NCBI RefSeq assembly: GCF_030684315.1
Contig: NC_081361.1
Location: forward strand, 67,563,553 to 67,627,552
Direction of reading: 5' to 3'
Length of the DNA stretch: 64,000 nt
Source: Stegostoma tigrinum
Lineage: Eukaryota
The notes under the pieces are model-generated. The model saw only the letters and a program-made list of their open reading frames with translations, was not told the DNA's origin and did not search any database. Both the position numbers and the translations under genes were made by a program. Position 1 is the first letter of the stretch. The number at the start of each line of letters is the position of its first letter. Positions 1 through 64,000 of this stretch are shown here, piece after piece.

Positions 1-3000
1 GTCCCAGTACTTCAGGAATCTGATGCCCTCTCTCCTTCACCACATTTCCAGCCACACATTCAATCGCTCAGTTCTCCTATTTCTCTCATCGAATGGCATA
101 CATGAACTTGCTAAAGGACTATCTCCACATATATTTAAACATGAGCACTGTGCTCTTCCTTCTTCTTGAGGTATTTGTCTGACGGCAGATCATTGCTATG
201 TTTTGGTGAATAATCACCAAACTACCATGACATTTTTTCTAAATAAAAGAACTGCAGATGTTGTAAATCAGGAACAAAAACAAACTTGCTGGAAAATCAG
301 CAGGTCTGGCAGCATGTGTGGAGGAGAAAACAGAGTTAATGTTTCAGGTCCAGTCACCCTACCTCAGAACATTTTTTTGACATTTTGACATTTTTTCCTA
401 TGGGCATGGCATAGAGACAGGTTCTGAAATTGCCTTAGCTGGAATGGGGATTGATCTCTGTGTTGGCATTAATCTTATTCGCATGCTAGCTGTCTAGCCA
501 ACTGAAATAACCCCATATTCTTCAGAAAATGGCAAAAACACAAAGGTATAGCTACATGTTAGATAGATGGAAATAACTATACATTTTCTGTTTTTCCAAG
601 CACTTGACAAGATTTGGGTAGAAATAATACATTTAATTGCAGTCTTTAATTACTGCTGAGCAGTCTTTTCTAATACAACAATATATTTTGCTCTGCAGGT
701 GCAGAAGTGATCACCATAGAAATGAGCATGTGTCTGCCAGAGCTATTTCGCATTATTCAGTACGATTCATTTTCTTAGAATTCTGTATATTCCCTGTCGT
801 ACAAAGTAGACGTCTAACAAATGAGAATTACAGATGATTGATACATGTTCAAAATATCCGGTCTTGGACATCGCTTGGGTCAGATGGTTTCAGAATACGT
901 AAAAGCCAGATAAGACTGGGCTCTTTACGAGGATTTATCTTTCACACTGTAACAAAGACATGCCTCAGCTTGATGTTCTTGCAAAGCACTTTTTTAAAAA
1001 CTACCATCAGGTGTCAGAGCTTACACAAGGAGTATATTAGTTGCTGCAGCTGGGGTTCAATATTCTGAACTGAATCTATATGTCTCCACATAACTCTGTG
1101 ACTGGCGATACACATGCCTTTTAAACGGCTCTGAGGCAAAGTCTCATCTAGAATCTGCTGATACAGCAGTTGCCTCCAGCTGCATGCTACAAATTATCCC
1201 CCATTACTCACAAAAAAGTATTTCCATTTAAGTAATCAGGAATGTGCAAAATACAGCAGATGCTGGAAATCTGAATTAATATAAAAATGCGGAAAGACTC
1301 AATAGCTCTGGCAATATCTGCAGAGAGAAACAGAACATTTTGTCATGAAATTTTAACAATATAAATACTGCTTGACCTGCTGAAGTTTTCCACTATGTTT
1401 CATTTTATGTCAACAGTTTCATGATTTTGTTTTTGTTTCTTGGTCAGAAGATGTGAAATCACTTCCTGAAACATTATTTTTATTACAGCAAAGGTACACA
1501 TTCAAAGGCTATAAACAAGGGATCCTGCAGTTGCACCAATAACATATTATTTTTACAGCATGGAAGGGGGCTGTTTAACCCATTGTGTCTGCATGATTCA
1601 TCAAAACATCCATCTATTCTGATCCCACTTTCCAGCATTTGGACTGTAGCCTTGTATGTTACAGCATTTCAACCGTTCATCCAAATAGTTGTTAAATGTC
1701 TTCAGAGTTCCTTATGCTACCACACGTTAAGCAGAGTTCCAGTTACCCAAAACCCTCTGGGTGAAAAATCTTTTCCTTGCATCACCCCTAAACTTCCTGC
1801 TTACTACCTGTACAACCCTTGAGAGTTACTTTATGCTGCATGTGAACACAGCTTAAAAGAACAAGTTACAAGAATTGCAAACGTGTACTAAAGGCAGACA
1901 AGCCAACGTGTGGAATCTCATAATTAGCCATTTATTTAGAGACACTAATCAGCATCTCTACTGTCTCACCTCTTGTCCTATAGCCATAATGGTGGAGACA
2001 TGCATTCATTTAATTTTAAAGGTGGATAACATCTATTGCATTCATTATCTTGGAGAGTGAAGTAGTTCATTTTCGTAGGAAGAATACGGAGAGGCAATAA
2101 ATAAAGTGCATAATTCAAAATGTGGTGCGGGAGGAGCAGGCAGACATGGAGGTGTATTTGCATTATTGAAAATGACGGATGAGAAAACAGTGAATAAAGC
2201 AAACAGCATTATGGGGAATAGAGTACAAAAGTAACGAATTTGTGGTAAATTCGTATAAAACACCATATCCGACCACCATTTGTTAGTGGTGTACAAAATC
2301 ATGTGGGATCTGGACAGATTAAATCAGACAACATCATGCGGGGTCTGGACAGAGTAGATGAGATAAAACTGTTCCTTTTGGTGGAAGTATTATGGTCAAG
2401 AAGAGATTATTATTGTGGTTGGCAAAAGAACCAATGGCAACACAAGGAAAAGCTTTTTCATGCAGAGGGTTTTGAAAGGTTTTCTGACAAGGAAGAACAT
2501 ACTGGGCTATGGGGAGAAGCCAGAAAAATGACAAAAGGTGTATTCTCCTCAAGAGAGGCAGCATAGACATGGCGGGCACGGTGGCCTCCTGTGCTGAAAC
2601 CATTCAGTGATAATCACATGGACACAGCCAGGAACTGGAGTTTAACATGGATGACATTAGTTTTAGCAGCTGGGAATATTACAAAAATGTGGCAATCCAC
2701 AAAAATATCAAATATCATTATTTTCTCATCAATTTTCTGAGGGAAAAATAAATTAAATAAAATTTCATTTTGATTGTTAGTCTTTCCAGTGACTTCCTTT
2801 CAGTGAAATAAAGCAGTTTACTGCTCAACATCTGCCCTTGCCTCATTCAATGTTTCTCTGTGTACCTGAAAGTCTGAGTCATTCATCTCATTGCTCTTTG
2901 GGAATTTTCATACAAAATCACAATTGTTTGTCTATACTGAACATTATAATTGTATTTCAAAGTAGCTCCTCGTCTACATAGTGTTTTAGAACATTTCGGA

Positions 3001-3656
3001 GATATAATAAGGCATTACAAAAAGTAGCTGTTTATTTGTTTTTTTTAGTTTTTGAGAACAAATTAAATATTAATTGCATTCGGCTTTATCGTGTGGTTCC
3101 TTGAGCCTTAGCTTACAAAGTGTCAGATCTGATGATCACTGATATTTTATATTGACTTCCAAAGTACATTTGGAACTGCTTGCAACTGTGCCTTCTCTGC
3201 AGTCTAATCACATTGAACGAGAGATAGGTTTCACAACATTACAGAGGCTGGGACCTTTGCTCCATTACTATATTTTCCTTGTTCTTATGTTAATAGAGAG
3301 CAGCACACAGCAGTTGAAAGTTTCAAGAAAATCAGGGAGAGAATGGCAGTTTCCAAATATCAAGAAGTTAAATTTGAATGGGGCACCTAGGATCATGGCA
3401 AACCCTTATCCTGAACTTCTAAAGTTTCAATTCCAGCCTGTGCTGTAAAAAGTTAAAATATTTCTCACCAATAGCAATCAATATTCCATTATTGTACATA
3501 AATGAGTGTAACTTATTTTCAAGAAAACTTCTCTTTTAAATCACTCATTAGCAGATTGGAAATTTGACCCTGTTTTTGGTCCAAATACTTCATCACTAAG
3601 GACTATTTTTGAGGAATATGATAACCATCTATTTGTGAACAATTTTTTTTGTGCAG

Positions 3657-3908
3657 ATGTACAAGGATGGAAAGGACCTCTGTAGTAATATGTGGGGTAT
3701 GACATTCAATGTGATTACATGCCCATGTCACTGTCTGATGATGGATGATGATGACAATAATATGATCCAACATCTGATCCACAATAGAGGAACAGTAGCT
3801 CCAGCTGAAAGCCATACAGAACTTCAGCAAGCACCTTTCTGTCAGCGGAGGCACAAAAATATGAATGACAGGAAGAATAAGAAAAAAGAAATAAAGGGGA
3901 CAAAATAA
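3657..3908 (+). CDS. Terminal coding exon of a riboflavin-binding protein (folate receptor family) gene; upstream exons lie outside the window
   Basis: A polypyrimidine tract and acceptor (ttttttttgtgcag, AG at 3655-3656) precede MYKDGKDLCSNMWGMTFNVITCPCHCLMMDDDDNNMIQHL...FCQRR-stop. This matches the recalled chicken riboflavin-binding protein C-terminus MYANGTDMCQSMWGESFKVSESSCLCLQMNKKDMVAIKHLL...ACQKK in Cys spacing, the MWG motif and the terminal CQ[KR][KR]. Confidence 0.8.
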   Translation: MYKDGKDLCSNMWGMTFNVITCPCHCLMMDDDDNNMIQHLIHNRGTVAPAESHTELQQAPFCQRRHKNMNDRKNKKKEIKGTK

Positions 3909-4885
3909 TGTAAGTACTTGAGTTTATAGAAGTTTAGTTGAAATCCATAACTTATTAAACTATTTATATTTTCTGTTTTAAATATGGTGGCTTTGACTAT
4001 TTGAATCAGATGGATCAAATTAGTGTTAAGCATGAGTTGTGATGTATCCCAATTATGTAAATTTTGCCACTGAGGAATTTATCTCCTCAGCTTACTCTAA
4101 CTTACATTGTTGTGGGGTTTTCTTACCATTTTTATTCCTAACGTGTTTCTCAGGAACAGACCAGATGAATGGCACAATTCCTGTATCCCCATTCGTAAGT
4201 TATTTTCATCCCTCTTGCTCGATCTTTTTGTGTGATCTTTCTGAAAGCTTATTCCTAGACTTGATATTAAAATGCTTATTTTTGACAGCTTATCAACAAT
4301 ACACTCTATTTTTCCAAAGCCTTCTAATGATATTCATGGAAAGAGCAATATTTGTTGTGTAAACAAAGAAAAAGGACAATGTAAAAAATCACACAAAACC
4401 AGGTTATAGTCAAAGGACAAGAAAAATTACAGCACAGCAATTACCATCACACGTGGGAAACACCAACGACCCAATACATGGCAGATACTCACGTGACTCG
4501 GCCAGAGTTGTCTTATCTCATACGCTGCAGGCAAGGATACCCCAGGGCAGGGTATATTGACGAAACCAGGCATATGCTATGACACCGGATAAATGGGCAC
4601 CATGCAACAATGACCAAACAGGGGTGTTCCGTCCCAGTGTGGGAGCACTTTGGCAGTCAAGGACATTTGGCCTTGGATCTTTGGGGTAAACATCTTCCAA
4701 GGCAGACTTCAGGATACATAACAACACAGAGTCGCTGAGCAAAGACTGACAGCCAAGTTTCATGCCCATGAGGATGGCCTCAACCATGATCTTGGTTTCA
4801 TGTCGCCCTACAGGTGACCCCACCACACTCTCACACTCACACACAGAAATCTATGGGGTGAATTTGCATTTGCAGCTTTGTATTT

Positions 4886-5190
4886 CATAGAATCCTACAG
4901 TGTGGAAACAGGCCCTTCGACCCAACAAGTCCACAGTGATCCTCAGAGCATCTCACCCAGACCCATCCCCCTATAACCCTTCTAATCTACACCTTCCTGA
5001 ACACTTGGGCAATTTAGCATAGCCAATCCACCTAGCTTGCACATCTTTGGACTGTGCACTTTGGAAACCAGTGCACCCAGAGGAAACCCACGCTAACATG
5101 AGGACAATGTGCAAACGCCACAAAGACAGTTGCCCGAGGGTGGAATCAAACCCGGTTCTTGGTGCTGTGACGCAGCAGTGCTAACCACTG
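4886..5190 (-). mobile_element. HE1-like tRNA-derived shark SINE with CR1-like tail
   Basis: The reverse complement begins cagtggttagcactgctgcgtcacagcacc...ggtttgattcc (tRNA A/B-box-like) and ends ...ctgtaggattctatg. Same family as 13971, 48374 and 57998. Confidence 0.75.
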
Positions 5191-5561
5191 ACATCATATT
5201 TTGTTCAAAAAGCACACAATTTATAAACAAAGCCAGTCAGTGGAGCATTTTATGAATTCCTGCTTTGGAAATAAACCCTGTCTGACTACAGGGTAAAACA
5301 CAGACAGATTCTAAACAAGGCCTCACATCTAAAATGCCTCTTGTGTGCAATATTAAAACCTTTAGCTATCTCGGGGCAGTGACGTGAAAGAAGTTCTGGG
5401 ATTTTAATCACTCAAAGCCTGAATCTCCTTTCTAACTGATTAAAGATTTTACAGGAAGCCGTCAGCCAGCCATTTTAAATTCATTCAATACATTTGCATT
5501 GTTGTATGATCATCTGATTTCTTACTCGTATGTTCTGTGTCTTGATACCTCATCTTTCACT

Positions 5562-5598
5562 ACACCTGAGGAAGGAGCAATGCTTCGAAAGCTAGTGT
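5562..5598 (+). ncRNA. Minimal type-I hammerhead ribozyme motif (PLE family 1)
   Basis: acac CTGAGGA a ggagc aat gcttc GAAA gcTA gtgt: core CUGANGA and GAAA, stem II GGAGC/GCUUC, 4-bp stem I ACAC/GUGU, palindromic AGCU at stem III. Confidence 0.7.
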
Positions 5599-7384
5599 TT
5601 TCAAACTAACCTGCTGGACTATAACCTGGTGTTGTGTGATTTTTGACCGTGCCCAACTCAGTCCTATACCAGCACCTCCACATTACAGAAAAAGGAGATA
5701 ACCTATTTAGTGCCTAAGAGAACAATTTGACATTTTAGGTTGATTTATGCTAAAATGGAAAGGCTAATTCTGATTATCCTGAAAAGTTTGAAGCCTGGAA
5801 GTGTACAAATGAGCTTCCATCTGAATTATCATTTATGTAACTACCAGCTGCTCAGGTTCTTCACACTGAATAGAAAAATAATCATTGGAAGCATTCAATT
5901 CTATTAAGTCACTAAGGTTTTGTAGCTATATTTTAGTTTTCAAAATAAATTATGTAATAAAATCAATCAATCAATCAAGCCATCTTAACTGAGCAGGGAA
6001 GATAGCCACGATGAAAATTGGTTCTCTGACAGGATTTATCGAGGACTATCATTGTTCACTAACTGAGTGATGTGAGCAGAAGAGTGAAATAGTTCAAGTG
6101 GAAACTGCAGATGCTGGAGAATCCGAGATAACAAAGTGTAGAGGTGGATGAACACATCAGGCCACGCAACATCTCAGGAGCACAAAAGCTTGCTGCTTGG
6201 TCTGCCAAGTTACTACCTTAACTAGATTTATAATTCTCAGATCAAATCACATTATCTGAATACTTTTGTTTAATTTTGTCTGTTAAATTACTTTCTTTCC
6301 CATATACTTTATTTTGTTCAGAATTGTGCTACTTATATCTTCTTTTCACTTATAGCACAGTAAAGAGCTGATGCCACTGCTGCTGATCAGGGATTTACTT
6401 GAAGAAAAAGGATTAATGTTTTGAACAGCCAAATGGACAATAAATTTGTCAAATAAAGATAACAATAAACATTTTTGAAAAATCACTCCCATCATCTTTT
6501 GGATGTTTGAATTTTCATTTTCAGTGCGGGTTTGAGACATTGCAACTGTTCTATTTCCAAATACCTAAATTCCATAATGAGCCGGGAAATTTTATCTCGC
6601 CATTGTCTTGGGAGAAAGTGTCTTGGTACACCTGATTTTCATTCCAGGAAGGCATGTGCATAATGGCGTCTGAGGTATTCAGAGGGACTGCTAAGAGACT
6701 TTTCAACCACCCACCTCAGTTATCTTTGGAGTTTGTCCCTGTTGTCTCCTTAAATTTTATGTCTTTTATCCTTTAGCCCTCATACCCCATGCCACATGCC
6801 AAGTCATGTCAACCTATACATACTCAACACCATCTTCAGCCCTTCAAATCTGCATGCCAACTGACTTCATATCCAAGTTAAAACTGAAATAGATCACATT
6901 AAATTTAACATAAAATAATTCATATCTACTGAGCTTGATTCATAATTGTTCTGATAAATAAAATAACACTGTTGACATTTCCAAAAGGTCTATCATTATG
7001 TTATTATTAATACTTGGCTGCCTACCACATCCTGTAATTATCTCAGCGGTGTATCCTAAGTTCACAACTTGATTGACAGTCAGATTGTTCGTTGACATTT
7101 CAAAGAAATTGCTAAAGAATTAGCTGTCTTGGACACACTGTAATGAAGCAAGCCTGCTTGTTTTTATAGGAAAATAAGTACTTGAGGGGAAAACATTTTA
7201 AATTTTTTTATGAATGGAAATTTTCTTTAACTGTAGATAGTAAAGGCTGTGGTAAATAGAGACCTATATATAATTTCAACAAGGCTCTTGGTGTCTATCC
7301 TTGGCTATTATGAGGTGTGTTGGTTAAATATGAAATGATTCTTTAACATCAATATTTCAGTGTATCGGGGAAAGTATCAACTTG

Positions 7385-7580
7385 TTCCCCACCTATACTC
7401 CACCTATCTTCTCCTCTATCCATCTTCAGTCCGCCTCCCCCTCTCTCCCTGTTTATTTCAGAATCCTCTCCCCATCCCCCTTTTCAGATGAAGGGTCTAG
7501 GCCTGAAATGTCAGCTTTGTGCTCCTAAGATGCTGCTTGGCCTGCTGTGTTCATCCAGCTCCACACTTTGTTATCTTACA
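7385..7580 (+). mobile_element. PLE 3'-end fragment (main family) with degenerate hammerhead
   Basis: Matches the 3' end of the 45200-45500 copy; the core has decayed to cagatgaagggtctaggcctgaaatgtc. Confidence 0.75.
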
Positions 7581-8489
7581 TTAATTCTGGATCAGGATTG
7601 AATCAATCAATTGATTATAACCTGTTTAAAAACCTGACATCTGAATGATTAAATAAGCCAGCATTTATTGCCCATTCCTAGTCATCCTTGAGAAGATGGC
7701 AGTCTTTTTGAACCACTGTAGTCCATTGGCAGAATGGAATAAGAAAAGCAAGTTTAACCATCTTCGTTACTTTTTGTTACACATGTAATATCAATATTAC
7801 AACCCAATCTTAGGTTCACACCACCAACTCTTATATTTAAGCATTTCAACACATATCCTCACATTTGCAATCCCAAGTGTCCATGTATAAGAATTGGCTA
7901 ACAGTCAGAGCATCCGCGATTGCATTTAAGAAATATACCCTGGACGTCAAAAGCTGTTCCTTCACTGACCGCAAAATCTGAGTAATTACGTTTATTAAAA
8001 TTATAGAGTAATGGAAACAAGTTTAAACTTTTTATTATGATAGCAGGAACGATCAACACGCATAGATTTGGCATCTTTAGAACAACGATAAAACATCTGG
8101 GCGGTAAAAATTATGAATGAATCTTGATCATAATAGTTGTCAAACACATTTCCTTCACTGATAATGTTCCGACTCATCCCCGTTGTATTACTCCATTTGA
8201 TATGTTGAAATAACATGTTTGTCAATTATACTGTCAACAGCCTGCCGCAATCTGCGGCCTCTTGAACTCCAGTTACCCTGGTTCAATAAACAGCACTTAC
8301 TTTGTAACACACTGTATCCTGAGTCTGCATTATTTAAATCTGGAACTGGTGGGTGTACAATCAATCTCAACCTTTCTGTTCTGATACAGAGTCCGTTTGC
8401 AGAAACAATAACTCTTTGAACACTTCAATTCACATATTTCAAAACTGGTCATTGCAAAAATGACTATTTTACTTTCTGACCTTTAACAG

Positions 8490-8927
8490 TGCGGGGGTGA
8501 GGTTCGCCTTGCTTCAACGCGGGGTTTGTTTACAATGCTCGCGGTACGACAGTGCCTCCTATCGTCCCGGAGGAGTCCGACACGCAGCGCCACCGTCTGT
8601 CCTGGAGGAGTCCGACACGCAGCGCCGCCGTCTGTTCCGGAGGACTCTGTTTTGCAGCGCCCCCGTCCGCCCCGCCCTCCTCAGTTGTGGCGGTTTCGCG
8701 CACTGTCCGGCAGGACTCGGCGCCCCCCACCGTCCCGGCCGGAAGCCGCCATGCGGGGCTCGATTACTCGACCTAGCAGGGAGGATAAGCCGATGACGGT
8801 GAGCGCCGTCGGCTCGGTGCCGTGTTGGAGCAGACTGATGGTGTGCGAGGAGTTTTCGACCGTGTGACAGCGCCCGGTTGTCCGGGGGGGGTGCAGTGTG
8901 TGTTACGTGTTGCCACGTAACGGAGCG
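8490..8927 (+). promoter_or_regulatory. IPP CpG-island promoter / 5' region
   Basis: Abrupt GC- and CpG-rich island immediately before the IPP start codon, with GC boxes (ccgccc), an ETS-like ccggaag at about 8739 and a possible donor gtgagc at 8799. Confidence 0.7.
8569..8649. repeat. 35-bp tandem repeat (about 2.3 copies) in the IPP promoter
   Basis: ggaggagtccgacacgcagcgcc(a/g)ccgtctgt(c/t)c(t/c) starts at 8569 and 8604, with a partial copy at 8639. Confidence 0.85.
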
Positions 8928-9231
8928 ATGGCACATTGTGTTTACCCGAAGCCGGGCCTGGCCTGTGAAGTGGCACAGTCGGCTTGTGATAAACATGCCC
9001 GGCTCCTGCTGGCCCAGATAAACCGCATGAGGGGCCGGGCTGAATTCTGTGATGTGCAGCTGCAGGTGGAGGAGCAGCTTTTTAGCGTCCACAAGCTGAT
9101 ACTGGCCGCCAGCAGCCCGTACTTCGCAGTGCTGTTCGCAGGAGGGATGCAGGAAGCCAGCAAAAGTCTCATCCAGATCCATGGTATCGAGGCTGAAACT
9201 TTCCGCTTACTCCTGGAGTTTATTTACACAG
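8928..9231 (+). CDS. IPP: IPP / KLHL27 coding exon 1 (BTB domain)
   Basis: MAHCVYPK...DKHARLLLAQINRMRGRAEFCDVQL...HKLILAASSPYF...FIYTG matches the IPP N-terminus. Donor G|gtaaat, phase 1. Confidence 0.93.
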
Positions 9232-9610
9232 GTAAATATCCGCGGGACTGTTGTTATTTCATAACAAGACAACAAATCTCGATGGGAATAAACTACTAGG
9301 CGGAGGCAGGAAGAAACTGCAATTGAGTTAAAACCGAAAGAACTGTGGATGCTGTAAATCAGGAGTGAAAGCAAAGTTGCTGGAAAAGATCAGTAGGCCT
9401 GACAGCATCTATGAAGGAAAATATCAGACTTTAAGGTTTCGGGTCCTCAGAGCCTTCCTGGGTATTTGTAAGAGGACATTCAGATCTAAAGTGAAGTCCT
9501 TCTTTCAAACTTGTGCAGTAACTCCAAGAAGGTAGGTATCTCGTCACCAAATCATCTTTTATTTACACGTGCGTAGTGCATGACAGTGACCCAACTGGCG
9601 CAGAGCCAGC

Positions 9611-9704
9611 AGGCCAAGCAGCATCTAGCTCGGCCTGCTGTGTTCGTCCAGCTTCACACTTTGTTATCTTGGATTCTCCAGCATCTGCAGGTCCCGTTAT
9701 CTCT
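9611..9704. mobile_element. Short inverted PLE-end insertion nested in the Gypsy 3' LTR
   Basis: aggccaagcagcatc is followed by the inverted ggcctgctgtgttc...ttatctct; flanked by agagccagc on both sides. Confidence 0.65.
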
Positions 9705-10020
9705 GGCAGAGAGCCAGCTCTGACTGAGCAGAATCCCTGACACTCCTGTTTATGACTTTCAGCCAGGACTCACTGACTGGACTTGTTCTTTTTCCTGTAG
9801 CTTCTCCTGTGGTGTTTTTGCACTGGGCCTAATTCTTTGGTGTCCTCTCAGATACAGGCGACATGTCCCAGACCATAGCCTGCCTCTTGCACCTGGAATG
9901 TCTCAGCTGAAAGTTATCTTCATTCAGTAACGGTGACAAGGCTGCAACATCTGCCATATCCATCTCGTTCTGAGAGACTTTTCCAACATTAGGTAGAGGG
10001 AGAACACAACAGTTCTGACC

Positions 10021-10149
10021 TTACAAAGTGTGGAGCTGGATGAACACAATAGGGCAAGCATCATCTTAGGAACACAAAAGCTGACATTTTGGACTGGACC
10101 CTTCAGGATCTCGGATTCTCCAGCATCTGGAGTTCACATTACCTCTGAT
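10021..10149. mobile_element. Short inverted PLE-end insertion nested in the Gypsy element
   Basis: Minus-orientation PLE end joined to a plus-orientation end; imperfect flanking repeat acaacagttctgac / acaacggtcctgac. Confidence 0.65.
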
Positions 10150-13100
10150 ACAACGGTCCTGACAGCCTTGTGGGGTGTTCTGTAGGGCCTTGTATGTTTA
10201 GCTGCTGCCCTGTTGCAAGGTTGCAGCTTTCATGTGGTCCACGTGCTTGATCAGGACCTCTTTTACCCAAATGTTGAATATAATGGACGTGATTTCATAT
10301 TGGGCTAATCCCGTGGTCTTGATGTCAAACTTCGTCCCCTGAAGTAAACTGCCTCTGTTGCTGAGAGGAGTCTTGTGTCTGGCGTTTGTATCCCTGATTC
10401 TGATACACCAATCCCATCCCAGCTTCACCCCTGCCTCCAAAAGGTCTGGGAAGATCAGGTTTAACCCGGTGCGGCATCCTCGTCCCATAGAAACTCTGAT
10501 GCAGCTATCCCTTTAGTTGCATTATGGTTGATCCTGTAATCAAACAGGAACTGAGACAGTTTGGTGTCAAATGAAGTCATAGGCTGTTTCTTTAAGCCTG
10601 CTTTCAAAGTTTAGAGTGTTCTTTCTGCCCAACCATTGGATGATGGATGGTATGGAGCTGACCTTGCATGCTGAATGCCATGCAACTTTAGGATACACTC
10701 AAATTCCCTCCTGGCAAATAATGACCTGTTGTCCGTGTATTGCAAAAGATGATTATAATCTTCATCAGTTGTCATTCCCATTTTTGACAAATGAATTCTA
10801 TGCACATTAAACCACTTTGAATGGCCATCCACAGTGACTAAAAGCAAAGAGCCCATGAAGGGTCTGACATAGTTGATGTGAAACCGAGGCCAGGGTTTAC
10901 ACAGCCATTCCCATGAATGTCGGGGAGCTACTAGTGGAAATTTTTGTCCATGTTGGCTCTCTTGGCACTGCCGCACCAAAGCAGTTATGCTGGTATCCAA
11001 TCCTGGCCGCCAAACGTAACTTGTTGGACTTCATAGTCAGTACGACTGGTGCTGTCCATTCTGCAAAGCATACTGGTCTGGTGAGTTCTTCATTTTCCAG
11101 CCTCCTGATTTCTGCCTCTACTTCTGTGCATAAGGCAAGTGGCACTGCGCAGGCCTTGCAGAATTGTGGAGTTGCTTCTTGGTCAACATGTAAGGTGGCC
11201 ATGGGCCTTTTGATGGTCCTTGGACATTGCTGAAAAATTTAATTAGGACCTCGCTTAGGTCATCATTTTCTAACTGAAAAATGTTAAGCCAATCACGTTG
11301 AATGTTTCTCAACCAATTTTGCCCCATCAAGCTTGGGCCCAAGCCTTTTACTACAGTCTGTGGTAACTGAACCAGCCCGTTCTCGTAAGAGATTGGAACT
11401 GCAGTTAACCCTAAATCTGTAGGGGATTCCGAGTATAGGTTCTCAGCCTGGCCAAGGCCTTATGCAAACATGAGGGTTGGAGTTCAGAGTGAATTTCAGT
11501 AAACACAGGCTATGCAATCACTGATACAGCTGTGCAACTATCGACTTCCATTAGACTAGGTGGCCATTTAACAAATGTTTATTTTGATTCGGATGTTGCT
11601 AAGCAATTTAACTGTTCCAAACCAGCTGTAGGTGGACTTTCCGGATGTGCACTGTCCTGAATTATGGGACAATGAGTTCTTTTACTCAATTCAGGCCTAA
11701 TGGGGCACTCTTGCTGTCTTGAGTCCACATAATGCAGCAACTACAACAGCATGCCGGCCCGTGACCATTTGGCTGAGGTTTGTCTTTGTTCGGGGTTTTG
11801 CTGTAGGCTGACATAGAGTCTCCCTGCCTAATGTATGCCCTGATTGAGGCTGCACAACTGCCTTCATTCAAGTGGTGTTTCTCAAGCTCATTTAGCCTGG
11901 TGGGGATGTCCACATCTGTCAGAATACCCTGTAACTCATAAGCTCCACTAGCTGCATTTTCTAATGACAAAACCAGTTGTACTGCCTGTTTGAAATCAGG
12001 TTGGGTGCAGCTAGTAGGCACTTTTGCATGGTCACATCATTAATTGCACATATCACTTCAGGTTAAACAAAAATCACACGCCTCTGCCAGTCTTGATCTA
12101 CTCAAAAATCACAACACAGATTCCTGTGGTTCTCAAACTGCTGAGTAAAACCAATAGCATCCAGAATTAGAGAAGGCTTGGGGTCATAATATCTTGGGTA
12201 CGTGCATCAACTCTTGAAAACTTTTAGTATTAGGGAAAGTTAGGCTCCTAATAACCAAAAAGGCTGCAGGTCCACAAGCTGTCACGAGAATTACCCATTG
12301 CTTTTAGTCTGCCCAATGTCACTTGTCCGGAAAGAATAATGCATTGGTTCTGGGCCCAGTCTTAGATATCAGGATTGAACAAGTCAGCCTTCGTAAACAG
12401 CAGCATCATGCCAGAAATGCTTAACTCAACTCAAAGGCAATTGTTGTAAGCAAGCGTCTTTAGTGGCATGTTTGTCTCTCATCACCACTGAAATAACTCC
12501 ATGAGGGGCGGTATCCCATCACCAAGTCACTGTTTATTTACATGTGTATAGCACACGACACTGACCCAGCCAGCTCCTGAAGTGAGCAGAATCCCTGACA
12601 CTCCTGTTTATATCTGTCAGCCAATTCTCCCTGATTGGGCTTTTAATCTGGCCCAGTCAGGGAACTCTAACATTGAGATCCACCTTGCTGACCTTTTCTA
12701 ATCACGACAGTTTTGAGATTTTTTTTTTGACCAACCTTTGGATCATCTAATGTTTCTTTGCTTGACTTATTTTATGTCTGCATTCATTGTAAAGCACATA
12801 TATAATTTGCCAAATTTAGAAAAACTGCTGAAATATAAATTGTTAAAACAGTGTAGCTCCTTTATAGAGCACTTTTTGTCCTAGTTTCTAGATTAAAGGG
12901 CCTGTTGTAGCCAAAAGTTCTAATCTATTGTTTCTCTTTGAAAATGTTCTCTTTGCCACAGTTTGAAAGGAGATAACTTTCACTAACCATATTCAGTCAA
13001 AAAATTAATTGTATGTTGAACAAGATCTTCAAAATTTATTGTTGTCTCAAAAATTAGGTAGCAGTAAATCATCAAATTAAAATTCATCAAATTAATTTGA

Positions 13101-13970
13101 TAAATCTGTAATTATGCAGATACTTCAAGTCTTATATTTTATATTTGCCGTAACAAAGGTTGTAAAGGAAGAAAGTTATCTTAAAATTACAGACTGTGTC
13201 TTCCAGACAACGTTATAGAGGTGGAAATAGGGGATCTAGGTAAAAAGAGGCTGGAAGTTCGTCTTCTGGCTGAATATGGTTTCAAAATGGTGAAATGCTG
13301 CACAGCCTCACATAGTTGCTAATGAGAGAAATGCTGGAGAAGCAACTTTGTGTGGACGCTAAAACAATGGTTTCAGCTTTTCTAATGTTTAACTGCCAGA
13401 TATTTCTGCTCACCCAGTATTGAATGTCACAGAGGGAATCTGAGAACTGAGCAATAGTGGAGAGGTTGAGAGCGATGTTGAGATACAGATGGGTGCTATC
13501 AGACACATTAAAAAACTGATATTTTTAAGATGACACTACTGAGAAATGGTGTCTAGATGAAAAACAGCTGGGGGATAATGATACGTACTTGGGGATACAA
13601 GAGATAATGGTCAGAGAGCAGAAGAAAAGCTAATAGAAGTGATTCTTTGGCTGTAATTAGATTACAATCGAATCAGGTAATTGCTGTTCCATCCTGCTGG
13701 ATGACTGTGGAAGATGGTGTGGTCAACCGGATTAAAACCTACAGACATGCCTAGCAGGATGAGGAGGCAAGGTTTGTCTTTGTCACGATCACATGGAAAG
13801 TGCTTCGGAGGGTCAGTGCAGACTCAATGGCCTCTCTCTGCACTGTTGGAATTCTATGATTCTTAGTGGAAAGGAAGGATGGAGATTTGGTGGTAGTTTG
13901 CAAGGATGGTGTGGCCAGGTGTTTTTCTTTCAGCAGAAATGTGATGACAGAGTGATAAGTAGGTAAATTG

Positions 13971-14318
13971 GGGTGGCACGGTGGCTTCAGTGATTAGCAC
14001 TGCTGCCTCACAGTACCAGGGGCACAGGTTCAATTCCAACCTTGGGTTACAGTCTGTGTGGAGTTTGTACATTCTCCACATGTCTGTCTGGATTTTCACT
14101 GGGTGCTCTGGTTTCTTCCCACTGTCCAAAAGATGTGCAGGTTAGGTGGATTGGCCAATGCCAAATTGTCTGCAGTGTCCAGGGATGTGGAGGTGAGGTG
14201 TGTTAGCCTTGGGAAATGCAGCGATAGGGTAAGGGAGTGAGCCTGGGTGGGATGTTCGTCAGAGAATCAGTATGGACTTGTGCCGAATGGCCTGTTTCCA
14301 CACCGTAGGGATTCTGTG
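13971..14318 (+). mobile_element. HE1-like SINE
   Basis: tRNA-like head ggtggcacggtggcttcagtgattagcactgctgcctcacag...ggttcaattcc; tail ggcctgtttccacaccgtagggattct. Confidence 0.8.
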
Positions 14319-15444
14319 AAGAAGTACAATACTTGCAGTGAGAATCATTAACCTTATTAGCAAACATAGGGACCACGAAGGGAAGTGGTATCGTCAGCAG
14401 TTTAGAGGGGAAAAGGTCAAAGGAGCAGAAGATGGTGCTATGAGCATGCTGAACTTGCTTCAAGAAAATGTTTTTATCTTGTAGAAAAAAAGAGAGTTGA
14501 GTTTTGCTTTCTGCCAAAATCTCCTGGTCCCAGACTTTGTTCCAGAAATAATGTTAGAACTGACAGAAAAGTGCACATGTTCATATAGAACTTTCAATAA
14601 ATGAAAATGTTCCGGAAATTGTTGAAAGAGGTGAAGTTTGCTGTCCTCCACATAAAAATAAAATTCATATTGGCATTAAGGAGCCGAAAAGAGACAAAAG
14701 CCGAAGCTGAGGGCAGAAGTTAAAGCGAAAACTCTGATCCCATACTTGACGTGAGACTGATAGTTGGGGTTGTTCAAGATGGCTGTAGCAGCCACAGAAC
14801 AGCTGTGTAGATGTTCTGAAGATGTGCTTTTCTTTTAAGCCTATTTTTCCTAATCAGCCTGTTCAGAGATAATACTTACCTCTGAACCAGGTGGGACTTG
14901 AACCTGGGCATCTTGGCCTAGGGGTAGGAACACTGCCACTGTGCCACAAGGGAGCCTTGCACAGATCGCTGTCCTCAAACTAATTAATTATAATCAGCTG
15001 CATCTTCCCTCTGTCATCACACTAGATGTGGGATGGCTGTAAGCTCTGGAATTCCCTTCTCAAACCTCTGATTCCTTGTCTTGCTTTCATTCTGTAAAAT
15101 TCTCCTTTTATCTCTTTGATCAAGTTATTAGCCAACTGCCATTGTATCTACTAATGTGGTTCAGTGTCATATACCTTGCAATGCTTTATTTTTACATTTA
15201 AAAATACAAGATAAATACACATTGTTATTGTTATTCCACAGTGTTCCAATTCATTTACAACTTAACCAAAAATGAAGCAGTCCATACTAGCCTTCAAAGT
15301 TATCTAATCTAGGCTAACACATGTCAGCTGTCTCACATTCTACCCAGCCAGGCATATGACAAGATAACTTCCATGCAAACTTTCAATAGCAGTAACATAA
15401 CCAACGCCCATAAACAATGTCCACAACAAATGGTCAGGCCCCAG

Positions 15445-16175
15445 GGAACATTGCTGAACAAAGAGACCTCGGGGTGCAGGTGTGTACTTCTTTCAAAGTT
15501 GAATCATAAGTGGACAGGGTAGTGCAGAAGGCGTTTGGTACACGTCTTCATTGGTCAGAACATTGAATAGAGGAGTTGCTTTGTCTAGAATGTGGCTGTA
15601 CAAAACATTAGTGAGGCCACTTCTAGAATACTGCGTAAAGTTAACAACATCCTTCTGTAGGATGGATGTTATTAAGCTTGAGAGGGTTCAGAAAAGATCT
15701 ACAAGGATTTTGCTGGAACTGGAGTGTTTGAGTTATAGGGCGAGGCTGAATGGGCTGGGGCTTTTTTTCCCTAGAGCATCAGAGGCTGAGGGGGTGACCT
15801 TAGAGAGATTTAGAAAATCATGAGGGGCATGGATAGAGTGAATAGCTAAGATCTCTTTCCTGGGGTGGGAAGTGCAAAATTAGAGGGCATAGGTTTAAGA
15901 TGAGAGGAGAAAGATTTGAAAAGGAACTGATGATTAACTTTTTCATGCAGGGGGTGGCATGTGCATGGAATGAGCTGCCAGATGAAGTGGCAGAGGCTGG
16001 TACAATTACAACATTTAAAAGGCATCTAGATGGGTATATGAAGAGGAAGGGTTTACAGGGATATGTGTCAATGCTGGCACATGGCAATAGGTCAGATTGG
16101 AATGTCTGATCAGTGTGGGTGAGTCGGATTGGACCAAAGGGTCTGTTTCATGCTGTGTGATTCTATGACTATGAT
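15445..16175 (+). mobile_element. CR1 LINE 3' fragment
   Basis: ORF remnants LYKTLVRPLLEYC..KLERVQKR and WNELPDEVAEAGTITTFKRHLD, typical of the CR1 ORF2 C-terminus; tail attctatgactatga. Confidence 0.9.
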
Positions 16176-16686
16176 TTAACCAGCCATATCAATACCATGA
16201 CTCCAGGAGTAGAGTAGAAGCTGGGCTAGTGCTCCCTCAACTCTTGAAGTTTCTGCCATTCAGCAGATTCAAGTTTGCACTCTAACTCGTGGTTTGCACA
16301 AATGGGTGCAGTTGGAACAACACTGCATTAGGTTAATTAGCACAAGGATGGAACATGTTGGTTTGTTAGTGTACCAGGAATTATATTTTTTTTCTTAATT
16401 CCTGCAATACTAGTACACTCTGACTGTCATATGCACAATCAGCAGGAGACTGCAGTGACTCATCAGAGGACTTAAACTGCAGTTTTCTTCCTTGTGACCC
16501 CTATTACCCAAAGTTACAAACATTAGTGTTCTGCGAGTCTGGAGTTCTGAGTCTTCATGCTGATGTGAACACATTATTTATTCATCTTTGCTCAGATCAA
16601 GTTGAATAATTTCCTGTACTAACACAATTTCTGAGCACTGTCAAAAGGAGAATGCCGACCATTACTGTGCTAAGAACAGTTATAAT

Positions 16687-16911
16687 AGCGAGTTTTGAGA
16701 AGATTTGTAGCTCAGGTTGAGGTTCTGGATGTGAGTTTGCTCACTGAGCTGGAAGGTTAGTTTTCAGACGTTTCGTCACCATTCTAGGTAACATCATTAG
16801 TGAGCCTCCGATGAAGCTTCATCGGAGGCTCACTGATGATGTTACCTAGAATGGTGACGAAACGTCTGAAAACTAACCTTCCAGCTCAGCGAGCAAAGTC
16901 ACATCCAGAAC
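16687..16911. mobile_element. Palindromic PLE-end dimer (95-bp arms) with hammerhead motif and 14-bp target-site duplication
   Basis: Arms 16722-16816 and 16817-16911 are reverse complements with 3 mismatches, centred on aagctt. Direct repeat agaacagttataat at 16673-16686 and 16907-16920. Confidence 0.85.
16830..16869 (+). ncRNA. Minimal hammerhead ribozyme motif (PLE family 2)
   Basis: tca CTGATGA t gttacc tagaat ggtgac GAAA cGTC tga: intact core, 6-bp stem II, 3-bp stem I, palindromic ACGU. The mirror copy on the minus strand has CTAATGA. Confidence 0.72.
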
Positions 16912-17235
16912 AGTTATAATTAAATTTGGAAAGTTGTTAGACAGCAACAAGATCATGTAATGTACCAGTCACAGTTAGAGCTGAGCTAACTGATAGGCTG
17001 ATGAATGTACTGCTCTGTAATGGACCCAGAATATGCTGATGACTTTGCTTTCAGTGTCTGTTATGTTGAAATTGTGTTTTTTTTATTGCAGAGTAGTTAG
17101 TTTTGCAGCATTTAATTTGAAGTCCCAACAGAATTATATGAACAGGTTCACTCCTGACATTGCCATGCTTATCCCCCCAGTGATTGTATTGTATGGGCTT
17201 TAAAACCCATGTCCTTTCTTCTCCATGTTGAACAG

Positions 17236-17667
17236 GTATCATTGATGTCAGCATAAAAAATGTACAAGAGGTGATCCTTGCAGCGGATATGTTGCAGTTA
17301 ACTGAGATTGTGAACATGTGCAGTAATTTTTTAAAAGGGCAAGTTGATCCCTCAAACTGTGTTGGAATTTATCAATTTGCTGAGCAAATCGCATGTCATG
17401 ATCTCATGGAATTCAGTGAAAGCTACATTTATGTGCACTTCCTGGAGGTATGTAAAACTGAGGAATTTATTGGATTAGAAAAAGATCAACTTGTAAAGAT
17501 ATTAAAAAGTGAAGAACTCCACATTGAAGATGAATATCAAGTTTTCACAGCTGCTATGGAATGGGTGCTCAAAGACATGGGCAAAAGGAAAAAATATGTG
17601 ATTGAAATTCTGGATCCTGTTCGATTTCCTCTGCTGTCTTCACGAAGATTATTCAAGTATATTGAAG
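17236..17667 (+). CDS. IPP: IPP coding exon 2 (end of BTB and BACK domain)
   Basis: aacag|GT ATC ATT..; encodes NVQEVILAADMLQL...EQIACHDL...EDEYQVF...RFPLL...KYIEG; donor G|gtacga; 432 bp, phase 1-1. Confidence 0.96.
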
Positions 17668-18519
17668 GTACGACAGAATTTTGAGTATTTCATGTTCTTC
17701 AGGACAAAGTAGCATGCTCATTGCTAACGTGTGCATGACATTAGACATTTACTGCCTCCATCATAATGACATCTGTGTGTGCTATTTAGGAAGTACATTG
17801 CAGCAATTCATCCGGGGTGTTTTTTTTTTGCAACACCTTCCAAACCTATAACCTCTGCTACCTAGAGGATGAGGGCAATAGGTGCGTGGAAACACAACCA
17901 TCTGCAAGTTTCCATCAACCTGACTTGGAATTGTACCATAGTTTCTGCATTACATAAAATTTTGGAACTCCCTTTCTAATAGCACCACAGATAAACTTGC
18001 ACCACGTGGTCTGCAATATTTCAAGAGGGTGACTTAACATTGCTTCCTTGAGTGAAGTCACAGATTTTTAGAAACAATTTGTGCTTATGAACATTACTGG
18101 TTTGGTCAGCTCCTGTTATCGAGCCCTAATTTCTCTTTAGAAAGTGATGACCATAAGGTTTCGGACCAGAATTCGTTTGTTTGGCCCATCGAGTCTGACT
18201 GGTGGACCAATCACCCTGATGTGGTTCTCAACCCCATTCTCCTTCTGCCTTCCTGTAACCCTTTATCCCTGACCAAACAAGAACCTATCTATCTCTGTCT
18301 CAAAAGACTCAAGGACACTCCACAGTCCTCTGTGGCAATGTGTTCCACAAAGATCTGTCTCATGATTACATTTTTAAGATAAAAGGTAGGTATTAAATTA
18401 TCATAGAGCAGTGGTTTAGAGCAGTAAGACTGCTAATGCTGAGTTTATGGGAATGTGTGCTGTAATTGTTTTCTTGGGTATATTTTGGATCTGTAGATTA
18501 AGGTGCAGAGATGGCTTTT

Positions 18520-21500
18520 AGTAGTGTGATGTGTGCTTCCGGTTGGATGTGGGAGATTAGGAAGAATTTCAGTATTCCTGGAGATTATGTCTGCAGGAAG
18601 TGTGTTTGGATGCAAATCCTGTCGGATTGCATGGATCAGCTGGAGCAGCGGTTAGAGGCATTGAGGAATTTCTAGGAGCTGGGGGTGTAATATGTGGCAG
18701 TTTGAGGAAGGTAGAAAAACCGCAGATACACTGAGGTGGATGGGTTGCCGCCAGGAAAGGTAGTGCGGGAGGTTACTGTGGCTATCCCCATCTCAAACAA
18801 CAAGTTTGAATAATGTTGGGGGTGATGGCCTCTCGGGGAATATGACATCCGGGTTTCCGGTACTGAAACTCACTCTACTGTTTTTTTTTTGGGTGGGGGA
18901 ATTATATCAAGTTGCAAGCAATTGATTGTGATGGGGGACTGTCTAGTCAGCTAGAAATTTCTGCAACAAGATCTACTCAGGAGGTTTTAAAACATTGAAG
19001 CAGGGAGACTCAAAGAGAGAGTGAGGAAAAAAATACATCTGAGACTGGTATAGTAATGAAGACGACCAAGTTAAATAGAGTAAGGCAGAGAACAAGGTAA
19101 CACTGATAAATTAAACAACATTTGTTTGAGTGCAAGAGGCCTGACAGTTAAGGCAGATGATCTTAGGGGATTGGTTAGGAACATGGGACTGGGATACCAT
19201 AGCTATTGCAGAAACGTAGCTCAGGAAGGAGCAGCTTAATGTTCCAGGGTATAGATGCTTTGGGAAGGATAGAAAGGTGGGGGGTGCAAGTCAGGAGGGG
19301 GAGTTGTGTTTTTAGTTTAAGGGCTTGGATGGAGAGAAATTTGTTAAGTATATACAAAAAACTTATTCAGAATGTGGATGTACATGGGAGAGAAGGAGCA
19401 AAACTTGACCTTAGCTTGGGAAAGAAGGCAGTGTCAGTGACTGAGGTATCGTTGGGGGAGTACTTTCCGGCCACTGATCATAATTCTGTTATTTTTAAAA
19501 TAGTTATGGAAAAGGATAGACCTGATCTAAAAGTTAATATTCTAAATTGTAGGAAGGCCAATTTTGACGGTATTAGGCAAGAGCTTTCAAAAGTTATTTG
19601 GGAGAGGCTATTCGCAGCTAAAGGGACAGGACGAAAGTGAGAGGCCTTTAAAAATAAGATTGAGAGATCAGACACACTATGTTCCTGTTAGTGTGAAGGC
19701 CATGGCTGGTATGCATAGGGAATGCTGGATGACTAGAGAACCTGAGGCTCTGGACAAGACGAAGGAAGAGGCATGTGTCACATACAGACAGCTGGATCTA
19801 GTGAATCCCCAGAGGAGTATAAGGGCAGTATAAGTATACTTAAGAGGGAAATCAGGACAGCAAAAAGGGACATCAGATATCTATGGCAAATAGAGTTAAG
19901 CAAAATCCAAAGGGATTCTACAAATACATTAGAGAAAAGGAGTAACTTGGGAGAAAGTAGGGCCCCTTAACCGGCCTTGTTGATCTTTGTGTGGAACCAC
20001 AGAACATGGGTGAGGTACTAAATGAGTATTTCACATCCGTATTTACTGTGAAGAAGGATGTTGAAGTGAGAGAACTTGGGGAAATAAATAGTGATATCTT
20101 GAAAAGTGTCCACATTACAGAGAAGGAGCTGCTCGATGTCTCAAAATGCTTAAGGGTGGATAAATCCCTGGGACCTGATCAGGTCTATCGCAGAACTTTG
20201 CAGGAAGCAAGGGAAGAGATTGGTGGGCCCCTTGCTGAGAAAATTTGTATCATCGACAGCCACATTTGAGGTGCTCGCAGACGGGAGGTTGGCAGATGGG
20301 ATGGAAATATTTAAAGGTGGTAAGGAAAAGCTAAGGAACTCTGAAGCTGTGTTGGGTGAGTTGTTGGAGGGGATTCTGAGGAATAGGATTTACGTGCATT
20401 TGGAAAGGCATGGACTGATTAGAGAGCATCAACGTGACTTTGTGCGCAGGAAATCACGCCTCACTAACGTGATTGAGTTTTTTTTTTGAAGAAGTGACAG
20501 AAGAAGATTGACTGCTCAGCCTTGACCAATGTTGTCTACATGGACTTTGGCAAGGTGTTTGACAACGTTCCTCATGGTAGACTGGTTAGCAAGGTTAGAT
20601 CACAAACAAGGCATGGAAGAACTGGCCATTTGGATACAAAATTGGCTTGAAGTTAGGAGATGTAGGGTGATGGTGGAGGGTTGTTTTCGAACTGTAGGCC
20701 ACTGACCAGTGATGTGCCACGAGGATGGGTGCTGGGCCCACTGCTTTCTGTCATTTCTATAAATAATTTGAATGTGAATATAGGAGGTATGTTTAGTAGA
20801 TTTGCAAATGATGGCAAAATTGATGGTGTAGCAGACAGCAAAAAAAGTTAGTTCAGAGTACAATGGTACCCTGACCAGATGGATGAATGGGCCAAGGATT
20901 GACAGATGAAGTTTAATGTAGATAAATGTGTGGTGTTGCATTCTGGTATCAGGGCAGGGTTTGTACAATTAATGGTATAGCTCTGGGGAATGTTGCTGAT
21001 CCAAGGGAACTAGGAATGCAAGTGCATAGTTCCTTGAAAGTGGAGTTGCAGGTCAACAGGGTGGTAAACGAGGTGTTTGGCATGCTTGCCACCATTGGTC
21101 AGTGCTTTGAATATCGGATTTGGGAAGTCATGTTCTGGCTGTCAAGGACATTTGTGAGACCACTTCTAGAATACTGCGTTCAGGCCACTTATTTTTAGAA
21201 TACTGCATTCAATTCAGGTCTCCCTGCTATAGGAAAGATGTTGTTAACCTTGAAAGGGTTCAGAAAAGATTTACAAGGTGTTGCTGGAGTTAGATGGTTT
21301 GAACTCGAGGGAGAGGAGCATTTTTTTCTCTTGGCACGTCAGAAGCTGAGGGGTGACCTTAGAGAGATTTATAAAAACATGAGGGGCATGGATAGGGTGA
21401 ATAGCCAAAGTCTTTTTCCCAGGTTAGGGGACTCCACACCTAGAGGACATACGGGGCTGAGGGGCACCTTTTTCATGTTAAGGATGGTGCATGTATGGAA

Positions 21501-21700
21501 CAAGCTGCCAGAATAAGTGATGGCGGCTGGTACAATTGCAACATTTAAAGGGCATCTGGATGGGTACGTGAATAGCAAGGGTTTAGAAGGATATGGGCCA
21601 AATGCTGGCAAATTGGATTGGGTCAATTTAGGAAATCTGATTGGCATGGTCGAATTGGAGTAAAGGGTCAGTTTCCATGCCGTATAACTCTGCAACTCTG
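18520..21700 (+). mobile_element. Degenerate CR1 LINE (endonuclease-RT ORF2 fragments)
   Basis: Fragments DHNSVIFKI, KANFDGIRQEL, MGEVLNEYFTSVFT, DKSLGPDQ, KSRLTNVIEFF, FVRPLLEYCVQ and VWNKLPE, with many frameshifts. Confidence 0.9.
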
Positions 21701-23035
21701 AGTCACCATCGTCCAGCTGAAGAAATTCCTGGTGAGTCATCTTTATGAACCACTGCATTTATTTTGATACAGGTAGGCCCCACAGTGTTTTAGGATGGGA
21801 TGTTCATCCCATAAACAATTTTTTTTAAAAAGGTGCATTTACCAGCAGAGCAAAATTTGGCTGTTGCTAGTTGGTTTCAATTCCATGTTGTTATTATTAC
21901 TTACGTTAAATTTCAAGACATTGTTTCCTGCTTCAGGTCCCAAATAGAGAAAAGTTGATCAGCTGCCCGGTCCTCATTTCAAAGCACAGTGTTTTAGATC
22001 ATCTTGTCCTTCAATCATTTTCTCTCATCCTGCCACTAACAAATAGAAACTGAATTTGCACAACACAACGTCACTGTTATTAGAAAAAAATTTCAATTAC
22101 TGGTTGACACATGATTGGCATCAAACAATCCATGCCATGTACCATCATATCATTAAAGACTACCCATACAAATATAAGAATCCACATACACTTTGTTCTG
22201 TCTTGTAGTTGTTGAAGAATCTGCATCATATTACACTGCCATGGCTCAACCTAATTAAATGTCCCACAGTAGTGAAACCTTGTAAACAAGTGATCTGAAA
22301 CCTCACATTCAGATCTACATAATCTAACCCTATTCAGTGAACTCTCCATCTATCATAAGAAGGCAATAAAACCTCAATTCCCAAAACAGCCTGATACGAA
22401 TCTACATATTTCCCAATATAAGTGTTTAGTTTGTATTATTTATGGCCATGATATTTTATATTTTGTGTGATAGCATATTACATATGTTGTAAGATTTGGG
22501 CTTAACTTTAAGTGGAAGAACTAAGTCAATTGCAATTAAAGACTGACTTGAGGGAGCCAATCTAAAAGCATACTAGTCCTGATTAGTTGTGAGACCCATT
22601 CCAGCTACAAATATATTTTTTAGGTTTTACAGATTTTATTAAGTTTATTCTAATACAGACAAAATAAATTTTAGTCAAGAAAAGGTTTTCAATCAGACCA
22701 CTTCAGGACCTCCCTAACTCCAGGTTCTTGCTGACTGGACGTGTGTTTCTTGTCTCCTCTGTTGACTAAAGTTGACCTTCTTCTTCAGTCTTTTCCATTT
22801 GTTGTAAACCACCCAGCATTAAGGATTTCTGAAGTTCATGCATAGCAGTTGCTTCAGGAGTCAGAATACATCCATGTGCAAGGGAGCATTGGCCATCTTC
22901 CCTGTTAATGATCAGAAGCATCCTGAGTTCGAATTGGCTTGCCAGTGCATGGATAACACAGGATCAATCCCAGATTGTCTCAATTGTCAATTCCCAAATT
23001 CCTAATGGTTTCTGTAAAAGTAACAGTCGTCTTGG

Positions 23036-24365
23036 AGACAATAAGGACTGCAGATGCTGGAAGCCAGGGTCAAGAGGTGTGAGGCTGGAAAAACACGGCA
23101 GGTCAGATGCTTTGGCAGTGCTTTGGGCCGAAACCCTTTGTCAGGACTGGGGAAGGGCGAGGAGTCCAGAAATAGAGGGAGGGGGTTGGGGCTGGGGGAA
23201 GGGGAGGAGAGATGGTGATGGGTGAATGCAGGTAGGACATATTGTGATTTGTCCATGGGAAGGATGGAATGGATAGGTGAGGAGGAAGATGGGCAAGTTA
23301 GGTCAGGTGACGGGGAGGGTTGGACATGGGATAAGGCTGGGAGTGGAGGTATTTTGAAGCTGATGAAGTCAAAGTTGAGGCCTTTGGGCTGTAAGCTCCC
23401 AAGGCAAAATATCAGGTGGTGTTCCTCCAGTTTATGTTTGGCCTCACTCTGACAGTGGATGGGGCCAAGGATGGACATGTTGTTAGGGGAATTAGGGGCG
23501 TAAAAATGGAAGATTGGGTTGGTTGATGTGTGCAGAGCGCAGCTGCTCTGCAAACCGATCCCCGAGTATGTGCTTGGTCTCTCCCCCCCCCCCCCCCCCC
23601 CCCCCCCCCCCATATAAAGTAGACCACATCAGGAGCCACAAGTGCAGTAGATCAGATTGGATGAAGTGCAGGTGAATCCCTGCCAGATCTGGAAGGATTG
23701 TTTGGGGCCTTGAACAGAGGTAAGAGAGGATGTGTAGGAGCTGGTGTTGTACCTCTTGCATTTGCAGGGAAAGGTACCGCGTGTGGTGGAGAAATTGGTG
23801 GGGAGCATAGAGCTGACGAAGGAGTCGCGGAATGAGCAGTCCTTGCGGAAAGCGGACAGGAGCGGGGAGGGAAATATCTTTTTGGTGACGGGGTCTGATC
23901 GTAGGTGGCATAAATGTTGGACGATGATGCGTTGGATTCGGAGGTTGGGGGGGTGGTACATGAGGACGAAGGGGATTCTCTTTTGGTTATTATTGCAGGG
24001 AGAAGGTGTGAGGGATGAGTTGCGGGAGACACGTTGAGGGTGTACTCAACCACTGAGGAGGGGAAGTTGCGGTTCTTGAAAAATTAGGACAGCTGAGATG
24101 TATGGGAGTGGAATGCCTTATCCTGGGAGCAGATGCCGCGGAGGCGAAGAAATTGGGATTAGGGGATGGCGTTTTTGTAGGAAGGTGGGTGGGAGTAGGT
24201 GTATTCTAGGTAGCTATGGGAGTCGGTGGGCTTGAAATGGATATCAGTTTGCAGGTAGTTGCCAGAGATGGAAATCGAGAGGTCCAGGAAGGAGAGGGAG
24301 GTATCAGAGATGGTCCAGGTGAACTTAAGGTTGGGGTGGAAGGTGTTGGTGAAGTGGATGAAATG
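23036..24365 (-). mobile_element. Older Penelope-like element (RT C-terminus and GIY-YIG, frameshifted)
   Basis: Minus-strand ORFs YHPPNLRIQRII...FRKDCSFRDSFV...FTCTSSNLIYC and ..EEHHLIFCLGSLQPKGLN; the 3' end resembles the main PLE tail. Confidence 0.85.
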
Positions 24366-24724
24366 TTGGAGTGGTCTTTGGCTGTAAAGGGTTGCTGTAG
24401 GATTAAAAAGATTGTATTTTACTGTCAGTATTGAAATCTTTATATTTGTGTTAAGTGTAAATAGTTTTGTTTATTCTTCATTTTTTATTGCATAATAAAT
24501 TTCACTTTTTATTGAAGACAAATCTGCAACGTTCCATGCCTGTGTTTAAGTGAAAGTCTGTCTGATGTGATAGAAAAAAATCTATTGAGCCAGATTTCAA
24601 CGTGACCAGTCAGATCTGATTTGTCCAGTAATAACATCAGCTGGGATAGCAAGACCTACAACAGTGCTGCATATTTGTTAATTTTTTGGGAGTAAATGCA
24701 ATAGAATCTTATTCCTCTCTCCAG

Positions 24725-24880
24725 GTATTCCTGACTTTAGTCTGCGTGTGGCCCTGCAGAAGTTGCTGGAGGAATATAGGGAGGTCAGTAAACCTCAGAA
24801 AGAGAGCAAGTTCTACAAAATGTCACCTGCATCAAAGATTCGTCCCCGAAGGAAGGCCAGGAAGTACCTCTATGCTATAG
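24725..24880 (+). CDS. IPP: IPP coding exon 3
   Basis: ctccag|GT ATT CCT GAC; encodes DFSLRVALQKLLEEY...KIRPRRKARKYLYAI; 156 bp; GT donor at 24881. Confidence 0.95.
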   Translation, partial: VFLTLVCVWPCRSCWRNIGRSVNLRKRASSTKCHLHQRFVPEGRPGSTSML

Positions 24881-26677
24881 GTTTTTTTAATTGTTCTTTC
24901 TGTAATTAGATCTGATCACATTTAAAACGATCAACAGTATCTGGTGCATCGTCAAGTTACAATACAGTTGCTATGTTGTACACATTTACAAGTTAGAGTA
25001 ACATTAGTAAACCTCTTGCTCAGTATATGCGATATATCATGTAAAATTGTCATTTGACTGGAAAGTAAGACAGGTAAGAATGATAATACTCTTGACCATA
25101 AACACAGCAGCTGAAAATTAATAGTACAAAGAATTATATTGGACCCAGTAATTTAAAGTGTTTTCACGTTGTTATTTTTGCAGGCTATGTAAAGGGTTGC
25201 TGACTATATTATTATTTTCTTCTTTTCTTGATCTCTTTAGGCTGGTTGTGATACAGGTCTGCTGTAATGTTGATTTCTAATGTTTGGAGATTGTATTTTC
25301 AACTGTTATTACTTTCTTTAACTTCCCTTTCATATAGTTGCAATGTTTTCTTCAGCCACCTCCTGCAGTCACTAGTTTTTTGGATAACTTTTTTTTGCTG
25401 AATTCGGTGTTGCATTCTTGCTGACTATCTTATTATTGATTTCTAGTTGGGTTATTCCCAAGAAAGAATGTTCTTTGTCAATCATTTGATCAAAACCTTT
25501 CATAATGTTTAAGACCTTTGTGAGGTCACCCTTCAGCTTTTCTTCTCAAGAGAAAAGAGACCAAAATGTTGATCTTTCCTGATATGTTTGTTGAATCTAC
25601 TTGTGGGTATTGATTCTTGAATTCCAAAATCCTTCTGAAGTTTGATATGCAGCAACTTTAATTTGAGGGTAAATGCCTTTGCTGTTACATCATTACCTTC
25701 CACGATAATAACATTATGTCTCCTCTGTCTCTGTTTAATTTGGATTCTGTTCATTACTTTGTGTACAAGAGGTCCTAAACTGTGTCAGAAACAAAACACT
25801 ATTTTCAAAGCTTTCTTTCAGCAAATTTTTGTGTAGATATTTAAAAGAAAGCCCTTATTTTTCCCACCACAGTGAAAGAATAGCAGTGAAAGCTATGGTC
25901 AATGAAAGCTGTTCTGAAAGAGCTAGTGAACTGTGTGTTGAGAAATTTACCTGTCTCTGTGTAAGTGATGGTTATCCTCCCTACTGAGGCTTCGAGCTTT
26001 GAGGAAGTAAATCATCACACTGCCTGAACAGCCAATCATTTTAAGCAATTATTATAAATACTAAATCAGAGAAGAAGAGCATTTGACTTGATAGTTGACC
26101 TTTTAAAAATGTAATAGAACATATAATAAAGTTCAAGATGTATATCAGAGGTGAATGTCGAAGCTGGAATATCATGAACTTTAAAGTACTAATTATTCTA
26201 AAAGCCTGTTTTTAAAAGAATTAGAGTAATTTAGCACAGTGGAGACATTTAACAACATCCCACAATATTTTTAGGTTCAGACTAGTTGTTCACAGAAGTT
26301 ATTACTCACTTTAAAAACCTCATCTAAAAAGGTGCTGTTTTCTTTTGTGCAACATATGGAAGAACACTGAATAATGGGCCACACTTGTAGAAATTTTGGT
26401 TTAATTTGTGTTGCATGAAATCCCAGGGTTGAAGTCATATTCTGTGAAGTAATTGCAGTGAATACTTACTGTTCATTATCGAACACTGCAAATTCAAAGC
26501 CAAACTTTGATTTTTTTTTTCTTGTGTCCTTAACACAAACCCAAAGTCAGCTTATATTTCTTAAATTTAATTCAGTAAAACTGAAGTTTAGATGTATATT
26601 GTATACTTACATCATAGTATGGGATTTGACTGGATGCTGTTGAAGGCATGATTTTTTAAATCATTTCTTTTAACAAG

Positions 26678-26845
26678 GTGGGTACACTCGGCTTCAGGGA
26701 GGACGCTGGAGTGACAGCAGAACTCTCAGCTGTGTGGAGCGGTTTGATTCATTCAGTCAGTACTGGACTACAGTGTCGTCCCTCCACCAGGCCCGAAGTG
26801 GGTTAGGTGTTGCAGTACTCGAAGGGATGATCTACGTAATAGGTG
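26678..26845 (+). CDS. IPP: IPP coding exon 4 (Kelch)
   Basis: Encodes GGYTRLQGGRWSDSRTLSCVERFDSFSQYWTTVSSLHQARSGLGVAVLEGMIYVIG; donor gtaagt; 168 bp. Confidence 0.96.
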
Positions 26846-28227
26846 GTAAGTTATGTCAGCGGGATGTCAAGAATTAGTTCTTCAATTAACTGCTCATAAA
26901 ATATAAAATTTGGTTTGAGAGTTGTTTCATTTCTGTAGGGAAGGCCCTCATCACTAATGCATGTGGATGAGTGTTTTGTCTTTTTTTTATCCACTTGTCG
27001 ATAATTTTTGAGATGTGCATGGGGATGAGGGATGAATGATGTTTGATATTTTTTAATTTTTTAAAGTTAATAGTGTTTTTCACAAAACTTCAAAGTAAGC
27101 ACTTTTATAAGAGCAACATGAGAAATAAGCAGTCTGCTTAGGCTTTCATTCTGTGTCCCATACTCCCCTCTAAAGTCAACAATAGTTCTAATTCCAAGCA
27201 ATTAGACTTAAAAATTGATGTATTGGATAACTTTTCAGACTAGGAGGCAAATTTCTAAGACTTCAAATAGTGACTCCTGATAATTATTTTTTAATTCTAA
27301 TCTGTTTCTGCTGCTGACTTCCTTTAATGTGTCTCGCCTTTATTATAAATGATATCAACCATGTCTTCAATCCCCAAAGCAAACTGTTTTCCACCTCAGA
27401 GCCTTCCTCTAATATGTTCACTGTGATTCATGTTTGCTTATTGTTGGTGGACATGTGACACAAGCCTAATTCCACGTCCTCACGATTATGCTCTGATTCC
27501 ACTGCTATATCCCTTTATTTGACATTGATTATTTCTTCATTCTCAGACTTTTAAGTTTCCTACGTACGTATAGTGAGCTGCTTTGCTTGGATTGTTTAAT
27601 TGTGTTCGAGATCTTTTCCTTCTGCATACCTGGATTTTCAAGGAGATTGAGCACATGGTGCCTCAGTGTTTCCCGCAATATTCTGGATACTGTCTTCAAT
27701 CTAGGACATTTCTTCTTAATTGATAAGAACAACATTTTACTTTGCTAAAGTCAGTTTTTGTTTCGGATCAACAATAAGTGTATTCTTTTGGATGGCAACT
27801 TGGAAAGGAAATTGGATAAGTTTCATAAATTTTCTAATAAGTTGATAAATTCACAGTTCGTGATTTAAGACATTTTGGTACTTGGGGAATTTAAGATAAT
27901 TCAGGAAATTTTAAGTACTTGGGCAAAAAATAATTTTGCTTCTTTTATAGACACTTGATGGTGTTACTTGCAGCGTAGTTTAATAGTAACGTACAAAAGA
28001 TATTCCTCTTAGCAATTACAGACTTGTAGGACAGATGCAATCTAAAATATTGTTCAATTTAACCAAGAACCTAATGGAATGAATTCAGCTAAAGGCCAAA
28101 TTACATTTTTAATTTTACTAACTAGAATAGGTTCAGAAAGAATTTTAAATTTTCATTAAGGGACAGTAGTTATGCTTGTGATGCCTTGACAGGATTGAAA
28201 ATGATTGTGATCTGTTACATATTTAAG

Positions 28228-28365
28228 GTGAAAGTGATTCCATGATTTTTGACTGTGCTGAACGATATGATCCAGTAACTAAACAATGGGCGGCGGTGGC
28301 TTCTATGAATTACCCGCGATGTGGACTTGCTGTGTGCGCTTGTCATGCTGCTATTTATGCTCTCG
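28228..28365 (+). CDS. IPP: IPP coding exon 5 (Kelch)
   Basis: Encodes GESDSMIFDCAERYDPVTKQWAAVASMNYPRCGLAVCACHAAIYAL; 138 bp; donor gtagga. Confidence 0.95.
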
Positions 28366-28599
28366 GTAGGAAAATTTGTAAATAAATTTTATACATCAAG
28401 TACTTATGTTTTATAAGACACATCTGGCCATATACGACCGATAGGTAAAAGGTAGTTTCAGTGATGTCATAGCCTTACTGTCATAGCAGAGGTTTCTTCA
28501 TAACTTTTGGAACTGACAGAGGTACCTGTTTTACAGTCACCTGACAGTTCGTTGAATCAACTATGCAAACAAAGCACATGGCTGAAGGAGGTACTTCGC

Positions 28600-29460
28600 T
28601 TACCTGATATTAGACCACAAATACTGAATGCTATACATCTAGTGCAGAACCAGCCATGCCAGTCGGCCAGCTGTTGCAGTACAACTTGAACATTGACATC
28701 TACACAGCAATAAGGAAAATTGCCCAAGTCTGTCCTTTTCCCAAAAAAGCAGGATAGGTCCAACCTTGCCAACTGCCTCCCTCTAAGTCTACCCTCAGTC
28801 ATTAGCTGTGATGGAAGTGATTGCCACCAATATTGCCAAAAGGCACGTGCTCAGCAATAACCTGCTCACTAACACTCAGTTTGGATTATGCCAGGGCCAG
28901 ACGCCTCCTGGCTTGTTACAGTCTTGGTACAAACATTGGACAGTAGCTGAATTCCAGAGGTGACGCAAGAGTGACTGTCCTGATTATCAAGGCAGCACTT
29001 GATCCATGTATGGTATCAAGGAGCCCTTGCAGAACTAGAGTTAGTGGAAATTGAAGAAGACTCTCCATTGATGAGAGTCTCATCTTCCACAATGGAAGAT
29101 AGTCGTAGTTGTTGGGAGTTGAATCATCTCAGTATGTATCATGCTTGAGATTTACAGCAGCAACTCAACAAATGTCCTTTGGCAACACCTTCTGAACCAC
29201 AAACTCTACCACCTACAAATACAAGGGTACTCCTTCACCCTCAAGTTTTCCTGAAGCCACACTCTTAGAAATATATTGCTTGTTCCTTCATTGTTGCTGG
29301 ATCAGTATGGAATTCTCTTCCTGCCAGCTGTGGGTCAAACCTCACTCCAGGGACTGTTGTGGTTCAGGAAGGCAGCGCAACACCATCACCTGAAAAGCAA
29401 TTAGAAATGGGTTATAAATGCTGACCTAGCCAGTGATATCCACATCTCATAAACAAATGA
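28600..29460 (+). mobile_element. Ancient, highly decayed LINE (CR1/L2-type) remnant
   Basis: Degenerate RT-like stretches (N..PxSL, QFG, LDIKAA). Its tail resembles segments at about 35260-35740, 41870-42320 and 46390-46600. Confidence 0.5.
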
Positions 29461-29906
29461 AAAACGTATATAATTACCAACTTTTAAATGACAAAAAGAC
29501 AACATTATACTGTTCATTCGCAAATTGTCATATTTTTGTCTTATGGCAAGTTATATGACCTGATGATTATGTATTTTATGTTCTTCTTTACAAGTTAAAC
29601 ACGAAGCCCTTTTTTTAAGTGTAACTCAAACAAAACCATTCAAACAATGGAGACATTGCAGCTTCTATCAGTTTTGAATACAGATGATCAGTAATATGAA
29701 TGCAGTCTCTTCAAATTGCATGATCTGGAAGGAGGAATATGCTGTAATGAATATACAAATTTAGCAATTAAACAGAAGTGTAATAATTTTTAAAATGTTT
29801 TGAATTGTGAAGTTTTTTTTGGATTTAAGGGTGGTTTTGTCAGTTTACAAACAAATTTAGAGTATTTATTATTAATAATCAGTGCATATGTTTTGATTAT
29901 TTCCAG

Positions 29907-30029
29907 GAGGATGGGTAGGAGCAGACATTGGAAAGACGATAGAAAGATTCGACCCCTCTGACAATAAATGGGAGATTATTGGTAACATGGTTGTCCCTCG
30001 GTACTTCTTTGGGTGTTGTGAAATGCAAG
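29907..30029 (+). CDS. IPP: IPP coding exon 6 (Kelch)
   Basis: Encodes GGWVGADIGKTIERFDPSDNKWEIIGNMVVPRYFFGCCEMQ; 123 bp; donor gtaggc. Confidence 0.95.
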
Positions 30030-30728
30030 GTAGGCACTATTTGCACAAATGTGACTTTTAATTTCTTTTTACACATGCCCTTACCAATAGGTTATTTAGA
30101 TTGCTTGCGGTAGGTGTCACCATTGTTACCTGGCGGTATGATTTTTATAAATTTAATCAATATGGCAAGCACCTCTGCCACACTTGTGAAATATCTTGAT
30201 CGAAGTCACAAACGACATCCTATGTAACTGGAAAAAGTAAACAATTCCTCTTTATTATTCTTAAACTTAGTGCAACTTTTGACATGGATGACCAAATCAT
30301 TTTGGTCCAATTCCTCTCCCCTGTCGTCCAGTCTTTGTTGCGTTGATTTTTCTGTATTTTCTTCTTGCACCTTGGTCTGAGGATTGAGTAAACTATAATG
30401 ACTTTTATTCTCACTTGTTTTCCCATGTTTTCGCCTTCCTTTTCTGAATCCCAATGGGTTCCTGCAGCAGCCCTCCCTTTTCTAATTTTTTGTGTGTACA
30501 TCTGCACAATGTTTATTAGTAAGCTATTTAAACATGAAGGTAATTACCGCAAATCTATACCAATCCACACACGATTGCTTTCAAATCACAATCACTTGTA
30601 TTAGTGGGGAAGCTCACATTTCCTGATTCAAAAGCTTATGCTATATACATTTCCATTGTTTTGACAGACTTTAGAAAGGGATAAATTAACTATCATACAA
30701 ATCAGAAATATTTGTAATTGTTTCGTAG

Positions 30729-30949
30729 GTGTAATTTATGTTGTTGGAGGCTTGAGTGATTCAGGGTCAGAACTCTGTTCAGCTGAAATGTTCAATCCTC
30801 TCACAAAGCGTTGGACACCACTAGATGATATGAAGACAAAAAGAGCCTATGTTGGAGTAGCTGTCCTGAATGACTGTGTTTATGCTGTTGGAGGGTGGAA
30901 TGAGACTCAGAATGCTCTGCAGACAGTCGAGAAGTATTCACTTCAGGAG
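30729..30949 (+). CDS. IPP: IPP coding exon 7 (Kelch)
   Basis: Encodes GVIYVVGGLSDSGSELCSAEMFNPLTKRW...VGGWNETQNALQTVEKYSLQE; 221 bp, phase 1 to 0. Confidence 0.95.
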
Positions 30950-31896
30950 GTAGGTGTAGTTTATTAATAGTTATTTATTTAAAATAAATTTGTTTGAATG
31001 TTTTCATGATGGGAGCAGTAACATCAAGGAAGACAATTTCACAATTATCTTGAAACTGTGAAATGAGCATCTATTATGATTTTAGAGTTCCTTAGAAGAA
31101 CAGAAACTGTTTGCTATTCAGGTAGCGTACTCCGCTCATTGTCTGAGCAAATGATTAGAACAGGTGAAAAGAGTAGTTTGTTACATGATTGGGTGTGGGT
31201 GTACAGCTGAGATCTTACCCATCAGCTTATTGTGTTTACTGATTCAAAAAACATTAACATTCTCAATGCTGATTGGTTGACTGTGCAGAACGGATGGTAA
31301 TGTGCTTCTTGAATGAGGGCAGTAAGATGTCACTGATGAGGAGGCTGCTATCTTGGATGAATGCAGAGTTCAAAGATCTTTCTGGTATTTTATATGTAGT
31401 GTGTAATAGATGAGTCCAGATGTGGTAGTTGTGAAATTAATCGTGTTTGACAGCAGCTAATTTGTCTCAGTAACTCTTTTTAAAGCAGGTTCAACGTTCT
31501 TTGAGCCTAATGTGTGGGTTCTGAGCCTACAACCCAGCAATTTAATGAATACCATATGATTGTAGACTTATCCACATTAGAGAAACAAGTCTCAGCTTGA
31601 CCAATGAACAATGTGATCCTTCCTATTTTCCCAGTCTTCACTAAACATAACTGTTTTTCAACTACACCAGTTATTTCTCTAGATGACGGGCAAAGTACGC
31701 TACCAAAATATAAAGGCTATAACACTTTTTCTTTGGAACTCTTCTGAAGGAAACTACTGCTTTTAACTGCAAATTTTACATGCTATAACTACAAAATCAT
31801 CTTGCTCAGTGATTTACTTAGTTCTTGAAAAAAAGCCAAAATAAAACTGCAGCTGCTTTGGTAAGATTGCAGTGAGAAGACACTGACATTATCCAA

Positions 31897-32326
31897 GATA
31901 ACAATGTGTGGAGCTGGATGAACACAGCAGGCCAAACAGCATCTCAGGAGCACAAAAGCTGACGTTTTGGACCTAGACCCTTCATCAGAGAGGGAGATGG
32001 GGAGAGGGAACTGGAATAAATGGGGAGAGGGAACTGGAATAAATAGGGAGAGGGGGAGGCGGACCAAAGATGGAGAGAAAACAAGATAGGTAGAGAGGAG
32101 AGTATAGGTGGGGAGGTAGGGAGGGGATAGGTCAGTCCAGGGAAGATGTACAGGTCAAGGAGGTGGGATGAGGTGGTAGGAAGGGATGGGTGAGAGGAAG
32201 AACAGGTTAGGGAAGCAGAGACAGGCTGGGCTGGTTTTGGGATGCAGTGGGGGGAGGGGACTGCTGTGTTCATCCAGCTCCATACTTTGTTATCTTGGAT
32301 TCTCCAGCATCTGCAGTTCCCATTAT
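31897..32326. mobile_element. Inverted PLE-end dimer with 16-bp target-site duplication
   Basis: A long minus arm joined to a short plus arm; cactgacattatccaa at 31881-31896 and 32327-32342. Confidence 0.85.
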
Positions 32327-32979
32327 CACTGACATTATCCAATACTGTTGTAATTTTAAAAATCTTTTTGTCTATGGGATCCCCTGCTGAATGTGTTTCA
32401 GGTGATATTGGCATGGTCCTGACAAGGTTATGTGTTGGTTTCAGAGTGGAAAAGAAAAGTTGTAGATACAAGTTGGAAAAGCAGTGACTGAAAGACTGTT
32501 ATCCCAAAGACCTTTCAGGGTTGAGGTTGGGGTTTCTTCACAACTGAATTTTACCTATATCTGACTTCTGGTCTGCCCTCTCAGCCTCTCCAAATCAAAG
32601 ATGTTCCCAGCACAACTCTATCATCAGCTTTCTTCATGTGCTGATTTCAGGAAAGTGAGGCAAGAACACCAGAATCGTCTCTCCATTATCATTGGTATAA
32701 ATGGGATAGTCAATGATTGATTAAAATGTAAAGCCTCCCTCCATCCACTGAGGAACCTGCAGAAATTCCTTATTAACTGCGCACCTGCAGAGACCAAAGC
32801 ATGTTGCTGCTGGGAATTGAACATTTGACACATGACATTGTTCTGTCAGGGAACCAGAAACATTCTGTACTATAAGTTTTAGCTATCTTCTAAAGATATT
32901 TTGTGAATTAGTGAGCTGAAATTCTTTTTTTCTCCTTTTCTCTTTGCCACCCACCGGCACACATGCTGTAATTTTTCAG

Positions 32980-33204
32980 GAGAAATGGTTTGAGGTTTCA
33001 CCAATGAAAATGGCAAGAGCAGGTGTTTCAGTCATTGCTGTTAATGGCCTTCTTTACGCGGTAGGAGGCCGGACATCAGGTAGGGATTCCTCAGCTCCTG
33101 TTACTCTGGACTCTGTTGAAGTGTATGATCCTCACACTGACACATGGATAGAAATTGGGAACATGATAACTAGCAGATGTGACGGTGGAGTAGCTGTGCT
33201 TTAA
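32980..33204 (+). CDS. IPP: IPP last coding exon
   Basis: tttcag|GAG AAA TGG...DSVEVYDPHTDTWIEIGNMITSRCDGGVAVL-TAA. The spliced CDS is 1767 nt (588 aa) and all phases are compatible. AATAAA signals follow at about 33434, 33894, 33955 and 33974. Confidence 0.96.
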   Translation, partial: EKWFEVSPMKMARAGVSVIAVNGLLYAVGGRTSGRDSSAPVTLDSVEVYDPHTDTWIEIGNMITSRCDGGVAVL

Positions 33205-34156
33205 TAGTTGATGATTGCCTTCTGATATTTTAATCAAAAAGACTTTCAGATGAAGAAAATCTATATCTCGTTGAACTGTTATAAATCTCATTTGTGATAA
33301 ATATAAAGTTTGTAAGTTTGGACATCTACCATTGGGTTTAAAACCGATGACTCTGGCAGCGTTATGTCCAAACTACAAAAGATGTTTGTGTTACTTGTCT
33401 CAAATGTGTACATGTTTCTATAATTTCACTTGGAATAAACTTGATTTAACAAACTGTGAATTTCAACATGTCATTCAGTACTGTTGCTGTAACAGTTTTC
33501 CATTTGAAGTTGTGTGATTACCTAATTTCATGCAGGATTTTAAAATTCTCAGCAAATATAAAAAAAACCAAAAGGCCAAACACTTATTTGCGTAAAACCA
33601 GAGTTTTCCTTTCACTACAATGCAGTTTAGAAAACAAGAACTTGAAGCAACATACAGCATTTCGACAACGCACTTAAATTTATAACATTTTTGGGTTGTA
33701 TGTTCAGTGGAGTTTTTCTTGAAAGCAGCTGAGTGAATGTTTCTGAAGTATATGTGTAGTGACCCACGATGTTAGCCTTTTTAAGCGCTGTCCAGAGTTT
33801 ACACACTAACTGGATGGTTTTGCATAATGCTGATACTTCAGCATAAATGCCAGAAGTACAAAACATGTTGTCATCTGGAGGTTTTGAATTCCAAATAAAG
33901 CTGTATTTCGGTTTGTATGTATGAACTGAGATTCTTTTAGATACATATTTTCTTAATAAATATATTTCAGCACAATAAATTGCTTTGCTTGTTTGTACAG
34001 GTTCAGATATAAAATGACATTTCTGTTTCTCCATCATTCCACCATTGGCAACCAATACCGTATGGTTGGTTAAGGCTCAATCTCTGGAATTATCCCCTCA
34101 ACCTCCCTATTCTCTCCTTTTTAAAAGGCAATGCTTAAAGTGACACTTCTTGATCA

Positions 34157-34374
34157 TAAAGTGTGAAGCTGGATGAACACAGCAGGCCAAGCAGCATCTC
34201 AGGAGCACAAAGCTGACGTTTTGGGCCTAGACCCTTCATCAGAGACTCTGATGAAGGGTCTAGGCCCAAAACGTCAGCTTTTGTGCTCCTGAGATGCTGC
34301 TTGGCCTGCTGCGTTCATCCAGCTTCACTATTATCTTGGATTCTCCAGCATCTGCAGTTCCCATTAAGTCTGAT
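34157..34374. mobile_element. Near-perfect palindromic PLE-end dimer with 14-bp target-site duplication
   Basis: Centred on agagactct at 34245; hammerhead-like motifs at 34215-34242 (-) and 34248-34275 (+); acacttcttgatca at 34143-34156 and 34375-34388. Confidence 0.88.
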
Positions 34375-37349
34375 ACACTTCTTGATCAAACTGTTGGTCT
34401 TCTACCCTAATCTATCTGTAGGTAGTGAAATGTTCAATAGTATTTAATATCCTTCCTATGAAATGCCTGGTGTTTTTATTACATAAATATCCATATAAAT
34501 TGAAGTTCATTACTCAATATTTATCACAGGATATATGTACACACCTACTGTATTATTTGCAACATTGACTTTTGCTTCATTGTAAGTTTTTTTTTTATGC
34601 AAACCAGATTTGTGTGTTCTATAACTGCTGGTGTTAAAAGTACTGTTGTTGCAGAGATTAGTGGCTTTTTCACATGCTGCCTGACGGCTGTGTTCCCTAA
34701 GTGGCAGTATATATCTACAAACAATAACAGTACAGGGCATCAGATATAAGCTTTAGCTATTGAAATTCTCCAGGCATGGAGGACTGGCAAAGATGCTTCC
34801 CTGATTTCGAAATAACAGCCTTTCTCTTGTACTGTACATTTGAGAATTTTAAATACATTGAATCTGTCAAAAGTCAGCTTTGTGCATATCAGAATTAGGT
34901 TTATTAACACAAGTACTTACATGAAAACAGTGGAAAGTTAACAAAGTCATTGCTTACAGGGCCATCTAAGATATAGATTCTTAAAAATAAATTAGAAAAA
35001 TAAAGAAATAAAAGTTCAGAACTCCAGCCCTTTCAATCACAGAAGTCGGAACAGACTTGAGTCTGCTCCAGACCTCACCTCCATTCATGCCTGGGTGACA
35101 TCCAGGCAGTGACCATGTCCAACAAAGAGTCAGACCATTCACCTTTGTCATTACCCTAGTTAAATCCCCACCATTAAAATTCTGGGGCAAGCATTGATCA
35201 GAAATTGAACTAGCCATAAAAATACTGTCACAACTAGGACGAGGAATTCCGCAGCAATTAAATCCCCTACTTTCCCTTAATACCTGTCTGCCATCGACAA
35301 GGCATGAGTCAGGAGTGTGATGGGATATTCTCCATTTGATTGAATGGGTGTAGATCCAACCACACAAAAATTTAACCCCATCTAAGACAAAAAAGCCTAC
35401 TTAATTTGCAACCCACCCACCACTGACTCACAGTGGGAGGATTGTATACTGTTTATAAAATGCTTCTCTGACAGCACATTCCCAACTCATGACCTGTATC
35501 ACCTAGGATAAGGGCAGCAATTGCACAGGAGCACCACCACTTGCAAATTCCCTTTCAAATTGCAAAGTACCATGACATGAAACTGTATTATTGTTCCCTA
35601 ACTTTCAGTGGATCAAAACCCTGGAATTCCCTCTCTAACAGTAGTAAAGGTGTCCTTTATTCTCAAAGATTGCAGCAGTTCAAGAAGGCAGCTCACCACG
35701 ACACTTCTTCCCGATCAGTCAGGGAAGAAAAATAAATGCTTGCCCAGCAAGTTTTCCTCTGAATTAATTTGGAAAAGCAAACATGACTTGTCTCCAGGGG
35801 ACATTGAGCAATGGCCTAATTAGAACAGATGAAGTTGAAACACCACCATATTTGACCAACTGGACATCATTTCTTCCATATTATTCACATGCAACATCAC
35901 ATGAGGTCTTCCAGTGTAACATTACTGACATGTACAACAGTGTTTTTTCATCTCTCCATTCAGTGGATTAATTGTAAAGATAAAACAGTAACCTGTACTC
36001 AAAAGTTCCTTAATTTTAACAAAGATAGATGTTTCTTTCTTGATGTGGTCTAAAGACTAATTGATTCACCACAAGAGAGCAATTTATTGCTAACCAATCT
36101 TGACAGCAAACTCAAAACTTTTATAAACTCAGCTCAAACTTCTGATTTTTAAGAGGATTTAATCAAAAATATCAAAACTACAATTTTTAAAAATTCTTTT
36201 TACAACAACTGTTACACTTGCTATTTTTACACTGATGCTGCTGAATTAAAGAAATATGTAATGACCATGCCAGTAAATGTGTTAGGGTCTTTTAAGCGGC
36301 AGATTATTTAACCTTATCAGCTCAATGGAAGCGTAGCGAATCCTGAAAATTCAACAGCAAACTCATGCTTCTACATTCTGATTCACTGGAATATTTCAGA
36401 TGCTACCAATAATTTTCAATGATCAATACACTCTCGTTTGATACATTTTGAATACAATCTCCCAGATTCGAGATCAGAATACAGATTAAATATGCAATTT
36501 ATCACACTAAGTCGTATTCAGTACAAAATGTATATTTAGAGTAATTAAACTTTGAAGTGTTAAAACCTTTAACATGACTCTCCTATTATCTTGCAACATA
36601 TGTCATGTTTATCAGCCACACATTTCTCACATTAAGAAGCAGCAGCAGCAGTCTCTACTTATTTCGATACATGTGATAACTGCAGACTTGCTGGCAATGC
36701 TGATGCATTTATTCAGTGGTAGGGCAATAGAAAGCTCTTGGATACAGTGTTGACTTCTACCAAACAGCCAATAATTCATCATGGCCCAGTGCCCAACTTA
36801 TGTTATTACTCAAAACAAAGGTGACAATCCAAGAACATCAATTTCTCCAGGTGCTTAGAATTAATTGAGTTTTGTTTCATTGATTAGTTCAATAGTTACT
36901 TGATAGTTGTTTCACATTAGGAATATTGCAAACAAACCAAACCTGCACAAAAATGCTACTCTATGTAGCTCTACCAAGTCCTGAAATGTCTATGGATAGT
37001 TTCCATAAAGCAGCGAGCAATAAATATCTTAAACCTTGTGTGATGATTGTAACCACAGATCAAGAAGCTTTTGACACAACGACCTTGATTCATCATTAGT
37101 TATATCTTTTCTTTGTTAAGTCACAATATTGATGATACTTTTACATGATCAGCTTGAACAGAAAAATGGGAATAATATGCAAGTTAAATAACTTTTCAAC
37201 AGCTAGATTTTTGAACGGTGATCAGTGTTTGAATAGAATGGTGTGAGTTAATTGTTAATCACACCATTTATAAGCATCTCTGCTTCAATTTTATTGCAGT
37301 ATTTTTTAAATAATATCCTTTCTGTTGCTTTTTTGAAAGGATAAAATCT

Positions 37350-38075
37350 CTACTCTTTAGATTTTATTTTTTCATCTGGCAGTAGCTTTTTCTCAGGGTA
37401 TGTACTTTTGATTAATAATGTGGCAACCAAGGAAAATGTTGCGACCACAGTCAGCACTGCTCGAAGAGCTCTGAACCAACTTGGATAGCCTTCGAGTAAG
37501 GCTAAGTCATAATGCAATGCTATACCTAGACCCATGATAATCAAAATTGCTGCTTCAGTCAGATTATCATGAAAGAGTAGAGCTATCCAGGCTAACAAAG
37601 AAGGAACCACACTATTTCCCAGATTCAACCAATCAGGTTTTGCAGAACTACTTCCTGGAATTGAAAATCCCCATCTTATTCCTCCGACAAAAGAGAGAAT
37701 TGCTGCTCCATATGCAATTTGGGCAAAAGCTAGCTCAGGAAAATATGTTTCTGTTATGGCCATTACAAGGGGAGCTGACACAAAAGGAATTAATCCACCA
37801 CAGCAAAGATAGAGGGCAGGTTTGGGACTGTTCTTCAATTCTCTGAAATCATATCGTAGTAAGTCTAATTCACGTTTCTCTGGTTCTTCCACTTTCTTTA
37901 TCTTGGATGCTTGAGATGATGCATGAAAATAGCTTGTTTGACTCCTAAAAAATGCAGATTTTTGCAAGTACTTGATGGCTTGATGGCTCATAATTCTTCT
38001 TTGTGTGTAAGAGCTCAATAAGTTAGACGGCATGATGTTTCTTGATTCATTTGGAAACTGTAGTAATTTCTGAAC
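37350..38075 (-). CDS. TMEM69: TMEM69 last (main) coding exon
   Basis: Acceptor ttttccag|GTT. SPKPALYL..GLIPFV..LAFAQIAYGAAILSFVGGIRWGF..KPDWLNL..YPSWFRALR matches TMEM69. Confidence 0.93.
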   Translation of the reverse strand, partial: VQKLLQFPNESRNIMPSNLLSSYTQRRIMSHQAIKYLQKSAFFRSQTSYFHASSQASKIKKVEEPEKRELDLLRYDFRELKNSPKPALYLCCGGLIPFVSAPLVMAITETYFPELAFAQIAYGAAILSFVGGIRWGFSIPGSSSAKPDWLNLGNSVVPSLLAWIALLFHDNLTEAAILIIMGLGIALHYDLALLEGYPSWFRALRAVLTVVATFSLVATLLIKSTYPEKKLLPDEKIKSKE

Positions 38076-39774
38076 CTGGAAAACAGAGTAACAATGCATG
38101 TGTGTTAGCTGCAGGAAGTACCAAATTGAGTTGAGACATCGAAATATCCTGAGTAGGTAAAGATGAAACATTTAATGTGATTTATATTGGTAAGCTAAGA
38201 CACGAAATCACTCAGTTGGCTGGAGGACTGAAGTGTGAAGTAGACTAATGCATATAGGATTTGCTGAATTCCTTTCCCATTGAGGTAGACTTGGGATCTG
38301 CTTTCTCTTATCAAGCAATGTTAACTCACCACTGAAATAAAACTGTTCAGAAAATGGCTCAGCATGAAACATCAGACATTGAGCCAAGGATCTGATTGCA
38401 GTCAGAACATCAGTGAATAAACTGGTGTTATATAGTATGGAAAAGAATTCCACTCCTCTATGAACTGAACTTTCTCTGCAACTTTTTTTGTGTGAGGACC
38501 ACGAACAACTTCAAATTACTAATCATGATTAATTATTTGAAATTATGGCTCTGGTAATAAACAAAATTGTACATAGCCATTTCTCAGGTTTTCTACATTT
38601 GGATTTGACATGGTTCAAAGAACTGGACTGACAAATTGACTGACCTGAGCTCTGCTTGCATTAGATCAGGACACTGGTGTCATTAGATGTCGGACAATAA
38701 CTAGAAATAAACTGGGTAGGTAGTGTTTTTTGTGCACCATAACAATGGCCTCCTTCAGATTGTTACTGTCACAGTGGAGGCTATTTTTTTTCTCTCAAGT
38801 CCCCTTCTTTGCCAGTGCTTCGGCCCACTGTGCCATTTAATATTGGAAAAGTAATTGGTAATCAAATGATTTGTTCCATGAGATTGTAGCCCTTAAACAC
38901 CTCAGAGGACAGATTCACCTTAGCCATCATTGTTATGATCGTCTGAAGGTGCTAACCTTCAATGGATCATGAATGCCACCGTAACATCCAAATGATCATT
39001 TCTTAGTGTGTGAACCACCATCGCTAACTTACCAGATTTAACTTTATTTGATAGCAACATGTTTTCAACCATCCATTGTGATAAAGCAGGAGTGAGTTCC
39101 TGATTGCTAACTGTTTTCCAGTTTGAAGCTAACTTCAGAGCCCCAAATGGCAAACGTTTATTTTGTTTTAAATTTGTGATTGAATTTTTATGCCTCATTT
39201 CCACACTGGACAGTGCATTTACATTTCAGCACATGAATCACAAGTGGTTATAAAATTCTTCACTTCCCTAAAGAATATATATTTTGGAATCAGCTTTTCC
39301 ATGTCTGTCAATGATACCCAACTTTCTGCTACCCAATTCTGCTATTACTTTGAATCTCTGGACTATCAAATCCTGTACATGAGACTATTACCCGTTAAAC
39401 ATCAAGTTAGTAGACATTCTGTTCCAACTTGCATAAAAAACATCATGCCAGTGCTATCAATTTTTCTGATTATTTGCTTCAAGCTGGATTCACGCTCATT
39501 TTAAAACCTGTACAATGGTTTTCCAAAATATTCCAGGACTTCAAAGCAACCTAACTATGCAATCATCTTAAATACAGTTCAACCACTATTGCAAAGCTTC
39601 CACCCTGTGTTGCAGTATACTGCAGCACTGTGTCCTCAAAACTCTTTCATGCCCCACCTGTCTTTGTATTCAAAATCTTCCTCAGAACCCACCTCCAACT
39701 GCATTTTTTTTTCCACATTAATTTCTCTTCCACATCAAGTACAAAATAAATCACATTGCAGATAAGGTGCTTGG

Positions 39775-41150
39775 GTCTTCGTCATCAAGTCTTTGTCAGC
39801 AAGTCACCCAACTCAATCCACTCAGCCCAGGAGTTGCTCAAATCCCTCAAGGACATAAGAATACATGATGAGGAGACCAGGGTGTCATTTGATGTTACCA
39901 CCCTTTTCACATTGATTGGCATACCGCTAGCAAGAGAAACACTAGCCACACTACTTTAAGAACAAGACCCAAGTAACACCATGCTGAAACTTCTGGGCCT
40001 ACACCTCATGACCGACTTTACTATTAATGGCCAAATCTATCAACGGGACACCCACGGTGTCACCTACTTACAGACAAATAGCAGAAGTAGTGATGCAGAG
40101 ACTCAAAAGCAAGGCCCTCCTGAAAATCCAGCACAAACTATTGATCCGATACGTAGACAAGACTTTTGTCAAACGGAACAAACTACAGGAGACACACCAA
40201 TTACTAACACTTTCACCGGCATCCAATTTCCCAGGGGGGAGGAAAAGAACAAACAGCTCCCATTCCTGGACATAATGGTAGAATGCAGGGCAAAACGGGG
40301 AATTCCTGATGAAGGTACGCAGAAAAGCAACACACACTGACCAAGTACTGAATTTCAACAATTACCACCCCAACACCCACAAACGAAGTTGTGTGTAAAC
40401 ACTATTTAAATGGGCAACAACACACTGCAGCAACACAACTGTGCCAAAAAGAAGAAGAGTACCTCCATCAAGTACTTAAGGACAACGGATACCCGAACAA
40501 CTAGATCTGATGATGCCTATCACACGAACAACAACTGGAAGATACCGTAACACACTCACCACGCTACCTCATATCAAGAGCACATCCAAACTGACCATAA
40601 GACTCCTACAACCGTTGGGCATCAGAGTAGCACACAAACCCACATCAACACTCCACCAAATGCTAACTTGAACAAAAGACCCTTTATCCACTATGGACAA
40701 AACCCCATGCAAGCACTGCAACAAACATTCCATTGGACAGACAGGAACAAAATTGGCCACAAGGGTACATGAACACCGACCAGCAACAAAAAGACATGAT
40801 CAATACGCACTCATCTCCATTCACACAGATAAGGAGAACCACCAGTTTGATTGGGACGAGACCAGGATCCTAGAACAGGCCAAACAGGGACAAGCACAGG
40901 AATTCCTACAGGCTGGTTTTCCACCAAGAAGGCCATCAAACACATCGAATTTGACCCTAAATATACACACCACTGCGAAGGAAAACCGGAAATGAGATAA
41001 TCAAACCCAATGGATCCCAGAGTTTAAATACCAGGCGGGAAAACACAACAGTGCTTCAACAGAGGCTGCACTGATGATGTTACCCAGCAGGGTAATGAAA
41101 CGTATGCGAATAACAAACCAGCTTGGCAAGCAAAGCAACCACAGCTAAAA
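39775..41150 (+). mobile_element. Degenerate Penelope-like element (Poseidon/Penelope-type RT and GIY-YIG)
   Basis: RT motifs VSFDVTTLFT, RYVD and QLPFLDI; GIY-YIG PCKHCNKHSIGQTGTKLATRVHEH; hammerhead motif at the 3' end. Confidence 0.88.
41067..41108 (+). ncRNA. Minimal hammerhead ribozyme motif at the PLE 3' end (related to family 2)
   Basis: tgca CTGATGA t gttaccc agca gggtaat GAAA cGTA tgcg: 7-bp stem II and 4-bp stem I, with structure-preserving differences from the 16830 copy. Confidence 0.72.
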
Positions 41151-42541
41151 CAACTTATTACTACCTCATCAAAATGAAGAGTGGATAATTCAAGAGTTAA
41201 TGGTTCAGCTATTTTTAATAAAAAGTTATTTACCCTGGCTATGAAACAATGATTCAATAGAAGATATGTGAACCCTGAGTTAGCCCTGTATCATATTTTT
41301 ACCTGGATGGGTTTTAGCAATGAAGCTAAACCCTTCAAAGTATTTAACAGAAAAATACTTGTCTGGCTGAATTCTGACAAACTGCACAGTCAGGTACATA
41401 CGGAATTGGCAGTTCAGCCTTTTAAGTTTCAAAAGCTCCACTGAAACCAAATTGAACATGAGAAAAGGAATTAGTTCACCTCTTCACTTGTTCATAATAC
41501 AGAAAAGCCATTGTTAAAGTTTCAGTATTGCTGCCGACATTTCAGATGCCCAGGGATTACCAAATTCTCTTTAAGTAAATAAGAGAGCAATAAAAATCAC
41601 AACAAATCATCTTATACGCCTCTGCAAACTTCAGGAGAAACATCTGCAGTGTGATTTATTTTGAACAATTATCTGTCACTAATTTAAAACTTCACATGTT
41701 CTTGCAGTTACAAGAATTTTAACTGTTCCTCCTCTATGCATCACTAATCCCACCCATTGCTACACTAACATTTTTATCAGTTTGTACTATATTAACCATT
41801 AACCAGAAACTGAACTATGGCAGCCATACAGACGCTCAAGTTATCCGAGCAAGTCAAATATTGGGAATTCTGAGGTGAATAAGTCACTTCTTGACTCTGC
41901 CCACCATCTAGAAGACACAACAGTATGTTGGAAAACTCCATTTTCACTCGATGAGCACAGCTGCAACAATACTTGAGAAGCTTAACACCATTCAGAACAA
42001 GGCAGTCTGCTTACTAGCACCCAATCCACAAACTTCAACATACACACCTTCAACAATGACCCACAGTGGCAGAGATGTGTAACATCTTAAAGTACAGCAG
42101 CAACTCAACAGTGCTCCCTTGACAGCACCTAATAAGTCCATGACCACCTAGAAGAACACAGGCAGCACCAGCACAGGGAAACACCATCATCTGCAAGTTC
42201 CCATCCAAGGTACACACCATCCTGTCTTGGAAAACTGTTCCTTCATCATCTCTGGCTCAGAATCCAGAAACTCCCTCCCTAAATACTGGCCCAGCCAATG
42301 ATGCCCACATCCAATGAAAAATATAAAAAAAAACTTGAACATGCCTTTCCAAAATGTATTATTGTTAGACTAAATGACTTCCAATAGAATTTTTGCATTG
42401 GCTCATGCTCCCTTCAGCTTAGCATTTATTCTGCAACTATAATGTTTCTTACAAATGTTAAAGATTTACACAACACAGTGCACTCAAATCTTGTTTATGC
42501 AGTTCCAGAAAATGTACTCTTGAAACAGGTTCAACACTTAC

Positions 42542-42586
42542 TTTTCCAGTTGTTTGCAAGTATCTCCTCACCAAAAAAGCCAACAT
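42542..42586 (-). CDS. TMEM69: TMEM69 first coding exon (exon spans 42542-42594)
   Basis: The minus strand reads ttttttttgcag|GTGGTAAG ATG TTG GCT...GGA AAA|gtaagt, encoding MLAFLVRRYLQTTGK. Phase 0 joins the main exon to give 256 aa; the basic N-terminus resembles a mitochondrial presequence. Confidence 0.85.
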
Positions 42587-43275
42587 CTTACCACCTGCAA
42601 AAAAAATGAAATAACATGTCAAAGTATGCCTCTATGCTTGATTAGTTGCACAGCTAGAAAGAAGGTATGAGCATTTGAGAAATTTAGTCAGATCAAGTAG
42701 ATATAGTCTTTTAACCCTGAGAGTGAGTATTAATTTAAACTTTAGTCACATTTGGCTTGACAACAATTTGAATTTTGATATTTCAGTCTCCATTTAGCAA
42801 GGAAGAAATTGTTATATAATTCTAAGGATCGTAATTAACTTTGTGTATTTCGCCATTTTTAATTCTTATGCTCAAAATTCGTGTTTTGATGCCGGTTTGA
42901 AATAGCCATTTTGAACTGACCTCCTCGAATAAAATCCATAGAAGCGACATTGTAGGTGCGATCTACAAGTCATGTACTGAGAGAAATTCTACATTTGTCA
43001 ATTTAGCAAAAGTATAAGATTTTCTTCGTACTTCAGAGAAAAGCAACTCCACAAAATGCATGGCTGACTGGTGACAGCAGTTTTCGAATGTTAGCATAAG
43101 GTGGTACTTTAGAAAATACTGGGGCACATGTTATGCTTTTATGACGCCCATTCTCCCGAATGGCATTATTTTGCCTGCTATACACATACTATATTGAATG
43201 AGGAGAATTTCTTTTATTTCCAATCTGGATTCAATTCACAGATGTACAGCCCAAAACAATACCAAGGAAAAGGGT

Positions 43276-43420
43276 ATCGGAGATAATGGGAACTGCAGAT
43301 GCTGGAGAATTCCAAGATAATAAAATGTGAGGCTGGATGAACACAGCAGGCCAAGCAGCATCTCATGTGCTCCTGAGATGCTGCTTGGCCTGCTGTGTTC
43401 ATCCAGCCTCACATTTTATT
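43276..43420. mobile_element. Short inverted PLE-end dimer in TMEM69 intron 1
   Basis: Flanked by accaaggaaaa(g/t)ggt at 43261-43275 and 43421-43435. Confidence 0.8.
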
Positions 43421-43659
43421 ACCAAGGAAAATGGTGATGAGCGGCCTGTGCAGAACGAATCCGAACGTCCCCAGCTAAGACGCTGTTATAAAATGTACTT
43501 GGTTGCCAGGCTTTTGGTTGTCTGCCCTCATACATGCTCGAGATTTTTCAATAATGTTGAGGTTGCTAAGTGTTCCTGTGAAACGATCTCGATTAAAAAC
43601 AAAACGAAGGCCGTGACCCTGAGAGCGAACGCCGTGATTAAAGAGAAACGCGCCCTTAC

Positions 43660-43810
43660 CTTCCAATCGTCCAAAAACCAACGATCTCTGTTCCTTGCCA
43701 AATTAAACCCCAAATAACCGTTCACTTTGAAACATGGCGGCCCATGCAGAGGAAGCTCATCCTCAACCAAGGCATTACCTTCCGGGTCATGGGAGGGCGG
43801 GGTCACACCG
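43660..43810 (-). promoter_or_regulatory. TMEM69 promoter and probable non-coding exon 1
   Basis: CpG-enriched patch; minus-strand donor AAG|gtaagg at 43659; YY1-like aacatggcggc at about 43731-43741; ETS-like cttccgg at about 43779; GC box gggcggg at about 43796. Confidence 0.65.
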
Positions 43811-43963
43811 CAGCTAGCTGAGTGCAGGGGGATGCCAAGCGGAAAGTATACAATGTGAGAGAGAGAGATAATGGGAACTGCAGATGCTGGAGATTCCAAG
43901 ATAATAAAATGTGAGGCTGGATGAACACAGCAGGCCAAGCAGCATCTCAGGAGCACAAAAGCT

Positions 43964-43991
43964 GACGTTTCGGGCCTAGACCCTTCATCAG
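43964..43991 (-). ncRNA. Minimal hammerhead ribozyme motif (PLE main family)
   Basis: Reverse complement reads CTGATGA a gggt ctag gccc GAAA cGTC; core intact. Confidence 0.68.
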
Positions 43992-45373
43992 AGAGGGGGA
44001 TGGGGGGAGGGAACTGGAATAAATAGGGAGAGAGGGGGAGGCGGACCGAAGATGGAGAAAAGAAGATAGGTGGAGAGAGTATAGGTGGGGAGGTAGGGAG
44101 GGGATAGGTCAGTCCAGGGAAGACGGACAGGTCAAGGAGGTGGGATGAGGTTAGTAGGTAGATGGGGGTGGGAGAAAGGAATGGGTGAGAGGAAGAACAA
44201 GTTAGGGAGGCAGAGACAGGTTGGACTGGTTTTGGGATGCAGTGGGTGGAGGGGAAGAGCTGGGCTGGTTGTGTGGTGCTGTGGGGGGAGGGGACGAACT
44301 GGGCTGGTTTAGGGATGCGGTGGGGGAAGGGGAGATTTTGAAACTGGTGAAGTCCACATTGATACCATTAGGCTGCAGGGTTCCCAGGCGGAATATGAGT
44401 TGCTGTTCCTGCAACCTACGGGTGGCATCATTGTGGCACTGCAGGAGGCCCATGATGGACATGTCATCTAAAGAATGGGAGGGGGAGTGGAAATGGTTTG
44501 CGACTGGGAGGTGCAGTTGTTTGTTGCGAACTGAGCGGAGGTGTTCTGCAAAGCGGTCCCTAAGCCTCCGCTTGGTTTCCCCAACGTAGAGGAAGCCACA
44601 CCGGGTACAGTGGATGCAGTATACCACATTGGCAGATGTGCAGGTGAACCTCTGCTTAATGTGGAATGTCATCTTGGGGCCTGGGATAGGGGTGAGGGAG
44701 GAGGTGTGGGGGCAAGTGTAGCATTTCCTGTGGTTGCAGGGGAAGGTGCCGGCTGTGGTGGGGTTGAAGGGCAGTGTGGAGCGAACAAGGGAGTCACGGA
44801 GAGAGTGGTCTCTCCGGAAAGCAGACAGGCGTGGGGATGGACAAATGTCTTGGGTGAGGGCTTCCTCTACATTGGGGAAACCAAGCGGAGGCTTGGGGAC
44901 TGCTTTGCAGAACACCTCCTCTCAGTTCGCAACAAACAGGTTGCAGGAACAGCAACTCATATTCCGCCTGGGAACCCTGCAGCCTAATGGTATCAATGTG
45001 GACTTCACCAGTTTCAAAATCTCCCCTTCCCCCACCGCATCCCTAAACCAGCCCAGTTCGTCCCCTCCCCCCACAGCACCACACAACCAGCCCAGCTCTT
45101 CCCTTCCACCCGCTGCATCCCAAAACCAGCCCAAACTGTCTCTGCCTCCCTAACTTGTTCTTCCTCTCACCCATCCCTTCCTCCCACCCCAAGCCGCACC
45201 CCCAGCTACCTACTAACCTCATCCCACCTCCTTGACCTGTCCGTCTTCCCTGGACTGACCTATCCCCTCCCTACCTCCCCACCTATACTCTCTCCACCTA
45301 TCTTCTTTTCTCTCCATCTTCGGTCCGCCTCCCCCTCCCTATTTATTCCAGAACCCTCACCCCATCCCCCTCT

Positions 45374-45401
45374 CTGATGAAGGGTCTAGGCCCGAAACGT
45401 C
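45374..45401 (+). ncRNA. Minimal hammerhead ribozyme motif (PLE main family)
   Basis: CTGATGA a gggt ctag gccc GAAA cGTC; core intact. Confidence 0.68.
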
Positions 45402-45858
45402 AGCTTTTGTGCTCCTGAGATGCTGCTTGGCCTGCTGTGTTCATCCAGCCTCACATTTTGTTGTCTTGGATTCTCCAGCATCTGCAGTTCCCATTATCTC
45501 GGAAAGTATACAATTCCCACTTTCAGGTTACATACAGAAAGTGCTGGCAACACAAACCAGATCTTCCAACATTTAAAAAAAAATCCGAATCGTTGAATAT
45601 TCCTTTTCCCGCCCCCCTTTTGTGAGCTGTTCCTATGCCAGACCTTCATTTTTATTTACATTGTAGATTTTTTTGCGTATTTTTCCCCCTTCCTTCCGAC
45701 CCATTTTCAGACTGACTGCCATGGAATTAAACGTGTAGCTGAAGAAATGATAAACAAGCGACTGGCATTGTCTTGTCTCTGAGGTAGAGTCACCACTGTC
45801 CTTCCTGCCAGATTCGTAGGGCTGCCCTTGCATGAGAGACACAACTGGTAGTGATTTT

Positions 45859-45979
45859 TAGAGATAATGGGAACTGCAGATGCTGGAGAATACAAGATAA
45901 CAAAGTGTGAAGCTGGATGAACACAGCAGGCCAAGCAGCATCTCAGGAGCACAAAAGCTGACATTTCGGGCCTAGACCC
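45859..45979 (-). mobile_element. Single PLE 3'-end insertion with 11-bp target-site duplication
   Basis: gtagtgatttt at 45848-45858 and 45980-45990. Confidence 0.8.
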
Positions 45980-47447
45980 GTAGTGATTTTAACCAGAGGG
46001 TCACCACGCTTCAGGCCAGGGCAGAGGTTGAGATGGAGTTCCTTATGGTAATATCAGCCAGTATGGAAGTTGAACCTGCACTGTTGGCACTACAGCATCG
46101 GAAACCACCTGTCCAGCAAATTAAATGTGACTGGTTTGAAAATCATACAGCAGGAGTCAAACTTAACTCCAATCTCTAAAGAACGTGAACTTGAAGCGAG
46201 AAAGCAGAAAAGGTGGTTGTTGGAACCAGCCTACTTCTTCCCTAGTCCGTGCATCAATATCATTCACTATAGCTGGCAAATGATTGATTTAATCAGCATT
46301 TTATTACAAGTATGGGGATCACTAGGCTGTAGCAGATAGGGTTGCGGAACCCTCAATAAACAACCTAGAGATATTATTTTCATGACACCACCTGCTGCAA
46401 GTTCTTCTCTCAGCCTCATCACCCTGACTTGGAAATATATCACAGCCCGTTCATCACCGTGAGGTCAATATCCTGGAATTCCCTCCCAAAGGACATTGTG
46501 GGGCAACCTACATAGACTACAGTTCACCACCACCTTCTCAAGGGCAACTCAGTGTGGGCAATAAATGCTGGCCAACCAGTGGCACCTGTGTCCCACCAGT
46601 GGATAAAACAATAATTGTGCCCTTGTAATTAAATGCAGGATCATTTTCAACTATTTTAGTTTTGAAGAATGCAAGAATTGGTGTGTGTAAAAAGATTTTT
46701 TGTTTTGTGTAATATGAAACATCTTTGACAAAACAATAAATCATGATAAAATCAATGAAACTTCAAAAGCTAAATGTTGATATGATTCAACACGATCAGC
46801 TGATACAGAACAACAGCTGTTATTGAGTAGTTACGTGATTATGGCGTGTATTTAACCTGTTGCATGTACGAATCTGCAGAGATTTTGAATGTTATTAAAT
46901 ATCAGTTCAATGTTGAATTATGTTTCAATAACAAATTGAGAAAGAAAACTATAATGATTTAAAAGTACGTTGCTTGCTAAAACAAAAGATAGTTTTGAAA
47001 AATGCGGAAGTTTGGAAATGCTGCAGCTCAGTTTTGTTTGATAGGGGTGGCCAGGTCTGAGTGACTGGGTCAGCCGTCCAGTTACTGAGGAGTTAGAGCA
47101 CATTTTAATTCCAGTAGCCTTCTCCTAGTTAACTATTAAGGAAGTCAGTGAAAACTCTCTCTGTTGTTACTATTGTTATTCTGCTTTGAGGACTTCAGAG
47201 GATTCCAGATGCTGGGTAATTGCCCATTGGAAATTACGACTTCCAAGACAATTCCTGGATATTTCATTGAAACATTCAAGCAGTCCCAACATGCATCCTT
47301 CAGGATACATCCAGTTTCTGTCTATCGGGAGATGAGTAGAGCTGGGCCATAGTCTCAATAGTGAAGTAATGTGTACAAGAAGGAATGTGTGTTACTTTTT
47401 TTTATACCAAAACACACCTTCCTCATTTGCTTGCACAACCTGGCATA

Positions 47448-48045
47448 CCTGCACTGCCACAATGATGCCACCCGAAGGTTGCAGGAACAGCAACTCATAT
47501 TCCGCCTGGGAACCCTGCAGCCATATGGTATCAATGTGGACTTCACCAGTTTCAAAATCTCCCCTTCCCCCACTGCATCCCTCAACCAGCCCAGTTCATC
47601 CCCTCCCCCCACTGCACCACACAACCAGCCCAGCTCTTCCCCCCCACCCACTGCATCCCAAAACCAGTCCAACCTGTCTCTGCCTCCCTAACCGGTTCTT
47701 CCTCTCACCCATCCCTTCCTCCCACCCCAAGCCGCACCCCCAGCTACCTACTAACCTCATCCCACCTCCTTGACCTGTCCGTCTTCCCTGGACTGACCTA
47801 TCCCCTCCCTACCTCCCCACCTACACCCTCTCCACCTATCTTCTTTACTCTCCATCTTCGGTCCGCCTCCCCCTCTCTCCCTATTTATTCCAGTTCCCTC
47901 CCCCCATCCCCCTCTCTGATGAAGGGTCTAGGCCCGAAACGTCAGCTTTTGTGCTCCTGAGATGCTGCTTGGCCTGCTGTGTTCATCCAGCCTCACATTT
48001 TATTATCTTGGAGTCTCCAGCATCTGCAGTTCCCATTATCTCTGA
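47448..48045 (+). mobile_element. 5'-truncated young PLE copy with intact hammerhead motif at 47916-47943
   Basis: Encodes HCHNDATRRLQEQQLIFRLGTLQPYGIN; the tail is near-identical to 45000-45500. Confidence 0.88.
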
Positions 48046-48373
48046 TACCACAGGTATTTCTGCTCTAATGTGTGTTCAGTTACCGTGAATTGAATGTAAC
48101 ATGATTGATGAATCGAGGACGCTGTTTGGATAATGTAAACTTTCAGGTAAAGTGATTTTCTATTGTGATTTCCCTAGAATGTGATTTTCTATGGCGATTT
48201 GCTATAATGCAAAGTCACAAAGAATGCAACTTGTCGTGTACAGGAGAAATACCTCTATATCCATTTTTTCCACAAAGTGCATCCAAGCAGCTTTAGCATG
48301 ACAATAAAAGGAGACTTATCCACCGTTCAGGTTAATCATGGATGATATATTTGTGCTTTAAGTTCCACAACTA

Positions 48374-48700
48374 CATGGTGGCTCAATGCTGCCTTATATG
48401 CCAGTGACCTAGATTTGATTCCAGCCTCGAGAACTGTGGAGTTTGCAGTTCTCTGAGTCTGTGTGCATTTCCTCTGGGTGCTCTGGCTTCCTTCTGCAAT
48501 CCAAAGATGTGCAGGTTAGATGGATTGGTGACACTAAATTGCCCGTAGTGTCCAGAGACATACAAGCTAGGTGGATTAGCTGAAGTGGATTGCAGGGTTA
48601 TAGGGATAGCGTGGGGGTGGATCTGGGTGAGATGCTCCATGGAGAGTTGGTGTGCACTTAATGTCAAATGGCCTGCTTCCACATTGTAGGGATTTTATCA
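48374..48700 (+). mobile_element. HE1-like SINE
   Basis: Diverged copy of the 13971 family. Confidence 0.7.
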
Positions 48701-51341
48701 TATCTTTCCAGGCAACAGTCTGCTATTCCTGCCTTGAAAACATTCAGTGACCCTGCTTCTACCACTGTTCCAAGTCACACAACACCCCTCCACCCCCAAA
48801 ATAACTTCTTATCTCAAACCTAATTTTGAAACAGTACTCCTTAGTTCTGCACTCCCATGCAAGAGGAATCATCCCTGCACTCATCCCTTGTCAAGACCAC
48901 TTAAGATTTTACACGCTTCAGTCAAATCACCTTCTAAACTCTTCTCTTCTAAATGCTTGTAGGAACAAGAACAACCTGTCTATTAGAGAACACACTGATT
49001 TCAGGTATCACTCAAGTCAACTTCCTTCCTCTAGTAAAAAATCCAAAACTGCACACACTATTCAAGATGTGATGTCATCAATGTTCTGTATAACTGTGGT
49101 GTAAATACATTGATGTTCAACTTCTGTCATAATTACGGATTGCATCAAGTTAGCCATCTTGATTATGTGCTGTACCTGGTCACTAACTTGTTGTCACCTG
49201 CATTACAACACCTAAATCCTGCACTACTTAAGAAGTATGCAGTTTTCTACATTTAAATATTACTGATTTTTCATTCTTCCTGACAAAATGAACAGTTGTT
49301 ATTTCTGCACATTGTACAACAACTGCCATATTTTTGCTTTCTCACTCAGACCTATCTGAATCATTCTGGAAATTCCTTATGTCTTCTTATGTATTTTCCT
49401 ATATTTGGTACAATCTGGGAAGTTAGCTGCTCTGCCTTCACTCTTCTCATATTCATCACAGGTGTAAATTGCAAAAAGTTGTAACCCCAACACACACTCC
49501 TGTATGATTCAACTTATCACAACCTGCCAATCAAGGATGTACTGTACATACTCCGTTTTCTGTCACCCAGATAGTCTTCCATCCACACTAATATGTCAAA
49601 CTTCGGTCCAAGTCAGTGAAATACAACGAACAAAACATGCTTTTAAAAGTCTACAGAGTTCCACTGATTTCCCATTGTATTACTGGTGAAAAAGTCAACA
49701 AGATGGAAAATAGTGGAGTTGTGGAGTAACACTCCTACAGAAATTTATTTACATATTATACAGAAACTCATTCTAAGTACAGTAGTGAGAAGCAATAAGA
49801 CAACAGCAGAAACAGAGTATTGGAGAAACAGGAAGAAATATTAGATTGAAAGATGATCTTGGATGTTGAGAGGGATTTGCAGATTTTTTTTAAATTCCAT
49901 TTTTGGGGTCAAAGAAAGATATTCCTGAACAGCAGGAAGTCCAGAACCAAGGATATTGGGTAGGTCATTTATGACTGAAATTAGAAATGGCTTCACCCAG
50001 AGAGTGGTAAACCTGTGGAGTTCTCTCCCACAAAAAGCAGTTGAGACCAAAACATTCAACATTTTCAAGCAAGAGTCAGATGTAGTCCTTAGAATTAAAG
50101 GGTATGAAGAGTAAGCAGGAACAAGTTGCTGAGTTGGATGAAAAAACAGAGTCTTGGAGAAACTCAGCAGGTCTGGCAGCATCTCGAAATGTTAACTCTT
50201 TACACTCCTGTGACCTTTGGCTCGAAACGTGAACTGTTTTTCTCTCCCCAGATGCTGGCAGACTGGCTATCTTCCTCCAGCGCTTACTATGTTGTCTCAA
50301 CGAGTTCAGTGGTCAGCCATTTTCATATTGAGTGACGCAACGGGATCCGTGGGCCGAATGGACTAGTCTTCCTAATTTCTATCCATTATAAAATGTCGAG
50401 TTCACAAATATGTCATAGATATCAGGTGCTTAACATCCAATCCATGAGAAATCAAAGGTTAGTGAAACAGAAATATAAGCACAAATGAAAATGATGCCGG
50501 TATCCAGTCTGTAGCAATGCATGCCTCCGCTCACAATTCTCATTCAGGGGCCAGAACAATTTTCAAGCGCCGAACTGGCATGACCAAAGGGAAGGAGTCT
50601 GAGAACTACTGACTACCAAGTTTTAAAAATCTCGTACAAAAAAAATGTTATCCCCGGAAAGCAAAGTACTTGAAATACCCAAGTCAGGTGGCATCTGTGC
50701 AGACAGAAAAATTAACAAACATCAGGTCGTGGCCTTTCATTAGCAAGATGCATTGTTAGAATGGAGCAAAACTTTTGATAAGGTCAGTGGCTTCTCGATA
50801 ATAAGTTGTGAGAAAGCATCGGCCATTGACTGGTGCAAAACGTGAGCAGAAAATACCTCCTGATGCCTCAAGACACCGTGCAGCTCACGTCCACTCAACC
50901 CGCACCACATTGTCCCTTGCTTAAATACAAACAAAAACTGCTCAACAGGTCAGGAAGCATCAGAGAGAATAGGAACGGCATTTCTGATGAAGGGTCTCGG
51001 CCTGAAATGTCAGCTTTCCTGCTCCTGAGATGCTGCTTGGCATTCTGTGTTCATCCAGCTCCACACTTCGTTATCTGAGATCAGGAAGCATGGTGTGGGC
51101 AGGAGCGCGAATTAGCGTTTCCGTTTGATCACCCCCTCAACAGAACTGCAGTCAGCCTCTTCCTAACAACAATCTGGGGATAGAGCGGTCGGTTAGGGGT
51201 AAGTGGGTAAACCGTTCAGTACAAAGTACTGGGATTTGGCTGTCCCTGAGTGCATCGCTCAGTGTTCTCCTTCCGTGTTTGGTGTTATTTCCAAGCTGCT
51301 GCAGCAGCGAAACTGAGAGAGTGGGAAAACAAACACACCTC

Positions 51342-52439
51342 GATAATGAAATGAGGCTGGATGAACACAGCAGGCCAAGCAGCATCTCAGGAGCACAAAA
51401 GCTGACGTTTCGGGCCTAGACCCTTCATCAGAGAGGGGGATGGGGTGAGGGCTCTGGAATAAATAGGGAGAGAGGGGGAGGCGGACCGAAGATGGAGAGA
51501 AAAGATAGGTGGAGAGAGTATAGGTGGGGAGGTAGGGAGGGGATAGGTCAGTCCAGGGAAGACAGACAGGTCAAGGAGGTGGGATGAGGTTAGTAGGTAG
51601 ATGGGGGTGCGGCTTGGGGTGGGAGAAAGGGATGGGTGAGAGGAAGAACAGGTTAGGGAGGCAGAGACAGGTTGGACTGGTTTTGGGATGCAGTGGGTGG
51701 AGGGGAAGAGCTGGGCTGGTTGTGTGGTGCAGTGGGGGGAGGGGACGAACTGGGCTGGTTTAGGGATGCGGTTGGGGAAGGGGAGATTTTGAAGCTGGTG
51801 AAGTCCACATTGATACCATTGGGCTGCAGGGTTCCCAAGCGGAATATGAGTTGCTGTTCCTGCAACCTTCGGGTGGCATCTAGCAACTCATATTCCGCTT
51901 GGGAACCCTGCAGCCCAATGGTATCAATGTAGACTTCCCCAGCTTCAAAATCTCCCCTTCCCCCACCGCATCCCAAAACCAGCCCAGTTCGTCCCCTCTC
52001 CCCACTGCACCACACAACCAGCCCAGCTCTTCCCCTCCACCCACTGCATCCCAAAACCAGTCCAACCTGTCTCTGCCTCCCTAACCTGTTCTTCCTCTCA
52101 CCCATCCCTTCCTCCCATCCCAAGCCGCACCCCCATCTACCTACTAACCTCATCCCACCTCCTTGACCTGTCCGTCTTCCCTGGACTGACCTATCCCCTC
52201 CCTACCTCCCCACCTATACTCTCCTCTCCACCTATCTTCTCCTCTATCCATCTTTGGTCCGCCTCCCCCTCTCCCTATTTATTCCAGTTCCCTCTCCCCA
52301 TCCCTCTCTCTGATGAAGGATCTAGGCCCGAAACGTCAGCTTTTGTGCTCCTGAGATGCTGCTTGGCCTGCTGTGTTCATCCAGCTTCACACTTTATTAT
52401 CTTGGAATTCTCCAGCATCTGCAGTTCCTATTATCACTG
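51342..52439. mobile_element. Young inverted PLE dimer with 15-bp target-site duplication
   Basis: Arms of about 540 bp meet near 51880; hammerhead motifs at 51404-51431 (-) and 52310-52337 (+); aaacaaacacacctc at 51327-51341 and 52440-52454. Confidence 0.9.
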
Positions 52440-52479
52440 AAACAAACACACCTCCCCGGGATTCGGATGATTGGCACCC

Positions 52480-52824
52480 AGCGAAACACAACAATGGGCC
52501 CCTGACTGTGACGTAGACGTCGAAGCAGCACGTGACGCGCGTTCGCGGTCGCCTCCTTCCGTGTTTTGGTGGAATCCCCGCGCGCATGAGCGCGAGCGAG
52601 TGGCAGGAGTGTCGAGCGCGAGCATCCAGAGAGGGAAAAAAAAAAGCTGCGGTGCAGCAGCATTGGACTGGCTCATGAGAGAAGTATATTTTTTAAAAAA
52701 AATAAACACTGATCCCTCGGAAATACATTGGGTTGATACGCAGGCCTGGAGAGAGAGAGAGAAGACGAAGAAAGCATTCGAATCAGAGGAGACTGACGCT
52801 GAGTATTTCTCACTGTGGAGGTGG
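52480..52824 (+). promoter_or_regulatory. CpG-rich promoter and probable non-coding first exon of the next gene (GPBP1L1 expected from synteny)
   Basis: CpG cluster with CRE-like tgacgta (52509), E-box cacgtgac (52529) and NRF1-like gcgcgcatg (about 52580); candidate donors GAG|gtgggt (52821) or gtaggc (52825). Gene identity is inferred only from the recalled mammalian order IPP-TMEM69-GPBP1L1. Confidence 0.55.
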
Positions 52825-54535
52825 GTAGGCAGCCAATGTTATTGCCCTGCAGCCTGCTTTGTCGCCATCTTGGTCCCAGTGTTTGTTGTTATTATCATTA
52901 TCGTGGTTTTAGCAGCCTCTTTGCATCCCCCTTTCATCACTTATTATTGTTGGTGTTTACGGACCAAAAGGAAAATATTCACCGCGTATTTTTGTTCTCT
53001 AACTTCTTTCTCAAATGGGAAAGGTTTAGAATGTTTGGTCAAGTTTTTTTTGTCTGTCGTGACATTAGTCTCTGGCCTTATCTTGCGTTTTGCATTTGTT
53101 AATCCACTGCGTATGTACTTATGCACCACACCGTGCACTGTTTTTATGATTTTGATTGAAGCAATACGAAAAGTTTCAACTCTGCGTGGCAGACGTGGAC
53201 TTATGAAGTTTTCTTTTGACGTTGGATGTGCTCACGGCTTGTTTGTTAGGTGTGTATTGTTAATGTGTCGTTTTTGGAAAGTCAGGAAACTCCCCTTCGC
53301 CTTCCTTTTTTATTCCCCACAACAGTGTGAAATAAGATGAATAACACGCTTGACACGAGGCTGTCGCTTCTCGTTTGTTTGTATGGCCACCCATAGCTGC
53401 CATTTCTGGTTCTGTACAATATTACTTCGCACCAAAACTACACTTCCCTCATGTGCAAAGATTTCTGAAGCGTTTCAACTGTAATGCTTTAGAGTTGTCA
53501 TAATTCACTGGCAACACAGTAGTGCTGTTTTGTATTTTCTTGGATTGAGTTTTTTTAAAAATAATTCAATCAAGTTGAATTTTTAATGTAGCTCTTGATT
53601 TTTAGCAACAGTTTATATGGGAGCTGGCAGAAGAGTTGTTTCTGTGTCAAAACACTTTCAGTTTGATTGTCGGAATGTTATATCTTCCCCATGCCAGTGG
53701 ATGTTTTTAAACTTGTTGATTCAAATGATGTGGGTTTTTTATTTCATTCTAGGAGGAATAATTTTTTATTTCCCTTTTTTGGCTGAGGAGAGTGCAAGCA
53801 CCTCATTCATTTATAGATAATAAAGTATACTTCCAACACATCTGTTAATTTTCAGACCAATTTAGATGCATTGTAACCTGTTCTGTAGGCTTAAAGAGCA
53901 GTCGTTCTTCTAATTGATTGTTAACGATATCATCTCTACACTAAATTTGCCTTGATTTTCTTTGCCTTCGAAGTTACTTGCACAAGTCTGAAAAGGTTTG
54001 CTTCACATTGGGGTATGCAGAAATACATTTCCGTGTCACAACTGCTCTTTTTATTTGCCCGACCTGATATTGCCCAGGTGTGGAAGCAAACGCTGCTGTT
54101 GGCATTTTTGCAGAAACAGCAGCATCTTTGAACTGCAACTGGGATGTAATGAAATTATGAGGAAGCTAACAGCCTTTTGAATTTTCTCATAAATGCTTTT
54201 AGAATGTGAATAATATTTGCATATAATGCATACACCTGGCAGAACTCCTGTTATATAATCTACATTTAACGTAGAAGTGCCACAAAGCAGAGGATTTGAG
54301 GTTACGCTTGCTGGGTATAGTGTGCTGGAATCTGTGTTTTGGTGAACCTTTGATACAGCATGTGCAATGGTTGTCTGAATAGATGTGTACTATCCTGTTG
54401 GATGCTCTGACTGCTGTTTCAAAGCTTGTATTTTTTGACTCAAACCCTATCTGAAAGAAAGATTGAAAGTAGCTGAAACCAGATCAAAGACATGATCATC
54501 TGAACTCAGATCATCCAACCAACCTGAAGAAAGTT

Positions 54536-54633
54536 CTCTCTGATGAAGGGCCTAGGCCCGAAACGTCAGCTTTTGTGCTCCTGAGATGCTGCTGGGCCTG
54601 CTGTGTTCATCCAGCCTCACATTTTATTATCTA
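54536..54633 (+). mobile_element. Minimal PLE-end insertion beginning at the hammerhead (54540-54567), with 11-bp target-site duplication
   Basis: tgaagaaagtt at 54525-54535 and 54634-54644; CTGATGAagggcctaggcccGAAAcgtc is intact. Confidence 0.82.
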
Positions 54634-55499
54634 TGAAGAAAGTTAAGACTGGATTGAGGACCTGGCACTAGACAGATGAAAGTTTGTTGCAGATGTTTCT
54701 GTCACTTAAAAGATCAATCTTCTCTACTCATTCTGAATGATATTGACACTGCAGTCTCAGCGAACTCAGACATGCAGAGTGCAGGATTACCACTTAAGTT
54801 TCAAATGAAGATAATACTGATAGATCCACACTATTGTCCACATTGTTATGAACAAACTATTGTGTGGTTCTGGAAGAGTACATCATTTTGTTGAAAGTAA
54901 CTTCGTTGGGTAAATTGGGGATCTGCTGTTCAATGAAAATAGGTGATAAAATCTTTGAAAAATTTCTACCAGAAGATTATCAGAGCACTGATGGATTTTG
55001 TGGCTGACATTAGTACCATGTATGCAGCACAGTTTGTTTGTACATCCTTAATATTAATCTCTATGTTAAAGTTTTGCAGTCTGTACTTTCCAAAGGGTTG
55101 CATAAAACAGTGTGACCCTTCAGTTTGCAAACGTCTGGTGTGTGCTAATGATTTGGCAATTAGATAATATTTGCTGGATAATCTTGAGTGCAAGGGATTA
55201 AGTAGAATTTAAACAATTTATGGTGGTCAAATCAGGCTCAGTGTGGCCCCTCTGTATGTATACGAAAGTGTGTAAATTAATAAAGAAGTCCTGTTCTTTG
55301 CAGACGCTAAGTACATGTACACACACTGCTCCTGTTTCAGCTTGGTAAAATAGGTGACAGGTATTTGTTGGTTCACTTCTTGTCATTTATTTATGGATTA
55401 GCATCAATCTGGCTATACCTTCCAAACGCAGCCTGACAGTTAACTGTCACTGAGCATTAATGGGTACATACTCTGGCAAACCAGCCTTCCGTCCATTGA

Positions 55500-55713
55500 G
55501 AGATAACAAGGTGCAGATTTGGATGAACACAGCAGGCCAAGCAGCAGCATAGGAGCAGAAAAGCTGACGTTTCGGGCCAAGACCCTCCTTCAGAAAGGGC
55601 CGAGGCCTGAAATGTCAGCTTTCCTGCTCCTATGATGTTGCTTGGCCTGCTGCATTCATCCAACTCTACACCTGTTATCTCAGATTCTCCAGCATCTGCA
55701 GTTTCTACTATCT
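55500..55713. mobile_element. Older inverted PLE-end dimer with 14-bp target-site duplication
   Basis: cttcc(g/a)tccattga at 55486-55499 and 55714-55727. Confidence 0.78.
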
Positions 55714-55789
55714 CTTCCATCCATTGACTCCATTTATATTTCTTGCTGCCTCAGGAAAGCAACCAAAATAATCCAAGATCTCTGTCAAG

Positions 55790-56680
55790 TAGGCAAACAG
55801 GAGGCTGGAAGAACACAGCAAGCCAGGCAGCATCTGGAGGAAAGGGAAAAGTCAACATTTTGGGTAATACCCTTCTTCAGGACTAGATGTGGGGGTAGGG
55901 GGAGCTGCAGATAGAGGTGGCAAAATGGTGGTCATGGGTGGACACAGGTAGTAGGTACAACCTAATTGGTTGCTGGGGAGGATGAATCTGGTTGTTAGCT
56001 GGAAGGGAGGGTTGGCAGGTGAAATGGAAGGGAGGAGGCAGGGCTGGAAAGGGAGTTGGGTGATTGGTGGGAAAGATATTTGAAGTTAGCAAACTGTGTT
56101 AAGTCCTTGGAGTTTTGGGTGCCCTGGAGGAAAATAGGGTGTTGTTCCTCAAATTTGCAATCTGATCCACTGTGGCACTGGAAGAGACTGAAGATGGATA
56201 TGTTGAGGGGGAGTGTGGGGTTGGGAGGAGTTGGAGTTGAAATGGGCAGTGACCGGGAGGTTAGGCTGGCCGTGGTGGAGCAGGTGAAGATGCTCAGCGA
56301 AACAGTCATCTAGCCTGTGTTTGGTCTCACCGATTGTAGAGCAGACCACAACGGGAGCACCAGATGCTGGTAGACTAAGTTGGAGGAGATACAGGTGAAA
56401 CTCTGTCTCACCTGCAAGGACTGTTTGGGGCCCTGGGCTGCGGTGAGGGAGTTGGTATGTGGGTAGGTATGTGTTGCCTCTTTTACAGTTACGGGGAAGG
56501 TACCAGGGTCGTTGGAGTGGTTGGGGGGTGGGGGTGGTGCGGGAGGAAGTGTGGCGTGAGCTCAAGAGTGGTGAAGGGAAGGGTCCCTGTGGAAGGCAGA
56601 GAGGTGAGTGGAGTGGAGGATATTCTGGGTGATGGGGTCTAATTGAAGTTGGTGGAAGTGTTTTGAAGATGATATATTTG
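55790..56680 (-). mobile_element. Old PLE fragment (GIY-YIG)
   Basis: Minus-strand IGETKHRLDDCFAEHL..LPVTAHFNS and FEEQHPIFLQG. Confidence 0.75.
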
Positions 56681-57997
56681 ATAGTCTTTGTTGGATTCTA
56701 GTATCATCAGTTTTTGTTATCTCTAACCAAAGATCTCTCCCACCTGTTTATACTCTACTCTCTCCCACCTTCTTCCATTGGGCAGAAGATAGAAAAGTTT
56801 GAATACACATATGAACAGATTTAAGAACAGCTTCTTCCTCACTGTCCGACTTTTGAATGGATCTCTCAAATGATAATTCTGATCTCGCTTTTCCCCATGC
56901 CCTCGCCTTTGCCCGCCCTCGCTTTTCTCTCTTCTGTAACACTGTAGTCTGCATTCTCTTCCGCTACCTTGTACCTTGTTGCACTTTGTGTGGTATGATC
57001 TGCCTGTATAGCATGCAAGTGAACACTTATCACTATCATGGTATATATGACAACAGTAAATGAAATAAAATTCAGTCATATTTGGACTCATCATGTAACA
57101 AGAAGCTCTTAATAGAAGTCAGACAGTATGGTGTTGGCATTGGTGTTTGTCTTGCTCATGTTGTTCAAGGATTAACTTTCTCATCCTTAACTTTGACATC
57201 AGACAAGCATGGATGTCATGAAATTAAAGGCAGTGTCAGAAAATTAGTGAAAAAAGCTAAAAGTGCTAGCAGCTCAAGCACCATTGATGGAGAGAGAGAT
57301 TGAGTTAATGTTTTAGCTCAATGACCTTCCACCAGTTCTGTCCTGAAATGTTAACGTCTGCTTCTCTTTCTGCCTGATCCACTGAGTGCCAATGTTTTCT
57401 GTTTTTACTTCAAATTCTCAGTATCTACGTGGTTAGCTGCTTTTTTGTATGACAGAATTGAAATGAGTGGATTGCCAGCCCACGGTTGTACACTGGCGCA
57501 ATCTCATGGATAATATACATGAAGAATAGATTGTGGTCCAGAGCAAAATATTGATATGGTATGAGGTAGTGATTGAGGATAGCTGGAAGCAAAAGTCATT
57601 GTTGGTGTTGTACTGCATTGGGTAGGTTGGAGTGGAACCAAGTAAGGTGTTGGTGCTGTAGTTTAAAACCACACATCTGAAAGAGCTGATGGACATTGAT
57701 CTACTTGAGTCAAAACCAAATCTTAACTTCAGCTGTAGGGATCTATAGGGCCTGCGTCGACCCGTGTGGTAGAGACCGCACAGTCTGGCCCAACTAGATG
57801 AGGCTCTTGTATTGAACAGGACGTGGCTTATTCCATCGTTGGCCTTTTACAGATTACATTGTTTATTGTAACAATGATCCAGAGACCTAGAGGAAGACCT
57901 GGGTGTGTTTTTTTTTAAACTACTTCAAGGTGCTAAGCTGCTCTGTCCACAACTGCATAAGATCCTGTCAGGAGGTGGAACCAATACCACTCCTCAG

Positions 57998-58336
57998 TCA
58001 TAGAATCGCTACAGTGTGGAAGCAGGCCATCCATCCCATAAAGTCCACGGTGACCGTTTGAAGAGCACCCCACCTGCTATCCCTTAACTGTGCATTCCCC
58101 ATGGCTAACCCACCGAGCTTGCACATTGCTGACACAACAGCCAACTAAGCTTGGACAATCTTCCGAACCTGCACATCTTCGGACTGTGGGAGGAAACCAG
58201 AGCACCTGGAGGAAACCCACGCAGTATTGGGGAGAAAATGCAAACTCCACATGGACAGTCACCCAAGGCTGGAATCAAGCCTGAGTCCCAGGCACTGTCA
58301 AGCAGCACTGCTAACCACTGAGCCACCATGCTGCCC
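57998..58336 (-). mobile_element. HE1-like SINE
   Basis: The reverse complement begins ggcagcatggtggctcagtggttagcagtgctgc; same family as the other copies. Confidence 0.75.
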
Positions 58337-59063
58337 AGTCATAACTGTTTTCGACCTGTGTACAACAAAAGATGTTTGTATCTATCCTGTTGAAGGGAGA
58401 AATAATGTACTTCAGTTGTAATCAAGAAAAGCTGAGATCAAGGTTTTAATGTTTAAGCCAGGGATGATGATAGGGACAAAACAGTATTCAAGGAAACTGA
58501 TCAGCTGATTGTCTCAGCAGTAATGAGTTGAGCAAATGTGATTGTCTCTTTGGAATGGGGTTGATGGTGCAGATATAGTCTTCTAGAATTGAGCCTTGAC
58601 AACATGATAACATTTGATTGAGTGTGATATTAGGGACCCGAGAGAACTTAATTCAGCAGGAAAACTTTCCACTAGTTGGAAATCTACCTCGCATTAAGTA
58701 AAATGTCCTGCAATAACCGCACTCAATCGCTACTCAGGTAGTGTCTGTGACGCAGTCATATTCAACTACTTGTCAGTGTGCTTTCTTGCATCATGGATTC
58801 GTAAGGTAGAATATAGTGCTTTTGATTGCATAGTGTCTGGTACTATTTGTATTTCTTCAGATAGAGTATTTCACTATGCATATATGGGGCATCATCTCGA
58901 CAATATTCAGACATAGGCTAATGTAACAGGCAAGGTTCGCTCAAATTGTTTCCATCCTTCAGTCGAATTACATTTAAAATGTGCACCAAGTTCAAGGAAC
59001 AAGAATGGGGGTGAGGAAATAAAACAGCTCAGGTTCCAAACATATCCTTTTGCAGGGAGAAAC

Positions 59064-59569
59064 ACAAAAAGGTTCTTAAATAAGAAATGACAAGTAATGT
59101 GATCACACAGCTCATAATTTAAAATAGTCTACCTCTTTCCACCTTCCCGTCTCTCAAACTCAGTGGGCCAGCTTTAGGAACTGGCTGAACCTACCTGTGT
59201 CTTCCTTCACTGAATAACATTGTGATATGGTGTAAGAATTTAAATTCACGCCACTTCTCTGGTTGCACTACATCCTTCCACCTCTGTGTCTGGCTTGAGT
59301 GTAACAGACTAGTGAGCAGCAGCTTCTCAGACATGCGCAGTCTGTGCAGGCAGGCATACTGTTTGCAAAGAGGGAATGTGCTCAAAACCATCAGGACGCA
59401 GTATCCCTCTGGGCAGTGCTGCTTTAAGGGGAAAGTCGGTAGGCTCAGCCAGTTGCTAACGTTGGCCCATGACTTTGGGAGAGAAGGGAAGGTGGAAAGA
59501 GGCAGACCATTTCACTTAAGAGCAATGTTATCACATTACTTGTCATTTCTTATTTAGGAACCTTGTTGT
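59064..59569. repeat. Foldback / MITE-like element with about 130-bp imperfect terminal inverted repeats
   Basis: aaggttcttaaataagaaatgacaagtaatgtgat...ctctttccaccttccc...aactggctgaacctacc (59069-59196) is mirrored by ggtaggctcagccagtt...gggaaggtggaaagag...atcacattacttgtcatttcttatttaggaacctt (59438-59564). Confidence 0.8.
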
Positions 59570-59853
59570 ATTTCTTCCTGCAAAAGGATATATGGCAGAA
59601 GTTCAGGGCAATACTTCTTGGAATATTGTGTGCCAATTTGGGCAGCAGCATCGAGGGGAAAGTAAATGACCGGCAATGACCAAGGACAGTGAGTTGAACC
59701 ATTAGCTCCTTGATGTTTAACACAGGGATGTGATGGGCTAAATGCCTGCTTCCACACGATAGGGATTCTGTGATGACTATTGCTGAAATCCTCACCAGCA
59801 CATACTTGGTGTTACTGTTCAGCGAAAATGGTGTTGAGCTACCTGGTATAAAT

Positions 59854-60055
59854 TGTTTGAGATAGTTGGAACTGCAGATGCTGGAGAATCTGAGATAACA
59901 AGGTGTAGAGCTGGATGAACGTAGCAGGCTGAGCAGGAAAGGTGACATTTCGGGCCTGGACCCTCCTTCAGAAAAATGGCCTTGGCCCAAAATGTCAGCT
60001 TTCCTGCTCCTCTGATGCTGCTTGGCCTGCTGCATTCATCCAGCTCTACACCTTT
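59854..60055. mobile_element. Older inverted PLE-end dimer with 16-bp target-site duplication
   Basis: gctacctggtataaat at 59838-59853 and 60056-60071. Confidence 0.8.
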
Positions 60056-60682
60056 GCTACCTGGTATAAATACTGTGTTTACAAGAACAGGATTAGAAAT
60101 TTGAGGCAAGTAACTCTCCTGATTCACCAAGGCCCAAGTTAAGAGCGTAATGAAACACTTCACATTTGTCTGGAAGAGTACAACTCTAATCACAGTCCAG
60201 CTCAATATCGCCTTTTTAAAGAACAAGCACCCTGTTTGATTGGCGCAACCATCTCTCACCTTCAACATTCATTCCCAGCATCCTTCCAACTGTTCCTTCC
60301 AAAATCCACTGCAGCAGTTCACCAAGCCTCACTTCATAGTACCTTCCAGCTGTTTTTCCCACCGTCTAGAAGAACAACAGTAAATGCAGAACGCTACCAA
60401 CTGTTATTTTCCGTACAGGCTACACATCATACTTAGAAGTATATTGTTGTTCCTTTTACAATCATTGGCTGAAAAACCTGCAGTTTCCTGACCAAGGATA
60501 GTTGGGAGTAGATGGCTGACCTTGCCTTCTATGCAAGAGTGAAAGAAAGCAATTTTTGTCCTGCTGAGCTGGTACTTATCCAAGTGCTTGGTCACTGTTT
60601 CTCGTATATCAGTTGTGGAGAATTAATGTTTTGGCTGAATTCATGTACCAACATTTCAGGAGGCTTCTTGTGTTTGTATTCT

Positions 60683-61495
60683 AGAACATAGAACAGTACA
60701 GGCCCTTTGGCCCACAATGTTGTGCCAAAGTTTTACCCTAAACTTAAGGTCTAACACCCACCCCTACCTTATACTAGCATCCATATGCCTATCTAATAGC
60801 GGCTTAAGTGCCCCTAATGAGGCCAACTCCACTACCCTCTCCGGCAATGCATTTCACACCCCTGCCGCGCTCTCTCAGTAAAGAATCTACCTCCTTTCAC
60901 TTTTTAAAACTACATCCCCTCATAAAAGCTACCTCCCACCCTAGGAAAAAGTCTCTGGCTGTCCACTCTATCTGTACCTCTGATCACTTTGTGCACCTCT
61001 ATCAAGTCACCTGTTATCCTTCATCGTTCTAAAGAGAAAAGTCCTAGCGCACTCAACCTTTCTTTTGTAAGACCTTCCCTCCACTCTAGGCAACGTCCTG
61101 GTAAACCTCCTCTGCACCTTTTCCAACGCTTCTGTATCTTTCCTGTAATGAAGTGACCAGAACTGGACACAATACTCCAGATGTGGCCAAACCAGGCTTT
61201 TGTATAGCTGTAGCATAACTTCACCACTCTTGAGTTCAATCCCTCTATTATTGAAAGCTAACACACCATACACCTTCCTAACAACCCTATCCACCTGGCT
61301 GGTGGTGTTAAGGGAGCTGTGAACGTGAGCGCCAAGATCCTCTGCTCCTCCACACAGCCAAGAATCTTTCCGTTAACTCTGTATTCTGCTTTGAAATTTT
61401 TCTTTCCAAAATGAATCACCTCTCACTTTGCAGGGTTAAACTCCATCTGCCACTTCTCGGCCCAGCTCTGCATTCTATCAATGTCCCTTTGTAGC
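60683..61495 (-). mobile_element. CR1 LINE 3' fragment
   Basis: Minus ORF MLQLYKSLVWPHLEYCVQFWSLHYRKDTEALEKVQRRFTR. Confidence 0.88.
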
Positions 61496-61831
61496 CGTTT
61501 GTATTTGGACATCTTTGAGAATGGGCATGTTCATGCTGCATGCTCATCCTAAATATCTATCTATCTTGGCATGGCCTTCTACACTTGCAGTGGAGCCAAG
61601 ATTTGTTTCTTGGGTTGTTTAAGCTGTGCTTAGTTAGGAGGCCATGGTTAAGAACAATTCTACTGCTGCTGACTGTCCATTCTGTCTCTTAGATTCACAG
61701 TTTTAGCCTCGTAGGACTATTATCAGTTTGTCACTACATGGTGTTCATGATATTCTGTGCATTTTGCAGATGGAGGTGAATTTATCTTTCAGGGCTGAGT
61801 AATGATCATTTTTACTGATGTGGTCTTGGGG

Positions 61832-61852
61832 GTGTGTGTGTGTGTGTGTGTG
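61832..61852. repeat. (GT)n microsatellite
   Basis: About 10 GT units. Confidence 0.9.
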
Positions 61853-64000
61853 AACAGAGAGTTAGGAGCAAGAGTAGACAGGTCGACCCTCAAGACTGCT
61901 CCGCCATTCAGTGCAGTCATGGCTCATCTCATCTCTGTCTCAATCCCACTTTGCTGTTGGCTCCCCATTACCCTTTAACCCATCACTGAATGAATCTCCA
62001 TCTCCTCCAACTTAGTCAGTGTCCCAGTGGCCACTGCATTCTGGGGTATTGAATTCCACACAATCGTCACCCTCTGAGAGGAGTAATTTCTGCTCTTCTT
62101 TGTTTTTAAATTGGCATCCTCTATCCTTAAACTATGACCTTTTTATCCTTGATTGCACCACAGGGGGAAACATGCTCCACATCTACTAAATCAGTCCCCT
62201 GAAAATGAGAACGTAGTCAACTAAAAGTCATTTGCTCACTTTGATTACCCCGTCATCTTAGAATAAATTTACTTTCTCACCTCTGGCCCTCAAGACTGGA
62301 CCTATTGGTCAAAGGTGGCACCAATGAAACAAAATTTTGATCATGATTTCTAGATCTATATCAGATGGCTCTGATGTTCAACTGCAGATTCTGAGGTTAG
62401 AGTGAATTGCTGATGTGAAGGCCATTAAACAAACCAGTTTGGTATAACCAATTTATTGAATAACAAGGCGTAGAGCTGGATGAAAACAGCATGCTGCTTG
62501 GCCTACTGGGTTCATCCGGCTCTATGCTTTGTTATCTCAGATTCTCCAGCATCTGCAATTCTGACTACCTATCCTAATAATCTGATCACTTATCTTTTTG
62601 CTGTTTTGAGGAATCATTCTGTACGCAGATTGGCTGCACATGAGGGTGACTACACATTGTGAAGTACTCAGTGATGTCGTGAGGATCTGAAACTCGCTTG
62701 TATTCATGTTCTTTCGTTCTTTCTGAATTCCCTTCTTCCTTTTTTGAATTTGAAAATTCATTTGCATCTGACGAACTAGAACGTGCCTTTATACGTCTAG
62801 ATTATTTCATGCAACCTAAAGTATCTTGACTGTTTTAAGCATTGAAAAGTAGTAAATTAAGCACTGTAGTGTGATTTGAGTTATATATTATGGAACAAGT
62901 TTATCAGAAAAAGCAGCAGCAGTGCACATTTAACTGTGGTGTCTCCTTGATTTGCGAAGCTAACGCTAGTGAAACATTTCTAATGACATTAAATCAGATT
63001 TGTGCCAGTATTATATGTGGGGTTTAATCAGGACCATGAGTCTATAGCCACAATCTGGATAGCTTGAGGATCTTGTGAGCCAGGAGCATTTTTTCTGAGA
63101 AATACTTGGTCTTTTGCTCAAAACGATTGAGAAACAATGGAAATCGAAGAATGGTTCTTTCACTTTGAGTTTGTTAACATGATCAAAACAGAGATTTGCT
63201 GGTCTCGGTCCATATTTCCTGGTGGGTCATCAGATTCCAACTTAAAATCTTGACACATTCTATGGATCAGGTGTAACATGTCGAAGTGCTAGAAATAGTT
63301 TTAAGACCTCCTTAGTTCTTTCAAAGTGAGTAGCTATGGGGTGACATTCATTTAGGTGCATTGGCTATTAAAATATTCACATGCCCCCGTCTTGCTTTAA
63401 TGCAGCAACCTATAATTGTGTTTTCTGCAAAATTTGATGGATAGCATCCCTTTGGCAAGTGGGCTAGTTTGCCAATATTTGAATGATAACAATAGAGACC
63501 AGTCCTATTTAAAACAAATGTCCATCACACTTCACTGTCTGACATTGCATTGGAAGAAAGGGGGAAAAGTAGTTTTGCTACTTAAATCAAAGAGGCTTCT
63601 GCAGAAAATGAAAATACCTTCTAACTCAATTTTATCTTACAGCAATAAAACTTTATGACCTTTGGCTGAGTTGCAGGTACAGATTCCTCTGTTTGCTGTA
63701 TGTGGAAGACGATGCAATACTCCTGTCCTTAGGCATTGTATCTTTCAGCAATACTGTCGGATGTATAAAATCGATAGATTTCGTTTGTATTTGTTGAGCT
63801 TGGTGTGTTACTGAACTAGTACATTGAATCTAGGTAACTTAGCAGTTTATTTAAGCCTCAAGACTTACGTTTTTTCAATGACTGTACTGAACTTGTCTGC
63901 TAATTTGTAGCTGTTGTGACTGTAGTTGGGGAATGAAATAGGAACTAATTAGGGATGTGCTATTTGCCTCTCTGATGAGCTGAGCTTGAACAAATTGGCC

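Follow-up and report, generated by a model that had tools for sequence, protein, structure and literature searches.

Most Penelope-like elements (PLEs) in the window, by which we mean the whole 64-kb stretch of DNA analysed here, are pairs of 3' ends joined head-to-head, and these pairs are probably ordinary insertions of endonuclease-bearing PLEs formed by priming from both nicks of the target site. We catalogued 21 PLE loci, of which 12 are head-to-head pairs within a single duplication. Two more head-to-head pairs (6099 and 62450) have no detectable duplication; one duplication encloses both arms in 12 of the 14, and pairs are the majority class here (12-14 of 21 loci, small numbers that all come from one 64-kb window). 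The duplication is 14-16 bp long in 11 of the 12 bracketed pairs, the exception being the 10 bp of the pair at 4367. No full-length PLE copy (pseudo-LTR, ORF, pseudo-LTR) was found within the window.

Nine of the bracketed pairs had been pointed out by an earlier sequence-only reading. All nine of its direct repeats are present where it placed them, and at each locus the left arm is a minus-strand 3' end and the right arm a plus-strand 3' end, as it described. Only the repeat given as 43261/43421 needs adjusting, as it starts at 43260/43420 and is 16 bp long with one mismatch, not 15. Three bracketed pairs were added (9595/9703, 10006/10150 and 50947/51078). The nine named pairs, the three additional ones and two single-arm copies for comparison are as follows:

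4367..5696, family C pair: 10 bp duplication at 4367-4376 and 5687-5696; untailed minus-strand left arm (about 4377-4416) and tailed plus-strand right arm (4417-5686) containing a putative endonuclease remnant (4505-4678), a nested SINE-like repeat (4884-5191) and a putative hammerhead core (5566)
16673..16920, family B (putatively Poseidon-type) pair: exact 14 bp duplication; tailed minus-strand left arm (16687-16817) and untailed plus-strand right arm (16816-16906), the latter with a 5-nt target match
31881..32342, family A pair: 16 bp duplication, exact; left arm 31897-32260, minus, untailed, 6-nt target match; right arm about 32260-32326, plus, tailed
34143..34388, family A pair: exact 14 bp duplication; untailed minus-strand left arm (34157-34245) and tailed plus-strand right arm (34246-34374)
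43260..43435, family A pair: 16 bp duplication with one mismatch at 43260-43275 and 43420-43435; tailed minus-strand left arm (43276-43365) and untailed plus-strand right arm (43366-43419)
43840..45514, longest family A pair: 15 bp duplication, exact; tailed minus-strand left arm (43855-44860) encoding a GIY-YIG endonuclease with its Cys linker; plus-strand right arm (44861-45499), also tailed, about 100 nt internally deleted at 44938
51327..52454, family A pair: exact 15 bp duplication; untailed minus-strand left arm (51342-51880) and tailed plus-strand right arm (51882-52439), with one extra base between them
55486..55727, older family A subfamily pair: 14 bp duplication with one mismatch; untailed minus-strand left arm (55500-55599) and tailed plus-strand right arm (55595-55713); joint overlap about 4-5 nt
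59838..60071, older family A subfamily pair: exact 16 bp duplication; tailed minus-strand left arm (59854-59972) and untailed plus-strand right arm (about 59973-60055); divergence prevents placing of the inner joint
9595..9718, additional family A pair: duplication 9595-9610 / 9703-9718, 16 bp with two mismatches; minus-strand left arm (9607-9626) and tailed plus-strand right arm (9628-9706)
10006..10163, additional family A pair: duplication 10006-10019 / 10150-10163, 14 bp with two mismatches; untailed minus-strand left arm (about 10023-10105) and plus-strand right arm (10108-10149) that is tail only
50947..51091, additional cryptic family A pair: duplication 50947-50960 / 51078-51091, 14 bp, one mismatch; minus-strand left arm (50961-50982) reduced to about 20 nt from the end of the tail; untailed plus-strand right arm (50983-51077) with a 4-nt target match
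45848..45990, minus, single-arm family A copy: element 45860-45979, tailed; duplication 11 bp exact (13 with one mismatch)
54525..54644, plus, single-arm family A copy: element 54536-54633, untailed; duplication 11 bp exact

The named direct repeats far exceed chance expectation. Element ends were set by homology for this comparison, independently of the repeat. The exact repeat is 10-16 bp long in eight of the nine named loci (55486 has 8 bp exact and 14 with one mismatch). Among 1000 random position pairs no exact repeat exceeded 9 bp, and among 72 mismatched pairings none exceeded 10. When one mismatch is allowed, the named repeats measure, in order of position, 10 (4367), 14, 16, 14, 16, 15, 15, 14 and 16 bp; the random maximum was 12 and one of the 72 mismatched pairings reached 16 (59824 with 43427). 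At two mismatches, the setting of the 10006 pair, 14 bp was reached by 7 of 1000 random pairs. Both single-arm copies with a duplication have 11 bp exact, and no duplication was found around the single-arm copies at 7386, 23035, 41146, 47448 and 55801. A search of the window for empty sites with the 12 rebuilt targets returned one paralogue, for the 9595 pair, whose host is another repeat: the copy at 12494-12642 has no insertion and misses about 11 nt of the target, which makes it only partly informative as an empty site.

Judged by their sequences, the elements appear to be Neptune-type and Poseidon-type PLEs with hammerhead cores, and the pairs to be mostly Neptune-type. Seven of the named loci belong to family A, with young and old subfamilies, one to family B (16673) and one to family C (4367); the claim of three PLE families stands only if 4367 is counted. 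Endonuclease-bearing PLEs are defined by a C-terminal GIY-YIG domain with two cysteines between the motifs, the CCHH type (PMC8557442). In family A, Pfam matches GIY-YIG at 44205-44921 of the minus strand (E 1.7e-4; 22.3 bits, slightly below the 22.6 cut-off), and the CxxC and downstream histidines of the CCHH type are discernible in the translation. CX4CxxC precedes GIY-YIG there and in a whale shark relative (P0002), the Neptune linker between RT and endonuclease being CX2-5CxxC. Family A is assigned putatively to the Neptune clade from this linker motif, which is common to Nematis and Naiad, together with domain order. All paired copies are 5'-truncated and end before the reverse transcriptase (RT). 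RT-like sequence lies upstream in relatives of 88% identity (zebra shark P0001 and whale shark P0002), remoter matches carry the RT domain (Pfam: PF00078), and an older related copy at 23300-24400 has RT remnants.

The family B arms match 41053-41135 at 76-79%, which is the end of a decayed ORF with an RT-like piece (39786-40061) and an endonuclease-like piece (40708-40842). The best Atlas match of family B is GIY-YIG (score 0.95); there was no Pfam match at 0.01 and no Cys linker in the broken translation, and its placement in the Penelope/Poseidon clade, whose C-terminal GIY-YIG is of the CCHH type and lacks a Cys linker, is our own, provisional reading. Family C has a weak GIY-YIG profile match at 4505-4678 (E 9e-4 within the window), with no tblastn match of this remnant at 0.01, and the hammerhead-like core at 5566. 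Canonical PLEs have a minimal hammerhead ribozyme motif in the pseudo-LTR. Scanning for a hammerhead pattern of core, stem II and GAAA, which identifies candidates at motif level, gave 20 matches: PLE 3' ends, belonging to four families, account for 14, and the other 6 lie outside them. Rfam reported no hammerhead at E up to 0.1. All seven Rfam matches were sub-threshold ones to microRNA models on the palindromes and were rejected. ARAGORN found no tRNA gene within the SINE-like repeat, and a search by motifs for a host gene nearby was negative.

The 3' ends fall into two classes. With few aberrant ones, 26 family A ends pile up at two positions about 35-40 nt apart, and the same is seen in families B and C. 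None of five folded 3' ends was significantly stable (z +0.6 to -1.4), so we claim no stem-loop at the start sites. One arm is tailed and the other untailed in eight of the nine named pairs (binomial p 0.02 at 50:50); 43840 is the only named pair with tails on both arms. The left arm adjoins the outer duplication in 12 of 12 bracketed pairs. In the 9595 pair the left arm begins some 28 nt further upstream than the proximal site normally used, and it matches the target by 4 nt. In 10 of the 12 bracketed pairs the arms overlap and begin at fixed sites. The other two, 10006 and 50947, each have one tail-only arm that does not overlap its partner.

Single outer junctions often show 1-6 nt of pairing with the target. 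Over 20 scored outer junctions, primer-template matching adds up to 40 nt, compared with a null mean of 14 (0 of 20000 simulations). The distal reference past the tail is one copy (47448) that partly overlaps the test set, so that this figure is less clean than that of the 11 untailed junctions alone, where matching is 23 versus 7.6 in the null (p 0.0004). Four further outer junctions had no reference and were excluded from the score. Matching is similar at left and right ends, as expected if both ends act as primers. No clear nick-site motif was found in 24 inferred nicks beyond T at -1 and +1 (11 of 24 each).

Seven of 14 inner joints are blunt or have 1-2 extra bases, three overlap by 2-5 nt and four could not be scored. 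At 34143 the joint is blunt and a candidate hammerhead core lies 2-3 nt downstream of both inner ends, and at 43260 it is blunt and 46 nt of arm sequence are identical. The arms at 16673 share the same terminal base and overlap by 2 nt, giving a loop-free palindrome. Arm lengths had been said to vary independently, which does not hold, as the inner ends usually coincide: in element coordinates they are no more than 25 nt apart in five of seven named family A pairs (permutation p 0.005) and in six of ten when the additional pairs are included (p 0.009), while the rank correlation is not significant (p 0.19). This agreement is partly due to common stopping points.

The arms of the two long pairs, 43840 and 51327, can be compared as to their templates. 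In both, the coding part is alike and the 3' UTRs carry different family haplotypes, each of which recurs in other copies. Over 205 nt of coding sequence, each long pair has its own two arms as closest relatives in the tree (bootstrap 87). All four inner branches of the 3' UTR tree were left open, so the 3' UTR discordance is read from individual haplotype blocks.

We propose that a PLE protein, probably dimeric, would nick both target strands about 14-16 nt apart and thereby leave two 3' overhangs. Each 3'-OH would then prime reverse transcription at one of two internal start sites flanking the 35-40 nt tail, usually with one primer per start site and often aided by 1-6 nt of pairing. Both cDNAs would terminate prematurely, in many cases at the hammerhead's 5' edge. 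They would then be joined end to end, blunt or through a few matching bases, and fill-in would yield outward-facing arms inside one duplication. Layout, duplication lengths, the two end classes, junction matches and haplotype differences are seen in the sequence; we infer the stagger, the simultaneous priming, the dimer and the end-joining. Cleavage and extension of both strands and the use of two start sites have been shown in vitro for an anole Poseidon element. A single event with priming from both 3'-OH ends of a staggered cut, as the sequence-only reading had proposed, is the best reading because of the abutting left arms, the junction matching, the mostly blunt joints and the activity of purified Poseidon protein. 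Its location of priming near the RNA 3' end has to be given up, as there are two start sites about 35-40 nt apart, which in the anole element are internal to the RNA. The points set against our explanation are the small numbers from one window, the pairs at 6099 and 62450 without duplication, the two tails of 43840, the 10 bp duplication of 4367, the incomplete target in the empty paralogue and the absence of a nick-site motif beyond T at -1 and +1.

That one RNA served both nicks in all cases, as in L1 twin priming, with the rear polymerase displacing the first cDNA and the haplotype differences arising by later gene conversion from other copies, we consider somewhat unlikely. It would account for the presence of one tail per pair, the two small-gap tail-only arms, the correlated inner ends and the near-identity of short arms, and the sister relationship of the coding parts agrees with it. 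On the other hand, it requires independent 3' UTR conversion in both long pairs, and it sits poorly with the two tails of 43840 and with 4367, whose tailed arm greatly exceeds the untailed arm in length. One-RNA twin priming is a particular form of priming from both nicks and no alternative to it, and the data suggest that both one-RNA and two-RNA templating occur. A wider proposal, which we regard as unlikely, is that priming from both nicks is the default route of these PLEs with a fixed 14-16 nt staggered cut, the arms being taken from two pseudo-LTR copies. The source would be a dimer with two RNAs, or one terminally redundant RNA primed at its 5' and 3' pseudo-LTR, and one cDNA would transfer to the shared coding region near the stop codon, like retroviral strong-stop transfer. 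In the one-RNA variant the 5' pseudo-LTR always has the tail after it, which would give the one-tail rule. If true, this reading would explain why arms differ in the 3' UTR and yet match in the ORF.

Self-priming, in which one cDNA or antisense template folds back and copies the second arm, was proposed for rotifer PLEs from palindromes at the inverted junction (PMC3846280). Here the loop-free palindrome at 16673 and the nearly loop-free one at 34143, the correlation of inner ends and the almost identical short arms (0/46, 1/82 and 3/90 differences) would suit it. We nevertheless find it quite improbable, as a copied arm should match its template, whereas the long pairs differ at multi-base haplotypes that recur in other copies. 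The copy of a tailed arm cannot extend past its template upstream, whereas the untailed arm reaches further upstream in 8 of 11 bracketed mixed pairs (two opposite, one tie; a trend that is not significant and is used solely against fold-back), and copying an untailed arm cannot add a tail. Furthermore, the majority of inner joints have no complementarity for seeding, and the tail-only arms of 10006 and 50947 have no sequence in common with their partners. Two independent insertions, the second landing in opposite orientation at the 5' end of the first, could produce the different 3' UTR haplotypes, and the anole endonuclease cuts DNA of its own element (PMC11167929). This is very improbable, since there is no second duplication at any inner joint, the left arm always abuts the outer duplication, the orientation is always head-to-head, and neither the one-tail rule nor the shared coding alleles would be expected. 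Palindromes are difficult to assemble (PMC8557442), but to a fold-back artefact of the assembly we give next to no probability: arms differ at up to 9 of 78 positions, only one arm has a tail, spacers are non-palindromic, and both flanks are unique and carry the direct repeat, where fold-back chimeras would mirror the flank as well.

The paired layout itself is already published for PLEs, with inverted arms inside a duplication and a tail of 30-40 nt on one arm as hallmarks (PMC3846280, PMC8557442, PMC2377424). In the canonical PLEs (Penelope of Drosophila virilis, Pen2/Pen2a/Pen3a of Adineta vaga, Naiad and others), as here, a 5'-truncated inverted copy is joined head-to-head, one duplication surrounds the unit and the tail is often at one end only. 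The duplication in A. vaga is 8-10 bp and one empty allelic site was shown (PMC2377424, PMC3846280, PMC8557442). The shark window is different in that both arms are short truncated 3' ends, the duplication is mostly 14-16 bp and pairs are the majority. Its data favour priming from both nicks, which fits the junctions better than the self-priming proposed for canonical PLEs (PMC3846280).

The closest biochemical system is PAc, the Poseidon of Anolis carolinensis. The purified protein cleaves and extends both strands in vitro, uses the same two internal start sites on both strands and is a predicted dimer (PMC11167929). Start sites spaced by the tail, and a hammerhead about 90-150 nt upstream of the ends, are shared with the shark elements. 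The text consulted reports initiation without homology to the cleaved DNA, whereas modest matching (at most 6 nt) is enriched here; it leaves the steps after initiation without validation and derives neither inverted pairs nor duplication length from the in vitro activity. Moreover, PAc is a Poseidon, while the pairs here appear mostly Neptune-type.

The version with two RNAs has already been named dual priming for L1, where two RNAs prime the nicks (Meyer et al. 2010, PMC2837659). Outward-facing 3' ends in one duplication and an inner joint without microhomology are common to both. For L1 it was a speculation that the authors could not separate from twin priming, based on 39 rare loci and poly(A)-primed; the layout here is common and its long arms permit comparison of templates. 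Different 3' UTR haplotypes in both long pairs may reflect two RNAs, with the shared coding alleles and possible later conversion to be borne in mind. L1 twin priming likewise has both nicks priming within one duplication, and a correlation of arm lengths was also reported for it (PMC2837659; bioRxiv 10.1101/2024.08.27.596794). There, the second primer pairs with the same RNA wherever an internal site happens to suit it, and there is hardly any overlap between the arms (same sources). Most pairs here differ from this in their fixed start sites and overlapping arms. The contrast with L1 twin priming drawn by the earlier reading is nevertheless too sharp, given the existing name for the two-RNA version in L1 and given 10006 and 50947, the only pairs that consist of two non-overlapping fragments as one-RNA twin priming would give; they resemble an L1 inversion with a small internal deletion.

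The origin of inverted and tandem PLE structures is called an open question in PMC8557442. In the literature covered, which did not extend to older subscription papers, we found no paper in which PLE inverted pairs are explained by twin or dual priming, and none that combines shark, Penelope, Neptune and retrotransposon. The window adds the 14-16 bp duplications, the one-tail rule, the microhomology excess, the mostly blunt joints, the tail-only arms and the arms with different 3' UTR haplotypes. If the pseudo-LTR proposal is true, dual priming as put forward for L1 would here have its first evidence from sequence. As the window shows, short PLE pairs with clear boundaries are numerous in shark genomes, and junction counts could decide between self-priming, one-RNA and two-RNA templating. 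The predictions for the anole assay are that the stagger is fixed, that each strand uses one start site and that primer pairing is short.

Back-to-back pairs are the usual way in which PLEs have landed in this stretch, and their junctions suggest that copying begins on both cut strands together. For annotators, it is of note that such pairs resemble MITEs or microRNA hairpins.

The nine direct repeats that the sequence-only reading had reported around paired Penelope-like elements (PLEs) are all present, at the loci starting at 4367, 16673, 31881, 34143, 43260, 43840, 51327, 55486 and 59838. Each pair consists of a minus-strand left arm and a plus-strand right arm with the 3' ends outward. The repeat first placed at 43261/43421 exists, but its start and length had to be corrected to 16 bp from 43260/43420 with one mismatch allowed. 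Element ends were set by homology and the longest flanking repeat was sought afterwards. The longest exact repeat measured 10-16 bp in 8 of the 9 loci, compared with a maximum of 9 for 1000 random pairs and of 10 for 72 mismatched control pairings. With one mismatch allowed, the random-pair maximum was 12, and 16 was reached by one of the 72 mismatched pairings. Two different target sites, 59824-59839 and 43427-43442, are alike at 15 of 16 bases adjoining their duplications, which is probably chance and possibly an old repeat common to both.

Every fragment of families A-C, and of the older elements related to them, was entered in a catalogue of 21 loci, a total that omits the fourth-family fragments at 246 and 9337. 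Head-to-head pairs with a duplication make up 12 loci (the nine above plus 9595, 10006 and 50947), and two further pairs, 6099 and 62450, have none. The remaining loci are single arms: 45848 and 54525, each within a duplication of 11 bp, and five others without one. The duplication is 14-16 bp long in 11 of the 12 bracketed pairs and 10 bp in the family C pair. Tail-to-tail pairs within one common duplication were not found in this catalogue. The 9595 pair sits in one copy of a repeat of about 150 nt (9519-9784); the other copy (12494-12642) is empty, but about 11 nt of the target are missing there.

The loci are a real and well-bounded set of PLE insertions, whose layout is already known: excerpts of PMC3846280, PMC8557442 and PMC2377424 describe it as typical that copies are inverted and 5'-truncated, that one side bears a tail and that a duplication flanks the unit, and an empty allelic site has been demonstrated in a rotifer. 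Their value is in the regularities at the junctions, which make a step of PLE integration acknowledged as open testable by counting in a single genome or with an existing in vitro system.

The coding part of family A, the main repeat family, has a CX4CxxC linker and, inside its GIY-YIG domain, two cysteines; by its motifs this is a Neptune-type layout as described in part of PMC8557442. The family A peptide is 88% identical to zebra shark and whale shark proteins, which makes a carpet shark the probable host. Family B, at 16673, is similar to the 3' end of a decayed ORF in which RT-like and GIY-YIG-like pieces are seen and no linker is visible; it is read as Poseidon-type. For family C, at 4367, a weak match suggests a remnant of the endonuclease. 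The decayed ORF is one of three older remnants, around which no duplication is detectable.

Long single-arm PLE remnants of greater age, with pieces of the RT, the endonuclease or both
23035-24470, minus strand
39500-41146, plus strand (the decayed ORF)
55801-56700, minus strand

By pattern scan, families A, B and C all have a minimal hammerhead core that lies upstream of the 3' end, and 14 of the 20 matches of the scan are in PLE ends; Rfam detected no hammerhead. A fourth PLE-like family is represented by two minus-strand 3' ends, 246-372 and 9337-9446, which are 79% alike; one of them has a hammerhead-like core.

The outer 3' termini pile up at a proximal and a distal position, which are separated by about 35-40 nt. 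Of the 9 named pairs, 8 (p 0.02 at 50:50) combine an arm that stops at the proximal position with a tailed arm, which carries the extra sequence; both arms are tailed in the 43840 pair, and in no named pair do both lack the tail. Among single-arm copies, either position occurs. The element sequence frequently extends into the start of the duplication: the match is 1 nt or longer at 16 and 2 nt or longer at 11 of the 20 junctions scored (out of 24; four lacking a usable reference were left out). Summed over the scored junctions the matches amount to 40 nt, where the null gives a mean of 14; for the 11 untailed or upstream junctions alone, for which the reference is independent, they amount to 23 against 7.6 (p 0.0004). 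Matches occur on both sides, as predicted for two primers. The left arm of the 43840 pair has, at its tailed end (43855-43867), a short dinucleotide expansion ahead of the duplication, like slippage at initiation.

Among the 14 inner joints, seven are blunt or have 1-2 extra bases, three overlap by 2-5 nt and four are not scorable. Arm lengths had been described as varying independently, which does not hold: of the 7 named family A pairs, 5 have inner ends no more than 25 nt apart (p 0.005), and at 16673 the inner ends are identical. This agreement is partly explained by stopping points common to arms. In family A, ten arms or single copies terminate no more than about 10 nt from the hammerhead core start, and four ends or jump points group 430-470 nt into the reference. 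At 10006 and 50947 the tailed arm is tail only and does not overlap its partner. The right arm of the 43840 pair skips about 100 nt forward in the element at 44859-44938, with only 1 nt of overlap, which suggests a template jump in reverse transcription. In a single case, at 6099-6202, a minus-strand arm starts at the first base past the predicted hammerhead cleavage site, as if copied from self-cleaved RNA; next to it comes a 12-nt piece on the plus strand, and the locus has no duplication.

Within a pair, short arms hardly differ; the two long pairs, 43840 and 51327, are mosaics. In each long pair the two arms are sisters over the final 205 bases of coding sequence (5/5 informative sites; bootstrap 87), whereas the 3' UTR groups by insertion in 0/4 informative events and each arm has multi-base blocks common to other loci (Fisher p 0.008, for a boundary picked post hoc, five long copies only and a UTR tree with no inner branch resolved). 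A 3-nt indel and a 3-substitution block are common to the right arm of 51327 (51882) and the older copies 31897 and 7386, and an 8-nt block joins the right arm of 43840 past its jump (44938) with the left arm of 51327 (51342), and 43855 with 47448. Such arms could result from two templates, from strand transfer on a terminally redundant RNA, or from gene conversion at a later time. That paired arms derive from two templates we consider rather doubtful. Two-RNA dual priming was put forward for L1 and, in the portion of PMC2837659 consulted, left unvalidated; no paper applying dual priming to PLEs was found in the literature searched.

The best reading, and in our judgement a fairly probable one, is a staggered double nick with priming from both 3'-OH ends, early stops and joining of the cDNAs. 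The target would be nicked on both strands with a stagger of about 14-16 nt, both 3'-OH ends would prime reverse transcription at the two start sites, both cDNAs would stop early, and end-joining would unite them. According to excerpts of PMC11167929, the anole Poseidon protein cleaves and extends both strands, two internal start sites set the tail, and a dimer is predicted. The same excerpts report no primer homology in vitro, and part of PMC8557442 describes PLE duplications as variable; both count against this reading, as do the two pairs without duplication and the small numbers. The explanation published in PMC3846280, as excerpted, is that self-priming makes the second arm, and the loop-free palindrome at 16673 fits it. 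The discordant haplotypes of the arms, the tail-only arms and the blunt joints do not. Two independent insertions per site fit poorly, and so do assembly artefacts.

The window is vertebrate DNA, with genes and introns; the two genes below are presumably IPP and TMEM69, respectively.

Genes in the window
8868, 17232 and 30665, plus strand, exons of a BTB-BACK-Kelch gene
37353-38171, minus strand, DUF3429 ORF

Other repeats are also present. At 10614-11030 on the minus strand a Pfam rve match to an integrase core, weak and below cut-off (E 5.5e-4), may mark a decayed LTR-retrotransposon-like remnant. Two related repeats of 730-740 nt (15423-16164 and 20965-21691) give LINE-like translated pieces and are presumably CR1-type. 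A SINE-like repeat of about 310-340 nt, whose head we assume to be tRNA-derived and in which ARAGORN found no tRNA, has four copies (4884-5191, nested inside the 4367 element, 13976-14320, 48384-48698 and 57998-58331). The element at 59042-59591, with no PLE match or hammerhead, is MITE-like, with inverted arms of 154 nt that are about 88% complementary where they match best, a 240 nt spacer and TA-rich ends.
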